DNA of 36,422 nt from a bacterium (lineage in GTDB: Bacteria; Sysuimicrobiota; Sysuimicrobiia; Sysuimicrobiales; Humicultoraceae): positions 1 to 36,422 of the forward strand of contig JBOGSE010000219.1 of the NCBI GenBank assembly GCA_050694895.1, given 5' to 3'. The position numbers and the translations under genes were made by a program. The notes beneath the pieces are model-generated. The model saw nothing but the letters and a program-made list of their open reading frames with translations, was not told the DNA's origin and did not search any database. Below are positions 1 through 36,422 of this stretch, in pieces. How positions within the stretch are numbered: the first letter of the stretch is position 1; each line of letters begins with the position of its first letter.

Positions 1-391
1 CATCCGGATTGTCATCGTACGAGCCGAAGACCGCAGCCACCTGCGGTCTACCCGCCAACGTCTCGATCACTTTGCCAATGATGTCCGGCGTGATAAGCAC
101 GTCGGCATCCACAAAGAGGAGGATTTCTCCGCGAGCCGCTTTGGCCGCACGGTTACGAGCGTAGCCCGGACCGTAGGGACCCTCAGGTAACTCGATCAGC
201 CTGACGGGAAATCGCCGTGCCGCGGCGCGTGTATCGTCCGTGGACGCATCATCCACTACAATGCATTCATAGCCGGCATACGTCGAAGCAAAGACGGCCT
301 GCAAGCAACGGCTCAGATACGCCGGACTATTGTGGACCGGGATAATGACCGAGACACTTATCCTGGTCTTCTGCGCCAATGCCTTGTCCAT
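1..391 (-). CDS. Glycosyltransferase family 2 (GT-A), 5' part only; the gene runs off the left edge of the window
   Basis: Not in the ORF track because there is no stop in the window. My own translation of the reverse complement from ATG 391..389 gives MDKALAQKTRISVSVIIPVHNSPAYLSRCLQAVFASTYAGYECIVVDDASTDDTRAAARRFPVRLIELPE..., a classic GT2 N-terminus. The start lies 4 nt after the stop (396..398) of the upstream GT4 gene. Confidence 0.8.
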   Translation of the reverse strand, partial: MDKALAQKTRISVSVIIPVHNSPAYLSRCLQAVFASTYAGYECIVVDDASTDDTRAAARRFPVRLIELPEGPYGPGYARNRAAKAARGEILLFVDADVLITPDIIGKVIETLAGRPQVAAVFGSYDDNPD

Positions 392-395
392 ACTG

Positions 396-1586
396 TTAGC
401 GGAGGCCGACCCTGTGAAGAGCGGCGCCGGCCGCGCCACCCGCCGCAACGGTGCCCAGAACCTCCTCCAGTTTCCGGACGCTCGTGTTGATATCGAACTG
501 CGTGTGCACCCAGGCTGCCGCCTCCCGGCCCAGGCGTCCCGCCAGGTCCCGATCGTCGGCCAGCCTGATCATCGCCTCAGCCAAAGCCTCCGGTGCGCGC
601 GGATCGACCAGAAGCGCCACCCGACCGCCGTCGGTCACCTCTTCCAGCGCCGGGATGCGACTGGCCACGCACGGGCGCCCCGCGCCGAGCGCCTCCAGCA
701 GGGCTCCACCAAAGCCTTCAAATAGTGACGGGAAGACGAAGATGTCCGCGGCAGCCAGGAGGGCCGGCACATCGCGACGCTCACCAAGAAAATGAATCCG
801 CCCGGCCTGTCCGTTTGAGTTCACAAGATGCTCGAGCTCGCCGCGCAAGCGTCCCTCGCCCGCCATGGCCAGCACGGTGCGCGGAAAGGCCTTGGAAATC
901 CTGGTCATCGCCTCGATGGCGTACCGCTGCCCTTTCTGCGGCACCAGCCGCCCGACGGTCAGGACGACGGGGTACGCCGCGTCCCACCCCAATTGCGCGC
1001 GCAGGCTCGCGACCTGTTCTGCCGACGGCGGCTCGCGGTCCAGGGGCAGCCCTCGGGGGATAACGGTGATCCGGCGAGGAGGGATCCTGAGCAGCCGGAT
1101 GGCGGATGATCGTACTGCCTGCGAGATGGCGACAAACGCGGTAGCGCCCCAGCGTGCCGTGATCTCGTCGAGGGCGCGCGCAACCGCCACCTTGCCCGGC
1201 GTGAGCTGTGGATTATCTTGCCGCCACTCGTGTTCATACGTGGTATTAACCAGGGTCGTCACCGCCGGCCTGCCCTCGAGGCGCGCCGCCGTACGGCCCA
1301 GCACGTCCGCCCAATACAGCGAAGTATGGACAACATCTGGGTCCGCCTGGCGGATGAGCGCGCGTAGGTCCCCTAGCGTCCGAAAGATCTCACGCCGCGG
1401 GACGCGATGCAGAGCATAGACAGGAATACGAGCCTCCCGCAGCCTGGCCCCATGCGGCTCGTCGCCCCGCAGCGCACACACTGTATGGCTGAACCGCTGG
1501 GCATCTGACCGCACCAACATCGTGGTCAGCTGCCGTTCGGCGCCACCGGTGTCCAGACTGTCGATGACGTGCAGGACGCGAATCAT
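396..1586 (-). CDS. Glycosyltransferase family 4 (GT-B, group 1); paralogue of both halves of the fused GT at 29999..32404
   Basis: 396-aa ORF. N-terminus MIRVLHVIDSLDTGGAERQL and E-x7-E region FPSLFEGFGGALLEALGAGRP are typical of GT4. Roughly two-thirds identical by eye to the first half of the fused GT. Confidence 0.9.
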   Translation of the reverse strand: MIRVLHVIDSLDTGGAERQLTTMLVRSDAQRFSHTVCALRGDEPHGARLREARIPVYALHRVPRREIFRTLGDLRALIRQADPDVVHTSLYWADVLGRTAARLEGRPAVTTLVNTTYEHEWRQDNPQLTPGKVAVARALDEITARWGATAFVAISQAVRSSAIRLLRIPPRRITVIPRGLPLDREPPSAEQVASLRAQLGWDAAYPVVLTVGRLVPQKGQRYAIEAMTRISKAFPRTVLAMAGEGRLRGELEHLVNSNGQAGRIHFLGERRDVPALLAAADIFVFPSLFEGFGGALLEALGAGRPCVASRIPALEEVTDGGRVALLVDPRAPEALAEAMIRLADDRDLAGRLGREAAAWVHTQFDINTSVRKLEEVLGTVAAGGAAGAALHRVGLR

Positions 1587-1602
1587 CCGCTTACATCCAC
1601 GG

Positions 1603-2523
1603 TCAGTGCGCCCGGCCTTCCACTGCGGCCCAACGGAGTCGGCGTCTCAGGCCCGCACGAATCTGCCTGATCACCGAGACCAGCAGATAGAAGTAGGCGG
1701 GCAGATACAATGGGGCCGCCATCACTGCCTGCCAGAAACTGGCACGCGCGTCACGCCAGTGCTCCTGCCGCAGGCACAGTCCTCCCACGCGCACGAGGGA
1801 CTGGGCAAGAATCCGAGGCCGCTCTTGCAACTCCGCAGCATACCGCTCAAGCATGACCCTCTCGTAGGCAATCCTGGCCGTGACGTTCCCACCAAGCCGA
1901 GACGCCGCATGCTTGTGGACCACGACTAATCTCTCGGGAATCTGAAAGAAGGCATAGTGTTTGGCGACCCGCAGGAGCCACTCGCGATCCTGACCGGCAT
2001 CCAGCGACTCGTCAAAGGCACCCACGCGATCAAAACACTCGCGCCTGACGACGACTGCTGGAAACGTCGTGGGGATCCGCCTCTCCAGAAGCGCGTCGAA
2101 CAGCCACACCACTCCGCCCGCGCGCACCGGATGGGCACGGACCTCACCCGTCACATCATTTACTGCACGAGACCCGGTCACGACCACGCCAACCTCAGCC
2201 CCATGCGAACGGAGCGCGTTGAGCTGTCGCTCCAATTTCGTGGGCAGCCACTCATCGTCGCTGTCGATAAACGCCAGGGCCTCTCCAGATGCCACCGCGC
2301 AACCCCGGTTCAACGCCGCGGCATACCCGCGATGGGCAATCCTCTCGTACCGAATCCGCGGATCCCGGAACCCGGCCACGACCTCCGCTGTCTCATCCTC
2401 GGACCCATCATCGATAATCAGCAGTTCAAAGTCCCGACACGTCTGTGCCAAAACGCTGCTGATCGCCCTGGGCAGAAGCCGCGCTCGATTGTACGTGGGG
2501 AGGATAACGCTGATCAGCGGCAT
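1603..2523 (-). CDS. Glycosyltransferase family 2
   Basis: 306-aa ORF with ISVILPTYNRARLLPRAISSVLAQTCRDFELLIIDDGSEDET, followed by the FIDSDDEW DxD-type motif. Confidence 0.9.
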   Translation of the reverse strand: MPLISVILPTYNRARLLPRAISSVLAQTCRDFELLIIDDGSEDETAEVVAGFRDPRIRYERIAHRGYAAALNRGCAVASGEALAFIDSDDEWLPTKLERQLNALRSHGAEVGVVVTGSRAVNDVTGEVRAHPVRAGGVVWLFDALLERRIPTTFPAVVVRRECFDRVGAFDESLDAGQDREWLLRVAKHYAFFQIPERLVVVHKHAASRLGGNVTARIAYERVMLERYAAELQERPRILAQSLVRVGGLCLRQEHWRDARASFWQAVMAAPLYLPAYFYLLVSVIRQIRAGLRRRLRWAAVEGRAH

Positions 2524-2567
2524 CGATCTATCACAAGCACACTGGGATCCAGACCCGCCTGCGCTGT

Positions 2568-3164
2568 TTAGCCCGGTGGCGCCGTCTCTTGCGGCAGGTC
2601 CGCCGACGGCCCGACCGGGCGGGCCTCACCCAGCACGTCACCCAGCCGGATTTGCTCCAGGATGTCCCTTACGAGCGCCCCATCCCGCAGCTTGGCCATG
2701 AGTTCACGGTCGCTCAGCATTTCGATCTCACGCGCGGTATCCTCCACCTCCTCGAGACGAAGAAACATCTGGTAGGCTTCAGGAGCAATTACCCGCTTGA
2801 GCCCCTGTTCGAGATCGACCTGAAGGATAAGAAAGAACTCGGCGCTCACCCGCCTCGTCAGCCAGCGACAGTAATCGCCCAGGATGCTCAGCCGGCGATC
2901 GACGAGATAGGCGATATCGCGGCGACCCGACGCCTCTTGCAGATGCTCGTCAATCTCTCCCAGATCGCGCAAGATGGCCAGGTATTCCGCGAGGACCTCG
3001 GCCGACGCCCGCGCGGCCGCGCTGCTTTGCAGCGACAGAAACCGCCGCTCCGTTTCACGGAGAGCACTGCGCAGCGGGTCTGTGGTGATTCGCCCGGCGT
3101 CGGCGCGCCTTACTACGCGAACCCGGGGTGTCTCCTGCCGCACTCCCCCGCTCTCCATCGTCAT
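2568..3164 (-). CDS. Hypothetical protein (about 198 aa, soluble, Glu/Leu/Arg-rich, probably helical); no family recognised
   Basis: The ORF runs 2568..3242, but its first 26 codons overlap the upstream DUF218 gene. The internal ATG at 3164..3162 forms an ATGA overlap with that gene's stop (3163..3161), so I place the start there. No motif I can recognise. Confidence 0.5.
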   Translation of the reverse strand: MTMESGGVRQETPRVRVVRRADAGRITTDPLRSALRETERRFLSLQSSAAARASAEVLAEYLAILRDLGEIDEHLQEASGRRDIAYLVDRRLSILGDYCRWLTRRVSAEFFLILQVDLEQGLKRVIAPEAYQMFLRLEEVEDTAREIEMLSDRELMAKLRDGALVRDILEQIRLGDVLGEARPVGPSADLPQETAPPG

Positions 3165-3748
3165 GGTAAAAACACCGCGGAGATCAGCAACTTCACGTAC
3201 TCCCGAAGTACCAGATCGCGACCGCCACGCCCCGTCCACCATCGCTGCACCTTGAAAAAGCTGTTGTCAGCCGCCCGGACGCGGACGTCCAGCCCCTCAG
3301 CGCGAAAGATTCGAGAAAACGTGACCGCCGCGCGGCGCGTGTGGTATGGGGAGGTCACGAGGATCGCCGTCCTGAGGCCACGGGCCTTCATCAGGCGCAC
3401 CGAGGCCCGCGCGTTCCCCACGGTGCTCTCGGCACCGTCATCCGCAAGTATCCGATCCGGGGACACGCCGTTTGCGGCCGCGTGATCCCGCAGTTCATTC
3501 AACGAGTTCTGCCCCTGCCCATACGGCCCACCGCTGAGAATGAGCCACTCGCCGTACCCCTGGCGCAACAACGCGGCGCTCGTGGCGACCCGTTCCGGGC
3601 CGTTGCCGCCGATCGCGATGATCGCATCTGCGCGCACAAGCGGATCATTCACTACGAGAAAATCGCCCACGGCCTGGAGGACCACATGGCGACCCAGGTA
3701 GACTGTGGCGAGGACGGCGAACGCTCCCACTGCCGCCCATCGCCGCAT
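3161..3748 (-). CDS. DUF218 / YdcF-SanA-ElyC family membrane-anchored protein
   Basis: 195 aa. N-terminal hydrophobic anchor MRRWAAVGAFAVLATVYLG, then ADAIIAIGGNGPERVATSAALLRQGYGEWLILSGG and VTSPYHTRRA, which is the DUF218 pattern. Confidence 0.8.
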   Translation of the reverse strand: MRRWAAVGAFAVLATVYLGRHVVLQAVGDFLVVNDPLVRADAIIAIGGNGPERVATSAALLRQGYGEWLILSGGPYGQGQNSLNELRDHAAANGVSPDRILADDGAESTVGNARASVRLMKARGLRTAILVTSPYHTRRAAVTFSRIFRAEGLDVRVRAADNSFFKVQRWWTGRGGRDLVLREYVKLLISAVFLP

Positions 3749-3751
3749 TGC

Positions 3752-5689
3752 CTACGGCTTCGCTGGCCCGGGAGGCACTTTCGGCGCCCACGAATCCCCT
3801 TCGGGCGGCAGTGCCGACAGGCCAGCCTCGTCTGAGGCCAGGTGGCGAAGTATGGCCCGGATCCCGGCCTGGTCGCGCTGCGCGACCAGATGCTCGAGCT
3901 GCTGGAGCGCCAGCCGGAGCATCACCTCATCGGGCTCGCGCATCACGATGACTTCAAAGATGCCCGGGTGCGCCGACTCCCGCATCGTTTCGGATGAGGC
4001 CGCCAACTCCTCCTCCAGTTTCTCGCCAGGCCTGATGCCCATATAGACGATTGGGATATCGTTGTCGGGCTCAAGGCCGGACAGCCGGATGAGTTCCGCC
4101 GCAAGGTCGGCGATCCGGACAGGCTCGCCCATGTCCAGCACATACAACCCGTGCTGTTGTTCGGACAGCGACGCCTGCAGCACCAGGAGGACGGCCTCGG
4201 CCGGACTCATGAAATAGCGGGTCATCTCAGGATGCGTGAGCGTGACCGGACCGCCCCGGCGGATCTGCTCCTGCATCAGCGGGATGATGCTCCCACGGCT
4301 CCCCAGGACATTGCCAAACCTCACCGTGAGAAAGCGCGTTCGTCCGCGGCGGCTGAGCACCTGCGCGATGAGTTCGGCGACGCGCTTGGAGGCACCCATG
4401 ACGCTCGTCGGCTTCACGGCCTTGTCGGTTGAAATGAGCACGAACGTCTCTACGCCGTGCCGCACCGCGCCTTCCGCGACCGCCAGCGTCCCGAGGATGT
4501 TGGTCTTGACCGCTTCGTCCACATCCCGTTCCATGACCGGAACGTGCTTGTATGCGGCCGCATGGTAAATCACACGCGGCATCACCGAGTCGAGCACCCA
4601 GTCCATCTTGGCCGCGTCCCGCACGTCGGCGACGAGCGTGCGGAAGACGGCATCGGGGAAGAGCCGCTTGATCTCCTCTTCCAGCTCGAAGAGCCCGGTT
4701 TCGTTGATGTCGAGCGCGACGAGTTCGCAGTACGCCAGGTGCGCGATCTGTCGCACGAGCTCTGAGCCGATCGATCCGGCCGCACCCGTAATCAGCACCC
4801 GGCTCCCCTCGAGGCGCTGGGCGATCACGTCGGTGGCGATCGCGACCGGTGGACGACCGAGCAGGTCAGAGACCTCGACCTGTCGGGCATCTTTGAGTGT
4901 CACCCGTCCGGACAGCAGCTCGTGCACGCCGGGCAGGATGCGCATGCGCTGGATCCCCGACCGACGCACCCACTCGACAATCCCCCGAATCTCCTTGGAA
5001 GACGCAGACGGGATGGCGATCAACACCTCTTCCACGGAGCATCGCGCGACGATATCGGGAATCACGGTCCGGTCGCCAAAGACTCGCAACCCATGGATGT
5101 ACATTCCTCGCTTAGCGGGGTCGTCGTCGACGAACCCCACGGGCTGGTAGCCGTTGTGGGGCGATTCGGCCATCGCCTGCACGAGGCGGATCCCCGCCGC
5201 TCCGGCGCCGACCACCAGCAGCCGCGGACTGACACGCCCGGTGCGGCGGCCGCGGCGCTCATCGGCATACATCTTCCAGATTCGCCCGCTCACCCGAATG
5301 AGCCCCACGCCGCACATGGCGAGCACGAAGTCGATGGCCAGCACCGAGCGCGGAAACGAGTAGTAAGCGGCGAACGACCGCAGCAGCACGAGCCCCGCCG
5401 AGATGGTGAGCAGGGCGGCCCCGGCCGCCTTGAAGACGCCCAGGAGCTCGGACAACCCCACCGAGCGCCACGAGACGCGATAGAGGCGAAATGCCCAATG
5501 CCAGACGGCCTTGATCGGGATGAAGAGCAGCAACAACAGGGGAATGTGCCGGAGGTACCTCAGAGGGATCGACCCGTCGAATCGGATGAGGAACGCGCCG
5601 ACCAGCGCGAGGACCCAGACGGTCAGGTCCCCCGCGAAGAAGACCGCCGCGCGCAGTAGCGGCGTGCGCCTAACCACGAACCGGGACAC
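3752..5689 (-). CDS. Membrane-bound NDP-sugar 4,6-dehydratase, CapD/WbpM/PglF family
   Basis: 645 aa. N-terminal hydrophobic segments, two Rossmann glycine motifs (LLVVGAGAAG and VLITGAAGSIGSEL), and the MGASKRVAE (M-x3-K) variant of Y-x3-K typical of this family. Confidence 0.9.
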   Translation of the reverse strand: MSRFVVRRTPLLRAAVFFAGDLTVWVLALVGAFLIRFDGSIPLRYLRHIPLLLLLFIPIKAVWHWAFRLYRVSWRSVGLSELLGVFKAAGAALLTISAGLVLLRSFAAYYSFPRSVLAIDFVLAMCGVGLIRVSGRIWKMYADERRGRRTGRVSPRLLVVGAGAAGIRLVQAMAESPHNGYQPVGFVDDDPAKRGMYIHGLRVFGDRTVIPDIVARCSVEEVLIAIPSASSKEIRGIVEWVRRSGIQRMRILPGVHELLSGRVTLKDARQVEVSDLLGRPPVAIATDVIAQRLEGSRVLITGAAGSIGSELVRQIAHLAYCELVALDINETGLFELEEEIKRLFPDAVFRTLVADVRDAAKMDWVLDSVMPRVIYHAAAYKHVPVMERDVDEAVKTNILGTLAVAEGAVRHGVETFVLISTDKAVKPTSVMGASKRVAELIAQVLSRRGRTRFLTVRFGNVLGSRGSIIPLMQEQIRRGGPVTLTHPEMTRYFMSPAEAVLLVLQASLSEQQHGLYVLDMGEPVRIADLAAELIRLSGLEPDNDIPIVYMGIRPGEKLEEELAASSETMRESAHPGIFEVIVMREPDEVMLRLALQQLEHLVAQRDQAGIRAILRHLASDEAGLSALPPEGDSWAPKVPPGPAKP

Positions 5690-6860
5690 TGATCCTCACA
5701 CCTCCGCTCAGCGCGCGCGCGATATCAGCGATCTCATCGCGGGTCAGATCATTGAAGAAGGGCAGCGCTATCGCGCGCCGGCCGGCTTCCTCCGCGATTG
5801 GAAAGCTTCCGTCTGGATAGTGACCAAACCGCTGGAAGTATGGCTGGAGGTGCACCACGGGAAAGTAGGCCTTGCTGGGGATGCCGCGTCCTGACAGATG
5901 GGCCATGAGCCGGTCACGGTCCACCTCGCCATCGGTCCGGGCGACGTAGACGAACCAGCTGACTTTGGCCCATGGGGCGGCCCTTGGAAGCAGGAGGCCG
6001 GGGATGCCCGCGAGCGCCTCCTCATACCAGGCCGCGATCTGCGCCCGTTTGGCGGTCAGCGCCGAGAACCGCTTCATCTGGGCGACGCCCAACGCCGCGG
6101 ACAGCTCGTCCATCCGATAGTTGAAACCGAGCACGTCGTGCCGCAGCCAGTCGTCGCCCTCTGACCTTCCCTGATTGCGGGCGCTGCGACAGTACGCCGC
6201 GATCTGCTCGTCGTCGGTCACAATCATGCCGCCTTCGCCGGTAGTGATCTGCTTGTTCGGGTAAAAGGCGAAGACCGCAATGTCGGCGAGTGTTCCAGCC
6301 TTCACCCACCGCTGCCGCGCCGCCGAGTAGTACTCCGATCCCAGCGCCTCACAGGTATCGCACAGCAATCGCAGACCGTACGCGTCGGCGAGCGTCCGGA
6401 ATCCGTCCATCTTAATCGGGTGCCCGAAGACGGACACGGGCAGGATGCCGGCTAGCGGCCGGCCCGTCGCCTGCCGGATGAGGCGGCCGTCCACCGGGCG
6501 GTACTCGCGGTCAATAAACGCGGCCACGGTGGCAGGATCAAGGTTGAGCGTGATGGGATCGACATCCACGAAGACCGGGTGAGCCCGTTCGAGGAGCAGA
6601 ACGTTCGCCGTCGCTACAAACGTAAACGGTGTCGTGATCACCTCCACACCATCGCTGAACCCCAACGCCCGCGCGGCCAGATGCAACCCGGCCGTGCCGC
6701 TACTGACCGCGACCGCGTATCGCTTCCCAAGATACGCGGCGAAGAGGGCCTCAAACTCGACGACTTTGGGCCCCAGACTGAGCCGGGGCGTCCGCAGGAC
6801 GTCCAGAACCTCCTGCACCTCGCTCTCCGTGATATCAGGGCGCGATAGCGGGATTGTCAT
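5670..6860 (-). CDS. DegT/DnrJ/EryC1/StrS (PglE-like) PLP-dependent NDP-4-keto-sugar aminotransferase
   Basis: 396 aa. MTIPLSRPDITESEVQEVLDVLRTPRLSLGPKVVEFE..., AVSSGTAGLHL, and the PLP-lysine region FYPNKQITTGEGGMIV. Confidence 0.9.
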   Translation of the reverse strand: MTIPLSRPDITESEVQEVLDVLRTPRLSLGPKVVEFEALFAAYLGKRYAVAVSSGTAGLHLAARALGFSDGVEVITTPFTFVATANVLLLERAHPVFVDVDPITLNLDPATVAAFIDREYRPVDGRLIRQATGRPLAGILPVSVFGHPIKMDGFRTLADAYGLRLLCDTCEALGSEYYSAARQRWVKAGTLADIAVFAFYPNKQITTGEGGMIVTDDEQIAAYCRSARNQGRSEGDDWLRHDVLGFNYRMDELSAALGVAQMKRFSALTAKRAQIAAWYEEALAGIPGLLLPRAAPWAKVSWFVYVARTDGEVDRDRLMAHLSGRGIPSKAYFPVVHLQPYFQRFGHYPDGSFPIAEEAGRRAIALPFFNDLTRDEIADIARALSGGVRISVPVRG

Positions 6861-7503
6861 GACGACTCACTCCCTCTCCTTCGGGCACAAGCCATGTCAC
6901 CACGCTCCGGCGCAGGGTGCCGGAACACCCGGCCAGCGGCGTCAGCGCCAGGATCACCAGGTCGGTCAGCCAGGTCTTCCGCTGTGCGTAGGCCGCCTCC
7001 AGCGCAGCCTTCTGAGGCAGGACAATCGAAAAGTACGCCGCCTCGGGATCCTCGTAGGCTCCCAGCCGGCGTTCCTCGTCCAAGAACGCCAGCGTTCCGA
7101 TGCCCGTCATGCCGGGAGACGTCGCATAGATCTGCCTCGCCAGCGCCGGCGGGATGGCAGCGACCTCGTTGGGCGTCAGCGGCCGGGGTCCCACCAGGCT
7201 CATCTCTCCGCGGAGCACGTTGATCAGCTGCGGCAGCTCGTCAAGCTTGAGCGCGCGCAGCAACCGGCCCAGCGGCGTGATGCGCCGGTCCCCGCGGGCC
7301 GTCACGGTCGTCGAGGGGGCGCCGTCTGTCATCGTCTGGAACTTCACGATGACGAACGGGGCGAGGCCGCGGCCGACCCGGGGCTGGGCATAGAAGACAC
7401 GGCGCGTCATGATCCAGTTGAGGGTTGCGATCACCGCCATCGCGGGGGCCGCCACAACCAACAGCCCACCGGCCACCAGGATGTCGATGCCTCGACGGAT
7501 CAT
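6835..7503 (-). CDS. Small monotopic phosphoglycosyl transferase (bacterial sugar transferase, PglC/WbaP C-terminal-domain type)
   Basis: 222 aa. One N-terminal hydrophobic helix, KFQTM, and the signature DELPQLINVLRGEMSLVGPRP. Confidence 0.9.
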   Translation of the reverse strand: MIRRGIDILVAGGLLVVAAPAMAVIATLNWIMTRRVFYAQPRVGRGLAPFVIVKFQTMTDGAPSTTVTARGDRRITPLGRLLRALKLDELPQLINVLRGEMSLVGPRPLTPNEVAAIPPALARQIYATSPGMTGIGTLAFLDEERRLGAYEDPEAAYFSIVLPQKAALEAAYAQRKTWLTDLVILALTPLAGCSGTLRRSVVTWLVPEGEGVSRHDNPAIAP

Positions 7504-8099
7504 TGCTGGGCGGGAATATCGATCACGTAGATGTGCGCACTCTCACCGCGGTGAATCTGGGTCTCACCGAGAAACCGAAACCCCGAGCGGAGATACAGAC
7601 GGGACGCCCCAGCGTTGCTCGACGCCGTGCTTACCCGCACGCGCCCGACGCCACGGCGCGCAAACTCAGCCAGCACCTGTCGGACGAGGATGTCGGCGGT
7701 GCCCATGCCGCGTGAGGCGTGATCTACGGCGATCGAAACGAGTTCCGCGTCCGGCAGTGGAGAGGCCGCCGCATACCGGGTCGTCTCCACCAGCCGCCGC
7801 CATCGTCCAAGCCGAAAGGCCTGCCGGATCAGGACCGCAGTGGCCAGTCGCCAGTTTCGGATGAGAAACGTCCGGTAGAACCGCCGCCAGTGCACGACTC
7901 CGGTCGCGTACCCGACGGGGCGACCCTCGCGCTCCGCCAGAAACCCGAACCCCACCTCGCAGCCCAGCAGCGTCCGATAGAACGCGCTCACAAATGCCGG
8001 GCCCATGCTGGTGAGCAGGCCCCACGGAATCCCGGCCAGATGGAGTGCGGCAATCGCGCCGCTATCGGCCGGAAATGCCTTCCTGACCGATGCCGTCAA
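7500..8099 (-). CDS. GNAT family N-acetyltransferase
   Basis: 199 aa. GNAT motif A region LVSIAVDHASRGMGTADILV and the C-terminal NAGASRLYLRSGF. ATGA overlap with the downstream PGT gene. Confidence 0.8.
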   Translation of the reverse strand: MTASVRKAFPADSGAIAALHLAGIPWGLLTSMGPAFVSAFYRTLLGCEVGFGFLAEREGRPVGYATGVVHWRRFYRTFLIRNWRLATAVLIRQAFRLGRWRRLVETTRYAAASPLPDAELVSIAVDHASRGMGTADILVRQVLAEFARRGVGRVRVSTASSNAGASRLYLRSGFRFLGETQIHRGESAHIYVIDIPAQQ

Positions 8100-9246
8100 C
8101 AGCGCGTCCGCTCTTTTCTACCAGCAGTGTCCGATAGACCCCGAGGATCTGATCGATGATCCGTCGCTCATCGAATTCGGCCAGCGCCTTCTGACGATTG
8201 GCCTCTCCAAACTTCCGCCGCAGGTCAGGGGCATCCAGCAGACTGAGCACCGCCTCTTCGAGGGCGTCGGCGTCACGGGCCTGGACGAGGAGCCCGTTGC
8301 GCCCGCCGGTGACCACCTCGCGGCACCCACGAACATCGGTGAGGACCAGGGGCAGCCCCATGGCCGCTGCCTCCACCGCTGACCGCGGAAACCCCTCCCG
8401 GTACGATGGCAGCACAAAGATGTCCATCGCCCTGTAGAGCGCCGGCAGGTCGGTGCGCAGTCCCATGAATCGGACGATCCCGCGCCGCTCGAGGTCGGCC
8501 GTCACCCGCTGGGGCACCGCATCGGCTTTGCCGTCGTCCCGCGGGCCGACGGCGATGAAGCAGACGCCCGGCCGCCGGGCCCGCACGCGCTCGGCCATAG
8601 CAAAAAACTCCCGATAGCCTTTCTCCCAGACAAGGCGGCCGATCGTTCCGACCACGGTTGTCGCAGCATCGATCCCCAACGCCGCCCGCGCGACGGACCG
8701 ATCGACCGCGTCCGGGTCGAAGACCGTCAGGTTGACACCGTTCCCAATGAACGCCGATCGATCCGGCCGGGCGATCCCAAGCCGACGCAACATCTGGAGA
8801 TCCTCACGGCTCTGGCAAAACTCAAAGTCCGAACACGCAGAGGCCAGCCGTTCCAGTCCGAGATACATCGCCCGGCGCACGGCCCCCCCGTCTGTCCCGT
8901 AGAGACCGTGCACCGTGTTCACGACCACAGGCGTCCCGACCAGACGCGCCGCGATACGCCCAAACACGCCGGTCTTGGGATTGTGTGTGTGTACGATGTC
9001 GAACCGCTCCCGGCGCAAGATCCCGGTCAGCACGGTGCACGCCCGAACGTCGGCCAGCGGCGCCCACGAACGTCGCAGCGTCGGAACGGTCAGGTGGCGG
9101 ATACCTGCCGCCTGGAGCGCCTCGATCCATGGGCCGTCGCCGCTGATCGCCGTGACGTCGAATCCAGCCGCCTGAAAGGCGCGCAGCTGATGCCCCAGCA
9201 GAAGCTCAAGACTGATGTCGGATGTGGTCAGGTGCGCCAGTTTCAT
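8062..9246 (-). CDS. Glycosyltransferase family 4
   Basis: The ORF extends to 9684, but the first 146 codons overlap the upstream gene and are Arg/Gly-rich. ATG 9246..9244 (MKLAHLTTSDISLELLLGHQL) makes an ATGA overlap with the upstream stop. E-x7-E region LPSYREGFPRSAVEAAAMGLP. Confidence 0.85.
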   Translation of the reverse strand: MKLAHLTTSDISLELLLGHQLRAFQAAGFDVTAISGDGPWIEALQAAGIRHLTVPTLRRSWAPLADVRACTVLTGILRRERFDIVHTHNPKTGVFGRIAARLVGTPVVVNTVHGLYGTDGGAVRRAMYLGLERLASACSDFEFCQSREDLQMLRRLGIARPDRSAFIGNGVNLTVFDPDAVDRSVARAALGIDAATTVVGTIGRLVWEKGYREFFAMAERVRARRPGVCFIAVGPRDDGKADAVPQRVTADLERRGIVRFMGLRTDLPALYRAMDIFVLPSYREGFPRSAVEAAAMGLPLVLTDVRGCREVVTGGRNGLLVQARDADALEEAVLSLLDAPDLRRKFGEANRQKALAEFDERRIIDQILGVYRTLLVEKSGRAVDGIGQEGISGR

Positions 9247-10868
9247 TGCTGTCGCAGAGGCTCCGGTCCGCCGCTCACGAGCGCCTGCGTATGGAACGGC
9301 AAATGCTTCCCGCCCGCGGTCAGCACCGGCTCCCGCCGTACCACACGAATCGTTTCGGCCTCGCGCCACAGGGGCGGCATCACACTCTGCGATCGATTCC
9401 TCCCGCCCAGCTCTTCGATGAACCGGGCCCGTATGCGTGCCTCGTCGATCGGGCCGACAACCGGACTCACGACCAGGTAGATCCGGGTCATATGCTCGTC
9501 GTCCTCGGCCTCCAGCAACTGGTAATCGATGCTCCGACCACCGAATGCTTGAGGCAAGACCTGTTCCAGAATCCGCACGCAGTCCGTCCCGAGCACCGTC
9601 ACACCTTCCCCGGTGAGTTTTGAGAAGCTCCTGATCGCCGAGAGGTGCGTATGCATCCCGAGTTCGTCCCAGATGCACCCACACCGGCGTATGGTGACGT
9701 CACCAAAGTCGTCACTCTCGACGTTGAGGAGGATCTTCGGGCTGGACGGGAGGAGTGTCGTGAACACAAGGCTGTCCACCAGAGTCCCGTCAGGCAGCGG
9801 GCGTCTGTTCAATATGAGGGCAAAGCTATCCGACATCAGGTGCACGTCATCGATGGCCACCGGCCTAGCGCACGCACTGCCGACCGAGCCGAGTTCGGTG
9901 ATCGAATAGCGGGCCCCGATGCCTGCGCCGGAGCGCATGATCTCCTCGTACTTCCCGGGCGTCAACGGTTCTCCGCTCACGACAAAGGTGACGTGTTCCA
10001 GATCGATCCTTCGTTGTCTGGCGAGCCCGGCCAGCCGGACGCCTACACTCGGACTCACGGCCACCACACATCCGCCGTGCCTGTCGCGGGCCGCGCGCAC
10101 TGCGTCAAGCACCATGTCGGCATCGGCGAGCGGCGCGTACTCGGGATAGGGAATGCGCAACCCTCTCGTCATGCCCATGAGCTGGCCCAGCCGGAACATG
10201 ACTCGGTGGCGTCGTGGCACCGCCGCGCCCGACGGATCGGTCATGGAGAACCATCGCAGAGCAGGCCGGCCCATGTGCGCGAGCGCGAGCCACCAGACGA
10301 GACCACCGCCGTGGGCCACGGCCGGCTTCCAGACAATGATGGGCCACGACCCGACACCGAGCGCCTCGAGCATCACGCACCGCGCGGGCGTGCGCTGGTC
10401 GGCGAGGTAGTCGAGGGACGCTGGTACCCTGGATCCTCGGCTTCGGGTCCCGCTCGTTCGGAGCTCAAACGCCGCCCGGACCTTTGTGTTATCGAAGTCG
10501 CTCTCGCTGCACTGGAGGGTGAAGCCGGCGCGCTCGATCGGCTTCCACCCTTTGAACTCCTCGTAAGTGAGAAACACACCGGCGTCCCGCAGCGCCCCCA
10601 GCGTCGCTTCGAGGCCGCGCAGGCGCACCGACTCGGCCAATCTGTCCATTGACCATCCAGCCCACGCCAGCATCCGCTTGTAGGGGCTGGCGGCGTGCAG
10701 CCAGATCTCCCTCTCGACCACTTGCAGGAAGAGCCAGTCGCGAACCGCCAGTCGTTGCCGGATTCGTGCTCTGGCGTTCTCCGGCGTGCACGGGCGGAAG
10801 ATGAGCCTCCCCAGCCTGTGGGCGACGTGTGCGTAGGCCCCGAGGCCGGAAACGGTGGGCACGTTCAT
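9243..10868 (-). CDS. PaaK/CapK-like (coenzyme F390 synthetase-like) adenylate-forming enzyme, copy 1 of 2
   Basis: 541 aa. By-eye ANL/PaaK landmarks in the right order: divergent P-loop TSGTRSRGSRV; GEPLTPG; YSITELGSVGSAC; DDVHLMSD; FTTLLPSSPKILLNVESDDFGD; RRCGC; FSKLTGEGVTVLG; and a C-terminal GGKHLPF lysine. About 60-65 percent identical by eye to 22891..24519. Confidence 0.7.
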   Translation of the reverse strand: MNVPTVSGLGAYAHVAHRLGRLIFRPCTPENARARIRQRLAVRDWLFLQVVEREIWLHAASPYKRMLAWAGWSMDRLAESVRLRGLEATLGALRDAGVFLTYEEFKGWKPIERAGFTLQCSESDFDNTKVRAAFELRTSGTRSRGSRVPASLDYLADQRTPARCVMLEALGVGSWPIIVWKPAVAHGGGLVWWLALAHMGRPALRWFSMTDPSGAAVPRRHRVMFRLGQLMGMTRGLRIPYPEYAPLADADMVLDAVRAARDRHGGCVVAVSPSVGVRLAGLARQRRIDLEHVTFVVSGEPLTPGKYEEIMRSGAGIGARYSITELGSVGSACARPVAIDDVHLMSDSFALILNRRPLPDGTLVDSLVFTTLLPSSPKILLNVESDDFGDVTIRRCGCIWDELGMHTHLSAIRSFSKLTGEGVTVLGTDCVRILEQVLPQAFGGRSIDYQLLEAEDDEHMTRIYLVVSPVVGPIDEARIRARFIEELGGRNRSQSVMPPLWREAETIRVVRREPVLTAGGKHLPFHTQALVSGGPEPLRQQ

Positions 10869-11296
10869 CCCTGCGCGTAAATCTCTACGACCGCCGTTCC
10901 TTCGCTAACCAACTGACTGTCCTGCTTGACGGCCCAGATGTCCAAATCCACCGTGGTCTCCCCAGCCCGCCGGGTCGGGGTGGCGCGAATCCGCCCTTCG
11001 CACCGGATCAAGTCACCCACGCTCACTGGTGCGGTATGCCGAACGGCAAATCGCTTCAAGCGCCCATCGTCTCCCAGCCAGTCGGTGATCATTCTTGCGA
11101 TCAACGCGGTGCGAAAGTGTCCGCTTTGAATACAATCCATGAGGTGAAGGTGGTCACGCGCATAGGTCCGATCATAGTGGATGCGCAGCCAGTTCTCTTG
11201 ATACGCTGCCCACCGCACGAAGTCGGTCAGCCTGAAAGGTCCGACATGGAGGGCCGGTAGCGTCGTGCCCGGCTCCAGCACGAGCTCTGTCGTCAT
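10865..11296 (-). CDS. MaoC-like hot-dog fold protein (R-hydratase family) with a deviant hydratase-2 motif
   Basis: 143 aa. FVRWAAYQENWLRIHYDRTYA aligns by eye to the hydratase-2 motif, with His kept but Asn at the Asp position. C-terminal hot-dog strands GDLIRCEGRI...VDLDIWAVKQDSQLVSEGTAVV. ATGA overlap with the downstream ligase gene. Confidence 0.75.
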   Translation of the reverse strand: MTTELVLEPGTTLPALHVGPFRLTDFVRWAAYQENWLRIHYDRTYARDHLHLMDCIQSGHFRTALIARMITDWLGDDGRLKRFAVRHTAPVSVGDLIRCEGRIRATPTRRAGETTVDLDIWAVKQDSQLVSEGTAVVEIYAQG

Positions 11297-11299
11297 CTT

Positions 11300-12493
11300 T
11301 CAGCCGCGCGCGGCGCCCGTGGCCTCTCGCCGCGCCTGCGTCACGACCCCTTGCGCTTCCAGCGCGGCGATCTCGGCCGGCTCGAGGCCGATCTCACTGA
11401 GCACCGCCCCGGTGTGCTCGCCGCATCGCGGAGCCCGGCCCATCCCTTCGCCCAGCGGCGTCCGCAAATGGGGCATGTCGCCTTCGCCGCCGAGATGCCG
11501 AAAGAATCCGCGCGTCCGCAGGTGCCTGTCGCTCAACAGATCAAGCATGTCGTGCACGGGAGCCACGGGGACGCGCCGGGCCTGCGCGACGCGAGAGATC
11601 TCCACCTTGGAGAATGGCGCGGCCCACTCCGCCAGCACGCGAAAGATCTCGTCCTGCCTGCGCATCCTCGCGCTTTCGCTGGCCAACTCCTCGCCGCGCA
11701 GTCGCTTGTCGCCGACTGTGTCGACCAGCGCGCCCCATATCCCCTGTGCGCTCGCCGAGACAACGACATGGCCGTCGCGGCACGGCAGCGCGCCCGCCAC
11801 CGCGATGTGCGCGTGCCGGCTTCCCGCTCTCTTGACCACCCGTCCCCCGACTGAGGCTTCCAGGAGCCCCTGCTGCATGACGGACAGGAGCGCGTCATGC
11901 GCGCTCACCCGCACGAGCCGACCGCGGCCTGTCTTGCGGGCTGAGGCCAACCCGAGGAAGCCGGCCAGCGCGGCATACGTCGCAACGACCGCATTGGACA
12001 ACCCCCCGCCGATGAGCATGGGGGGCCCGCCGGGATCTCCCGTGATCGACATCAACCCGCTCAGCGCGCATCGGACGATCTCCGTGCTCTTGAACCCGCC
12101 GTCAGCGTCGGGCTCAAACCCCCTGACAGCCACCCACGTCAGACGTGGATTGGCATCGCAAGCCCGCGCATACGTCGCTTCGACTCCCTCAATGACTGGC
12201 TCGACGCCATCGATGACGAGGTCGACGCCGGCACACAGACGGGCGAGGATCTCGCGGCCCTCGTTCCGGCGCAGGTCGACGGCCACGCTGCGCTTTCCCG
12301 CATTGAAGTACTCGTGAATGACATCCTGAGGGTCCTCGGCCGTCGCAGGGTCGACGGTCACGGCGAGGTCGACCGAGCCCGCCGATTCCACCCGGATCAC
12401 GTCGGCCCCAAGGTCGGCGAGCAGCCGAGTGGCATAGAGCATCGACGGATCGGTCAAATCCAGCACCCGTGGTCGCATTGCGTCACAGCTCAT
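11300..12493 (-). CDS. Family III (CaiB/BaiF/Frc-type) CoA-transferase paralogue with Asn at the catalytic Asp position
   Basis: 397 aa. N-terminus RVLDLTDPSMLYATRLLADLGADVIRVES. The region that aligns to the active-site Asp of the neighbouring paralogue (SNSWADFVAGLHGAL) reads GGGLSNAVVATYAAL. Confidence 0.85.
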   Translation of the reverse strand: MSCDAMRPRVLDLTDPSMLYATRLLADLGADVIRVESAGSVDLAVTVDPATAEDPQDVIHEYFNAGKRSVAVDLRRNEGREILARLCAGVDLVIDGVEPVIEGVEATYARACDANPRLTWVAVRGFEPDADGGFKSTEIVRCALSGLMSITGDPGGPPMLIGGGLSNAVVATYAALAGFLGLASARKTGRGRLVRVSAHDALLSVMQQGLLEASVGGRVVKRAGSRHAHIAVAGALPCRDGHVVVSASAQGIWGALVDTVGDKRLRGEELASESARMRRQDEIFRVLAEWAAPFSKVEISRVAQARRVPVAPVHDMLDLLSDRHLRTRGFFRHLGGEGDMPHLRTPLGEGMGRAPRCGEHTGAVLSEIGLEPAEIAALEAQGVVTQARREATGAARG

Positions 12494-13026
12494 GGAGGAT
12501 CGGACGACGCCAGCGTGCGCGCGGTGACCTGACGGCTGACCGCCACGAGTTCTCCGTCTTGATCAACGTACGTCCGCTCCTCCGTGATGAAAACGGCGGG
12601 GCCCTCTGCCGTGCCCCTGGCGGTGATGTCGAGTATCTTGAACCGAACCGTAAGCCGGTCGCCGATGCGAATCGGCCTCATCCACTCGATGTCCGTCCCC
12701 GCATTGAGGCGGGCGACCTCGCGCGTCACGGTAATCGTGCCCGCCAGTCCCGCCAGCGAGGGAAACGCCCTCTCGCCGCTCTCGTCGACGCTATCGTGAC
12801 TCGGGGCGGGACGCACGACATCCAAGATCATCGCCGGCGGCGCGAGGGTACCGACGCGTCCGGCGTTATCGGCGAAATCGGCCGCCCCCCACAGCGGGTT
12901 GCAATCTCCCGTCGCGTTCATGTAGCGTCTGACATCGCTCCATTCGATGGCGCCAGGGGTCTCTACGGGTTCGCTCTCGCGCCCAATCCACGCGCGGAGC
13001 TCCGCGGGGAGTTCCATCTCGACCAC
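12490..13026 (-). CDS. MaoC N-terminal-type hot-dog protein (probable partner subunit of 10865..11296)
   Basis: 178 aa. YMNATGDCNPLWGAADFA is a near-complete hydratase-2 motif with Asp kept and His replaced by Trp. Hot-dog strands IRIGDRLTVRFKILDI...FITEERTYVDQDGELVAV. ATGA overlap with the downstream CoA-transferase. Confidence 0.7.
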   Translation of the reverse strand: MVEMELPAELRAWIGRESEPVETPGAIEWSDVRRYMNATGDCNPLWGAADFADNAGRVGTLAPPAMILDVVRPAPSHDSVDESGERAFPSLAGLAGTITVTREVARLNAGTDIEWMRPIRIGDRLTVRFKILDITARGTAEGPAVFITEERTYVDQDGELVAVSRQVTARTLASSDPP

Positions 13027-13033
13027 CTCGTCG

Positions 13034-14242
13034 CTACGCGAGCACGCCTTCGTCGTGCAGCCGGGCGAGCTCCGCGTCGCTCATCCCCAGCAGATCGTGG
13101 AGGACCTCGCGCGTGTGTTCGCCGAGCCGCGGGCCGGCACGGTCGACACGGGCGCCGGCGGCGTCAAATCGAATCGGCGCAGGGAATACCGGCATCTCGC
13201 CGATCACCGGATGGTGGACAGACCGCCGTCCGGGGGAGAATCGCGGGAGGTCGTCGAGGACCTCACCGGTAGTGCGGACCGCGGTCGCTGGAATCCCCGC
13301 CCGCTGGAGCGTTTCCTCCGCCTGACGGGCGGGCCGACGCCGAGTCCAGGCCTCGATGCTGCGGTCGATCTCTTCGGCGTGCGCCAGCCGGGCCTGAAGC
13401 GAATCGAAGCGGGGATCCGAGAGAACATCATCACCTAAGAGGCCTACAAGTGACCGCCACTCGGCGGCGTCTCCCACGCTCAACACGCACCAGGCGTCCT
13501 CGCCATCGCATCGGTAACACCCTTGCGGCGCGCGCGTCATCGACCGATTGCCCGCGCGCCCCACCGCCCGCCCGGCGCGCTGAGATGCCATCACCAGATG
13601 CCCAAGCGGCAGCACATTCGCCTCATACTGGCTCAGGTCAATCCAGCACCCCTGCCCATGCACCTCGCGCCGGCACAGCGCCGCCGCGACGACGAGGGCC
13701 CCGTGGAGACCGGCGACAAAATCGGCCCAGGAGTTCGACACGGCGACGGGAGGATCACCGGGGCTGCCGGTTGTGAGCATCAGGCCCGAGAGGGCCTGAA
13801 TGATGATGTTGAAGCTCACCCAATCCGCGTGCGGGCCGTGAGCGCCCAACCCGGACATGCTCACATAGATCAGTCGCCGGTTGCGCTCCAGCACCCGGTC
13901 CGGGCCCAGGCCCAGTCGCTCCATGACCCCAACGCTGAAGTTCTCGGTCAGCACGTCGCTGCGCTCCGCAAGCGCCAGCGCGATCTCGATACCTTCAGGA
14001 TGCTTGAGGTTGATGGCCACGGAGCGCTTGTTGCGATTCAGGCTCGCGAAGATGGCGCTTCCCTCGAGGTCCTGGGGGCCACCCGGCCGAAACGGGCCCA
14101 GCCGGCGCGCCTGATCCGGCGCCATGCCGCTTTCCACCTTTACGACGTCCGCGCCCAAGTCTGCCAGAAGACTCGTCGCAAAGGGCCCCGTCACGACGTG
14201 ACCAAAGTCGAGAATGCGCACCCCAGAAAGTGGAAGGCTCAT
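13034..14242 (-). CDS. Family III CoA-transferase (catalytic Asp present)
   Basis: 402 aa. MSLPLSGVRILDFGHVVTGPFATSLLADLGADVVKVES and the active-site region VSNSWADFVAGLHGALVVAAAL (D...G.H, as in Frc-type enzymes). Confidence 0.9.
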   Translation of the reverse strand: MSLPLSGVRILDFGHVVTGPFATSLLADLGADVVKVESGMAPDQARRLGPFRPGGPQDLEGSAIFASLNRNKRSVAINLKHPEGIEIALALAERSDVLTENFSVGVMERLGLGPDRVLERNRRLIYVSMSGLGAHGPHADWVSFNIIIQALSGLMLTTGSPGDPPVAVSNSWADFVAGLHGALVVAAALCRREVHGQGCWIDLSQYEANVLPLGHLVMASQRAGRAVGRAGNRSMTRAPQGCYRCDGEDAWCVLSVGDAAEWRSLVGLLGDDVLSDPRFDSLQARLAHAEEIDRSIEAWTRRRPARQAEETLQRAGIPATAVRTTGEVLDDLPRFSPGRRSVHHPVIGEMPVFPAPIRFDAAGARVDRAGPRLGEHTREVLHDLLGMSDAELARLHDEGVLA

Positions 14243-14279
14243 GCCGCGTTGCTGACCAACGTCGCCCGGCTCTGCACTG

Positions 14280-15158
14280 CTACAGATACAGGGTGCCCAC
14301 CCGCACCGAGCCCACCAGCCGTCCCATCTGTCCAGCTGCTACCCGGAGCCAGACTCCCTGCCGCTCACCGATGAAGAAATCCCCCACATGGAGAAGGAGC
14401 CAGGCGTACTGGCGCGCCGCCCGTCCGAGGTTTCGGGGCATCCCGTATCGCCGAAACTTCTTAAAGAGTATGGGATGTACAATGCCATAACGAAAATGCT
14501 GACGCCAGACCTCCTCCAACCGCTCGCGCCGGCGTTTCAGTACAATAGCAGCGGGCTCGACATGCAGGTCGAATCCCGCGAGCTGCACTCTCCAGCAAAA
14601 GTCCACATCCTCGGTCGGCAATTTCTCATCAAACCCCGCAACACGCTCCAACGCCGTCCGGGAGACGCTCAGGTTCGCCGTAAGGCCATAGGGTAGAAAC
14701 GCGAAGAAATCGTGCCCGCTCTTCTCTCTCCCCCCGCTGCCTGTCACGTGGCCCTTCGTGGAGGGGGACGCTTTCTCTGGATGCATGACTCCCAAGAACT
14801 GAATCTCGCCCGCCACGAGATGATGACGTTCGAGCGCGGCCGCCATCGCACCAAGCCAGCCCGGTTGCACGACGTCGTCCTGATCGCAGAAGAGGAATGC
14901 ATCCCCCGCCGCCACCGTAGCCGCGATGTTGTAGGCGGCGCCGGGGCCGCGACGGGCTGAGGCATCGATCACACGGAGATGAGGCATCTTGTCTTTGAAG
15001 GCGCGAGCGATCTCAAGTGTACGATCGCTGGAGCCGTTGTCCGCCACGATCAGTTCCCAGGAGCCGTCGTATGTCTGTCCGGCGAGCGCCTCGAGCTGCT
15101 CGCCGATCGTCTCTTCCCCATTCCAGGTGGCTACGATGACGGACAGGGTGCGGCCCAT
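14280..15158 (-). CDS. Glycosyltransferase family 2
   Basis: The ORF extends to 15494 over the 3' end of the upstream aminotransferase gene. ATG at 15158 gives MGRTLSVIVATWNGEETIGEQLEALAGQTYDGSWELIVADNGSSDRT, and the DxD-type motif FCDQDDV follows. Confidence 0.85.
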   Translation of the reverse strand: MGRTLSVIVATWNGEETIGEQLEALAGQTYDGSWELIVADNGSSDRTLEIARAFKDKMPHLRVIDASARRGPGAAYNIAATVAAGDAFLFCDQDDVVQPGWLGAMAAALERHHLVAGEIQFLGVMHPEKASPSTKGHVTGSGGREKSGHDFFAFLPYGLTANLSVSRTALERVAGFDEKLPTEDVDFCWRVQLAGFDLHVEPAAIVLKRRRERLEEVWRQHFRYGIVHPILFKKFRRYGMPRNLGRAARQYAWLLLHVGDFFIGERQGVWLRVAAGQMGRLVGSVRVGTLYL

Positions 15159-15178
15159 CGCGCTGTCAGGGTTCTGGC

Positions 15179-16327
15179 TCAATGGCCCACCGGCAGCCCC
15201 GGCCCCTGGCCGGCATGGGCCGCGGAGGAAAACGCCAATACGACCTCGACCACTCGCGCGACCTGAGAGTCTGTCAGATGCGGACCTAGCGGGAGGCTCA
15301 GGGCCTGGGTGTGGATCTCCTCGGCGATCGGGAAGCCTCCGGCGGGCACCTCGAGCCATCGGTAGGCCTCTTGCAGGTGCGGCGGGATCGGGTAATGGAC
15401 CAAGGCCTGGGTGCCGCACTTCGCCAGGTGCTCGCGCAAGGCATCCCGGCGTTGGCTTCGCACCACAAACAGATGCCAACACGGCTCCGCCCATTCCGGG
15501 ACGAAGGGCAAGACAATCCCCGCGGTCCGTAGGTCCTCCAAGTAGGTTGCGGCGACGCGCCGGCGCCGGGCATTCCAGATATCAAGCCAACGCAACTTGA
15601 CGCGCAAAATAGCCGCCTGCATCTCATCCAAGCGGCTGTTGTATCCACAGACCTCGCTGACGTACTTCCGCGACGATCCATAGTTGCGAAGGAGGGCGAC
15701 GCGATGCGCAAGATGCGCATCGTTCGTGGTGACCGCGCCGGCGTCGCCAAAGGCCCCGAGGTTTTTGGTCGGATAGAAGCTCCACCCTGCGGCGTGTCCC
15801 AGGGCGCCGGCCCGGCGGGCGTGGTAGCGGGCTCCGTGTGCCTGCGCGGCGTCCTCAAGCACCCAGAGGTCGTGACGTCGGGCGATGTCCATAATCGGAT
15901 CCATGTCCGCTGACTGCCCATAGAGATGCACTGGGACAATCGCTTTCGTTCGCGGCGTGATCGCGTCTTCCAGCCGCTCGGGATCAAGGTTATAGGTCCG
16001 AGAATCCGGTTCTACCGGCACGATACCCGCGCCCGTCTGGCTGACCGCCAGCCACGTCGCGATGTACGTGTTGCTCGGGACGACCACCTCGTCGCCCGCG
16101 CCAACCCCCATGGCGCAAAGGGACAGATGCAGCGCCTCTAAGCCGTTGCCCACCGCGACGCAGTATTGAGTTCCGACATAGGCGGCGAACTCTCGCTCGA
16201 ACGCCTCCACCTCTTGACCGAGGATGTACCACCCGCTCGCGAGCACCCGGGCCACGGCTTCGTCGATCTCGGCCTTGAGCTCCCGATAGGTGACCCCGAC
16301 ATCGAGAAAGGGAACGTTACTGTCCAT
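15179..16327 (-). CDS. DegT-family dTDP-3-keto-6-deoxyhexose 3-aminotransferase (FdtB/QdtB-like)
   Basis: The start is placed at the internal Met ([37 protein letters not shown]), which matches the usual N-terminus of this family. PLP-lysine region [16 protein letters not shown]. It lies directly downstream of an FdtA-like isomerase gene. Confidence 0.85.
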
Positions 16328-16733
16328 GTTGCTTGGCCGCCTCAAGGAACGCCTCGTAGTCACGGTGATAGTCGGATTCGTCATAGAGGTCGCTGGCAAG
16401 CACCATATACACCGTCCCCTGCTCGAAATCGCCTTCGGCAGCCCATATCATCGGGGGGATGTACAACCCAAGCCAGGGCCGGTCGAGCCTGATCCCCCGC
16501 CTCTGATGACCATCATCCAGGGCCACCTCCAGGCCCCCAGCCAAACAGACGATGACCTGTTGAAGCGTCTTGTGAGCATGGGCTCCCCGAGTTCCTCCGC
16601 GGGGAACGTCATAGACGTAGAAGACCCTGCGAATCTGAAACGGAACGTGTCGAGTCTCTTCAACAAATGTGAGACTTCCCCGCGAGTCGAAGACCTTAGG
16701 GAATTCAAGAAGACGGCATCGCTCGAGCCCCAT
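16317..16733 (-). CDS. WxcM/FdtA/QdtA-like cupin: dTDP-4-keto-6-deoxyglucose 3,4-ketoisomerase
   Basis: 138 aa from the internal Met: [26 protein letters not shown]...[19 protein letters not shown]...[15 protein letters not shown]. The HAHK histidine pair and overall length match FdtA-type isomerases. An alternative start is at 16790. Confidence 0.8.
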
Positions 16734-16796
16734 GACGTGCCCTTTACCAGGACCAGCTCGCCGGCGCCCACGCGGCGTGGGCGTGCACATAGCGTC

Positions 16797-17816
16797 TCAC
16801 GAACCTCTCAGCGCCCCTTCATACCACGCCGCGTAGTACCGCAGGTACTCCCCCGACTTGACCGCCTCCCACCAGGCGCGATGACGTTGATACCACTCAA
16901 CGGTCCTGGCCAACCCTTCTGCGAGTGAAATTTTCGGCGTCCATCCCAGCGCCTGCCTCGCCCTGCCTGCATCGAGCGCATACCGCCGGTCGTGGGCCGG
17001 GCGATCGCGTGTGAACTGCAAGAGACTCGGAGAAGCGCCCACAAGCCTGAGAATCGTCTCCGCCACGGCGATGTTAGGCAGCACGCCTCCAGCGGCGAGA
17101 TTGTAGACGCCCTCCAGTCGTGCGCAGTCCACCGCGGCCAGAAGCGCGGCGCAGTGGTCCTCGACGAACAACCAGTCCCGTTCCTGGCGGCCGTCGCCGT
17201 AGACGGGAATGGGCTTGCGCTCCATGGCGTTGGTGATCGCCAGCGGGATGAGCTTTTCTGGGAACTGGAACGGGCCATAGTTGTTTGTGCACCGGGTAAT
17301 GACGACCGGCACACCATGGGTCTTGGCGTATGCCTGGCACAGCAGGTCGGCGGCGGCTTTACTTGCCGCGTAGGGACTCGTTGGATGAAGGGGCGCGTCC
17401 TCGGCAAACGCTACGGCCGGCGGGGTCGGCCCATACACCTCATCGGTGCTCACCTGAATGAACCGTTGCACCCCGAACTGCAGCGCCGCATCCAGCAGGA
17501 CCCGCACACCTCCGACGTTGGTGTGGATGAACGGGCCAGCGTCCATGATGCTGCGGTCGACGTGAGACTCTGCGGCGAAATTCGCGACGACGTCGACGCC
17601 ATCTCGAAACACGCCGTGCACCGTCGGTGGATCCCCGATGTCACCCTTCACAAACCTAAAGTGGGGGTGCGTGGCCACGTCGCGAAGGTTTTCGAGGTTG
17701 CCGGCATAGGTCAGCTTGTCCAACACCGTAACCTGCCACTCTGGCCGGCATCGCACTACATGTCGGGCAAAGTGACTCCCGATGAATCCCGACCCGCCCG
17801 TAATGAGAATCTTCAT
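16797..17816 (-). CDS. rfbB: dTDP-glucose 4,6-dehydratase (RmlB/RfbB)
   Basis: 339 aa. MKILITGGSGFIGSHF, SPYAASKAAADLL (Y-x3-K), and a C-terminal region typical of RmlB. Confidence 0.95.
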   Translation of the reverse strand: MKILITGGSGFIGSHFARHVVRCRPEWQVTVLDKLTYAGNLENLRDVATHPHFRFVKGDIGDPPTVHGVFRDGVDVVANFAAESHVDRSIMDAGPFIHTNVGGVRVLLDAALQFGVQRFIQVSTDEVYGPTPPAVAFAEDAPLHPTSPYAASKAAADLLCQAYAKTHGVPVVITRCTNNYGPFQFPEKLIPLAITNAMERKPIPVYGDGRQERDWLFVEDHCAALLAAVDCARLEGVYNLAAGGVLPNIAVAETILRLVGASPSLLQFTRDRPAHDRRYALDAGRARQALGWTPKISLAEGLARTVEWYQRHRAWWEAVKSGEYLRYYAAWYEGALRGS

Positions 17817-18274
17817 CGGTGGCTGAGGCTCCAGTCGTAGGGGACACCGGGGTCGTCGTGAGGGAGCCGATACTCGTCCGGTGCTAGATAGTCATAGATC
17901 CGGGTGGGGATGTTGACGAGGATCGCCTCGCGCGGCCCCTCAGCCGCGACGCCGTGGTACACGAGCGGTGGAACGATGACCAACAGTGGATTGAGGACAC
18001 CGGTATGAAACTCGTTGATGACGCCCTTCGTGGGACTCTCATTCCGGGGATCGTACAGCACGATTCTTGCCATGCCTCGGATGCAGACGAAGTAGTCCCA
18101 CTGATCCCTGTGATAGTGCCAGGCTTTGATCACCCCGGGATAGCACGCTGTCAGATAGACCTGCCCAAAGGCGCGGAACTCCGGCCAGTCGCTCCGCAGC
18201 ATTTCCATGAGAAATCCGCGATCGTCGGGCAGGACCTTCAACGACCTGACGGTCACACCGTTGATCAGGTTCAC
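17813..18274 (-). CDS. Short (SpsL-type) dTDP-4-dehydrorhamnose 3,5-epimerase-like cupin
   Basis: 153 aa. LKVLPDDRGFLMEMLRSDW...PGVIKAWHYHRDQWDYFVCIRGMARIVLYD...VPPLVYHG. RmlC-family cupin of the short form. ATGA overlap with rfbB. Confidence 0.75.
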   Translation of the reverse strand: MNLINGVTVRSLKVLPDDRGFLMEMLRSDWPEFRAFGQVYLTACYPGVIKAWHYHRDQWDYFVCIRGMARIVLYDPRNESPTKGVINEFHTGVLNPLLVIVPPLVYHGVAAEGPREAILVNIPTRIYDYLAPDEYRLPHDDPGVPYDWSLSHR

Positions 18275-18286
18275 CGCACTCTCCCG

Positions 18287-19354
18287 CTAGATTGTGATTT
18301 CTGAATGGTCGCTGATGAACACTCGCAGGGCCTTCGGGCCATTCTCTGCCCGCCGGATGGTCACGAAGCGTCCCAGCACGCTGTCTTCCAACCGATCGAT
18401 GCCTACAAGCTGGCAGTGTGCCAGGACGACGGAGTGCTGCACCGCCACTTGCGCCACCACCGTATCGTGGCCGATCGCGGTATACGGCCCCACGAATGCA
18501 TCACGGATCTGGCACCGTTCGCCGACAACTACCGGGCCGCGAATGACGCTGCGCTCGACGGTGGTGCCTGGACCGATCTCCACCCGGCCCGTGACGACCG
18601 AGGCCTCGTCCACCGTGCCCTGGATCTTCCGTGTCGCAATCTCATCCAGAACGGCTCGGTTGGCCTCCAGCAGATCATCCTTCTTCCCCGTATCAAGCCA
18701 CCAGCCGTCGAGTTTGACCGTTTCCACCTTGGCTCCACTACTGGACAGTTCCTGAATGGCGTCGGTGATCTCTAGCTCACCCCGTCGCGATGGACGGATT
18801 CGGTCGATGGCCGCGTGAACGCTCGGCCGGAAGAAGTACACTCCCACTAGCGCGAGGTTGCTCGGCGGATGCTGTGGCTTTTCGATCAGGGCGGTCATCC
18901 TCCCGTCGGCATCCACGACGGCCACGCCGAACTGGCGCGGGTCGGCGACCTCCTTCAGGAGGATAAGGGCTTCGGCATCGCTTTCCAGGAACCGGCTGTG
19001 GAGGTGCTGCACCCCGCCCTGAATCAGGTTATCCCCCAGAAACATCAGGAACGGACTGTCCCCAAGGAATGGGCGGGCCGTACGGACCGCGTGCGCTAGT
19101 CCGCCGGGCACGTCCTGTGGAATGTAACTGATCTTCACACCCCATTGCTCGCCGTTGCCCACGGAGTTGCGGATGGCTTCCCCCGTCTCCGGATCAATGA
19201 TGATGCCGACATCTCGGATACCGGCCTGCGCGACCTGGTCCAGGACAAAATGCACGATGGGTCGGTTGGCCACCGGAATCAGCTGCTTGGCGCCCGTGTG
19301 GGTCAGCGGCCTCAGCCGCGTGCCCCGTCCCCCGCACAGCACCAGGCCCTTCAT
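18287..19354 (-). CDS. rmlA: Glucose-1-phosphate thymidylyltransferase, long form with a C-terminal left-handed beta-helix
   Basis: The start is placed at [33 protein letters not shown] (355 aa). The alternative ATG is at 19381. The ORF-track extension to 19546 (GTG) is Arg-rich and unlikely to be coding. Confidence 0.85.
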
Positions 19355-19398
19355 CTGGTTCCCGTTGGTCAGATCCGTCATGTTCCTACACGACCGAC

Positions 19399-20301
19399 TT
19401 ATTCCGTCTGGGGCGGAGCCTCTAATGCCGTACGGGAGCCTTTGCCCGCTCCTCCTTCGGATCTGCCCTCGGTAACCGCCTCGCGTTTGACGTATACGTA
19501 CCACTCGGTCTGGACCAGTGGGAGCCGCGCGACGAGGCGATCCCACAGGCGCTCATGCGGCAGGATAAAAGGGCTCGTGGGTGTGTTATTGAAGTTGTTC
19601 GTGCAATAGAGACGGCCCCCTGACTTCAGGACTGCGACCAGCCTGGGCAGGAGAGCTTCCAACTCCGTCGCGGCAAGGCTGCCGAAGACATCGAAGGCAA
19701 CAACGCAATCGAACTGCTCACCCCTGGGTATGTCAGAGATGAAGCGGATCGGGATGTTCCTCCGTCGAGCTCGCCACTCGGCTACCTTCCAGACGGGCGA
19801 ATCGGCGATATCGCAGTACCAGACCTCGTTTCCTTGGGCTGCCAGCTGCAGAGCCTCGGTCCCGATGCCTCCCCCGAAGGAGAGAACGGTACCATCCCGC
19901 TCGTCATTCAGGAGGGCAAGGTACCCATGGTAGGTAGGCGTCATATGCCAGCGGGCCAGGTCGTAGACGTACTCCGAGCAGTGCCGGTGGAACTCGTATA
20001 TCTGCTCCGGGGTCTGCGGGTTTTCTCGTCGCCAGCGCGCCGCTACCAGTTCGTGACCCCTGGCGAGGTTCAGTGCAACCTCGGACCGTGGCAATCCCAG
20101 GTATGCCTCCAGCTCCTCCAGCACCGAAGGACGTCCAGATATCATGCGCTCGTGTGCCGCTCGGTCCATGACCCGCGCCACCCTTAGCGGCTCCCTGTTT
20201 CCCCTCAGGAGGTACACGGCAGTCGCCACGGGATGCCTGAGGGCGAACCGTGCTCTTTGCAAAATCCTCATCATCCGCGCACCAGAGAGCGGAAGGCTCA
20301 T
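19399..20301 (-). CDS. Class I SAM-dependent methyltransferase
   Basis: 300 aa. Motif [14 protein letters not shown], acidic post-I residue in VWYCDIAD, and [17 protein letters not shown] overlap with the upstream DUF35 gene. The start could instead be Met10/11. Confidence 0.75.
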
Positions 20302-20666
20302 GCCGGCTCAAACAGCGGAAGCGTGTACTCCTTGGTGATGCGCCGCAGCACGACGCGAACCGGCATCCCGATCCGCACCGCCTCAGGGGGACAGTGCACA
20401 ATGTTGCTGACCATCACGGGACCTTCGTCGAGCTCGATGATGGCATAGACGTACGGCACGGAGAACGCCGGGTCGTGCGGTACCCGTTGAATCGTGTAGG
20501 TCAGAACTTTTCCTTGGCCGCTGGCACGGACCCACTTGAGATCTTGCAGATACGGCTTGTTCGCATGCTCGCGGCATCCCGCCAGCGGCCATCGCCAGCC
20601 GAGACACTGCTCGCACCGCAACAGTAAGAATTCTCCCCGCGCCAACCCCTCCCAGAACGGCACCAT
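20298..20666 (-). CDS. DUF35 protein (rubredoxin-like Zn ribbon plus OB fold; partner of thiolase-fold enzymes)
   Basis: 122 aa. FWEGLARGEFLLLRCEQCLGWRWPLAGCREH (Cys-x2-Cys...Cys-x2-His), then the OB-fold part GKVLTYTIQRV...YVYAIIELDEGPVMVSNIV...IGMPVRVV. It lies immediately downstream of a thiolase-fold gene, the canonical pairing. Confidence 0.7.
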   Translation of the reverse strand: MVPFWEGLARGEFLLLRCEQCLGWRWPLAGCREHANKPYLQDLKWVRASGQGKVLTYTIQRVPHDPAFSVPYVYAIIELDEGPVMVSNIVHCPPEAVRIGMPVRVVLRRITKEYTLPLFEPA

Positions 20667-20700
20667 CTCTTCGGTCGGGTTGGGGACGGGACCTGGCCAG

Positions 20701-21903
20701 TCAGTGATACGGGTGGCTCCTCAGGACGACGGTGGAGTGGATCGAGCACATCTGCCCCGACAGGACCTCTGCACCGTGACCGGACACCACGGCGACCTCC
20801 GCCCCCTCCACCTGTCGGCTCTTCCCCTCGCCGCGCAGCTGCGTCACGGCCTCGGCGAGGCCCGTCAAATTGCCGAGATGATGCGAGGAGAGCAGGCCCC
20901 CGCCGGTGTTGGTGGGGATCTGACCCCCGGGGGCGGTCCGCATCTCTGCCACGAACGCGCCGCCCTCGCCCTTCTCACACCAGCCGTAGTCCTCCACCTG
21001 GATCACGACCTCCCCGGTGAAGCAATCGTAGAGCTGCGCCACATCGATATCCGACAGCTGAACGCCGGCCTGCCTGAACGCATTGTCTCGCGCCGACCGC
21101 ACCGCCAGCGTGGTGTAATTTGATTTCTTCCACCAGAGATCGCTCATCTGCTCGCCGAACCCAATACCTGCGACATGGACCGGTGGCTTCCGTAAGTCTC
21201 GCGCGCGGTCCGCTGTCGTCACCACAAAGGCCACTCCGCCGTCACTCTGCAGGCAGATGTCAAAGAGACGATATGGCCACACGACCACCGGAGAGTTCTG
21301 GTGATCTTCTAATGTCAGGGACTTGCGATGCATGTACGCCGAGGGGTTGAGGTTCGCCCAGCGGCGCTGGGCAACGGCGACCGCGCCCAACTGGGCGCTC
21401 GTCGTCCCGTATTCATACATATGACGACTGGCGAGCAGTCCATGATACGTGACGGCGTTCCCTCCGAACAGTTGCGCCATCATATTCGTCTTGGGCGCAA
21501 ACGCCTGGCCGGCTCTCCCAGACGCGGCCTTAGCGGTCTGGCTGCGGCTCCAGTCGTCTCGTGCCCCGGCGCAGAGAACGTATTCGGCGACCCCATGTTC
21601 TAAGAGACTGCTTGCGATGATCAGGGCGTGGGCAACATACTCCCCGCCACGCCCGACATTCTCCATGTACACGTTGACCGGCAGGTTCAACACGCGCGCA
21701 AACGAGTCATGGTGCCTCGCGCGGACGCCGCCCCCCGTATCGCTGAGCAGCTGGATAGCCGCGCCGATGCGCTCGGCCTCGAGCCGGGCGTCCTGGAGGG
21801 CCAGCCGCGCCGCCTCAACCTCAAGCATCAGGACCGAACGGCCGGGGAGGTGGCCCACCTCTGTGACGCCGAGGCCGACGATGGCGCAGGTATCGCTCCT
21901 CAC
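20701..21903 (-). CDS. SCP2/Ltp-type thiolase-fold protein lacking the nucleophilic cysteine (candidate aldolase/condensing subunit)
   Basis: The ORF extends to 22260 across the upstream gene. I place the start at GTG 21903..21901, which is preceded by GGAGG with 8-nt spacing (seen in sequence). Family landmarks are AIVGLG, DICLQSDGGVAFVV, LYDCFTGEV and NTGGGLLSSHHLGNLTGLAEAVTQLRGE. The acyl-Cys position reads NVGRGGEY. Confidence 0.75.
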   Translation of the reverse strand: MRSDTCAIVGLGVTEVGHLPGRSVLMLEVEAARLALQDARLEAERIGAAIQLLSDTGGGVRARHHDSFARVLNLPVNVYMENVGRGGEYVAHALIIASSLLEHGVAEYVLCAGARDDWSRSQTAKAASGRAGQAFAPKTNMMAQLFGGNAVTYHGLLASRHMYEYGTTSAQLGAVAVAQRRWANLNPSAYMHRKSLTLEDHQNSPVVVWPYRLFDICLQSDGGVAFVVTTADRARDLRKPPVHVAGIGFGEQMSDLWWKKSNYTTLAVRSARDNAFRQAGVQLSDIDVAQLYDCFTGEVVIQVEDYGWCEKGEGGAFVAEMRTAPGGQIPTNTGGGLLSSHHLGNLTGLAEAVTQLRGEGKSRQVEGAEVAVVSGHGAEVLSGQMCSIHSTVVLRSHPYH

Positions 21904-21922
21904 CCGTCGCGCCTCCGCCCGC

Positions 21923-22891
21923 TCACTCTCTGAGGAAGGAGTCCGGCGGCATCGGCCCCCAGAGGTTCGCCGAGGCCGGCCGGCCCTTGACAGGGTCCCA
22001 CCGACCTGGTCGATACGTCGACTCGTCTTCGATCCGGTTCGGCTCGCCCAAGACCTCCCAACGGATCCCCCAGGGGTCGAGAAAATATACGAACAAGCCG
22101 TGACTGGGCCCATGCCGCCCCGGTCCAAACTCGATGCGGATGTCGTTGGCCACGAAATGGTCCCCGAGACGGCGGATCTCGTCCCACGACGCGATCTCAA
22201 ACGCGATGTGATGCACCCCGGGAGTCGTGGACCGGACGATGGCCACCGTGGCATGGTCACAGTTGCAGCGCAGCCAATAGAACGTCTCGCTGATCTGATC
22301 AGAAAGCCGAAAGTCCATGATGTCCTGCCACCACCGCGATGCCCGCGCCGGCTCCGGACTCTTCACATTGATATGCGCGAGCTTCACGAGGTCGAAGGGC
22401 ACGCGGCCGGCGGGACGGGGCACAGGCGGCAGGGGAACGGTGAGCTCCACGGCAAAGCCATCCGGGTCACGCAGGCGGACCGCCGGACCGTGCATGCGCT
22501 CGAAGTCCTGGGGACCTTGGATATCCAGCCCCCGTGACCGCAGGAGCGCAACCGCGCGAACAAGCGCTGCATCATCGACCACTGCCAGGCCGACGTGGTC
22601 GACTCCCGCCGGTTCTCCTGGAGACACGATGACTTCGTGATGGGCAACCGTCGCAGCCCCCCGGGGCAGGCTGCTGAGCCGGATGGCCCCACTGACCCCG
22701 TCCCGCCCCGTTTCCCCGAGTCCCAGGGCCCGCCGGTAGAAGGAGGCCGCGGCCTCCGGGTCGGGCACCCGAAGGCTCACGTGATCAAGATGCGTGACCG
22801 GGAGCAGTCCGCTCACCAGCGCGTGTCCCTCACCCTCCCCCGATGGCCGAGGGACCACGTTGATCACAGCACCGGTTTCGTCACGAGCCAT
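21923..22891 (-). CDS. Two-domain type I extradiol ring-cleavage dioxygenase (catechol 2,3-dioxygenase-like, VOC superfamily)
   Basis: 322 aa from ATG 22891..22889 (TGATG junction with the upstream stop). C-terminal domain: LAHINV, CDHATVAI, VHHIAFE and GPGRHGPSHGLFVYFLDPWGIRWEV. The last fits the extradiol signature as I recall it (G-x-H-x7-V-Y-x2-D-P-x-G-x3-E). Confidence 0.8.
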   Translation of the reverse strand: MARDETGAVINVVPRPSGEGEGHALVSGLLPVTHLDHVSLRVPDPEAAASFYRRALGLGETGRDGVSGAIRLSSLPRGAATVAHHEVIVSPGEPAGVDHVGLAVVDDAALVRAVALLRSRGLDIQGPQDFERMHGPAVRLRDPDGFAVELTVPLPPVPRPAGRVPFDLVKLAHINVKSPEPARASRWWQDIMDFRLSDQISETFYWLRCNCDHATVAIVRSTTPGVHHIAFEIASWDEIRRLGDHFVANDIRIEFGPGRHGPSHGLFVYFLDPWGIRWEVLGEPNRIEDESTYRPGRWDPVKGRPASANLWGPMPPDSFLRE

Positions 22892-24519
22892 CACGGTTCG
22901 CGCGCGACCTTTGCGGCCCTTCCCGAATCGAAGGCCAGTGTGTGAAATGGCAGCAGCTTGCCATGAGCCGTCGGAACGGGGTCCCGACGAATGACCTTGA
23001 TCGTCTGTGCCAGCCGCCACATGGGCGGTATCGTGGTGCGTGGCTGTATCTGTAACCTCAGTTCCTCGACAAACCTCGCCAGAACGCGCTCCTCGTCGAC
23101 CGGTCCCACAGCGGGGCTGACGACAAGGCACAACCTCGTCAGGTGCTCCTCATCCTCCATCTCGAGCAGCTGATAATCGAGGCTCCGGCCCCCGAATTCA
23201 CGGGGGAGCACTTCCTCGATGACCCGCACGCTGTCGGTCCCGAGCACGGTCACTCCCTCGCCGGTGAGCTTGGAGAAGCTCATGATGCCCGAGAGGTGCG
23301 TGTGCAACCCGAGGGTATCCCAGACACATTCACATCGGCGAACGGTGATGTCACCGAAGTCATCACTCTCGACGTTGAGCATGATTTTCGGGCTGGAAGG
23401 GAGCAGGGTCGTCAGGATCAAGGCATCCACAGCTCTGCCATCCGGCAAGGGACGCTTCTCGGACAGGAGCGCAAAACTGTCTGCCTGGAAATGCATATCA
23501 TCCACTGCCGTCGCCTGCCCGCATGCACACCCCACCGCGCCAGCTTCCGTGATGGAATATCGTGCCCCCACGCGCGCGCCCACGCGGACGATGTCCGCGG
23601 ACTTCCCCGGCGTCAGTGGCTCCCCACCGACGAGGAAGGCAACCCGTTCTAGATCGACTCCCCGGTGAGCGGCAAGCCCGGCCAGCCGGGTGGCGGTACT
23701 CGGACTCGTCAACGCCGCACACCCGCCGTATCGCGCGCGGGCCTCCAGGACGGCATCCAGTACGACGTCGGCATCGGCGAACGACGCGTGCTCAGGATAG
23801 GCCACGCGCACTCCGCGCGCCATGCCGATGATCTGTCCGACGCGAAACATCACGCGGTGCCGACGCGACACCGATTCTGGTGATGGCTTCGTGATGGAGA
23901 ACCAGCGCAGCAATGGTCGTCCCATATGGGCCAGCGCGAGCCACCACATCAGGCCGCCACCATGACTGACGGCAGGCATCCAGATGATGGCGGGCCATGA
24001 ACCGGCCCCCAGCGCCTCAAGGGCCAGGTACCACGCCGGCGCTCGCTGGTCGGCGACGTAGTCGAACGACGCTGGCACCCGCGACCCCCGGCTCCGTGTG
24101 CCGCCTGTTCGCGCGACAAACGATGGCACGGTCCTCGGGTTGTCCAGATCGCCCTCGGTACACTCGAACCGAAGACCATCGCGCTGAATGGGTCTCTGCC
24201 CCTTGAACTCCTCGTGGCTGAGGTAGACGCCCGTGGCCCGCAGCGCCTCGAGCGCCGACTCCAGCCCACGGCGTCGCACGGCATCAACCAAGGCGTCATA
24301 TGACCACCCTGCCCACTGCAACAGCCGGAGATATGGGCTCGCGGGATTCTGCCAGATCGTCTCCCGGGCCGTTCGCAAAAATAGCTCGTCCCGGACCGCC
24401 AGTCGATCGCGGATCTGCGCCTTGGCCTGCTCAAGCGTGAGGGGCCGGAAAATGTGCCGGACCAGCCCTCGGGCCACACGCACATGCGCGCCGAGATCGG
24501 CCGGGGCCGGAAGGCTCAT
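22891..24519 (-). CDS. PaaK/CapK-like adenylate-forming enzyme, copy 2 of 2
   Basis: 542 aa, collinear with 9243..10868. TGGTRSRGSRV, GEPLTPG, YSITEAGAVGCAC, DDMHFQAD, LTTLLPSSPKIMLNVESDDFGD, FSKLTGEGVTVLG, and the C-terminal HGKLLPF. Confidence 0.7.
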   Translation of the reverse strand: MSLPAPADLGAHVRVARGLVRHIFRPLTLEQAKAQIRDRLAVRDELFLRTARETIWQNPASPYLRLLQWAGWSYDALVDAVRRRGLESALEALRATGVYLSHEEFKGQRPIQRDGLRFECTEGDLDNPRTVPSFVARTGGTRSRGSRVPASFDYVADQRAPAWYLALEALGAGSWPAIIWMPAVSHGGGLMWWLALAHMGRPLLRWFSITKPSPESVSRRHRVMFRVGQIIGMARGVRVAYPEHASFADADVVLDAVLEARARYGGCAALTSPSTATRLAGLAAHRGVDLERVAFLVGGEPLTPGKSADIVRVGARVGARYSITEAGAVGCACGQATAVDDMHFQADSFALLSEKRPLPDGRAVDALILTTLLPSSPKIMLNVESDDFGDITVRRCECVWDTLGLHTHLSGIMSFSKLTGEGVTVLGTDSVRVIEEVLPREFGGRSLDYQLLEMEDEEHLTRLCLVVSPAVGPVDEERVLARFVEELRLQIQPRTTIPPMWRLAQTIKVIRRDPVPTAHGKLLPFHTLAFDSGRAAKVAREP

Positions 24520-25382
24520 GCGGTATCTCCGTCGAGCCGGTCGTACCCGAAGCCGTCGCGCGCGGTCAACAAACGCAGTCGCGCCCTGAAGAGCCAGAAC
24601 CCGTCACTCTGAATCACGGGGTACCGCCACATCCTGGAGAGATCGAGCGCACGGTAGGGGTTCTTGGCGGGCCCCCCAAGTGCGACCGTGTCATACCGTG
24701 AAGCCACCAGGGCGTGCGTCGCAGGCGCCCACCGTCCCCACGGGTACGCGAAATGCTTTGGGCGAAATCCCAGCCGCGCCTCGATGAGCCGATCGCACTC
24801 ATCCAGCTCGCGCCTCGCCTCTTCCAGGGATAACCGGGACAGGTCGGCGTGCGTATGCGTGTGCGCCCCGATGGTCATCAGTCCCGAGCCGCCCATCTCG
24901 GCAAGCTGATCCCAGGTCAGGGGCCGGGGTCTTTCCGCCGGGTCCATGGCGCGGTAGGCGCCAAAATCGAAGGGCCGTCGCGCCTCGAGATACATGGCAG
25001 GAACATAGATCGTTGCGGGGAGGCTATAGCGGTGGAGAATCGGATACGCCAGATGGTATGTCCCCTGGTGGCCGTCATCAAAGGTGATGGCCACGACATC
25101 CCGCTGCGCCGGCGGCCCGGACCCGTTCATGGAGATCCTGACCACGTCGTCGAGGGATACGACCCGAACGTGCCGACGGAGATAGTCCATCTGGCGCTCG
25201 AAGAGTCCGACGGCGACATCGATCTCGCTGCGGGTGCTGCCGCCGACGCGATGATAGAGGAGCACCACCACTCCGGGTCTCTGCTCGCGGCGCAGGGCAT
25301 GATATGGAAGCGCCCCCCACCGGAACAGGCTACGAGCAAGCCGGGCCTCACCTTTCAACCAGTCGCGAACGCGGTGCGTCAC
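24516..25382 (-). CDS. Polysaccharide deacetylase (CE4 / NodB homology domain)
   Basis: NodB motifs ITFDDGHQGTY and GAHTHTHADL. The ORF extends to 25586 over the upstream gene; GTG 25382..25380 gives a GTGA overlap with the upstream stop. The start position is only moderately certain. Confidence 0.8.
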   Translation of the reverse strand: MTHRVRDWLKGEARLARSLFRWGALPYHALRREQRPGVVVLLYHRVGGSTRSEIDVAVGLFERQMDYLRRHVRVVSLDDVVRISMNGSGPPAQRDVVAITFDDGHQGTYHLAYPILHRYSLPATIYVPAMYLEARRPFDFGAYRAMDPAERPRPLTWDQLAEMGGSGLMTIGAHTHTHADLSRLSLEEARRELDECDRLIEARLGFRPKHFAYPWGRWAPATHALVASRYDTVALGGPAKNPYRALDLSRMWRYPVIQSDGFWLFRARLRLLTARDGFGYDRLDGDTA

Positions 25383-26698
25383 GCCCGGGGTCCGGACCTC
25401 GCCGGCAGATAGGCCAGCCACATGAGTATGAAGGGGAGCAACTGCGCCCGTTGCCGCGCGATGATCGCGAAATTCGAAATAGCGGAAAAGAAGAACGCAA
25501 AGAGCAAGACGTAGGTGACCGACATCAAGAGGAAGGTATCGCGTCGCGCGCCGACGATTGCGGCAATCACGCTCCGCCGACGCCACGCGACTAGCGCGAC
25601 CAGCAACACACCCTCGGCCGCAGAGATTTGCGCGAACAGGTTACCTGCCTCCCACGGGTATGGGCGAAAGAAGACTGTCGCAATCCCGTCGGCAAGCGCC
25701 ACCGGGTTGTTGGGCATCCCCCGCTGGATTATCGACCTGCCGCGCGCGGTGGTCTCCTGACGCGCTTCGATGTAGCTCAAGACGCCCTCCCCCGAAAGCT
25801 CCTCGAGCTGGATAAAGTCCGCGGATGTTTGCACCACGACAAAAGCCAGGACGGCGACGATCGCGGTCGCCATCCCCTTGACTACCGGCGTCATCAAGCC
25901 GGCGCGGATTGGCCGCAGTAAATATCCGGTCGCCAGAGCCACGCCGGCCATCGCCGCGACGTGCGGCCGGATGAAGAGGACTCCCGCCAGGCCGCCGGCG
26001 GCCATCAGCCAGCCTCTGAAATCAGGGCGCCGCATGACGATCGCCGCGCCATAGGTCATCAGGCCGAGAGAGAAGCAGACCAGTGCATCTTTCCCCAAAC
26101 TGCTGGTCCAGAGCAGCATCGAAGGATAGAGCAAGATCAGCAACGCGTACAGCCGGCGATTGCCGCCGGGAAACGCGACGGTGAACGCTTTGTAGAAGAA
26201 CAGCATCCCCATCAGTCCCAGCCACGCCCAGAATACAAATGCACCAACAAGGGTTGGGCCGACAAATGCGTAATAAATCCCGGTCAACAGCTGGACCAGC
26301 TGCGTGCTATAGTACTTGTCCATCTGGGGCAGACCGCTCCTCAGGATCGCATCGGCCAGGCGCTCACCCGATTCGTGGTACTGCAAGGCATCGGCAACCC
26401 CGCCGTACTGGACGAGGACGAACCAGAGGCGAAAGACCACGGCTCCGAACTTGAGGATGAGACTCGCCACCAGCACACGAAACAGCCACGCACCATGCGG
26501 ATCGTCGCGAATGGCCAGGCGAAAGATGACGAGGGTGACGAGGGTGACGATGGCGATGACGCCAGCGGCACGAACCCCCTCAGCATCCTGGGCGGCCACG
26601 GCGATGCCAACGACGGCGGCCATCGTCACGAAGAGGAGCGCCGTACCTAGAACCCACGGAGAGTCTGACCGCGTCCGCACGACGCGATGACCGATCAT
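25379..26698 (-). CDS. Polytopic integral membrane protein, unassigned (Wzy / O-antigen-ligase-like or GT-C-like)
   Basis: About 439 aa from ATG 26698..26696 (TGATG junction). Many long hydrophobic segments throughout, with a larger polar loop near ...ADFIQLEELSGEGVLSYIEARQETTARGRSIIQRG.... No soluble-enzyme motif recognised. Confidence 0.6.
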   Translation of the reverse strand: MIGHRVVRTRSDSPWVLGTALLFVTMAAVVGIAVAAQDAEGVRAAGVIAIVTLVTLVIFRLAIRDDPHGAWLFRVLVASLILKFGAVVFRLWFVLVQYGGVADALQYHESGERLADAILRSGLPQMDKYYSTQLVQLLTGIYYAFVGPTLVGAFVFWAWLGLMGMLFFYKAFTVAFPGGNRRLYALLILLYPSMLLWTSSLGKDALVCFSLGLMTYGAAIVMRRPDFRGWLMAAGGLAGVLFIRPHVAAMAGVALATGYLLRPIRAGLMTPVVKGMATAIVAVLAFVVVQTSADFIQLEELSGEGVLSYIEARQETTARGRSIIQRGMPNNPVALADGIATVFFRPYPWEAGNLFAQISAAEGVLLVALVAWRRRSVIAAIVGARRDTFLLMSVTYVLLFAFFFSAISNFAIIARQRAQLLPFILMWLAYLPARSGPRA

Positions 26699-27729
26699 CA
26701 AAACACCTCCAGATCTCCCAAAGAGAGTCGCCAGCTTGCCGGCGAGCACGGGTCGCGCGCGACGTCCGCCGGTCGCAGCGGACGGACCGTAAAGTGTGGT
26801 CCCCGTCGCGGGATGGGGACAAAGCCCAGGGCCAGGAGCACGCGCCGGTGGGGGGTCGCCCAGCTGCAGTGCGCCACCGCATAGTCGGCGTCCACGGTGC
26901 GCAGGAGCTCGTGCAGCGCGCGGCGGCCTGCCGCAGGGTCGCCGATGAATAATTCCGTGATAGCCAGCTCCCCCAGGCCGCGGCGGCGTGTGAGGCGGCA
27001 GATCACTGCAGCCTTTAGCCCGCCGTCGCTAACCCAGTGAGCCCCGTAACGCAGCGATGGAGCCATCGCGTACCGCCAGCGCAGAAAGGCGACCGACCGC
27101 GCCGTTCGAATACCGGAGGCCAGGCTGGTGTCGTCGCGCACAATCAGCTCGGCCAGGGGGTTCTCCAGCCGCAGCAGCTCGTCGACGGGTCGGGCGACAC
27201 TCACTCCTGTCATGCTTCCGTCAGAACCGCCGTCGGCCTGTGCCCCCCGGGGCGTCAGGAAGGTCTGGCCGATGCGCAATGGTCTCAGCGGACGGACCAT
27301 CACGGTCGTCCGCCCCACATGGGCCCAGCCCAGCTTCAGATACCCTGGAAGGCTGAACCGGTTCGGCGTATTGAACACGAGGTCCATGCCCGCGGCGTGC
27401 GCGCGCTCGAGGCATGCCGCCGTAAGCCGAGAGAAGATCCCCATGCGCTGATAGCCGGGGTGGGTGGCGGTGTCCACGGCGCGAACTGCGTGCATGGTCC
27501 GCCCGCCAGCGCGGAACTGCCACCGGAGGAATGCGCGAAGCCCGAGAATCTCCTGGCCGTCTGCGACCAGCAGCAGCGACGGCCCAAAGGGATTCTCCAG
27601 GTGTTTCCACCGGAAGAATCGCGTCGAACGCTCGAAGGTCCGGCCGGCGCCAAGCGCGCGATTCAGCAAGTCGAGTACCCGCGGCTCGTCAGCCACTCCG
27701 TACTCGCGGATGGTCACGGCCGAGGTCAC
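26698..27729 (-). CDS. GNAT-fold acyltransferase with a C-terminal extension (343 aa)
   Basis: IREYGVADEPRVLDLLNRAL..., and motif A region VDTATHPGYQRMGIFSRLTAACLERA. GTG start in a GTGA overlap with the upstream GT4 stop. Confidence 0.7.
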   Translation of the reverse strand: MTSAVTIREYGVADEPRVLDLLNRALGAGRTFERSTRFFRWKHLENPFGPSLLLVADGQEILGLRAFLRWQFRAGGRTMHAVRAVDTATHPGYQRMGIFSRLTAACLERAHAAGMDLVFNTPNRFSLPGYLKLGWAHVGRTTVMVRPLRPLRIGQTFLTPRGAQADGGSDGSMTGVSVARPVDELLRLENPLAELIVRDDTSLASGIRTARSVAFLRWRYAMAPSLRYGAHWVSDGGLKAAVICRLTRRRGLGELAITELFIGDPAAGRRALHELLRTVDADYAVAHCSWATPHRRVLLALGFVPIPRRGPHFTVRPLRPADVARDPCSPASWRLSLGDLEVF

Positions 27730-28850
27730 GCGTCTACCTCCCGCATCGTCTCGGCGTAGAGCAGCTCCACCGCGTGGACCATCTGTCGAACTCCATACCG
27801 GCTCCTGGCGCGCTCCTGCGCGGCCACCCCCAACTTCCCGCGCAGGGCAGGCTCATCGAGTACTGTGCTGATCCCCTCTGCCAGGGCGCGCGCGTCTCCC
27901 GATGGGACAAGCACGCTGCTGGTCTCATCGGTGACCTCAGGAATACCACCGGTCCGGGGGACCACGCTCGCCTTTCCCAACGCCATGGCCTCAAGCAGCG
28001 TCACCGGGAGGCCTTCAAACAACGACGAGAGAACGAAGACATCGGAGGCCGCCAATAACCGAACCGCATCCGCACGGAACCCGGTGAACACCACCGTCCC
28101 ATTCAGGCCGAGACGATTCGCTTGGGCCCGCAGGCGGTCGTCGAGTGGACCCTGGCCAATGAGGAGAAACCGTGCATTGGGGTGGCGCGCGAGCACTCGC
28201 CGGGAGGCCTCAAGCAAGAACGTGTGCCCCTTCTTGGGGGTCAGATTGCCGATCGTGGTCACCACGAGCGCATCGGGGGGGAAGCCGAACTCCCGCCGGA
28301 CGGCTGAGGCGTCGGCGACGATCGTGGCCAGGGTCTCCACATCGACGGCGTTCTGCACTGTCAAGATCCTGGGGCGGCCATTTGCGTAACCGGTGATCGC
28401 GCGCCGCACTTCGTCCGACACGGCGATGACGATGTCGTTCATCCTATACGTCTGGCGGTTGAGCAGACGGGTGAGGAACGCGTATCGTTGCGGCAGGTTG
28501 TGCTCGGTGTAGACGACCCGCGGCACGCGGGCCAGTCGGGCCGCGACGCGTCCCCAGATGCCAGCAACGGGAAGATGCGCGTGGACGAGATCGATCCGCT
28601 CTCGACGAAGGAGGGTGATCAAGCGCATCAGCACCCTGGGATCGCCAGGGTGGCGCATACCGAGACAGTACACGGGCACGCCAGCCTCAACGAACGCAGG
28701 CACCAGCGCGGCCTTCCACGGCAGCAGGTAGCCCACATGGTAGTCATAGCGATCGCGATCGAGATACGGCAGGGATGCCTCGAGGAGCCGCTCGGCGCCA
28801 CCCACACCCAACCCCTTGATCAGCACAAGGATGCGGGCCCGATCCGCCAT
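27726..28850 (-). CDS. Glycosyltransferase family 4
   Basis: 374 aa. RILVLIKGLGVGGAERLL and the E-x7-E region LSSLFEGLPVTLLEAMALGKA. Confidence 0.9.
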   Translation of the reverse strand: MADRARILVLIKGLGVGGAERLLEASLPYLDRDRYDYHVGYLLPWKAALVPAFVEAGVPVYCLGMRHPGDPRVLMRLITLLRRERIDLVHAHLPVAGIWGRVAARLARVPRVVYTEHNLPQRYAFLTRLLNRQTYRMNDIVIAVSDEVRRAITGYANGRPRILTVQNAVDVETLATIVADASAVRREFGFPPDALVVTTIGNLTPKKGHTFLLEASRRVLARHPNARFLLIGQGPLDDRLRAQANRLGLNGTVVFTGFRADAVRLLAASDVFVLSSLFEGLPVTLLEAMALGKASVVPRTGGIPEVTDETSSVLVPSGDARALAEGISTVLDEPALRGKLGVAAQERARSRYGVRQMVHAVELLYAETMREVDA

Positions 28851-28851
28851 C

Positions 28852-30012
28852 CTACTGCCCTCCCGCCCGACCGTTCAGCACTCCGATATACGCCTCGGCA
28901 TACCTCGCGGCAATCGCAGCGATCTCGTAGGATCGACACGCGGCGCGGGCTGCCTCGCCCATCGATCGGCGCATACCGGCATCCTGCACGAGCCTGAGCA
29001 CCGCCGCCTGCAGCGCTGGTTCGTCCCCCGCCGGCACGAGCAGTCCGGTCGTTCCGTGCCGTACAACCTCACCGATGCCGCCGACATCGGACGCCACGAC
29101 CGGCAACCCCGAGAGGCCCGCCTCAACGACGACGGCGGGCATGCCCTCAGTGAGACTGGGGAGGATCAACAGATCAGCCGCGGCCAGAAGGTCAGGGACA
29201 TCCGAGCGCACCCCGGCAAACCACGTCTCCGCGGAAAGACCCGCGCCACGCACCATGCGCTCGACGGAGGACCGTTCGGGGCCCTCCCCCACGATCCACA
29301 GCCTGACTGGCACCCCTGCGGCCCGCGCTGCCGCGGCGGCGCGGACTACGGCTCCGTGGTTCTTTTCACTCGTCAGGCTCCCCACGTGGATCATGACCGC
29401 GTCCGTGGACGACGTCGATGCTTCGATGCGAATCCGCGCCCGTGCATCGGCCGGGCGGGTGAGAAACGGCCGGGCATCAACGCCGTTGGGAATGACCGTC
29501 ACCTGTTGTGCGGGGAGGCCAGCCTCCTCGATCAACTCGGCGCGGGCGCGGCGGCAGACCGCCACGACGAGGTCGGTCTGGCGGAACCACCACCGATACG
29601 CAGCGAGCCGGAGCGGATCACGCCTCCAGAACGAGGGCATGCCGATACTCCGGTACACCAGGCGCCAGCGTCCCCCGCCGATGCGCCGGGCCGTGGCAAG
29701 GTACTTGAGCGTGGCGGCCCCATTCGCCTGAACTATGGGACAACGCGACGCCTCAATGTGGTGAGTGATCTTCTTCAGCACAGGCCACGCCATCGGGCCC
29801 CACGTCCGGCGATTCGCAAGCGTTCCGCGCCACACGTCAGCGGCTTGGGCGGTATGCACAAATTCGTCGTCACCCGGGAAGAGACTCATGATCGTGGACT
29901 GCCAGCCCTGCTCGCGGAGCGCGACGGAGAGTTGCAATGCGAACACCTCCGCCCCGCGGCGCTGAGGAGCCTGGATGATCTGGAGAGTTCCCAGGCGCTC
30001 AGCCGGCAACAC
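28852..30012 (-). CDS. Glycosyltransferase family 4
   Basis: 386 aa. LQIIQAPQRRGAEVFALQLSVAL and the E-x7-E region LPSLTEGMPAVVVEAGLSGLP. Confidence 0.9.
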   Translation of the reverse strand: MLPAERLGTLQIIQAPQRRGAEVFALQLSVALREQGWQSTIMSLFPGDDEFVHTAQAADVWRGTLANRRTWGPMAWPVLKKITHHIEASRCPIVQANGAATLKYLATARRIGGGRWRLVYRSIGMPSFWRRDPLRLAAYRWWFRQTDLVVAVCRRARAELIEEAGLPAQQVTVIPNGVDARPFLTRPADARARIRIEASTSSTDAVMIHVGSLTSEKNHGAVVRAAAAARAAGVPVRLWIVGEGPERSSVERMVRGAGLSAETWFAGVRSDVPDLLAAADLLILPSLTEGMPAVVVEAGLSGLPVVASDVGGIGEVVRHGTTGLLVPAGDEPALQAAVLRLVQDAGMRRSMGEAARAACRSYEIAAIAARYAEAYIGVLNGRAGGQ

Positions 30013-32404
30013 TGGCCTCCTCGGTCGGAGCCAGCAAGCCGTTGGCGACTACGCCGTACAGCGCTTCCAGGCGGCGAATGCTGGCGGTGATGTCGTACTG
30101 CTCGCGTACCCAGGCCGCTCCTTCACCGCCCAGACGCGCAGCGTAGGCCGGATCATCAGCCAGTTTGATGATGGCCGCAGCAATCGCCCCCGGCGATCGC
30201 TCGTCGACTACGAGGGCGACTCGACCGCTATCTGTCACCTCACACAGCGCCGGGATGCGGCTCACCACCGACGGACGTCCCGCCCCCAATGCCTGGAGCA
30301 GAGCGACGCCAAAGCCCTCGGAAATCGATGGAAAGACAAAGACATCGGCGGCTCGAAGCAACGGGTTGACGTCACGACGCTCACCGGCGAGCACAACGTG
30401 CTCCTCAAGTTCGAGCTTCGTGATCAACGCCTCCAGGTCAGGACGGAGCCACCCCTCGCCGACGATCGTGAGCCGCGCTTGAGGATAGGCGTCCAGAATC
30501 TTGGGCATGGCGGCAATGGCGTAACGCTGACCCTTCTGCGGGACGAGCCGTCCGATGTTCAGGAGTGCGGGGTAGACGGTCGGGCCACCCAGGAGCGCGC
30601 GGGCGGCCAGCACATCAGCGGTGGAGAACCGGTTCGGGGCATCGACGACGAGGCCACGTGGAATCACGCTGACCCGGTCCGCAGGAATGGAAAGTTGTCG
30701 GACCGCCGAGTCCTTGACCGCATGACTGATAGCCACGAACCAGGTGCCCCACGCGCCGGCAGTGAGTCTGTCTGCGAGATGGACGACCCGCACCTTCCAC
30801 CGCTTCAGGTGCGGATTCTCTGCAAGCCATTGGGCTTCGTAGGTGGGGCTCACCAGCGAAGTGATCACCGGCAGGTGCAACAGCCTGCCGACGGTGCGGC
30901 TGGTGAGAGCCGCGCGATAGAGCGTCGCATGGAGCACTCCCGGGTTGATCTTGCGCACAAGCCGCCACAACCGCCACACGCCTCGAACCAGGTCACGCCG
31001 CGGCCCCAGGTCCAGAGAATGTACCTCGATGCCCGAGCTCCGCAAATCCTCTGCGAACCCGGCGGTCTGCCTCAGCGAGCACACTATGTGTCGGAACCGG
31101 GTCGGGTCGGCATGCGCGAGAAGCGTGGAGAGCTGGTGCTCGGCGCCACCGGTGCTGAGGCTGTCGATGACGTGCAGGACCGTTACCGGGCCTGCGGGCC
31201 GCGGGCGTGGTGATATCTTCGGCCGCACCGCCAGTCTGGCCTGACCATCCCGGCGCGCCATCAAGCGCTCGTACAGCAGTTCATGGGAACGGACCGCGGT
31301 GGAGATATCGAAGCGCGAGCGCGCCCATTCCCCGGCGCCCGCGCCGAGCGCCCTTGCCGCGCCAGGGCTTCTCGCCAGATCGATGAGCGCATCACCCAAG
31401 GCGTCCGGTGACGCGCTGGGCACGACGCGGGCGACCCGACCTCCATCGGTCAGTTCCTCGACACCCGCAAACTGAGTCGTGACACAGGGCTTGTCCGCCG
31501 CCATCGCTTCGACAAGCGCTCCGCCGAACCCCTCGAAGAGTGACGGGAAGATGAAGAGGTCCGCGGCCGCGAGGAGCCCCGGGACATCCCGACGTTCACC
31601 GAGCAGGCGAATCCGATCGGCCTGCCCGGTCGAGCGCGCGAGGCTCTCCAACTCACCGCACATCGGTCCCTCGCCGGCCACCGCCAGTAGGGCGCCGGGA
31701 TACGCCTGCGCGACGCGGGCCATCGCCTGAATCGCGTATCGGTGCCCCTTCTGCGGGACCAGACGACCGACACTCAGCACGACGGGATAGTGCCTGTCCC
31801 ATCCCAGGTCCCTGCGCAGGGCTGCAACCTGGTCGGCCGGCGGCGGAGCGATCTGGTCGAGTGGCAACCCGCGCGGGATGATCGAGATCCGGTCCTGAGG
31901 GATCCCTAGATGGCGGATCGCGGAAGCGCGCACGGCCAACGTCACGGCCACAAACCATGTGCCCCACAACCGGGACGTCACACCATCAAGACCGCGTGCA
32001 ATGGCGACCTTCGTCGGTGTGAGCCTGGGATTGTCGCGCCGCCACTCTGGCTCGTAAATCGTATTCACTAATGTGGTGACGACAGGTTTCCCCAAGAGGC
32101 GCGCCGCCGTGCGCCCCAGTACACTCGCCCAGTACAGGGACGTATGGACAATGTCGGGTGTGACGTCACGCATGACATCGCGGAGCTCGACCAGGGTCCG
32201 CGTGGTCTCGTGGCGCGGAGAGCGATGGAGCTCGTAGACGGGGATTCCCGCCGCGCGAAGTGTGGGCCCGTGGCGGTCCGCATCCCGCAGCGCGCAGACC
32301 GCATGCTGGAACCGCGTGGCATCGGATCGGAGCAACATCAGGGTCAGCTGCTGCTCCGCGCCGCCCGTGGCCAGACTATCAATGACGTGGAAAACCCGAA
32401 TCAT
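29999..32404 (-). CDS. Tandem GT4-GT4 fusion glycosyltransferase (about 801 aa, two complete GT-B modules in one reading frame)
   Basis: ATG 32404..32402 (ATGA overlap with the upstream stop) gives MIRVFHVIDSLATGGAEQQL...FPSLFEGFGGALVEAMAADKP. A Pro/Arg-rich linker (RPKISPRPRPAGP) follows, then a second module VTVLHVIDSLSTGGAEHQL...FPSISEGFGVALLQALGAGRP. There is no stop codon between the modules. Confidence 0.85.
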   Translation of the reverse strand: MIRVFHVIDSLATGGAEQQLTLMLLRSDATRFQHAVCALRDADRHGPTLRAAGIPVYELHRSPRHETTRTLVELRDVMRDVTPDIVHTSLYWASVLGRTAARLLGKPVVTTLVNTIYEPEWRRDNPRLTPTKVAIARGLDGVTSRLWGTWFVAVTLAVRASAIRHLGIPQDRISIIPRGLPLDQIAPPPADQVAALRRDLGWDRHYPVVLSVGRLVPQKGHRYAIQAMARVAQAYPGALLAVAGEGPMCGELESLARSTGQADRIRLLGERRDVPGLLAAADLFIFPSLFEGFGGALVEAMAADKPCVTTQFAGVEELTDGGRVARVVPSASPDALGDALIDLARSPGAARALGAGAGEWARSRFDISTAVRSHELLYERLMARRDGQARLAVRPKISPRPRPAGPVTVLHVIDSLSTGGAEHQLSTLLAHADPTRFRHIVCSLRQTAGFAEDLRSSGIEVHSLDLGPRRDLVRGVWRLWRLVRKINPGVLHATLYRAALTSRTVGRLLHLPVITSLVSPTYEAQWLAENPHLKRWKVRVVHLADRLTAGAWGTWFVAISHAVKDSAVRQLSIPADRVSVIPRGLVVDAPNRFSTADVLAARALLGGPTVYPALLNIGRLVPQKGQRYAIAAMPKILDAYPQARLTIVGEGWLRPDLEALITKLELEEHVVLAGERRDVNPLLRAADVFVFPSISEGFGVALLQALGAGRPSVVSRIPALCEVTDSGRVALVVDERSPGAIAAAIIKLADDPAYAARLGGEGAAWVREQYDITASIRRLEALYGVVANGLLAPTEEASVAG

Positions 32405-33363
32405 CGTGCACGCATGCCGCGCGCCCACGCCTTGACCGGCGCCGGCAGAGCCGATATCGCCGCCAGCCGCGCGATATTGTAGAGAAACGTGTGCGTCTCC
32501 CAATTCATGACGGTCAATCGCGGGAGAACATACCTCCGTGAGGCTGATGTACACAGCGAGCGGTTTATCGTCACGGCCCCCAGAAAGCCGGCCGATTCCA
32601 CGGCCGCGCACACTCGCGCATCGAACCTGCCAAACGGGTAGGCGAATGAGACTGGCGCAACACCAAGCCGGGCAGCGATGAGGTCCCGAGATGACTCAAC
32701 CTCGTCGCGTAACCTCGAGTCCGACACCTCAACCAGGGACGGGTGAGAACAGGAATGCGCCCCGAACGACACACCTCGCCCGAGCATCGCGCGGACCTGA
32801 TCCCATGACAGAGGCCGTTCATCCTCGGGCACGATCGGAGCGATCTTCCCCAAGAGCTCGCACCGCTTGTGCCTGTCCATGCCGCCCAGGAGCTTCTTCA
32901 GCCTCTGCAGGGACTGCGGCGCGTTCACGGGTATTCCGAGCGCGAGATCCCCATTGAGCTCGACGGGCAGCGGAAGCGCGTGCTCCATCGTCGCCTGAAG
33001 CAATCGCGCCGCACCATCCCACAAGAACGGCACACCGTGCTCGATGTGGTCCGTTATCAGGAAGATCGTGGCGGGAATGCCCATCCTCGATAACACGGGA
33101 AAGGCATGGAGGTAGTTATCCGCGTAGCCGTCATCAAAAGTGATCGCGGCCTGGCCGGGGCGGACGTCTCCGTCGAGGAGCTGGGCGAGCAGTTCGTGGA
33201 GGGGCACGATGGCAAAGAGTCGAGCCAGAACTTCCAACTGCCTTCGAAAGCGCTTCACCTCTGCCGTCAGACCCGGCCCACTGACGGCCCCCAGGGGGCC
33301 GCGGTCGAGCGCCGGAAGGACGCGGTGATAGCCCAGAATGAGCGATCCGTGCACGAGCCTCAT
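32401..33363 (-). CDS. Polysaccharide deacetylase (CE4 / NodB homology domain)
   Basis: 320 aa. ILGYHRV, AITFDDGYADNY, GAHSCSHPSL. Confidence 0.85.
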   Translation of the reverse strand: MRLVHGSLILGYHRVLPALDRGPLGAVSGPGLTAEVKRFRRQLEVLARLFAIVPLHELLAQLLDGDVRPGQAAITFDDGYADNYLHAFPVLSRMGIPATIFLITDHIEHGVPFLWDGAARLLQATMEHALPLPVELNGDLALGIPVNAPQSLQRLKKLLGGMDRHKRCELLGKIAPIVPEDERPLSWDQVRAMLGRGVSFGAHSCSHPSLVEVSDSRLRDEVESSRDLIAARLGVAPVSFAYPFGRFDARVCAAVESAGFLGAVTINRSLCTSASRRYVLPRLTVMNWETHTFLYNIARLAAISALPAPVKAWARGMRAR

Positions 33364-33384
33364 CGCGAGCCACCAATGATGGTG

Positions 33385-34665
33385 TTAGCGCACCGGACGG
33401 CCGGGTGAGTCATCTCGCGAGGGAGTGTGGGTGCCATCAAACTCCCAGCGCGTAGGGATTTGCAGGAGAGGCGGTTTCCATTCGTGAGGCGCACCAGTGA
33501 GGCTCGTGGCCACCTGGCGCGTTCCGGTTATCGCGAACACCGCCATCGGCTGCCACGGAACCTCCTCCCCGTACTCCGGAAGCCGTAAGATCTGCGCCCA
33601 CACCTGATACGTTCTCGCCGCGAGCGGCAGCGCCTGAAACGTGCATCGGACGACCCCTCGGCCCGACAGGACGAGTTCTCGCTGTTGACCGTTCGACTGG
33701 GCAACCGATAGCGTTGTCTGGTCGCCGTCCACGATCCTGAAGACAATCTGCGACGGCAGGTGTCCCTCTCGCACCCGATAGTGCAGGGCCACTGTGATGT
33801 CCTCTCCGGGTTCAAACTCGGGCCGTTCAACCCCCTGCGCGTCCGTCACAACCACCCGTTCGACCTCGAGCGCGCCGACCGATTTCACACCGCGGCGGGC
33901 CACCATCAGAAACTCCCGCTCGACCGACGTATGGTAGTGAGGCACAACCTCGTGACTCGGCCCATCTTCTTTGATCCGGCCTTCGCTGATCCACACCACA
34001 CGCGGGCATACCTGCTGGATCGCGTGGAGGTCGTGGGAGACAAAGATGACGGTTGTACCCGCGTCCCGCAGCGCACGCAGCTGAGCCATGCACTTGCGCT
34101 GAAACGCCACATCGCCGACCGCCAGGGCCTCGTCCACCAGCAAGATGTCCGGATCGAGATGGGCAGCTACGGCGAACCCCAGTCGGACCTTCATGCCTGA
34201 GGAATAGCGTTTCACGGGCATGTCCAGGAAGTCATACACCTCGGCGAAATTGACGATGCGGTCGAACTTGGCCTTCGTCTCGCGCTGGGGAAGGCCGAGC
34301 ATCGTCCCGTAGAGGTAGATGTTCTCGCGGCCAGTGAGGTCCGGCGTCAGGCCGGCGCCGACATCAATCAGGGCGCCCACCCGGCCTCGAACCTCGACGA
34401 GACCCAGGGTAGGATACGTCACGCCGGCAACGATCTTGAGCAGGGTGCTCTTTCCCGCCCCGTTGTCGCCTATGACGCCGAGTGCTTCGCCTTCCTCGAT
34501 GTCGAGCGTGAAGTCCTTCAGCGCCCAGAAATGCCCCTTCCTTATCGCTCCGCTGCGCGCACGCAACCATCCAAATCGCTCTGCGACGATATCCTGAAAG
34601 GTTTGGCGTATCGACGCCCGGATACGATACCGTTTCGAAAGACCCACGCATCTCACCGCGCGCAT
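33385..34665 (-). CDS. wzt: Polysaccharide ABC exporter ATP-binding protein (Wzt/TagH type) with a C-terminal extension of about 170 aa
   Basis: 426 aa. Walker A GDNGAGKST, signature YSSGMKVRL, Walker B ILLVDEALAVGD. A beta-rich C-terminal domain follows (VERVVVTDAQGVERPEFEPGEDITVALHY...). Confidence 0.9.
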   Translation of the reverse strand: MRAVRCVGLSKRYRIRASIRQTFQDIVAERFGWLRARSGAIRKGHFWALKDFTLDIEEGEALGVIGDNGAGKSTLLKIVAGVTYPTLGLVEVRGRVGALIDVGAGLTPDLTGRENIYLYGTMLGLPQRETKAKFDRIVNFAEVYDFLDMPVKRYSSGMKVRLGFAVAAHLDPDILLVDEALAVGDVAFQRKCMAQLRALRDAGTTVIFVSHDLHAIQQVCPRVVWISEGRIKEDGPSHEVVPHYHTSVEREFLMVARRGVKSVGALEVERVVVTDAQGVERPEFEPGEDITVALHYRVREGHLPSQIVFRIVDGDQTTLSVAQSNGQQRELVLSGRGVVRCTFQALPLAARTYQVWAQILRLPEYGEEVPWQPMAVFAITGTRQVATSLTGAPHEWKPPLLQIPTRWEFDGTHTPSRDDSPGRPVR

Positions 34666-34742
34666 CGGGTTCGCCTATTCCGACTGATTTCGAGCGGGTG
34701 GCCGCGAGGGTCTTATGAGAGGCGACAAGGAGGCTTCGATTA

Positions 34743-35588
34743 CTAAATCACGTCTGCGAAATTGCGCTCGGCCCGCTTGAACACCGTGTAGCATGCAAGA
34801 AAGAGCCCAACCATGCTGATCCCCAGGGCGCCCACCAGCCCCACATCGGGCAGCGTCCCCTTCAAGACGACGTCGCGATAGCCCTGGATCAGGATCGCCA
34901 TGGGATTCAGCCCCAGATAGAAGGGCCGCAACCACTCCGGCACGCTGGTGGAAGAGTAGACGACGGGGGTTGCGAACATCCAGACCTGGAGGAGAAGGGG
35001 GACGACGTACCGGACGTCCCGATAGTAAACCTGAAACGCCGCAAAGACGAGCCCCACGCTGGCCATGAACAGCACCTGGATCGCGAGGAGCGGAACCACG
35101 AAGAGCACGGTCCATGACACCGCCACGCCGTAGTAGAGGAGCAGCCCGGCAAACACCGCCGCGGAGATTAGGAAATCGACGCCCTGCCCAAGGATCGAGG
35201 CCCACGGAAGGATCTCCCTGGGAAAGGCGATCTTGCTGACGAGTTCATTGTTGACCGCGATGCTTGCCGTCGACGTCGTGATGACCGACGAGAAAAACGT
35301 CCATGGCAATAGACCCGCATAGACGAACACAGGATAGGGAAGTCCGTCGCTGGGGATCTTGGCGAATCGGCCCAGAAAGACACTGAAGACTCCCATCAGC
35401 AGCACCGGCGGCAGTACGGCCCACAGCACCCAAAGGATCGTCTGTCTGTATCGCAGTTTCAGGTCACGCTGAGAGAGGACGAACAAAAACTCCCTGTAGG
35501 CGATCACGCGCCGGAGCTGCTCGATAATCCTGGGCCGGTACTCACTCGAATATACGACCGTTGCCCGCGCGACCGCCAACACCCTCAC
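34743..35588 (-). CDS. wzm: ABC-2 type polysaccharide exporter permease (Wzm/TagG type)
   Basis: 281 aa, GTG start. About six hydrophobic segments. LSQRDLKLRYRQTILWVLWAVLPP is the typical ABC-2 N-terminal region. Lies directly upstream of wzt. Confidence 0.85.
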   Translation of the reverse strand: MRVLAVARATVVYSSEYRPRIIEQLRRVIAYREFLFVLSQRDLKLRYRQTILWVLWAVLPPVLLMGVFSVFLGRFAKIPSDGLPYPVFVYAGLLPWTFFSSVITTSTASIAVNNELVSKIAFPREILPWASILGQGVDFLISAAVFAGLLLYYGVAVSWTVLFVVPLLAIQVLFMASVGLVFAAFQVYYRDVRYVVPLLLQVWMFATPVVYSSTSVPEWLRPFYLGLNPMAILIQGYRDVVLKGTLPDVGLVGALGISMVGLFLACYTVFKRAERNFADVI

Positions 35589-35695
35589 CCCTCAATCGAC
35601 CTCAGGTCTTCGCCTTTCGGACCCGGCGCGCCCGTGTACCAAGCTGTACGCAATTGTCCGTCGGGAGGACGACGCCGACCAGAGGCATCGACTCG

Positions 35696-36422
35696 TTACA
35701 GGCGAACGATCTTATCCTGCCCCTCAGTGACGCCGCGTGTGGCGTTGCGGGTGTCGAGCACGAGCCTGGCGTGCCGGACGATCCAACGGAAGTCAAAGCA
35801 CGAATGGTCGGCCACGATTAATGCGCAATCAGCGGCGCGCAGCGCAGCCGGCGTCAGCGGCCGGCTCCGAAACACGCGGCCATCGATCGAAAGTTTTGGG
35901 ATGTAGGGGTCATGATAGGAAACCTTCGCGCCATGTTGGATCAGCAATTCCATGATCTTGAGCGCCGGCGATCCTCGCGAGTCGTCCACGTCGCGCTTGA
36001 ACGTCACCCCCACCAGCATCACCCGAACCGCCGGGTGACTGTTCCGCTTTCCGTTCAGGGCCAGCAGCGTCTTGGTGACGACGTGATACGGCATCTCCTC
36101 GTTGACCCGAGCCGCCAGCTCGATGAAGTCCATGTGGAAATCGTACTCGCGCGCCTTCCAGGCCAGATAGTAAGGATCGACTGGAATGCAGTGGCCGCCG
36201 ACCCCCGGGCCCGGGTGGAACCGCAGGAAGCCGTAGGGCTTGGTGGCCGCCGCCTCCACGATCTCCCAAATGTCCAGCCCCATGCGGTCGCATAGCATGG
36301 CGAGCTGGTTGACCAGGGCGATGTTGACGTTACGAAAGACATTCTCCAGCAGCTTCGCCATCTCGGCTGCGGCGGGAGACGACACCGGCATCACGGCTGG
36401 CCCCAATTGCTCAAACACCCGA
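35696..36422 (-). CDS. UDP-glucose/GDP-mannose dehydrogenase family nucleotide-sugar 6-dehydrogenase (UDP-HexNAc dehydrogenase-like), 3' part only; the N-terminus lies beyond the right edge
   Basis: The frame is open to the window edge. AAEMAKLLENVFRNVNIALVNQLAMLCDRMGLD and the catalytic-Cys motif HPGPGVGGHCIPVDPYYL, with the C-terminal UDP-binding domain VGVTFKRDVDDSRGSPA. Confidence 0.85.
   Translation of the reverse strand, partial: RVFEQLGPAVMPVSSPAAAEMAKLLENVFRNVNIALVNQLAMLCDRMGLDIWEIVEAAATKPYGFLRFHPGPGVGGHCIPVDPYYLAWKAREYDFHMDFIELAARVNEEMPYHVVTKTLLALNGKRNSHPAVRVMLVGVTFKRDVDDSRGSPALKIMELLIQHGAKVSYHDPYIPKLSIDGRVFRSRPLTPAALRAADCALIVADHSCFDFRWIVRHARLVLDTRNATRGVTEGQDKIVRL

Follow-up and report, generated by a model that had tools for sequence, protein, structure and literature searches.

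The steroid side-chain hydratase-aldolase systems ChsH1-ChsH2-Ltp2 (Mycobacterium/Thermomonospora) and Shy-Sal (Proteobacteria) use a DUF35 module as a tether for the aldolase (PMC11321319). The DNA stretch analysed here, from an uncultured bacterium (36,422 nt, "the window"), likewise encodes a heteromeric or two-part MaoC hot-dog hydratase and a thiolase-fold protein without a Cys nucleophile, accompanied by a DUF35 module. In contrast to those systems, however, its DUF35 protein is free-standing and not fused to the hydratase, an acyl-CoA dehydrogenase is absent, and the setting is a glycan operon with a catechol dioxygenase instead of steroid catabolism.

Two adjacent paralogous family-III CoA-transferase subunits and a thiolase-fold protein paired with DUF35 are also known from the Bbs system of anaerobic toluene degradation (BbsEF and BbsAB, respectively). 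The window differs in that genes for the BbsG dehydrogenase, BbsH crotonase and BbsCD reductase are absent, CoA-transferase subunit 2 has Asn for Asp, and an oxygen-dependent ring-cleavage enzyme is present. Thiolysis, in contrast to Bbs, is unlikely since the thiolase-like protein lacks the Cys.

A likeness to the Hca/Mhp system for 3-phenylpropionate/cinnamate (HcaEFCD, HcaB, MhpB) is seen in relatives, where HcaE-, HcaF- and HcaB-like genes lie directly upstream of the dioxygenase, and would imply ring dihydroxylation, dehydrogenation and extradiol cleavage in this order. The window itself, however, lacks genes for a Rieske protein or a dihydrodiol dehydrogenase, its dioxygenase is VOC-type whereas MhpB is LigB-type, and CoA-dependent enzymes replace the MhpC hydrolase, MhpD hydratase and MhpE aldolase.

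In the VPS locus of Vibrio cholerae, the attachment of a substituent through an amide to a lipid-linked intermediate requires the PaaK/CapK-like protein VpsH, whose identity with E. coli PaaK is reported as 27% (PMC13463779). VpsH is a precedent for adenylating enzymes in glycan loci; the initial annotation was aware of no glycan pathway in which such enzymes join the other enzyme families of the cassette. The two ligases of the window resemble VpsH, compared by description, as PaaK-related, poorly conserved adenylate-forming-type proteins encoded in a polysaccharide locus, but they reach PaaK only at a probability of 40% (hhalign against E. coli PaaK) and at about 15% Foldseek identity, and their N-terminus is about 100 residues longer. 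Systems that deacetylate and then reacylate include NodB/NodA, LpxC/LpxD and mycothiol MshA-B-C-D. A possibly comparable cluster, with genes for a GT4, an N-deacetylase, an ATP-dependent ligase and a GNAT, is present here, but the deacetylase is CE4 and not LmbE-type, and the ligase has an ANL/PaaK fold and is not tRNA-synthetase-like.

Organisation of the glycan operon

All genes of the region are on the minus strand and form a three-unit mosaic within a Wzm/Wzt glycan operon, composed of a seven-gene core, a ligase pair and an inserted sugar block. Families were assigned by Pfam and NCBIfam profile matches, and all sequences derive from MAGs or metagenome contigs. The gene order and strand given by the initial annotation proved correct, as did its five junctions, namely 4-nt overlaps at 24516-24519, 20298-20301 and 9243-9246 and gaps of 44 nt (19355-19398) and 37 nt (14243-14279). 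Overlaps of 4 nt occur at many gene boundaries, and start and stop codons overlap with glycan genes on either side of the cassette. In a scan of the region, terminator-like and promoter-like sites were not in excess, and the gaps contain none. These observations support the annotation in treating the cassette as integral to the glycan operon and not as a separately regulated island. Its ten non-glycan genes, however, reduce to nine because the methyltransferase is part of the inserted sugar block rather than of the acyl cassette.

The operon is headed by a UDP-sugar dehydrogenase gene, as is the related locus L091, and genes for CE4 deacetylases, GT4s, Wzt and Wzm are found upstream of the cassette. 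A CE4 polysaccharide deacetylase gene (24516..25586; Pfam Polysacc_deac_1, 81.6 bits), whose start codon is uncertain and whose ORF overlaps the membrane gene upstream, directly precedes ligase-2 with a 4-nt overlap; its orthologue adjoins the cassette in the related loci L001, L091 and L174. The GT4 glycosyltransferase gene (8062..9246; family profile match) is a conserved neighbour of ligase and core, with orthologues that are 68-80% identical and cassette-adjacent in the same three loci. These loci also keep a GNAT acyltransferase gene (7500..8099; Pfam Acetyltransf_1) in the interval between GT4 and PglC, and its product is a candidate N-acyl (or plain N-acetyl) transferase acting on the PglE product. 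Farther downstream, profile matches identify a PglC-like phosphoglycosyltransferase (Bac_transf, 6835-7503), a PglE-like aminotransferase (DegT, 5670-6860) and a PglF-like 4,6-dehydratase (Polysacc_synt_2, 3752-5689). This PglC/E/F-like group (3752..7503) is, like the CE4 deacetylases, GNATs and GT4, a conserved partner of the core.

The seven-gene core and its relatives

The core begins with the gene of a two-domain type I VOC extradiol (catechol ring-cleaving) dioxygenase (21923..22894; Glyoxalase twice), which scores 140 bits against catechol_2_3 and 124 bits against HpaD, both under the NCBIfam equivalog cutoffs. Compared with 3hpv, the His/His/Glu ligands and the equivalents of His199, His246 and Tyr255 are all retained. 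The following gene encodes a Cys-less thiolase-fold protein, a putative Ltp2/Sal-like aldol-lyase (20701..21903), which matches 4u4e (213 bits), Ltp2 6ok1 as second-best (189 bits) and BbsB 7pxp_C (86 bits). The initial annotation had recognised the missing Cys correctly: in an alignment with 7yvy, VGRGG takes the place of the AACASGG nucleophile motif, and the nucleophile is replaced by GRGG also in 120/120 thiolase-fold homologues checked. The equivalent of Ltp2 Tyr294 is kept, while the Tyr344 position is His. The DUF35/OB_ChsH2_C partner protein (20298..20666; Pfam, 81.9 bits) is also encoded together with the thiolase-like protein in the majority of related loci whose contig runs past the gene of the latter.

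The BbsF-like family III CoA-transferase 1 (13034..14242; CoA_transf_3, 357 bits), with benzylsuccinate CoA-transferase subunit 9fn0_B as best PDB match (242 bits), has the catalytic Asp (SNSWADF), invariant in five orthologues. CoA-transferase 2 (11300..12493; CoA_transf_3, 223 bits) shows the annotated change from Asp to Asn (LSNAVVA vs SNSWADF) in the window, L001 and L175, whereas its orthologues in L091 and L174 retain Asp. The N-type hot-dog subunit (HadA/ChsH2-N-like, 12490..13026; FAS1_DH_region, 52.5 bits) keeps the Asp of its GDxNPLW motif and lacks the His. The MaoC-type hot-dog subunit (10865..11296; MaoC_dehydratas, 30.2 bits), whose gene is the last of the core, keeps the His of the invariant motif YQENW(L/M)RxHYD and has Asn at the canonical Asp when aligned with HadB, 4v12 and orthologues. 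The active site of the pair is thus non-canonical, the hydratase motif being divided so that one subunit supplies the Asp and the other the His, a split that distinguishes it from ChsH1-ChsH2-Ltp2 and Shy-Sal. The annotated hydration and retro-aldol logic agrees with the presence of a Cys-less Ltp2-like protein, a DUF35 protein and a hot-dog pair. Judging from conserved residues and structural resemblance, the dioxygenase, the thiolase-fold protein, CoA-transferase 1 and the ligase look active.

Five further core architectures were found, every one in a glycan locus. In L001/L002 the core is contiguous and accompanied by two ligases and Wzt; L091 has one ligase, placed after GT4; L174 carries Wzx and no ligase. 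L175, likewise without ligase, has genes for Rieske alpha and beta subunits and an SDR (HcaE/F/B-like) directly upstream of the core dioxygenase, and in L003 HcaE/F/B-like genes lie downstream of ligases. L002, L174 and L175 all come from one highly fragmented MAG, GCA_030157145.1, whose assembly may be a strain mixture. On a further contig (P0147) the order is Wza, UDP-sugar dehydrogenase, ligase, GT4, MT, dioxygenase and thiolase-like gene. The flanks GT4-GT4-GNAT-deacetylase and GT4-GNAT-PglC-PglE-PglF are syntenic. By contrast, the nearest outgroups of the thiolase-like/DUF35/CoA-transferase genes are in catabolic or uptake settings (TctABC, TAXI binding proteins, AMP-binding ligase, Rieske/VanA).

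The beta-subunit gene of the relatives belongs to the HcaF subfamily (192.6 bits, cutoff 145), the dihydrodiol dehydrogenase matches PRK06200 (334.6 bits, cutoff 330), and the top match of the alpha subunit is HcaE. The presence of these genes in two relatives supports an aryl-C3-type catechol as the substrate. Together with the intact catalytic and metal residues of the dioxygenase, it makes the catecholic substrate of the initial annotation plausible.

The inserted sugar block and the ligases

The cassette is interrupted exactly at the DUF35/CoA-transferase junction by a seven-gene block (14247..20272), identified by family profiles and a repeat at both bounds. Its genes encode a SAM methyltransferase (19399-20301), rmlA_long (18287-19354; 460 bits, cutoff 320), a small RmlC-like cupin (17813-18274), RmlB (16797-17816; 409 bits, cutoff 365), FdtA (16317-16733), a DegT/FdtB-like aminotransferase (15179-16327) and GT2 (14280-15158). 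A repeat search detected two direct copies of 33 nt exactly at the block boundaries (85% identity, 28/33 matches, spacing 6059; best of 30 shuffles 25/33). The upstream copy (20273..20305) is the original CoA-transferase start codon plus about nine codons and has become the 5' end of the methyltransferase ORF (MSLPLSGAR...), and the downstream copy (14214..14246) is the present start of CoA-transferase 1 (MSLPLSGVRI...). The G+C fraction is lower in the block (0.58-0.65) than in the cassette genes (0.60-0.69). The 6,059-bp block is a secondary insertion, and the "split" of the cassette is a recent accident, not design. It is a self-contained dTDP-3-amino-6-deoxyhexose module with its own methyltransferase and GT2; family profiles of its genes include no dedicated left-handed beta-helix N-acetyltransferase. 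Recurrence beside Wzt, GT4, deacetylase and Pgl genes in other genomes was confirmed, but recurrence beside the dTDP-sugar block was not, as none of the related cassettes contains it (five other core architectures compared).

Ligase-2 (22891..24519) and ligase-1 (9243..10868) are 64% identical and have no sequence-family match in Pfam, NCBIfam or PDB sequences; their family of about 1,200 clusters is undescribed and unnamed. A PaaK-like adenylate-forming fold is predicted from the AF2 model of ligase-1 (pLDDT 88.8), for which Foldseek retrieved 4r1m (E 5e-17) and PaaK1 2y27. The annotated name "ligase" thus agrees with the predicted fold but not with any sequence family. Of the motif residues, Y321, D387 and R394 never vary, and E325, D386, G520 and K521 hardly do. 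Ligase-1 overlaps by 4 nt with MaoC upstream and GT4 downstream; ligase-2 is 79% identical to its orthologue in L001. The ligases are dispensable for the core because two relatives (L174, L175) have the core without them, and some loci carry ligases without the core. Distant ligase relatives are mostly found beside solute-binding proteins, not glycan genes.

Possible roles of the cassette

We consider it possible, with a probability of about 45%, that a module of catabolic type was recruited to decorate one of the amino sugars in the glycan with an acyl group other than acetyl, with chemistry and acceptor inferred. The dioxygenase would open a catechol derived from an aryl-C3-type acid, which relatives would make in situ by HcaE/F/B-like enzymes. 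The heteromeric CoA-transferase, with the catalytic Asp in subunit 1, would load the product carboxylate onto CoA, the hot-dog heteromer would hydrate the enoyl-CoA, and the DUF35-held Ltp2-like protein would cleave the 3-hydroxyacyl-CoA by retro-aldol, or build it in reverse. The resulting acid or acyl-CoA would be attached either to the 4-amino group from PglF/PglE or to an amine that the neighbouring CE4 deacetylases expose, with a GNAT using the CoA ester or the PaaK-like ligases using an acyl-adenylate for the transfer, in the manner of deacetylation followed by reacylation. Several observations run counter to a decoration: Hca-like genes are classically catabolic, the outgroups occur in catabolic or uptake contexts, the GNATs may be mere N-acetyltransferases, the hot-dog active site is non-canonical and His replaces Ltp2 Tyr344, distant ligase relatives mostly adjoin solute-binding proteins, and three loci (L002, L174, L175) share one fragmented MAG.

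Alternatively, the core, with the Hca-like genes of relatives, may conduct CoA-dependent meta-cleavage of aryl-propionate/cinnamate-type acids, with products entering central metabolism and not the glycan, and would merely be embedded and co-transcribed in the envelope-glycan loci of this clade. We regard this as unlikely, although all core enzyme families are best known from catabolism, Hca-like genes accompany the core (L175) or ligases (L003), and outgroup gene sets lie beside TctABC/TAXI transporters, an AMP-binding ligase or aromatic-degradation genes. All six informative occurrences (6/6) are in glycan loci despite differing architecture and export system (ABC, Wzx, Wza), the core-glycan linkage is preserved through rearrangements, there are start and stop codon overlaps with glycan genes at either end, and regulator, uptake transporter and downstream funnelling enzymes are all absent from the window.

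Rather doubtful is a reading in which the ligases instead activate a uronic acid residue of the lipid-linked glycan by adenylation of its carboxylate and then link this to an amine or amino acid as an amide. The core would then be functionally separate, either decorating the glycan by another route or being catabolic. Such a role of the ligases would parallel VpsH, needed for glycine on GulNAcA of the lipid-linked VPS disaccharide (PMC13463779), and is in congruence with the separate occurrence of core and ligases and with the UDP-sugar dehydrogenase that heads the operon in the window and L091 and, in L010 and on the P0147 contig, sits immediately upstream of the paired ligase and GT4 genes. 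Yet the two ligases bracket the core precisely in the window and L001, and solute-binding proteins are the commonest neighbours of distant ligase members, one of which is fused to such a domain, so that a small imported acid fits better than a polymer-bound uronic acid as substrate. Very improbable is the acceptor of the initial annotation, the dTDP-3-amino-3,6-dideoxyhexose, whose acylation would account for the missing FdtC/QdtC-type N-acetyltransferase. The block indeed has no such enzyme and is physically nested in the cassette, but it is absent from all five other core architectures, and its own methyltransferase and GT2 allow an amine that is methylated, free or acetylated by one of the GNATs of the operon. 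The insertion carries the duplicated 33-nt start of the CoA-transferase at its two ends, and the 3-amino sugar is accordingly a late passenger on an independent side-branch, not the conserved partner or acceptor of the cassette. The initial interpretation is therefore supported in part: the cassette is integrated in the operon, a catecholic substrate is plausible and the proposed chemistry fits the enzymes, but the acceptor is not supported.

The conserved core, together with the two ligases, suggests that this cell-surface glycan may bear an unusual aromatic-derived decoration.

The core enzymes and their place in the glycan operon

The genes of the window, all on the minus strand at a GC content of 65%, open in transcription order with a UDP-sugar dehydrogenase, truncated at the window end, then Wzm and Wzt, a CE4 deacetylase, one fused double GT4 and two GT4s, followed by a 343-aa GNAT, a membrane protein without Pfam match and a second CE4 deacetylase. 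The array continues with ligase-2 (22891-24519), an extradiol dioxygenase, a thiolase-fold protein and DUF35, then with a SAM methyltransferase, rmlA_long, a small RmlC-like cupin, RmlB, FdtA, a DegT aminotransferase and a GT2, and subsequently with a CoA-transferase, an N-type hot-dog protein, a second CoA-transferase, a MaoC hot-dog protein and ligase-1 (9243-10868). It passes into a GT4, a GNAT, PglC-, PglE- and PglF-like genes, DUF218 and more glycosyltransferases. The gene families named in the initial annotation were borne out by profile searches, those of the ligases by structure prediction and Foldseek, and the five junctions listed there are exact (4-nt overlaps and gaps of 44 and 37 nt). 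A consensus scan for sigma-70 promoters and intrinsic terminators, of limited value for this phylum, revealed no excess of such sites and none in the gaps. The export pair is recognisable as an ABC-2 permease and an ATPase (ABC2_membrane 55 bits, ABC_tran 75 bits), the match of the ATPase (33385-34665) to the C-terminal, glycan-cap-binding domain of Wzt being weak (Wzt_C 24 bits, below the cutoff of 30.4).

The 456-aa multi-pass membrane protein (25379-26749), which has no NCBIfam match either, is kept between the 343-aa GNAT and the deacetylase in the related loci L001 and L003 and is absent in two others, L091 and L174. Its ORF overlaps the deacetylase ORF (24516-25586) by 208 nt, so the start of the latter is probably mis-set. 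The double GT4 (29999-32611; about 800-870 aa, two full GT4 units) has an upstream extension which overlaps the preceding deacetylase by 211 nt. After DUF218 lies a 224-aa protein without family match (2568-3242), of which a weak counterpart (41% identity over 40% of its length) occupies the same position in the related locus L175 (3902-4462).

We refer to the dioxygenase, the thiolase-fold protein, DUF35, the two CoA-transferases and the two hot-dog proteins as the seven-gene core. The dioxygenase has two VOC domains, seen as two Glyoxalase stretches, and its alignment to 3hpv shows that the metal-binding triad (His/His/Glu) of catechol 2,3-dioxygenases is preserved together with their catalytic His, His and Tyr (segments laHinv, vHHiaf, rwEvl, dHat, gRHg and fvYfldp). 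It missed the cutoffs of both equivalogs, catechol 2,3-dioxygenase (140 bits, cutoff 320) and HpaD (124 bits, cutoff 321). Nearest to the thiolase-fold protein are the uncharacterised 4u4e (213 bits) and then the steroid side-chain aldolase Ltp2. The protein is Cys-less, as had been claimed from the sequence: GRGG replaces the nucleophile Cys motif CASGG, and does so in 120 of 120 homologues, down to 54% identity. The equivalent of Ltp2 Tyr294 is kept (QLYDCFT) and position 344 is a His (SSHHLG); Tyr294 and Tyr344 (T. curvata numbering) are the catalytic residues of Ltp2. The gene of the putative DUF35 partner (OB_ChsH2_C) adjoins the thiolase-fold gene, a pairing kept in most related loci. 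DUF35 is an aldolase-binding module (PMC11321319), a role which the pairing, as read from the sequence, matches.

CoA-transferase 1 (CoA_transf_3, 357 bits) has an invariant catalytic Asp, and its best PDB match is BbsF, a benzylsuccinate CoA-transferase subunit (242 bits). In CoA-transferase 2 (CoA_transf_3, 223 bits) the proposed change from Asp to Asn is present; L001 and L175 share this Asn with the window, and L091 and L174 have Asp. The order of CoA-transferase, hot-dog, CoA-transferase and hot-dog is kept in five loci. From this order and the BbsF match we regard the two CoA-transferases as putative subunits of one heteromeric BbsEF-type enzyme. The hot-dog folds are assigned to FAS1_DH_region (N-type, 52.5 bits) and MaoC_dehydratas (30.2 bits, cutoff 27), with HadA and HadB as weak matches. 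In the alignments, the Asp...His dyad in a single D-x-N-P-x-H motif is absent from both subunits. The MaoC subunit (10865-11296) displays an invariant ENW(L/M)RxH, in which the His is kept and Asn stands at the Asp position of HadB and 4v12, and the N-type subunit (12490-13026) displays GDxNPLW, with Asp kept and Trp in place of His. Among five orthologues these patterns are fully or almost fully kept, the Asp being replaced by Glu in one N-type protein. The Asp/His motif being split between subunits, the pair is ruled out as a canonical hydratase.

A putative ligase family recognised by its fold

The two ligases (541 and 542 aa, 64% identical to one another) have no sequence match in Pfam, NCBIfam or PDB; one homologue carries a precomputed PF00501 match. 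Their fold was recognised only via structure prediction and Foldseek. The AF2 model, built on 58 homologues (pLDDT 88.8, pTM 0.89), has a two-domain ANL fold, with 4r1m (BT_0428, E 5e-17) and PaaK1 2y27 (E 2e-16) as best PDB matches and 6he0 (2-hydroxyisobutyryl-CoA ligase), NatL2 and AjiA1 as further ones. ANL enzymes share as core motifs a P-loop (T/S)(S/G)GT..., YxxTE, the Asp of motif A7, a hinge Arg and a C-terminal catalytic Lys. With motifs assigned by eye and by hhalign, the conservation list of the alignment of the 58 homologues (A1) places the P-loop at 138-147 (TSGTRSRGSR), Y321, D387 and R394 are invariant, and E325, D386, G520 and K521 are nearly so. The hhalign match to E. coli PaaK is marginal (probability 39.6%, E 3e-4, 185 columns, core 262-467). 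Judged from the model and these motifs, the ligases are best placed as a remote, unnamed branch of PaaK-like ANL enzymes, predicted to form adenylates. Beyond the ANL motifs, C333, H343, C396, C398 and H408 are likewise invariant in the alignment (RRCGCxxDxLGxHxHL), and this Cys/His set may bind a metal, which would be atypical of PaaK.

The family comprises 1,211 clusters (at 50% identity) at E<=1e-30, with at least 505 relatives among GTDB species representatives, and stems almost wholly from uncultured lineages (Sysuimicrobiota/CSP1-3, Armatimonadota, Dehalococcoidia, Acidobacteriota, Gemmatimonadota and others). The nearest named relatives belong to Candidatus Sysuimicrobiota/CSP1-3 and Armatimonadota MAGs. 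The ligases are a unit separable from the core. Close relatives (45-69% identity) lie in glycan loci, adjoining GT4 and CE4 deacetylases, without the core. Downstream of distant relatives (36-42% identity) the commonest gene encodes an NMT1-type solute-binding protein (22 of 73), others being TctC or TAXI-TRAP binding proteins, Wzx and a sulfotransferase, and across most of the family the ligase appears to be coupled to solute uptake. When all window proteins were searched by tblastn against 90 ligase-centred loci, the CoA cassette was present in L001 and L002 only, and the ligase is therefore no marker for the cassette.

Individual members of the family have arrangements of their own. In one homologue (P0315, 857 aa) the ligase forms a single chain with an NMT1-like binding-protein domain, three pairs of ligase and NMT1 stand in tandem in a Spirochaetota MAG (L051, 10001-17063), and in the Gemmatimonadota loci L033 and L063 the ligase is followed by an NMT1 protein, with a TonB-dependent receptor next in L033. 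In L003 (11660-17987), from Ca. Fervidifonticultor quartus (Sysuimicrobiota; contig labelled Armatimonadota), two tandem ligases are followed, at a distance of 3 nt, by an ABC importer of the branched-chain-amino-acid type and a thiamine-diphosphate enzyme that is split. Hca-like genes come only after these, and the contig ends right after an SDR.

Recurrence of the core and insertion of a sugar module

Recurrence of the cassette beside glycan genes had been raised in the initial annotation, and we found the core in five further arrangements, all within glycan loci. L001 and L002 have the same operon with Wzt and a contiguous cassette of ligase, an unrelated methyltransferase, core, ligase, GT4 and GNAT. 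In L091, a deacetylase, the core, GT4, one ligase, GNAT, PglC, PglE and PglF follow each other, nearly all boundaries being 4-nt overlaps. L174 is a Wzx flippase locus with the same flanks and without ligase. L175, likewise without ligase, starts with PglE, PglF and DUF218 and later has Rieske oxygenase alpha and beta subunits, a 76-aa ORF, an SDR, the core, deacetylases, GtrA and GT2. The P0147 contig holds a Wza-type locus with UDP-sugar dehydrogenase, ligase, GT4, methyltransferase, dioxygenase and a thiolase-like gene. All sequences are MAG or metagenome sequences, three of the related loci belonging to one fragmented MAG (GCA_030157145.1). The methyltransferase between ligase-2 and the dioxygenase is an intact ORF of 211 aa in L001 (11850-12485) and an ORF of 100 aa in L002 (12183-12485); this difference between near-identical MAG contigs may be due to decay or to assembly or sequencing.

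At 61-65% identity, by contrast, pairs of thiolase-like and DUF35 genes are found in surroundings of uptake or catabolism, near TctABC, TAXI binding proteins, CoA-transferase pairs, an AMP-binding ligase and Rieske/VanA genes. The core consequently has the look of a module of catabolic type which one clade has recruited. A metagenome scan with the thiolase-like profile returned mostly outgroups of 48-65% identity and three short close contigs only.

In the window, a block from the methyltransferase to the GT2 (14247-20272) lies between DUF35 and CoA-transferase 1. It holds the predicted thymidylyltransferase, 4,6-dehydratase, 3,4-ketoisomerase and aminotransferase of the dTDP-3-amino-3,6-dideoxyhexose pathway (rmlA_long 460 bits, cutoff 320; dTDP_gluc_dehyt 409 bits, cutoff 365; FdtA 171 bits; DegT 402 bits). 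The usual N-acetyltransferase is indeed missing, with no such ORF at 14247-20305, and the sole left-handed beta-helix segment of the block is the C-terminus of rmlA_long. A methyltransferase acting as TylM1/DesVI-like sugar N,N-dimethyltransferase would explain this gap; the PDB sequence search gave the idea no support, and we regard it as speculation. The block methyltransferase is unrelated to that of L001.

The cassette had been described as split around the sugar module. Among the direct repeats in 14150-20400, a 33-nt pair is the longest (14214-14246 and 20273-20305, spacing 6,059 bp), and both of its copies read CGGC-ATG-AGC-CTT-CC... on the coding strand. In CoA-transferase 1 this sequence corresponds to the start codon with the first nine codons (MSLPLSGVRI), and the second copy opens the methyltransferase ORF. 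The copies match at 28 of 33 positions (at most 25 in 30 shuffles), and the similarity ends abruptly on both sides. In relatives the CoA-transferase directly follows DUF35, and the block is missing from every related cassette. We conclude that the dTDP-3-amino-sugar module was dropped into a pre-existing cassette, the split being an insertion scar, and that it took over the old translationally coupled start. The GC content of the block is somewhat lower; the differences in GC and GC3 are modest and would be unconvincing without the repeat.

A possible route to glycan decoration

Small in-cluster pathways that supply unusual substituents are known from glycan loci, and we class the present locus among such tailoring pathways; it further contains a new family of ligases and an insertion footprint that is unusually clear. 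The enzymes all have known counterparts (ChsH1/ChsH2/Ltp2 and Shy/Sal, BbsEF/BbsAB, Hca/Mhp, PaaK/VpsH). Neither their combination nor its setting is described. A full-text literature search found no papers joining extradiol dioxygenase, O-antigen and CoA-transferase, and we know of no report of O2-dependent aromatic ring cleavage with CoA-transferase, hydratase and aldolase steps in a glycan locus.

With somewhat less than even odds (about 0.45), we suggest that the core and the glycan machinery together decorate an amino sugar with a trimmed acyl group from a catechol, for which we infer substrate, product and acceptor. A catechol from an aryl-C3-type acid would be ring-opened, the product loaded onto CoA by the BbsEF-like transferase, the CoA ester hydrated by the hot-dog heteromer, and the hydrated product cut (or built) by the Ltp2-like/DUF35 aldolase and used to decorate the amino sugar of the glycan. 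The transfer may be catalysed by a GNAT, with the CoA ester as donor, or by the PaaK-fold ligases via an adenylate. An aryl-C3 acid as catechol source is supported by Hca-like Rieske and SDR genes, which lie in L175 and, in L003, downstream of the two tandem ligases (HcaF subfamily 192.6 bits, cutoff 145; dihydrodiol dehydrogenase PRK06200 334.6 bits, cutoff 330; HcaE as best match of the Rieske alpha subunit). Two candidate acceptors are suggested by the conserved neighbours, either amines that the CE4 deacetylases expose or the 4-amino group made by PglF/PglE; a PglD-type acetyltransferase is absent, with a GNAT in its place. The more specific version, in which an extradiol meta-cleavage pathway was recruited for biosynthesis and a GNAT or novel PaaK-fold amide ligases attach the CoA-trimmed acyl group (muconate-type or shortened) by an amide bond to a surface-glycan sugar that is de-N-acetylated or carries a 4-amino group, is tentative and on balance doubtful.

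The core could alternatively be a catabolic pathway that is merely co-located with the glycan genes. Given the glycan setting of all five further arrangements, we consider mere co-location unlikely. Somewhat less probable still is that the ligases act independently of the core in the manner of VpsH, a PaaK/CapK-like protein needed for glycine amidation of a uronic acid on a lipid-linked Vibrio polysaccharide intermediate (PMC13463779); the ligases do occur in glycan loci without the core, and in the window two of them bracket it. The 3-amino sugar, the acceptor favoured initially, lies within the same operon and lacks its N-acetyltransferase, and with its module absent from the related cassettes it is a very improbable acceptor.

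If decoration with a catechol-derived acyl group is true, it would be the first case in which aromatic ring fission yields a decoration of a cell-surface glycan, and would provide a function for a ligase family of about 1,200 clusters without profile model. The 33-nt duplication is a rare readable footprint of a sugar-branch module entering an operon with translational coupling unbroken. A real link between core and glycan would extend the chemical space of bacterial surface glycans, imply that catabolic meta-cleavage enzymes are reused for biosynthesis, and offer an initial clue to the function of a widespread PaaK-fold family that has no Pfam or NCBIfam model.

Follow-up and report, generated by a model that had tools for sequence, protein, structure and literature searches.

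A conserved cassette in surface-sugar gene clusters most likely encodes a two-subunit CoA-transferase and a two-subunit enoyl-CoA hydratase

Gene content of the locus

The window (the whole 36,422-nt stretch of DNA that was analysed) carries on its minus strand four closely packed genes, here called CoAT-A, hot-dog N, CoAT-B and hot-dog C (Table 1). All four ORFs of a preliminary description of this DNA were found where it had placed them, and recomputing the distances between them from the ORF coordinates returned the spacings given there (+7, -4 and +3 nt). Hot-dog C shares a 4-nt ATGA overlap with the next gene, which encodes a PaaK-like ligase. The database copy of CoAT-B (392 aa) starts five codons later than the 397-aa call, which would make the -4 overlap an 11-nt gap; we favor the longer start because this junction is mostly an overlap in orthologous loci. 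The Pfam assignments of the four proteins are far beyond chance, and the genes are real. The four motifs quoted previously are all present in the proteins, and the alignments that underlie them hold.

Table 1. Positions of the genes discussed in the text.
Feature	Position	Strand	Length	Assignment and remarks
Downstream module	3752..9684	-		travels with the cassette; Pfam matches
PglF-like 4,6-dehydratase	3752..5689	-		
DegT aminotransferase	5670..6860	-		
Bac_transf phosphoglycosyl transferase	6835..7503	-		
GNAT	7500..8099	-		
GT4	8062..9684	-		start probably shorter
PaaK-like ligase	9243..10868	-	541 aa	adenylate-forming (ANL superfamily); start overlaps hot-dog C stop
Hot-dog C	10865..11296	-	143 aa	HadB/ChsH1-type MaoC hot dog; MaoC_dehydratas (PF01575), 4e-7
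CoAT-B	11300..12493	-	397 aa	divergent family III CoA-transferase paralogue; CoA_transf_3 (PF02515), 5.8e-66
Hot-dog N	12490..13026	-	178 aa	HadA/ChsH2-type hot-dog protein; FAS1_DH_region (PF13452), 7e-14
CoAT-A	13034..14242	-	402 aa	family III CoA-transferase; CoA_transf_3 (PF02515), 1.3e-106
DUF35	20298..20666	-		zinc ribbon + OB fold, stand-alone; PF01796, 3e-23
Sal/SLP/Ltp2-type aldolase	20701..21903	-	~400 aa	thiolase fold; start inferred from orthologues
Extradiol dioxygenase-like	21923..22891	-	~300-320 aa	two-domain VOC, type I; start uncertain; PF00903, 9e-29
Second PaaK-like ligase	22891..24519	-	542 aa	paralogue

The four-gene block is half of a seven-gene cassette, in the order extradiol dioxygenase, Sal-type aldolase, DUF35, CoAT-A, hot dog, CoAT-B, hot dog, that is kept in at least ten loci (the window, L001, L003 and L085-L091). 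Among the loci read, the four genes are never apart. In the relatives' loci, CoAT-A is immediately preceded by the DUF35 gene; in the window, ~6 kb of dTDP-sugar genes split the cassette, and the four genes are not strictly contiguous with the aldolase gene. The gene order that follows hot-dog C (Table 1) is repeated in L001, L003, L085, L087, L088, L090, L091 and a JGI contig, and bacillosamine-type sugar genes adjoin the cassette almost always.

Solved relatives of the aldolase include 4u4e (8e-62) and Ltp2 (6ok1, 2e-54). Its invariant YDCF motif corresponds to YDCY in CtSal and YDCF in TbSLP (PMC12329534), and it has Val at the position of the nucleophilic Cys in the archaeal thiolase 7yvy. 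With 75% mean identity, it is the most conserved protein of the cassette, and the DUF35 protein is presumed to be its partner. The dioxygenase is related to catechol 2,3-dioxygenase (3hpv, 5e-22) and homoprotocatechuate 2,3-dioxygenase. Identical residues in the 3hpv alignment include His, His-His, His, Tyr and Glu, which we take to be the metal-binding and catalytic positions. A Rieske dioxygenase occurs in two loci.

The PaaK-like ligase that follows hot-dog C has no Pfam, NCBIfam or PDB sequence match. A Foldseek search with its AlphaFold2 model (pLDDT 86) returned PaaK1 (2y27_B, E 1.8e-15) as the top hit, followed by other PaaK-family AMP ligases. The second ligase is 64% identical to it over 533 residues, and a Pfam search of this paralogue gave no match.

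The CoA-transferase pair

The two CoA-transferase-like proteins divide between the chains of a single solved enzyme, benzylsuccinate CoA-transferase (PDB 9fn0). The best solved relative of CoAT-A is chain B (8e-71; 242 bits, against 117 for chain A), and that of CoAT-B is chain A, the other Bbs subunit (9e-35; 124 bits, against 77 for chain B). In family III enzymes an Asp is required for the covalent intermediates, and two interlocked subunits together form each substrate site (PMC9196870). The catalytic Asp of CoAT-A, Asp174, lies within the motif SNSWADFVAGLH and aligns with the corresponding Asp in 9fn0_B and in 4ed9. Nine orthologues all keep this residue as well as the H15..GP and ENFS.G motifs, and CoAT-A is presumed to be the catalytic subunit.

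The Asn previously assigned to the catalytic column of CoAT-B does stand opposite Frc Asp169 and the Asp of 4ed9; 9fn0_A carries Tyr there. The Asn is not a family trait: 25 orthologues divide into 13 with Asn and 12 with Asp. The earlier proposal of one catalytic and one structural CoA-transferase fits, but not on account of the Asn alone, which stands in a column about equally Asn and Asp. The degeneracy of CoAT-B shows instead in the loss of N-terminal motifs, in faster divergence and, in the fusion forms, in a truncated C terminus. CoAT-B has neither the H..GP nor the ENF..G motif found in CoAT-A, and it diverges faster than CoAT-A (20% against 34% invariant columns). Because the family motifs are missing and evolution is faster, we regard CoAT-B as probably a non-catalytic partner; some of its orthologues may keep activity, since half of them retain the Asp. 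Its best NCBIfam match, far below the cutoff, is succinyl-CoA:mesaconate CoA-transferase.

The hot-dog pair

Hot-dog N has a weak HadA match, and the hydratase-2-like motif ascribed to it was recovered: its family profile aligns GDCNPLW and the downstream APPAMI with GDRNPIY...APPAMI of ChsH2. Trp46 replaces the catalytic His, and the oxyanion Gly is missing. In ChsH1-ChsH2 only one subunit holds the dyad and the other has Tyr for His (PMC11321319); a retained Asp with His exchanged for an aromatic residue is the normal state of a non-catalytic ChsH2 subunit. Asp41 and Trp46 are both replaced in two of the nine orthologues, and because Gly takes the place of Asp41 there, this Asp is dispensable. 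We presume that hot-dog N is a ChsH2-like subunit that is non-catalytic and accommodates the substrate.

The closest solved sequence relative of hot-dog C is HadB (family profile, 4e-9), and the gapless motif alignment confirms the retained His and the Asn at the Asp position. All 40 relatives have Glu34, Asn35, His40 and Gly59, and the variant motif is among the 27 invariant columns of this set. The motif spacings of 5 and 19 equal those of the Asp201/His206/Gly225 catalytic set of Shy (PMC11321319). The Glu-Asn variant occurs in 39 of the ~150 top representative MaoC hits and is common to many other uncharacterised MaoC proteins and clusters; no member of the clade and no other Glu-Asn MaoC protein has a PDB entry or an NCBIfam name. 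Judged by this conservation, hot-dog C is not a degenerate member and is presumed to be the catalytic hydratase subunit. The 'complementary defects' seen earlier in the two hot-dog proteins were thus a misreading.

Asp-to-Asn exchange in hot-dog C could nonetheless abolish or alter hydratase chemistry. With Glu-Asn in place of Gly-Asp, the pair might be something other than a plain hydratase: an isomerase, a decarboxylase-coupled hydratase, a thioesterase, or a composite site of hot-dog N Asp41 and hot-dog C His40. The fixed Glu-Asn motif, unlike that of every characterised MaoC hydratase found, and the near-perfect GDxNPL motif in seven of the nine hot-dog N orthologues favor such options, which we judge unlikely even when taken together. 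Where Asp41 is missing, hot-dog C is unchanged, and this loss, together with the ordinary ChsH2-type state of hot-dog N, speaks against the composite site raised in the preliminary description. MaoC enzymes draw their dyad from a single subunit (PMC11321319), and hot-dog C retains His and the oxyanion Gly. Moreover, a C-C lyase that needs a 3-hydroxyacyl-CoA comes after the module in both of the contexts in which it was found.

Recurrence in an unrelated operon

The second context is a metagenomic operon (L093/L094) with the same four-protein set. One of its CoA-transferases is catalytic and has the Asp; the other, of 363 aa, is degenerate and truncated and carries Ala in that column. Of the two hot dogs, one is ChsH2-like and the other has the Glu-Asn motif, and a C-C lyase comes next. 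The operon differs from the window in its non-alternating gene order and in having an HMGL-like lyase where the window has Sal plus DUF35; its surroundings (LysR regulator, TonB receptor, HpaB) look catabolic, and its CoA-transferases are only 25-32% identical to those of the window. In addition, CoAT-B and hot-dog C are naturally fused in two independent sequences (P0032 and P0033). The cassette partners, the fusion and this operon together suggest that an acid is activated, then hydrated and finally cleaved at a C–C bond.

Comparison with known systems

The proposal of two heteromeric pairs, of the BbsEF and the ChsH1-ChsH2/HadAB kinds, gains from the split between the 9fn0 chains, from the PF13452 and PF01575 types of the hot dogs, from the adjacency and tight coupling of the four genes in at least ten loci and from their recurrence in an unrelated operon. 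Benzylsuccinate CoA-transferase likewise has two adjacent paralogous family III genes, one whose product aligns its Asp with that of CoAT-A and one that, like CoAT-B, lacks Asp at the canonical column. Identity to the window's proteins is modest, and CoAT-B is more degenerate than the BbsE-like chain A, in whose aligned sequence GP- and RPG-type motifs are retained. No bss/bbs genes for dehydrogenases or a crotonase-type hydratase are present at the window locus.

ChsH1-ChsH2-Ltp2 and Shy-Sal similarly combine a catalytic MaoC hot dog with a non-catalytic one in which an aromatic residue replaces His (PMC11321319), a DUF35 module and a thiolase-fold retro-aldolase with YDC[FY] and no nucleophilic Cys (PMC12329534). 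In these systems DUF35 is fused to a hot dog, whereas it is a separate gene in the window; the window's catalytic hot dog has Glu-Asn, not Gly-Asp, and the window has neither an acyl-CoA dehydrogenase nor a steroid context, the acid being activated by a CoA-transferase instead. The mycobacterial (3R)-hydroxyacyl-ACP dehydratases HadAB/HadBC share two separate genes of the PF13452 and PF01575 types, but HadB has a canonical Asp/His dyad, their substrates are ACP-bound and their fatty-acid synthase II context is missing from the window.

Itaconate/mesaconate degradation follows the three-step logic proposed here, with activation by a family III CoA-transferase (Ict/Mct), hydration by a MaoC-type hydratase (Ich/Mch) and C-C cleavage by a CoA-ester lyase, and the hot-dog N profile weakly touches itaconyl-CoA hydratase 8khg. 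In contrast to the window, that pathway has homomeric or fused enzymes and lyases of the CitE/HpcH type, and it is not known to be linked to glycan loci.

Discussion

We hold, with moderate confidence, that two heteromeric enzymes act in sequence, a CoA-transferase and a MaoC hydratase, ahead of a Sal-type aldolase step. CoAT-A and CoAT-B would form a BbsEF-like family III CoA-transferase, with CoAT-A supplying the catalytic Asp and CoAT-B serving as the non-catalytic partner of the interlocked dimer, possibly also as an adaptor to the hydratase. This enzyme would move CoA from another acyl-CoA onto a free acid, probably unsaturated or dicarboxylic, to give the CoA thioester of that acid. Hot-dog N and hot-dog C would then hydrate the enoyl-CoA as a ChsH2/ChsH1- or HadA/HadB-like pair: hot-dog N would form the substrate pocket, and in hot-dog C, His40 would act as base, the Gly59 backbone as oxyanion hole, and Asn35, with Glu34, would position the water, a role usually taken by Asp. 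Finally, the aldolase and its DUF35 partner would cleave the 3-hydroxyacyl-CoA by a retro-aldol reaction.

A catabolic-looking pathway in glycan loci has no obvious rationale, which counts against this main reading. The cassette consistently lies within glycan biosynthesis loci, near GNAT, DegT, PglF-like and PaaK-like ligase genes, and it might run in the biosynthetic direction. The aldolase would then join an acyl-CoA to an aldehyde or ketone, perhaps a keto-sugar or an aldehyde from ring cleavage, the hot-dog pair would dehydrate the adduct, the CoA-transferase would release or exchange the acid, and a PaaK-like ligase or GNAT would put this unusual acid on an amino sugar. For the related Bbs pathway, every enzyme is reported to work in both directions (PMC10818641). 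Nevertheless, the characterised relatives (Bbs, Chs/Ltp2 and Shy-Sal) are all catabolic, and an extradiol dioxygenase, sometimes joined by a Rieske dioxygenase with a dehydrogenase, is typical of degradation; we consider the whole biosynthetic scheme improbable.

Four independent enzymes, with each CoA-transferase active as a homodimer on a separate substrate and the hot dogs homodimeric hydratases or thioesterases, seem very unlikely. Homodimers are the rule among family III CoA-transferases and common among MaoC hydratases (PMC9196870; PMC11321319), and half of the CoAT-B orthologues do retain Asp. Yet the nucleophile is absent from the other 13 of 25 and CoAT-B lacks the conserved N-terminal motifs; hot-dog N, like ChsH2, lacks both catalytic His and oxyanion Gly; and the genes stay together, to the point of a fusion of CoAT-B with hot-dog C. 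That the Asn-bearing copies are decaying pseudogenes, as changes at textbook catalytic positions might suggest, is already contradicted by the conservation pattern, with intact, tightly coupled ORFs at 54% mean identity across diverged loci and the variant motif of hot-dog C among its invariant columns, and is scarcely credible.

Returning to the sequential heteromeric enzymes, a substrate derived from catechol ring cleavage or an aromatic acid is suggested by the cassette's extradiol dioxygenase and by the Rieske dioxygenase that two of the loci carry. The constant GNAT, PglC-, PglE- and PglF-like genes and the PaaK-like ligases suggest that a product is attached to a bacillosamine-type amino sugar in a surface glycan, the least certain part of our interpretation. 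Most likely, the four genes specify a CoA-transferase and an enoyl-CoA hydratase, each of two subunits; they belong to a conserved, uncharacterised seven-gene cassette in the surface-sugar gene clusters of poorly studied bacteria.

A co-directional block of two CoA-transferases and two hot-dog proteins

The genes of the window form one long co-directional array on the minus strand. Within it, two family III CoA-transferase paralogues (CoAT-A and CoAT-B) alternate with two hot-dog proteins, one of the HadA/ChsH2 type (hot-dog N) and one a MaoC protein of the HadB/ChsH1 type (hot-dog C). An ORF check on the minus strand confirmed the coordinates of these genes and their spacings of +7, -4 and +3 nt, and all four motifs quoted in the preliminary description are present in the proteins. 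A fifth gene, encoding PaaK-like ligase 1, starts in an ATGA overlap with the hot-dog C stop codon. In Pfam, both large proteins match CoA_transf_3 (1.3e-106 for CoAT-A and 5.8e-66 for CoAT-B), hot-dog N matches FAS1_DH_region, the HadA-like 'N-terminal' hot dog, and hot-dog C matches MaoC_dehydratas. A promoter and terminator scan of 8000..23500 gave nothing above shuffled expectation, and no internal operon boundary can be claimed there.

Features of the window in forward-strand numbering
Feature	Coordinates	Strand	Length (aa)	Remarks
PaaK-like ligase 1	9243..10868	minus	541	
Hot-dog C	10865..11296	minus	143	
CoAT-B	11300..12493	minus	397	
Hot-dog N	12490..13026	minus	178	
CoAT-A	13034..14242	minus	402	
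dTDP-3-amino-3,6-dideoxyhexose module	14280..20301	minus		
DUF35	20298..20666	minus		stand-alone, adjoins aldolase gene
Thiolase-fold protein	20701..21903	minus		Sal-type aldolase-like
Two-domain VOC protein	about 21923..22891	minus		aligns with catechol and homoprotocatechuate 2,3-dioxygenases
PaaK-like ligase 2	22891..24519	minus	542	
Conserved ORF	25379..26749	minus	~440	no family match
ORF with tandem GT4 modules	29999..32611	minus	870	two complete GT4 modules
Wzm/Wzt-type ABC transporter genes	33385..35588			

CoAT-A and CoAT-B resemble a catalytic subunit and its non-catalytic partner

The catalytic Asp169 of formyl-CoA transferase (Frc) and CaiB forms covalent anhydride and thioester intermediates in family III, whose interlocked dimers build the substrate site from two subunits (PMC9196870). 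Against PF02515, both proteins give full-length family matches, at 357 bits over profile positions 1-366 for CoAT-A and 223 bits over positions 5-366 for CoAT-B. Alignments to solved relatives bear out the reported difference at the Asp column: Asp174 of CoAT-A aligns with the Asp of 4ed9 and of chain B of the benzylsuccinate CoA-transferase (Bbs) entry 9fn0, and CoAT-B has Asn opposite Frc Asp169 and the Asp of 4ed9. Asp174 is invariant in nine orthologues, and CoAT-A retains SNS[WL]ADF with its invariant Asp. Among 25 CoAT-B orthologues, the same column holds Asn in 13 and Asp in 12, an exchange so free that the position is unlikely to be that of a nucleophile. The N-terminal H..GP and ENF..G motifs present in CoAT-A, in Frc and in both Bbs chains are missing from CoAT-B, and over nine loci CoAT-B is the less constrained protein (mean identity of 54% versus 63% for CoAT-A, with 20% versus 34% of columns invariant). 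From the Asn/Asp exchange, the missing motifs and the lower constraint, and not from the Asn by itself, we conclude that CoAT-A is the probable catalytic subunit and CoAT-B its putative non-catalytic partner. CoAT-B has the family fold, though it is not demonstrably one of the catalytic members. Decay of the Asn-bearing copies is contradicted by their conservation.

The best solved relatives of the two proteins are different chains of 9fn0, in reciprocal fashion: CoAT-A reaches 242 bits against chain B but 117 against chain A, whereas CoAT-B reaches 124 bits against chain A but 77 against chain B. In a gapless alignment, the Asn of CoAT-B stands opposite a Tyr of chain A, and the Bbs enzyme, too, thus has one subunit lacking the canonical Asp; our literature search found no paper on the 9fn0 structure. 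BbsEF is reportedly an alpha2beta2 assembly. A physical CoAT-A/CoAT-B heteromer receives indirect support from the conserved adjacency of the two genes, which have only the hot-dog N gene between them, and from the recurrence of a catalytic/degenerate pair at another locus (L093, described below). A recent tandem duplication of a unit of CoA-transferase and hot-dog genes is an unlikely origin of the block, since the two CoA-transferases share only ~31-33% identity and differ in which Bbs chain is the closer relative.

The CoAT-B orthologue family (P0001-P0034) is sharply delimited, with identities of at least 49% that then fall to 33%. An alignment scan of 185,579 species-representative genomes with CoAT-B returned 80 loci with one true orthologue, on a 2.5-kb fragment (L005), and an HMM scan of those 80 loci found no further cassette. 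The family is rare and seen essentially only in metagenomes; some of its relatives carry 'Armatimonadota' labels.

Hot-dog C belongs to a putative catalytic MaoC variant

In ChsH1-ChsH2, the His/Asp dyad is found in one subunit only, with His as the base and Asp holding the water in position, and the oxyanion hole is formed by a Gly that begins the central helix; the other, non-catalytic subunit has Tyr for His and makes room for the bulky portion of the substrate (PMC11321319). The GD-x-NPLW...APPAMI profile of hot-dog N (GDCNPLW in the window protein) aligns with GDRNPIY...APPAMI of ChsH2. Hot-dog N has Trp in place of His, and Ala or Pro stands where the oxyanion Gly would be, a pattern that matches the non-catalytic ChsH2 type.

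Whether a single sequence or a 40-sequence profile is used, hot-dog C aligns gaplessly with HadB, its Asn35 falling opposite the Asp and its His40 opposite the His. The Asp of the canonical dyad is therefore absent, with an invariant Asn instead, the His is present, and Gly59, which is also invariant, aligns with the Gly of HadB 'AHG' at the oxyanion-hole position. Residues R28, W29, A30, Y32, Q33, E34, N35, W36, H40, D42, Q57, S58 and G59 are all invariant in 40 relatives, and the Asn35-His40-Gly59 spacing (5, 19) is that of Asp201-His206-Gly225 in Shy (PMC11321319). A direct profile-profile alignment of hot-dog N with hot-dog C gave no match (probability of 1.7%), and the equivalence of their motifs was established through ChsH2 and HadB instead.

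The exact clade of hot-dog C comprises three 50%-identity clusters in a search of 1.84 billion representatives. Among the ~150 best MaoC matches, a sample biased towards the hot-dog C query, the conserved His is preceded by Glu-Asn in 39 and by the canonical Gly-Asp in 42. None of the Glu-Asn proteins found carries a curated name or is represented by a solved structure. Uncharacterized MaoC proteins (P0283-P0320 and others; L092:5483-6507) commonly show the hydratase-2 motif in the variant form Glu-Asn-[WY]-x-x-[IL]-His, and they usually occur as a pair with a HadA/ChsH2-type hot dog or as a fusion to one.

The preliminary description saw a degenerate protein in each pair and read the defects as complementary. 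This was half right: by its invariance, its Shy-like spacing and its many Glu-Asn relatives, hot-dog C is not degenerate but a member of a widespread, uncharacterized variant of the MaoC catalytic subunit. The notion of complementary defects found no support, as two of nine orthologues (L001 and L088) have Gly for the Asp of hot-dog N and hot-dog C is unchanged in both, which also argues against a composite site borrowing that Asp. Most likely, Asn35 takes over water positioning, probably aided by the neighboring Glu. The PF13452-type and PF01575-type hot dogs are encoded together in all related loci, and the same pairing occurs beside other Glu-Asn hot dogs; together with the reciprocal 9fn0 matches, it supports the proposal that both pairs may be heteromers.

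The block is part of a seven-gene cassette in glycan loci

Orthologue-encoding contigs were read at nine further places (L001, L003 and L085-L091), plus one JGI contig without DNA. All complete loci share the gene order VOC, thiolase-fold, DUF35, CoAT-A, hot-dog N, CoAT-B and hot-dog C, with junctions that are mostly 1-8-nt overlaps. Several His, a Tyr and a Glu of the extradiol-dioxygenase-like VOC protein are identical to residues of 3hpv that we take to be metal-binding and catalytic positions. The thiolase-fold protein has the highest mean identity of the seven (75%), and the aldolase Ltp2 (2e-54) is among the solved structures closest to it. DUF35 proteins are known partners of Sal/Ltp2-type aldolases, and here the DUF35 gene lies next to that of the thiolase-fold protein. 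This protein has Val at the position of the nucleophilic Cys of an archaeal thiolase and keeps an invariant YDCF motif, which fits the Y-D-C/H-F/Y catalytic motif of the Sal/SLP aldolases (PMC12329534). Its lack of the nucleophilic Cys, its YDCF motif and its Ltp2 relationship make it more likely a retro-aldolase than a thiolase.

In the window alone, a dTDP-3-amino-3,6-dideoxyhexose module (methyltransferase, RmlA-like protein with an LbH tail, cupin, RmlB, FdtA, DegT and GT2) is inserted between the DUF35 and CoAT-A genes, which abut in all relatives. The cassette is flanked there by two paralogous ORFs that are 64% identical. Searches of Pfam, NCBIfam and PDB sequences gave no match for either, and for the 541-aa ORF Pfam was empty even at E 10; in a fold search, an AlphaFold2 model (pLDDT 86) matched PaaK-family AMP-forming ligases. 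These ORFs have at least 181 relatives, nearly all labelled 'hypothetical' and several carrying Armatimonadota names.

Downstream of hot-dog C, 9 of 11 places carry GT4, GNAT, Bac_transf, DegT, PglF-like dehydratase and DUF218 genes, an order that is a bacillosamine-type initiating-sugar module. The Wzm/Wzt-type genes mark the window locus as ABC-transporter-dependent, and the locus also encodes an 870-aa protein with two GT4 modules in tandem. Upstream of the cassette, the conserved ~440-aa ORF (also at L003:900-2219) lies between GNAT (Acetyltransf_9) and polysaccharide deacetylase genes. At two loci (L086:2406-5440 and L090:2674-5611), the genes directly upstream of VOC encode the alpha and beta subunits of a Rieske ring-hydroxylating dioxygenase, a small protein of 76-81 aa and a short-chain dehydrogenase, and together make up an aromatic 'upper pathway' within a glycan locus; an isochorismatase gene precedes the cassette in L085. 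Assembly GCA_030157145.1 holds three diverged copies of the whole cassette (L003, L086 and L091), each in a different glycan context, which are either true paralogous loci or the product of a mixed bin.

Two observations bear on the four proteins as a unit. CoAT-B and hot-dog C are naturally fused in two independent sequences (P0032, and P0033 at L085:5220-6656), with the last ~40 residues of CoAT-B gone. An unrelated operon (L093:2625-8291 and L094:468-6134) holds the Glu-Asn hot dog P0308, a 402-aa CoA-transferase in which the Asp and the N-terminal motifs are intact, a second CoA-transferase truncated to 363 aa that has Ala at the Asp column and none of those motifs, a ChsH2-like hot dog (…LDPSPRYF) and an HMGL-like C-C lyase, as well as an isochorismatase-like protein and a second small hot-dog pair; it adjoins LysR regulator, TonB receptor and HpaB genes. 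The same logic thus recurs there, with a catalytic and a degenerate CoA-transferase and a non-catalytic and a Glu-Asn hot dog followed by a different lyase. The fusion and this recurrence are further evidence that the four proteins constitute one functional unit.

Discussion

In the direction that we infer for the cassette, the CoAT-A/CoAT-B heteromer would activate a free acid, the hot-dog N/C heteromer would hydrate the enoyl-CoA, and the Sal-type aldolase, together with DUF35, would split the resulting 3-hydroxyacyl-CoA. The dioxygenases in the cassette and its loci suggest a catechol-derived substrate, probably a dicarboxylic acid; as a speculation, such a substrate could rationalize an uncharged Asn in the active site. 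With a bacillosamine-type module downstream and Wzm/Wzt genes in the locus, it is plausible that a surface glycan carries an unusual acyl substituent which the cassette supplies or trims.

The block resembles BbsEF in having paralogous subunits encoded close together, each related to a different Bbs chain, and may function similarly. However, the bss, bbs dehydrogenase and crotonase-hydratase genes of that pathway were found in neither the window nor the related loci, and by context it is not a benzylsuccinate enzyme. Likewise, it would work as ChsH1-ChsH2(-Ltp2) and Shy-Sal do, yet its context is not that of a steroid pathway, and hot-dog C departs from ChsH1-ChsH2 and HadAB at the canonical Asp. 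Its step logic is shared with itaconate/mesaconate degradation.

A more specific picture, which we consider rather improbable in its entirety, would join the four proteins, DUF35 and the Sal-type aldolase in one CoA-transferase-hydratase-aldolase assembly. The pseudo-CoA-transferase CoAT-B would dock the hydratase as an adaptor, as in the natural fusion; the Glu-Asn hot dog would be an unrecognized MaoC variant tuned to acidic (dicarboxylic, ring-cleavage-derived) enoyl-CoAs; and the assembly would supply or trim an aromatic-derived acyl group on a bacillosamine-type sugar of an Armatimonadota surface glycan.

Were all four proteins ordinary, this would be merely another CoA-transferase/hydratase operon. 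If our reading is correct, two-subunit family III CoA-transferases with one pseudo-enzyme subunit would have a second, independent lineage, which would help to explain why BbsEF-type enzymes are heteromeric. The reading would also single out a large, unstudied MaoC subgroup with Glu-Asn replacing Gly-Asp at the water-positioning site, offering a cheap mutational test of the hydratase mechanism. Finally, it would connect a pathway of aromatic ring cleavage and CoA esters with surface-glycan clusters of a phylum that has barely been cultured, a hint that the glycan bears an unusual non-sugar substituent or that amino-sugar acylation draws on a new acyl donor.

Follow-up and report, generated by a model that had tools for sequence, protein, structure and literature searches.

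A thiolase-fold protein lacking the acyl-accepting cysteine, a probable aldolase of a redox-free CoA cassette in a polysaccharide locus

Aldolases with a thiolase fold are known from the degradation of steroid side chains. In Comamonas testosteroni the bile-acid side-chain aldolase CtSal (PDB 9myr) forms a complex with the DUF35 domain of CtShy, which has a Cys3His1 (C3H1) zinc finger; CtSal has glycine at the position of the thiolase cysteine, its Tyr302/Cys304 dyad was found to be catalytic by mutagenesis, and it follows a MaoC hydratase without an intervening dehydrogenase (PMC12329534). The actinobacterial C3 steroid side-chain aldolase TcLtp2 (PDB 6ok1) works with a pair of tyrosines, Tyr294 of the YDHF loop and Tyr344, requires a DUF35 partner carried on the hydratase subunit ChsH2, and is likewise preceded by a heteromeric MaoC hydratase. 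A third system, BbsEF and BbsAB (PDB 9fn0, 7pxp), serves to degrade toluene anaerobically and combines a two-subunit family III CoA-transferase with a thiolase-fold enzyme that has a DUF35 zinc-finger subunit.

The window analysed here, a stretch of 36,422 nucleotides, encodes a thiolase-fold protein of 400 residues and a DUF35 protein (Table 1). The preliminary description of this DNA had favoured a hydratase plus an aldolase over thiolysis, and this view is backed by five independent lines: the PDB matches, the Foldseek ranking of an AF2 model, the invariance of Y292 and C294, the adjacency of the MaoC genes in related loci and the lack of acyl-CoA and recognisable 3-hydroxyacyl-CoA dehydrogenases beside the pair. 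With a probability of roughly 0.7, we consider the protein to be a C-C lyase and not a thiolase, acting in a seven-gene redox-free cassette for CoA activation, hydration and retro-aldol cleavage of an aromatic-acid-derived substrate.

Table 1. Genes of the cassette and its surroundings in the window
Feature	Position	Strand	Basis or remark
PaaK-like adenylate-forming enzyme B, 541 aa	9243..10868	-	overlaps MaoC gene by 4 nt
MaoC-type hot-dog subunit, 143 aa	10865..11296	-	PF01575
Family III CoA-transferase subunit 2, 397 aa	11300..12493	-	PF02515, 6e-66
Hot-dog subunit, PF13452 FAS1_DH_region type, 178 aa	12490..13026	-	Pfam
Family III CoA-transferase subunit 1 (CoAT_1), 402 aa	13034..14242	-	PF02515, 1e-106
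Inserted dTDP-3-amino-3,6-dideoxyhexose-type cassette	14280..20301	-	Pfam, NCBIfam
DUF35 partner, 122 aa, OB fold and N-terminal CxxC-x9-CxxH (C3H1) zinc ribbon	20298..20666	-	PF01796
Thiolase-fold enzyme without nucleophile Cys, 400 aa; putative beta-hydroxyacyl-CoA (retro)aldolase	20701..21903	-	PF22691, PDB matches, AF2, conservation
Type I extradiol (catechol-cleaving) dioxygenase, VOC superfamily	21923..22891	-	two PF00903 domains
PaaK-like adenylate-forming enzyme A, 542 aa	22891..24519	-	upstream flank of cassette
Polysaccharide deacetylase, conserved upstream neighbour	24516..25586	-	Pfam
Unknown protein, conserved upstream neighbour	25379..26749	-	Pfam
Eis-like GNAT, conserved upstream neighbour	26698..27729	-	Pfam

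The gene of the 400-residue protein lies within an open reading frame of 20701..22260 (minus strand) and starts with a GTG at 21903 preceded by GGAGG; public gene calls give an identical product. The landmarks named earlier (DICLQSDGGVAFVV, LYDCFTGEV, NTGGGLLSSHHLGNLTGLAEAVTQLRGE, ENVGRGGEYVAHAL and GVAEYVLCAGA) are found in its sequence. Pfam detected only the C-terminal thiolase domain (PF22691 Thiolase_C_1, 1.6e-40) and gave no match to Thiolase_N. The AF2 model is confident (pLDDT 88.8, pTM 0.92) and has the two-domain thiolase fold, with TM-scores of 0.74-0.89 against thiolase-fold structures. Judged by sequence and model, the protein is a member of the thiolase superfamily, in its SCP2/DUF35-associated branch.

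Its best PDB sequence matches are 4u4e, then TcLtp2 (2e-54, or 1.6e-79 with the family profile) and CtSal, and the N-terminal domain by itself matches Ltp2 only. Foldseek ranked 4u4e, Ltp2, Sal and TbSLP above all real thiolases, with Ltp2 in second place. The top structure, 4u4e (Foldseek E 2e-38), is an uncharacterised putative thiolase of Sphaerobacter thermophilus from structural genomics; it also has no nucleophile cysteine (AVGGSS) and keeps the tyrosine in YDSF, but the cysteine of YDCF and the set R85, E298, H376 and E379 are absent from it. TcLtp2 is the best match of characterised function. Identity to the protein is 39% for 4u4e, 33% for Ltp2 and 29.4% for Sal, and in a neighbour-joining tree built from an alignment with five PDB chains the family forms a clade of its own, separate from Sal. 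The low identity to Ltp2 and Sal stands against the aldolase reading, as do the differing residues around the dyad, Leu337 and His342. From sequence, the protein is best read as belonging to a new, widespread and uncharacterised subfamily of non-steroid thiolase-fold aldolases which has lost the acyl-accepting cysteine.

The nucleophile elbow, V83 to E88, reads VGRGGE. Its register was taken from alignments to two genuine thiolases, made with HMMER and MAFFT: the nucleophilic cysteine falls on V83 with Pyrococcus 7yvy and on G87 with the zebrafish SCP2-thiolase 6hsj. Gly89 of CtSal, which its authors regard as the equivalent of the thiolase cysteine (PMC12329534), also aligns to G87. Cysteines occur only at positions 6, 111, 217, 294, 309 and 386, none of them between residues 7 and 110, and therefore no alignment register supplies the nucleophile. 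The preliminary description had read this absence by eye, and the alignments gave the same result, the elbow being free of cysteine in every register. Among 117 homologues with 54-100% identity, R85-G86-G87 never varies and 111 sequences have G84, so the cysteine-less elbow is beyond chance.

The loop earlier assigned to the HDCF type is YDCF in all 117 homologues. More than 50 positions of the alignment are invariant, the active-site constellation among them: Y292-D-C294-F, E298, H376 and E379, and also C386. Position 342 is histidine in 114 sequences and tyrosine in the other three. Y292 and C294 match Tyr302 and Cys304 in the YDCY loop of CtSal, and this analogy makes them candidate catalytic residues. 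As far as alignments can tell, the catalytic pattern is of Sal/SLP type (tyrosine and cysteine of Y-D-C-[YF], a glycine in place of the nucleophile, a partner with a C3H1 zinc finger) and not the Tyr/Tyr pair of Ltp2, because Tyr344 of Ltp2 corresponds to His342. The Ltp2-like aldolase proposed earlier holds as a cysteine-less, DUF35-partnered enzyme, but its active site differs, with YDCF in place of YDHF and only the first tyrosine conserved. The thiolate support of Sal, Gln347 and Gln352, is replaced by Leu337 and His342. The invariant charged residues R85, E298, H376 and E379 belong to the family alone and could mean a different chemistry.

Could the protein be a thiolase or Claisen-type enzyme after all, with C294 or C386 as the acyl acceptor? 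Both cysteines are invariant, and the GHP-loop histidine and acid/base cysteine of catalytic thiolases (EC 2.3.1.9, 2.3.1.16, 2.3.1.176) have their counterparts in H342 and C294, although the first residue of the cysteine loop is tyrosine and not histidine. However, the elbow that positions the nucleophile bears glycine and arginine, the same cysteine is a general acid in CtSal, which has no thiolase activity (PMC12329534), and neither an acyl-CoA dehydrogenase for beta-oxidation nor a recognisable 3-hydroxyacyl-CoA dehydrogenase as a source of 3-oxoacyl-CoA was detected in any locus examined. We regard this as very improbable. The same low probability is given to a decarboxylase of malonyl-type CoA esters and to a catalytically dead scaffold for the partner proteins. 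TbSLP, which shares YDCF, decarboxylates malonyl-CoA very slowly (cited in PMC12329534), the only activity measured for it, and a carboxylate could be bound by R85; but the rate is near background, and the successors of its authors now propose an aldolase. A dead scaffold is hard to reconcile with so many invariant positions, an active-site constellation among them.

The DUF35 protein was correctly recognised in the preliminary description: it matches PF01796 (OB_ChsH2_C, 3e-23). Its gene begins 34 nt downstream of the stop codon of the aldolase gene and overlaps the following methyltransferase gene by 4 nt. The zinc ribbon is C18-x2-C21-x9-C31-x2-H34, which is the C3H1 pattern of the Sal partner. 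Most of 84 aligned homologues share it, and in a minority the fourth position is cysteine (loci L005, L017, L018 and L043) or another residue. Among about 130 related loci with available sequence, nearly all have the DUF35 gene after that of the aldolase; L027 and L073 have it upstream. As for the ChsH2-like arrangement suggested before, the pairing of DUF35 with a cysteine-less thiolase fold stood, but here DUF35 is free-standing and, in contrast to ChsH2 and Shy, is not fused to a hydratase.

The two hot-dog genes, earlier described as a two-subunit MaoC pair, were recognised as such by Pfam. The preliminary description missed the two CoA-transferase genes that lie between and beside them and the extradiol dioxygenase gene immediately upstream of the aldolase. 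CoAT_1 is closest to one subunit of the benzylsuccinate CoA-transferase BbsEF (PDB 9fn0_B, 8e-71, against 7e-49 for the next match), while the best NCBIfam match of subunit 2, succinyl-CoA:mesaconate CoA-transferase, is far under its cut-off. Fusions are found in relatives: the two CoA-transferase domains form one 835-residue protein in L095, and both hot-dog subunits are joined in SAR202 Chloroflexi, for example in the 380-residue protein of L025, which has a PF13452-type and a MaoC-type half, the latter being C-terminal and homologous to the 143-residue protein. Therefore the two hot-dog proteins can be taken as one enzyme, and the two CoA-transferases as another. The PF13452 subunit has the motif GDCNPLW, with aspartate kept and histidine replaced by tryptophan. 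In the MaoC-type subunit, which has weak PDB matches to MaoC, HadB and ChsH1, the hydratase-2 motif reads QENWLRIHYD, with histidine kept and the canonical aspartate replaced by asparagine, and it is conserved in the clade. Neither subunit thus carries the complete Asp/His dyad, and hydratase activity is not assured.

The dioxygenase has two possible starts: the ATG at 22891, overlapping the upstream gene in a TGATG, and the GTG at 22816, which gives 297 residues as in relatives. Its NCBIfam scores for catechol 2,3-dioxygenase (TIGR03211, 2e-40) and HpaD (1e-35) are under the equivalog cut-offs, and PDB 3hpv, a catechol 2,3-dioxygenase, matches at 9e-22. It has two VOC modules, the His/His/Glu metal triad and the second-sphere histidine and tyrosine of type I extradiol enzymes, and this complete catalytic set is conserved in 10 clade members. 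In loci L092 and L010, genes for Hca-type Rieske alpha and beta subunits and a cis-diol dehydrogenase lie directly upstream of it; the beta subunit and the dehydrogenase exceed the NCBIfam cut-offs. A Rieske pair of 40% identity follows the aldolase-DUF35-CoAT-CoAT genes in the SAR202 loci L025 and L035.

It is instructive to follow the cassette across related loci. The genes for dioxygenase, aldolase, DUF35, CoA-transferase, hot-dog protein, CoA-transferase and MaoC are contiguous in L002/3, L011, L012, L013, L015, L090/91, L092, L096 and L097; CoAT_1 comes directly after DUF35 in L002/3, L011-13, L015, L090, L092, L096 and L097. The MaoC pair adjoins the thiolase/DUF35 pair in about a dozen loci. 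Only in the present window is the unit divided, between DUF35 and the CoA-transferase/hydratase genes, by a sugar cassette (methyltransferase, RmlA-like, cupin, RmlB-like, FdtA, DegT aminotransferase and GT2) that the L002/L003 locus, collinear in other respects, lacks; this insertion had been overlooked before. In agreement with the earlier remark on missing dehydrogenases, Pfam scans of all minus-strand genes detected neither an acyl-CoA nor a 3-hydroxyacyl-CoA dehydrogenase in the window, and in none of the loci examined does an acyl-CoA dehydrogenase or a recognisable 3-hydroxyacyl-CoA dehydrogenase adjoin the pair. Near distant relatives, SDR genes and further NAD-binding genes recur that have no assigned function. 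In distant contexts CoA activation, an enoyl-CoA hydratase and the aldolase/DUF35 pair recur as a set of three without an acyl-CoA dehydrogenase, in variants with an AMP ligase (L093), fused CoA-transferases and a crotonase (L095) or two CoA-transferases (L008).

By analogy with CtSal, Tyr292 would take a proton from the beta-hydroxyl of a 3-hydroxyacyl-CoA and Cys294 would give one to the acyl-CoA enolate so formed, the oxygens being held by the backbone at the G84-G87 elbow and at residue 378. The products would be an aldehyde or ketone and a shorter acyl-CoA, in a reversible reaction, and the free-standing DUF35 protein may bind the enzyme through its zinc ribbon and OB fold and shape the substrate cleft. 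Before this cleavage, the BbsEF-like transferase would form the thioester of a carboxylic acid and the two-subunit MaoC hydratase would hydrate its 2-enoyl bond; the hydrated product is then split by the aldolase. The dioxygenase may open a catechol ring in this same compound, either ahead of the CoA steps or following them. Because Hca-type genes accompany the cassette in relatives, a phenylpropanoid-like aromatic acid is suggested as the substrate. We could not write a convincing route that brings dioxygenase, CoA-transferase, hydratase and aldolase together on one named compound. In the polysaccharide operons of the present lineage the cassette probably supplies or remodels an unusual amino-sugar substituent, and this is the weakest step of the reading.

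How firmly is the cassette tied to sugar genes? In at least nine independent loci of a clade with 71-86% identity it lies within sugar operons. The export systems of such operons vary: Wzm/Wzt in this window, Wzx in L097 and Wza/Wzc in the contig P0027. From GNAT through deacetylase and dioxygenase to aldolase, the gene order is kept in L002/3, L011, L012, L015, L090 and L097; in the window the block of GNAT, unknown protein and deacetylase spans 24516..27729 (minus strand). On both sides the cassette is joined here to sugar genes by overlapping stop and start codons (DUF35/methyltransferase and MaoC/PaaK-like B), and in L090 consecutive genes overlap by 4 nt, also at the boundaries deacetylase/dioxygenase and MaoC/GT4. 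PaaK-like enzymes A and B are 64% identical. Enzyme A had no family match in Pfam or NCBIfam, and its AF2 model (pLDDT 88.9) is most similar in Foldseek to PaaK1 and PaaK2 (E 3e-15).

An ordinary catabolic module for aromatic acids, for example CoA-dependent, non-beta-oxidative side-chain cleavage of cinnamate type together with meta ring cleavage, would have no glycan role, and its place among sugar genes would be incidental. Such contexts exist. In L010 (80% identity) the cassette stands behind genes for an ABC transporter and a TPP enzyme and behind HcaE/F/B-like genes, sugar genes being absent over 9 kb, and therefore the glycan link may not be universal; in L005 the pair lies among LigXa/VanA-type oxygenases and GSTs, and the SAR202 loci connect it with Rieske oxygenases. 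However, the many independent sugar operons and the 4-nt overlaps at their boundaries make this unlikely, and since the neighbouring sugar genes vary while the cassette remains constant, selection rather than accident can be argued.

The synthetic direction was also considered. Here the aldolase would join an aldehyde, which may be the semialdehyde formed by the dioxygenase, to an acyl-CoA such as succinyl- or acetyl-CoA, MaoC would dehydrate the product, the BbsEF-like transferase would return CoA to the free acid, and PaaK-like ligases or GNATs would place the unsaturated acid on an amino sugar, in net a CoA-neutral chain extension. This scheme fits the central position of the cassette in long polysaccharide operons that are translationally coupled and use export systems of three kinds, and it also fits the deacetylase and GNAT directly upstream and a PaaK-like ligase and second GNAT directly downstream. 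Extradiol cleavage yields an aldehyde, and the pathway to which the structurally closest transferase belongs, Bbs, runs reversibly in vivo (PMC10818641). Yet Ltp2 and Sal, the relatives of characterised function, are catabolic, and so appear the L010, SAR202, lignin-type and transporter-rich contexts; we hold this direction to be rather doubtful.

A related proposal, which we make only tentatively, is that a mobile seven-gene cassette of catechol meta-cleavage and hydratase/aldolase was recruited to Armatimonadota-like surface-polysaccharide operons. It would turn an aromatic acid into a ring-fission- or aldol-derived acid or acyl-CoA, attached by the PaaK-like ligases or GNATs to a de-N-acetylated or 4-amino sugar. 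If true, the glycan substituent would be of a previously unseen kind, and a thiolase-fold aldolase would have its first non-steroid, biosynthetic role.

Comparison with known systems helps to define the redox-free aldolase cassette favoured above. The archaeal-type complex of thiolase, HMG-CoA synthase and DUF35 does not correspond to it: no HMG-CoA synthase gene was detected in the window, and the cysteine is absent too. The Bbs system is similar in that relatives keep the thiolase/DUF35 pair beside a BbsEF-type CoA-transferase, but BbsB retains the nucleophilic cysteine and is a true thiolase, the BbsG and BbsCD dehydrogenases required there are absent from the window and the cassette loci, and its hydratase is a crotonase instead of MaoC. 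The Hca/Mhp pathway of phenylpropionate and cinnamate resembles the cassette in L092 and L010, where HcaE/F/B-like genes feed the dioxygenase; however, the extradiol enzyme is VOC-type here and LigB-type in MhpB, and an MhpC-like hydrolase is absent. CoA activation, hydration and retro-aldol cleavage is also the order of non-beta-oxidative hydroxycinnamate cleavage by the feruloyl-CoA hydratase/lyase HCHL/Ech, a single crotonase, whereas here hot-dog and thiolase-fold proteins share the hydration and cleavage. TcLtp2-ChsH2 differs in its steroid side-chain cluster, since the neighbours here are sugar, CoA-transferase and dioxygenase genes with no steroid catabolic genes nearby, and in its DUF35, which is carried on a hot-dog protein. 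CtSal-CtShy is similar in fold, in the glycine at the nucleophile position, in the Tyr and Cys of one loop, in the C3H1 partner and in following a MaoC hydratase; it differs in the residues that support the dyad, in the charged set added here, in having DUF35 as the C-terminal domain of the hydratase and in its steroid context, as opposed to an aromatic and glycan one.

The putative aldolase has no cysteine where thiolases carry their nucleophile. The register was set by HMMER alignment of a 39-homologue profile to solved structures and by MAFFT alignment with five PDB chains. In the Pyrococcus thiolase 7yvy the nucleophilic Cys aligns to V83; in the zebrafish SCP2-thiolase it aligns to G87, which also pairs with Gly89 of the steroid side-chain aldolase CtSal, the position of the thiolase Cys according to its authors (PMC12329534). 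In the AF2 model, the helix after the elbow begins at residue 89, which is compatible with the G87 register. When the N-terminal 135 residues were compared with PDB sequences, Ltp2 was the sole match and no Cys-bearing thiolase aligned. The cysteines of the protein lie at 6, 111, 217, 294, 309 and 386, and V83-G-R-G-G-E88 contains none in either register. The missing nucleophile claimed in the preliminary description thus stands after alignment with thiolases, SCP2-thiolase and CtSal, and all the motifs quoted there are found in the protein.

Is this a one-off loss? The absence recurs across its homologues. Among 117 homologues (54-100% identity), R85-G86-G87 of the elbow is kept in 117/117 and G84 in 111/117; Y292-D-C294-F, E298, N332-T333, G335-G336, T347, E351, G375-H376-G377 and E379 are also invariant. 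This conservation implies a working active site unlike that of a thiolase. R85 in the elbow, E298 and the G-H-G-G-E loop are specific to the family; literature searches on BbsEF and BbsAB yielded no residue-level detail of how succinyl is bound with which R85 could be compared. The loop is followed by a conserved C-terminal tail, GQMCSIHST (residues 380-400 of the protein), with invariant C386 and H389. The five PDB-chain alignments end ahead of this tail, and its residues 381-384 have low pLDDT in the AF2 model.

In Ltp2 the acid/base pair consists of Tyr294 (YDHF) and Tyr344. The Sal dyad is Tyr302 and Cys304 of YDCY, and mutating either residue abolishes activity (PMC12329534). In the aldolase family this loop is an invariant YDCF holding both Sal residues, so the dyad appears to be Sal/SLP-like, though overall similarity is closer to Ltp2. 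The position of Ltp2 Tyr344 and Sal Gln352 is occupied by His342, the classical thiolase His, and H376 would sit at the position of the classical thiolases' second catalytic Cys, because Sal Gly391 corresponds to residue 378 of the window protein. The DUF35 partner carries the zinc-ribbon pattern CxxC-x9-CxxH, that is, a Cys3His1 finger, which has been termed unique to CtShy, the DUF35 partner of CtSal (PMC12329534). Compared with the CtSal-CtShy system, we find the same finger in the window protein and in most of 84 aligned DUF35 partners, a few of which have Cys or another fourth residue. The Ltp2-like arrangement proposed earlier is upheld with refinements: a Cys-less putative aldolase is paired with DUF35 and Ltp2 is nearer overall, but the dyad is apparently of the Sal type and the DUF35 protein is free-standing.

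The best PDB sequence matches of the aldolase were 4u4e (a Sphaerobacter 'putative thiolase' without assigned function, likewise Cys-less), TcLtp2 (2e-54, improving to 1.6e-79 when the profile was used) and CtSal, with real thiolases lower. Its confident model (pLDDT 88.8, pTM 0.92) likewise ranked first 4u4e, Ltp2, Sal and TbSLP, and below them SCP2-thiolase, Pyrococcus thiolase, BbsB and archaeal thiolase. Identity to the five PDB chains was 38.7, 33.3, 29.4, 28.6 and 28.2%. In a rough neighbour-joining tree the family forms its own clade, next to it Ltp2, then Sal with 4u4e, with thiolases outside. Pfam found no Thiolase_N, the thiolase C-terminal domain being the sole match. There are 224 relatives among GTDB species representatives, from Chloroflexota, Binatia, Alpha- and Deltaproteobacteria, Actinomycetota and Armatimonadota, and a plasmid collection gave only matches of <=41% identity, all from other thiolase-like subfamilies. 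Proteins of the family currently carry the annotation 'acetyl-CoA acetyltransferase' throughout.

To our knowledge, thiolase-fold aldolases come so far solely from steroid side-chain degradation, namely Ltp2 (structure reportedly released in 2019) and Sal (2025). Judged by sequence, the window protein belongs to a large, unstudied and probably non-steroid aldolase subfamily, a much larger sister to Ltp2/Sal. Beyond the Sal paper, literature searches turned up nothing relevant on a DUF35/retro-aldol/CoA-transferase route outside steroids. Neither the archaeal thiolase/HMGCS/DUF35 complex nor the PhlABC/MucABC-type acyltransferases offer an acceptable model: both keep the Cys and require a partner (HMGCS and PhlA, respectively) that is not present here.

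Every real gene of the window lies on the minus strand. The aldolase starts with GTG, eight bases past GGAGG, and its product is identical in public gene calls; its stop is 34 nt from the DUF35 start.

Features of the window, in forward-strand coordinates
Feature	Position	Strand	Remarks
Putative aldolase	20701..21903	-	400 aa; PF22691 1.6e-40 (Pfam)
DUF35 protein	20298..20666	-	122 aa; PF01796 3e-23
Type I extradiol dioxygenase	21923..22891	-	complete; directly upstream of aldolase
Inserted dTDP-3-amino-3,6-dideoxyhexose-type cassette	14280..20301	-	methyltransferase, RmlA, cupin, RmlB, FdtA, DegT, GT2
Hot-dog subunits	10865..11296 and 12490..13026	-	
PaaK-like A	22891..24519	-	542 aa; flanks cassette; 64% identical to B (paralogues)
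PaaK-like B	9243..10868	-	541 aa; flanks cassette
Tandem GT4 protein	29999..32611	-	870 aa
Conserved ORF	25379..26749	-	456 aa
Conserved ORF	2568..3242	-	224 aa

The two genes form part of a seven-gene cassette. In a relative's 86%-identical locus, L002/L003, the genes run as follows: extradiol dioxygenase, aldolase, DUF35, family III CoA-transferase, PF13452 hot-dog protein, second CoA-transferase and MaoC, with no gene between the seven. The same block was found in L011 (Armatimonadota), L012, L013 (Ca. Fervidifonticultor), L015, L090/91, L092, L096 and L097. In the window it is split between DUF35 and the first CoA-transferase by the sugar insertion, which is absent from the collinear L002/L003 and explains why the MaoC pair had been seen 7 kb away. 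The inserted RmlA is a long form with an LbH tail, FdtA is a 3,4-ketoisomerase and DegT an aminotransferase; by gene content, the insertion points to a 3-amino-3,6-dideoxyhexose in the strain's glycan, besides a bacillosamine-type sugar. One MAG (GCA_030157145.1) has three cassette copies, each in a different polysaccharide locus, with aldolases 86% (L003), 72% (L092) and 78% (L097) identical to that of the window; this may be either real paralogy or a strain-mixed bin.

Gene fusions reveal which cassette proteins are partners. A 380-aa fusion protein in SAR202 loci has halves that match the window's two hot-dog proteins, and L095 encodes an 835-aa double CoA-transferase. The best structure for the first CoA-transferase was a subunit of the benzylsuccinate CoA-transferase BbsEF (9fn0_B, 8e-71), far ahead of other solved family III enzymes, and for the family III proteins a role as alpha-methylacyl-CoA racemase was rejected on much weaker similarity. 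The hot-dog subunits bear complementary half-motifs of the hydratase-2 signature. In the PF13452 subunit, GDCNPLW keeps the Asp and has Trp for His; in the MaoC subunit, QENWLRIHYD keeps the His and has Asn for Asp. Both are largely kept in the clade, apart from a degenerate PF13452 subunit in L011 (GGQSPVAP). With each subunit holding half of the signature, the active site may be shared between the two, or the putative hydratase may not be one at all.

More distant relatives keep the same logic. Of some 130 loci with downstream sequence, almost all have DUF35 directly after the aldolase; in L027 and L073 it lies upstream. Distant aldolases adjoin a CoA-activating enzyme, either two CoA-transferases (L008 and others) or an AMP ligase (L093), and an enoyl-CoA hydratase of the crotonase type (L095); further neighbours are TctA/TctC carboxylate transporters, Amidohydro_2 and Asp/Glu-racemase-family proteins. 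In the loci examined, no acyl-CoA dehydrogenase or recognisable 3-hydroxyacyl-CoA dehydrogenase adjoins the aldolase/DUF35 pair, which favours hydratase plus aldolase over thiolysis, as had been proposed. Near distant relatives (clusters 4 and 7), SDR-family and 3-hydroxyisobutyrate-dehydrogenase-like genes without assigned function turn up repeatedly, so an oxidative step is possible there. The family's own invariant active site, the Cys3His1 DUF35, CoA activation and hydratase neighbours together point to a general, dehydrogenase-free shortening (or extending) of carboxylic acids, probably aromatic. The preliminary interpretation is supported and sharpened by the Sal-type dyad, the free-standing Cys3His1 DUF35, the BbsEF-like transferase, the dioxygenase and the insertion-split cassette.

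Several neighbours speak of aromatic compounds. The dioxygenase falls short of the catechol 2,3-dioxygenase and HpaD cut-offs, and its metal triad and catalytic His/Tyr are kept in all ten clade members compared. Assignment of this VOC protein as methylmalonyl-CoA epimerase or glyoxalase was rejected on its full-length match to extradiol dioxygenases and their catalytic residues. Directly upstream of it, L092 (5768..8796) and L010 (5393..8335) encode an SDR together with the alpha and beta subunits of a Rieske oxygenase. The alpha subunit has HcaE as its nearest match (8e-104, under cut-off), whereas the beta passes the HcaF subfamily cut-off and the SDR that of the phenylpropionate-dihydrodiol dehydrogenase model (HcaB-like cis-diol dehydrogenase). 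No ferredoxin or reductase gene adjoins these Hca-like genes in either locus, and in L092 sugar genes surround them. In SAR202 loci, aldolase, DUF35 and two CoA-transferases are followed by a 40%-identical Rieske pair; in L005 the aldolase and DUF35 lie among LigXa/VanA-type oxygenases and GSTs.

The two PaaK-like proteins match no Pfam or NCBIfam family, and the only 146 homologues found, mostly from Armatimonadota-like MAGs, are all annotated 'hypothetical'. The AF2 model (pLDDT 88.9) matches phenylacetate-CoA ligases PaaK1/PaaK2 and other adenylate-forming or amide-bond-forming enzymes, and an invariant C-terminal G-K is compatible with the ANL catalytic Lys. On the predicted fold they would be an undescribed adenylating family bookending the cassette. 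Because of these folds, the dioxygenase, the Hca-like genes and the Rieske/LigXa/VanA neighbours, we suggest a phenylpropanoid-like aromatic acid as substrate. Ring-fission products of 2,3-dihydroxyphenylpropionate or 2,3-dihydroxycinnamate, passing through CoA-transfer, hydration and retro-aldol cleavage, gave no compelling order of steps and were set aside.

Across the clade of 71-86% identity, the polysaccharide operons that house the cassette use three kinds of export system: Wzm/Wzt (window), Wzx (L097) and Wza/Wzc, the last accompanied by a NusG paralogue (L090 and the clade contig P0027). Upstream there is usually a polysaccharide deacetylase along with an Eis-like GNAT; downstream come GT4, a PaaK-like gene, another GNAT and PglC/PglE/PglF-like genes. 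In the window, DUF35 overlaps the methyltransferase by 4 nt, MaoC overlaps PaaK-like B by 4 nt, and PaaK-like A overlaps the dioxygenase by 1 nt (TGATG). This operon setting and the stop/start overlaps with sugar genes on both sides argue for a role in the glycan: the cassette might, for example, provide a de-N-acetylated or 4-amino sugar with an unusual acyl group or acid. A purely catabolic cassette is possible, L010 (80% identity) being the exception. No sugar gene occurs there in 9 kb, and the cassette stands behind an ABC transporter, a binding protein of the NMT1 type, a TPP enzyme, the Hca-like genes and a gene of the isochorismatase family.

The GT4 protein of the window is a tandem pair of complete glycosyltransferase modules, with an 814-aa homologue in L002/L003. 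The two conserved ORFs have no Pfam/NCBIfam match; the longer is kept (73% identity) in L002/L003 between GNAT and deacetylase.

For such an enzyme, the link both to ring cleavage and to surface-sugar operons is unusual and calls for an explanation; literature searches for genes of dioxygenases or CoA-transferases within polysaccharide loci of Armatimonadota gave nothing relevant. If an aromatic route with its dioxygenase resides in such operons, then we can ask: do bacteria decorate surface sugars with ring-cleavage products? The family may also provide new aldolase scaffolds for biocatalysis. Among known systems, the cassette mirrors BbsEF together with BbsAB but lacks the dehydrogenases and the Cys.

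Follow-up and report, generated by a model that had tools for sequence, protein, structure and literature searches.

A VOC protein of the extradiol dioxygenase fold, with alanine in place of the acid-base histidine, encoded in a CoA-ester gene cassette of polysaccharide loci

The type I two-domain extradiol dioxygenases XylE (1mpy) and LapB (3hpv), both catechol 2,3-dioxygenases, and HPCD and MndD (1q0c, 1f1r), both homoprotocatechuate 2,3-dioxygenases, serve aromatic meta-pathways and combine a His-His-Glu triad in the C-terminal domain with a PS00082-type signature, a second-sphere histidine (H246/H248) and a tyrosine (H255/Y257 positions). PMC10760822 describes His200 of HPCD as the acid-base histidine needed for O2 activation, and reports the canonical reaction without it as extremely slow, citing Groce & Lipscomb 2005. 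The VOC protein described here shares with these enzymes their fold (TM ~0.8) and all of the above features, but is ~25% identical to them, carries alanine where they have H199/H200, lies below the equivalog cut-offs and is encoded among polysaccharide and CoA-ester genes. Its nearest mechanistic analogues are the engineered HPCD variants H200N/Q/E/C (PDB 4z6l-4z6w, 5bwg), which also lack the acid-base histidine. Those variants are laboratory mutants of a catabolic enzyme, whereas in the VOC clade the loss is natural and fixed, and comes with Thr175-to-Asn and Asn265-to-Ser changes.

The genes around it recall two other groups of systems. The steroid side-chain hydratase-aldolase complexes ChsH1-ChsH2-Ltp2 and Shy-Sal pair DUF35 with a Cys-less thiolase-fold protein that carries Y-D-C/H-F, and they include a two-subunit MaoC hydratase. 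All of these parts recur in the cassette, and the heteromeric family III CoA-transferase closest to the cassette's pair is that of BbsEF/BbsAB, from benzylsuccinate beta-oxidation. Unlike all of these, the cassette has no acyl-CoA dehydrogenase or SDR, lies in a glycan locus and has a VOC gene in front, and a steroid or benzylsuccinate is an unlikely substrate. In the itaconate clusters, a VOC protein lies among dicarboxylate-CoA enzymes (CoA-transferase, MaoC hydratase and lyase): PA0880 / Rdo1 (PA0880 in P. aeruginosa), which in fact does not serve to cleave rings; as a 127-aa single-domain protein not specifically related to ours, it serves as a precedent only.

The window analysed is the whole of a 36,422-nucleotide stretch of DNA, and its features are collected in Table 1. 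The first-pass annotation had read a 322-codon gene on the minus strand at 21923..22891, overlapping the stop of the upstream ligase gene by 1 nt. This open reading frame is real and ends in TGA (21925..21923), and TGATG is indeed read at 22893..22889, but a start there is unlikely. In all homologues the first codon is the equivalent of codon 26 (GTG at 22816 here), so the protein is probably 297 aa, beginning at this GTG rather than at the ATG in TGATG. NCBI calls a product of the same length, the closest homologue has an upstream in-frame stop and then no start codon until its ATG, and residues 1-25 of the 322-aa AF2 model have pLDDT values of 48-68. Residue numbers throughout follow the 322-aa numbering of the first-pass annotation. 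On the downstream side, the 19-nt spacer and its GGAGG stand as described, except that the thiolase-fold gene starts (21903) with GTG, not ATG.

Table 1. Positions of genes, control elements and active-site codons in the window
Feature	Coordinates	Strand	Remarks
Paralogue of ligase-2	9243..10868	-	541 aa, 63% identical to ligase-2, downstream of MaoC gene
MaoC-like (R)-hydratase subunit	10865..11296	-	143 aa
Family III CoA-transferase b, BbsE-like	11300..12493	-	best PDB 9fn0_A 9e-35
Hot-dog protein (FAS1_DH_region)	12490..13026	-	probably non-catalytic/partner subunit of MaoC hydratase
Family III CoA-transferase a, BbsF-like	13034..14242	-	Pfam CoA_transf_3; best PDB 9fn0_B 8e-71
Sugar-nucleotide cassette	14280..20301	-	methyltransferase, nucleotidyltransferase, cupin isomerase, 4,6-dehydratase, DegT aminotransferase, GT2
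DUF35 / OB_ChsH2_C protein	20298..20666	-	122 aa
Thiolase-fold protein	20701..21903	-	400 aa, candidate Ltp2/Sal-type (retro)aldolase; Pfam Thiolase_C_1
Spacer, VOC stop to thiolase-fold GTG	21904..21922	-	19 nt, GGAGG at 21916..21912
VOC / extradiol-dioxygenase-like CDS, likeliest form	21923..22816	-	297 aa, GTG start, TGA stop
E279 codon	22055-22057	-	
Y269 codon	22085-22087	-	
H260 codon	22112-22114	-	
H228 codon	22208-22210	-	
A214 codon	22250-22252	-	
H213 codon	22253-22255	-	
N175 codon	22367-22369	-	
H173 codon	22373-22375	-	
N-terminal 25-codon extension (ATG in TGATG)	22817..22891	-	probably untranslated spacer
Putative RBS GGAGGGTGAGGG	22838..22827	-	5' of GTG at 22816, inside 25-codon extension
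Ligase-2, PaaK-like adenylate-forming ligase fold	22891..24519	-	542 aa, family without Pfam model
CE4 polysaccharide deacetylase	24516..25586	-	longest-ORF coordinates

In fold, the VOC protein is a two-domain type I extradiol dioxygenase, as first proposed. This fold has two VOC domains in tandem, each built from paired beta-alpha-beta-beta-beta modules. Pfam finds two PF00903 VOC domains, the AF2 model has a pLDDT of 92.3, and the top structural matches in a Foldseek search are all extradiol dioxygenases, with TMq of 0.74-0.82 to XylE, LapB and HPCD. By sequence, the PDB matches are catechol 2,3-dioxygenases and HPCD (E 6e-22 to 1e-15). The protein stays below every curated equivalog cut-off by which named dioxygenases are recognised among TIGR03211 (140 bits vs 320), TIGR02295 (124 vs 321), TIGR03213 (53 vs 366) and HsaC (39 vs 450). 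Membership of other VOC families (glyoxalase I, FosA or methylmalonyl-CoA epimerase) was rejected: NCBIfam scores are 22-29 bits where the cut-offs are 115-275, and the architecture is two-domain. In a profile scan of 185k species representatives, two close relatives were found, both on short MAG contigs, and all other matches were at most 37% identical, so the scan contributed nothing to the gene context of the clade.

The sequence motifs on which catalytic competence had been argued (LAHINV, VHHIAFE, GIRWEV, CDHATVAI and GRHGPSHGLFVYFLDPWGIRWE) are all present in the protein. The metal-ligand candidates in the first three, H173, H228 and E279, align in MAFFT to H153/H214/E265 of XylE and H146/H210/E260 of BphC, so that alignment to known extradiol dioxygenases reveals the loss of no ligand. 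All 64 homologues have these three residues and the second-sphere H260, while Y269 is kept in 57 of the 64 and in all 24 members of the clade; H260 and Y269 occupy the positions of HPCD H248/Y257, the pair that contacts the substrate hydroxyls. Residues 258-279 (GRHGPSHGLFVYFLDPWGIRWE) match a regular expression of the PS00082 type, in agreement with the family signature claimed earlier. The remaining second-sphere assignment, the histidine of CDHATVAI, fails by one residue: this is H213, and the canonical acid-base position (HPCD H200, XylE H199, BphC H195) is occupied by Ala214. The assignment follows from HMMER alignments to 3hpv, 3b59 and 1f1r and from the MAFFT alignment with XylE H199 and BphC H195, and the alignment that places MndD His200 (HPCD numbering) opposite Ala214 is free of gaps. 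The view that the protein keeps every element and is catalytically intact thus cannot be upheld, since its acid-base histidine has been replaced.

The replacement defines a clade. The homologue alignment comprises 24 clade members and 40 non-clade sequences; column 214 is histidine in all 40 of the latter and Ala or Thr in all 24 of the former, and Ser is also seen at this position in metagenome loci of the clade. In an NJ tree, proteins with a small residue at 214 and Asn175 are monophyletic. The sister clade (P0019, P0023, P0041 and others; L005, L008, L092) is equal in length to the VOC protein and 47-58% identical to it, and it keeps DHH (His214), Thr175 and Asn265, which the VOC clade does not. 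Thr175 is present in 16 of 16 sister-clade members and Asn175 in 24 of 24 clade members, the change being correlated with loss of His214, while Asn265 of the sister clade has become Ser. Substrate-pocket columns show almost no change between the two clades, which suggests that their substrates are alike, chelating and of aromatic type. The sister-clade loci L005, L008 and L092 contain Rieske alpha/beta and cis-diol-type SDR genes, a classical catechol-producing context.

Gene context sets the VOC clade apart as well. The thiolase-fold gene lies directly downstream of the VOC gene in 11 of 11 clade loci and in 0 of 87 HH loci (Fisher p = 9e-15, a value that overstates independence because the loci are interrelated). 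The close tie between the two genes that had been noted in the window therefore recurs in every related locus examined: tblastn coordinates put the gap at 9-55 nt in 10 others, and gene calls give an overlap of 4 nt in L007. Clade loci run from VOC to the Cys-less thiolase-fold gene and then to DUF35, the BbsEF-like CoA-transferase pair and the MaoC pair, always in polysaccharide loci, with CE4 deacetylases, GNAT acyltransferases and PaaK-like ligases as neighbours. DUF35 directly follows the thiolase-fold gene in L001-L003, L006, L007 and L090, and the sugar-nucleotide cassette between DUF35 and CoA-transferase a is peculiar to this window. Upstream, the neighbour varies: a CE4 deacetylase orthologue adjoins the VOC gene in L006, L007, L009 and L093, other loci have a methyltransferase or, in L003 only, an isochorismatase-family gene, and the ligase is not conserved. 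The VOC gene had been called out of place in an O-antigen/EPS operon; its placement is indeed unusual, and all related loci that were examined share it. A full-text literature search returned nothing relevant tying extradiol dioxygenases to O-antigen/EPS clusters. More distant homologous pairs of thiolase and DUF35 genes have no VOC protein alongside and vary in their partners (CoA-transferase pair, AMP-ligase, racemase/lignin-type genes), and so offer no substrate clue.

The cassette proteins point to CoA-ester chemistry. DUF35 proteins are the usual partners of thiolase-fold aldolases and thiolases. The thiolase-fold protein matches 4u4e (7e-62) and Ltp2 (6ok1, 2e-54) in the PDB and has no nucleophilic cysteine, the Cys of CaSG in 7yvy aligning to Gly; a PhlACB-type acyltransferase role was ruled out because the catalytic Cys is absent. 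Its QLYDCFT aligns to Y294DHF of Ltp2, and the counterpart of Ltp2 Tyr344 is His (the roles of the Ltp2 aldolase motifs are given in PMC12329534). By its sequence, then, with no Cys, a tyrosine in Y-D-(H/C)-(F/Y) and DUF35 adjacent, it is a candidate Ltp2/Sal-type aldolase. The structure behind the best match of CoA-transferase a, 9fn0_B, is a benzylsuccinate CoA-transferase subunit. The identity of ligase-2 was borne out by Foldseek of its predicted structure, which was made from database homologues (AF2 pLDDT 88.9; E 3.8e-16 and TMt 0.68 to PaaK1, 2y27); by sequence alone the relationship is marginal (E 0.002 to 9s3l), with no Pfam or NCBIfam match. The "ligase-1" identity that this name implies for a 456-aa ORF (25379-26749) found no support: the ORF has no Pfam, NCBIfam or PDB match and is unrelated to the ligases.

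Since the key catalytic histidine is missing and the cassette of CoA-dependent hydratase and aldolase genes is constant, ordinary cleavage of aromatic rings is probably not what the VOC protein does. Most likely it is a neofunctionalised metalloenzyme in an acyl-tailoring cassette without a described function. In the fuller form of this reading, for which we judge the case evenly balanced, the 297-aa metalloenzyme descends from genuine catechol extradiol dioxygenases, was recruited into the conserved cassette and catalyses a non-canonical reaction. It would still bind Fe(II)/Mn(II), its substrate would still be a chelating vicinal-dioxygen compound of the catechol or enediol type, and the reaction would be slower or differently proton-relayed, most likely still O2-dependent. 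Its product, an acid or aldehyde, may pass in CoA-thioester form through the adjacent transferase, hydratase and aldolase, and the end product could be an unusual acyl or dicarboxylate substituent put on polymer amino sugars by GNATs or ligases. Against this reading stand the lack of catechol-making genes in the loci named below and the extreme slowness reported for the canonical reaction once His200 is gone.

A rather unlikely alternative, though the most serious one, is that the VOC protein is a non-oxygenase metalloenzyme, an epimerase, isomerase, lactonase or lyase acting on a CoA thioester or substituted succinate, with the His-His-Glu metal serving only as a Lewis acid. The residue lost is the one dedicated to O2 activation, the partners are all CoA-thioester enzymes, with CoA-transferases nearest to benzylsuccinate CoA-transferase, and no catechol-making gene (hydroxylase, Rieske oxygenase, chorismate enzymes) was found in the window, L001, L002, L006 or L007. 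CoA-ester VOC enzymes exist, among them methylmalonyl-CoA epimerase, to which there is a weak NCBIfam match (1.3e-6), and PA0880, which bears the annotation "ring-cleaving dioxygenase", is a 2-hydroxyparaconate lactonase (PMC9875883). PA0880, however, is no close relative, the epimerase, glyoxalase and FosA scores are far under cut-off, the extradiol-specific His260, Tyr269 and entire signature are invariant in the clade, and the pocket hardly differs from that of the catechol-pathway sister clade, at 55-58% identity.

It is improbable that the protein is instead a canonical catechol dioxygenase with full meta-cleavage competence, in which His213 or Asn175 stands in for the missing histidine. 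All other catalytic elements are intact, and Asn175 is at the position of HPCD Asn157, which lines the O2 pocket. Of the 64 homologues, 63 keep H213, and it lies in an irregular stretch (residues 209-215 are non-strand by DSSP in the AF2 model), so that it could conceivably reorient. Against this, the sister clade conserves H213 to the same degree beside His214, so H213 did not come in as a substitute when His214 was lost; its counterpart in XylE and HPCD is Ala or Val. The scores against the catechol 2,3-dioxygenase and HpaD models are less than half of their cut-offs, and neither a meta-pathway hydrolase or dehydrogenase nor a catechol-producing gene was found nearby. Very improbable, finally, is a protein without catalytic activity that serves only as scaffold or binding subunit of an aldolase/DUF35 complex. 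The key catalytic residue is gone and the coupling to the thiolase-fold gene is tight, as in the overlap of L007, but a clade diverged to ~55% identity shows no change at the metal ligands, His260, Tyr269, Arg259 or the GPGRHGP loop, which indicates selection on an active site.

Returning to the neofunctionalised metalloenzyme, we put forward one more specific proposal, tentatively and as a possibility still open to considerable doubt: the His200-less clade may catalyse a new reaction and, with the aldolase-DUF35, CoA-transferase and MaoC proteins, form an undescribed CoA-cycling pathway by which Armatimonadota-like bacteria would decorate the amino sugars of their cell-surface polysaccharides with an acyl group of a new kind. 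One possible step would be the conversion of an aldehyde and succinyl-CoA to an alkylidene- or aryl-succinate-type acid.

A natural clade without the His200 equivalent, in which the remaining active site is kept, is a ready test of the mechanism of O2 activation by extradiol dioxygenases, and it could exemplify the repurposing of a catabolic ring-cleaving enzyme. The seven-gene CoA cassette, recurrent in polysaccharide loci and without a described function, points to an undescribed glycan modification and suggests that thiolase-fold aldolases and benzylsuccinate-type CoA-transferases are put to new, non-catabolic use.

The VOC protein descends from catechol extradiol dioxygenases. The reading frame described in the first-pass annotation as a two-domain VOC protein is real, with two PF00903 domains, matches (6e-22 to 1e-15) to catechol 2,3-dioxygenases and homoprotocatechuate dioxygenases of solved structure, 431 homologues in the database, and an AF2 model (pLDDT 92.3) with TM ~0.8 to XylE, LapB and HPCD. 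The TGATG said to couple it to the upstream ligase gene is present at 22893..22889, but four lines of evidence favor a later start. The NCBI product is 297 aa, virtually all homologues are 287-302 aa, and the close ones all begin M-(S/P)-(E/D)-R-L-P-(V/I)-T-H-L, equivalent to codon 26 of the longer frame. At L001, a fetched locus whose VOC protein is 76% identical, the frame 5' of the ATG holds a stop, with no start codon between the two. Residues 1-25 have pLDDT 48-68, and a GTG at 22816 has GGAGGGTGAGGG upstream of it. The coding sequence is therefore likely the shorter form, 74 nt from the ligase stop. The 19-nt downstream spacer with its GGAGG is as described, and the thiolase-fold start that it precedes, at 21903, reads GTG.

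Features and coordinates in the window and in two fetched loci
Feature	Locus	Coordinates	Strand
VOC, first-pass frame (322 aa)	window	21923-22891	minus
VOC, likely coding sequence	window	21923-22816	minus
Ligase-fold protein (542 aa)	window	22891-24519	minus
Ligase-fold paralogue (541 aa)	window	9243-10868	minus
Thiolase-fold protein	window	20701-21903	minus
DUF35	window	20298-20666	
CoA-transferase, first	window	13034-14242	minus
CoA-transferase, second	window	11300-12493	minus
Sugar-nucleotide cassette (methyltransferase, nucleotidyltransferase, cupin ketoisomerase, 4,6-dehydratase, DegT, GT2)	window	14280-20301	minus
Tandem GT4 (870 aa)	window	29999-32611	minus
456-aa ORF	window	25379-26749	minus
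Thiolase-fold/DUF35 pair	L171	9001-11347	
Isochorismatase-family hydrolase	L003	137-856	

To map the active site, 64 homologues were aligned and then re-aligned together with XylE and BphC sequences in which the known residue numbers check out. The proposed 2-His-1-carboxylate ligands were borne out: H173, H228 and E279 align with H153, H214 and E265 of XylE and H146, H210 and E260 of BphC, and are invariant. H260 (XylE H246, BphC H241) is also invariant, and Y269 (Y255, Y250) is kept in 57/64. As claimed, the family signature is present, the PS00082-type pattern matching residues 258-279. Judged by alignment, the metal site and hydroxyl-contacting residues are intact. The His of the CDH motif, previously assigned to the second sphere, is misplaced: H213 (XylE A198, BphC H194) lies one residue before the canonical acid-base position, which is Ala214 (XylE H199, BphC H195) and varies among homologues. 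HMMER alignment to MndD (1f1r) pairs His200 with position 214 and His214 with 228, ungapped between, and alignments to 3hpv and 3b59 agree on position 214, making this assignment independent of the XylE and BphC sequences used. Published work describes His200 as critical in passing protons to O2, with a reportedly vanishingly small rate in its absence (PMC10760822).

Of the aligned homologues, 40 have His in column 214 and the other 24 have Ala or Thr; some metagenome loci have Ser. In an NJ tree these 24 are monophyletic and make up the clade without His214. It differs consistently from the nearest His-keeping (sister) clade at only a few positions, which all lie towards the metal/O2 side: residue 175 is Asn in 24/24 versus Thr in 16/16, residue 265 is Ser versus Asn, and residues 172 and 281 also separate the two, the remaining pocket columns being nearly the same. 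Loss of the O2-activating His is thus clade-wide, with a correlated Thr175-to-Asn change.

We place about half of our confidence in a neofunctionalized enzyme that is probably still oxygen-using. A non-oxygenase metal enzyme is a lesser but real possibility, with a precedent in PA0880, which bears the name “ring-cleaving dioxygenase” but is in fact a lactonase from a dicarboxylate-CoA cluster (PMC9875883). The fully canonical enzyme of the first-pass annotation is improbable. The protein shares the chassis of type I extradiol dioxygenases but fails one defining catalytic feature and scores far under curated thresholds for named dioxygenases; it is not classed as a catechol 2,3-dioxygenase. A dead scaffold is very unlikely; the ligands, H260, Y269 and the GPGRHGP loop are all invariant in a clade diverged to ~55% identity, which indicates that the active site is under selection.

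The window (36.4 kb, G+C 64.8%, an NCBI MAG contig) carries almost all its genes on the minus strand, jointly an ABC-transporter-type polysaccharide locus with UDP-glucose dehydrogenase, Wzm and Wzt, a PglC-like initiating transferase, numerous GT4 and GT2 glycosyltransferases, DegT aminotransferases, a Polysacc_synt_2 dehydratase, GNATs and two CE4 deacetylases. Its tandem GT4 gene, comprising two complete modules, is conserved at L001/L002 as an 814-aa gene. The 456-aa ORF, between GNAT and CE4 genes, has a 439-aa counterpart there; it has no match in Pfam, NCBIfam or PDB and is unrelated to the ligase family. The “ligase” label upstream of VOC is right at the fold level: the predicted structure (pLDDT 88.9) has a PaaK-like adenylate-forming fold matching PaaK1, PaaK2, 2-hydroxyisobutyryl-CoA ligase and NatL2. 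This protein and its 63% identical paralogue belong to a family of 146 homologues annotated merely “hypothetical protein”, matched by no Pfam or NCBIfam model, with a P-loop-like RTGGTRSxGxRV in place of the usual SSGTTGKP.

Window proteins were compared by tblastn with 168 fetched loci. The thiolase-fold gene lies directly downstream of VOC in 11/11 loci with Asn175 and a small residue 214 (window included; 9-55 nt in the 10 fetched loci) and in 0/87 loci that retain H213 and His214 and extend 1.5 kb or more downstream (Fisher p = 9e-15, the loci not being independent of one another). Long clade loci (L001/L002, L003, L006, L007) share the order VOC, Thiolase_C_1, DUF35, CoA_transf_3, FAS1_DH hot-dog, CoA_transf_3, MaoC, flanked by GT4, GNAT, Bac_transf, DegT and Polysacc_synt_2, with CE4 deacetylase and GNAT genes 5' of the block. 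VOC of the clade without His214 is thus obligatorily linked to a hydratase/aldolase/CoA-transferase cassette in glycan loci. The gene immediately upstream varies: ligase in the window, methyltransferase (L001), CE4 deacetylase (L006, L007, L009, L093), or, at L003, an isochorismatase-family gene that replaces the deacetylase and overlaps the start of VOC. The L003 cluster also contains an inserted NMT1-type ABC importer, and the two may point to a precursor that is imported or derived from chorismate. The block is interrupted in the window, where a 6-kb sugar-nucleotide cassette separates DUF35 from the first CoA-transferase, an arrangement which argues that CoA and glycan genes work together. 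This dTDP-3-amino-3,6-dideoxyhexose-like cassette occurs only in this contig; the usual LbH N-acetyltransferase is missing from it, and the unusual acyl group may therefore be accepted by the cassette's amino sugar.

In sister-clade loci (L005, L008, L092), VOC has Rieske ring-hydroxylating alpha/beta subunits and SDRs as neighbors, which is how a catechol is classically made; at L004 its sole neighbor is GntR. The recurring L008/L092 neighborhood (Rieske alpha/beta, SDR, GntR, VOC, an EthD/DUF4286-like gene, AA_synth (PF06684), amidohydrolase) looks like an uncharacterized aromatic amide/acid catabolic operon. More distant thiolase/DUF35 pairs have other partners and lack VOC, so the VOC and MaoC combination is specific to the polysaccharide clade. 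At L171 such a pair (61% identical) adjoins an Asp/Glu-racemase (arylmalonate-decarboxylase-like) gene, with LigXa/VanA-type Rieske oxygenases and GSTs nearby, a lignin-fragment catabolism context. In literature searches, no paper placed a homologue of extradiol dioxygenases in an O-antigen or EPS locus, and none described a VOC/aldolase/CoA-transferase/MaoC cassette.

Within the clade the thiolase-fold protein is 72-86% identical, well above VOC (55-76%). Its nearest matches are 4u4e and the steroid aldolase Ltp2 (6ok1, 2e-54). Gly aligns with the nucleophilic Cys of true thiolase (CaSG in 7yvy), and its Y-D-C-F, a motif as in Sal and TbSLP, aligns with Ltp2 Y294-D-H-F and Sal Y302-D-C304-Y, in which the Tyr and Cys of Y-D-(H/C) are aldolase catalytic residues (PMC12329534). 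On these residues it is more likely a retro-aldolase or aldolase than a thiolase. The CoA-transferases best match different subunits of benzylsuccinate CoA-transferase among solved structures (first, 9fn0_B, 8e-71; second, 9fn0_A, 9e-35), which suggests that they form a heteromer of the BbsEF type, unexpected within a glycan locus, whose substrate would be a substituted succinate or similar acid. The two hot-dog proteins weakly resemble MaoC/HadB hydratase subunits.

As a neofunctionalized enzyme, VOC would still chelate, at Fe(II)/Mn(II), a substrate of the catechol or enediol type and would no longer perform standard fast meta-cleavage, its product or substrate being processed as a CoA ester. 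Speculatively, a closed CoA cycle, in which aldol addition of an aldehyde and succinyl-CoA is followed by dehydration and CoA transfer back to succinate, would explain why the cassette has transferases instead of a synthetase. The cassette would supply an unusual acid for attachment to amino sugars by GNATs or PaaK-like ligases, possibly after CE4 deacetylation.
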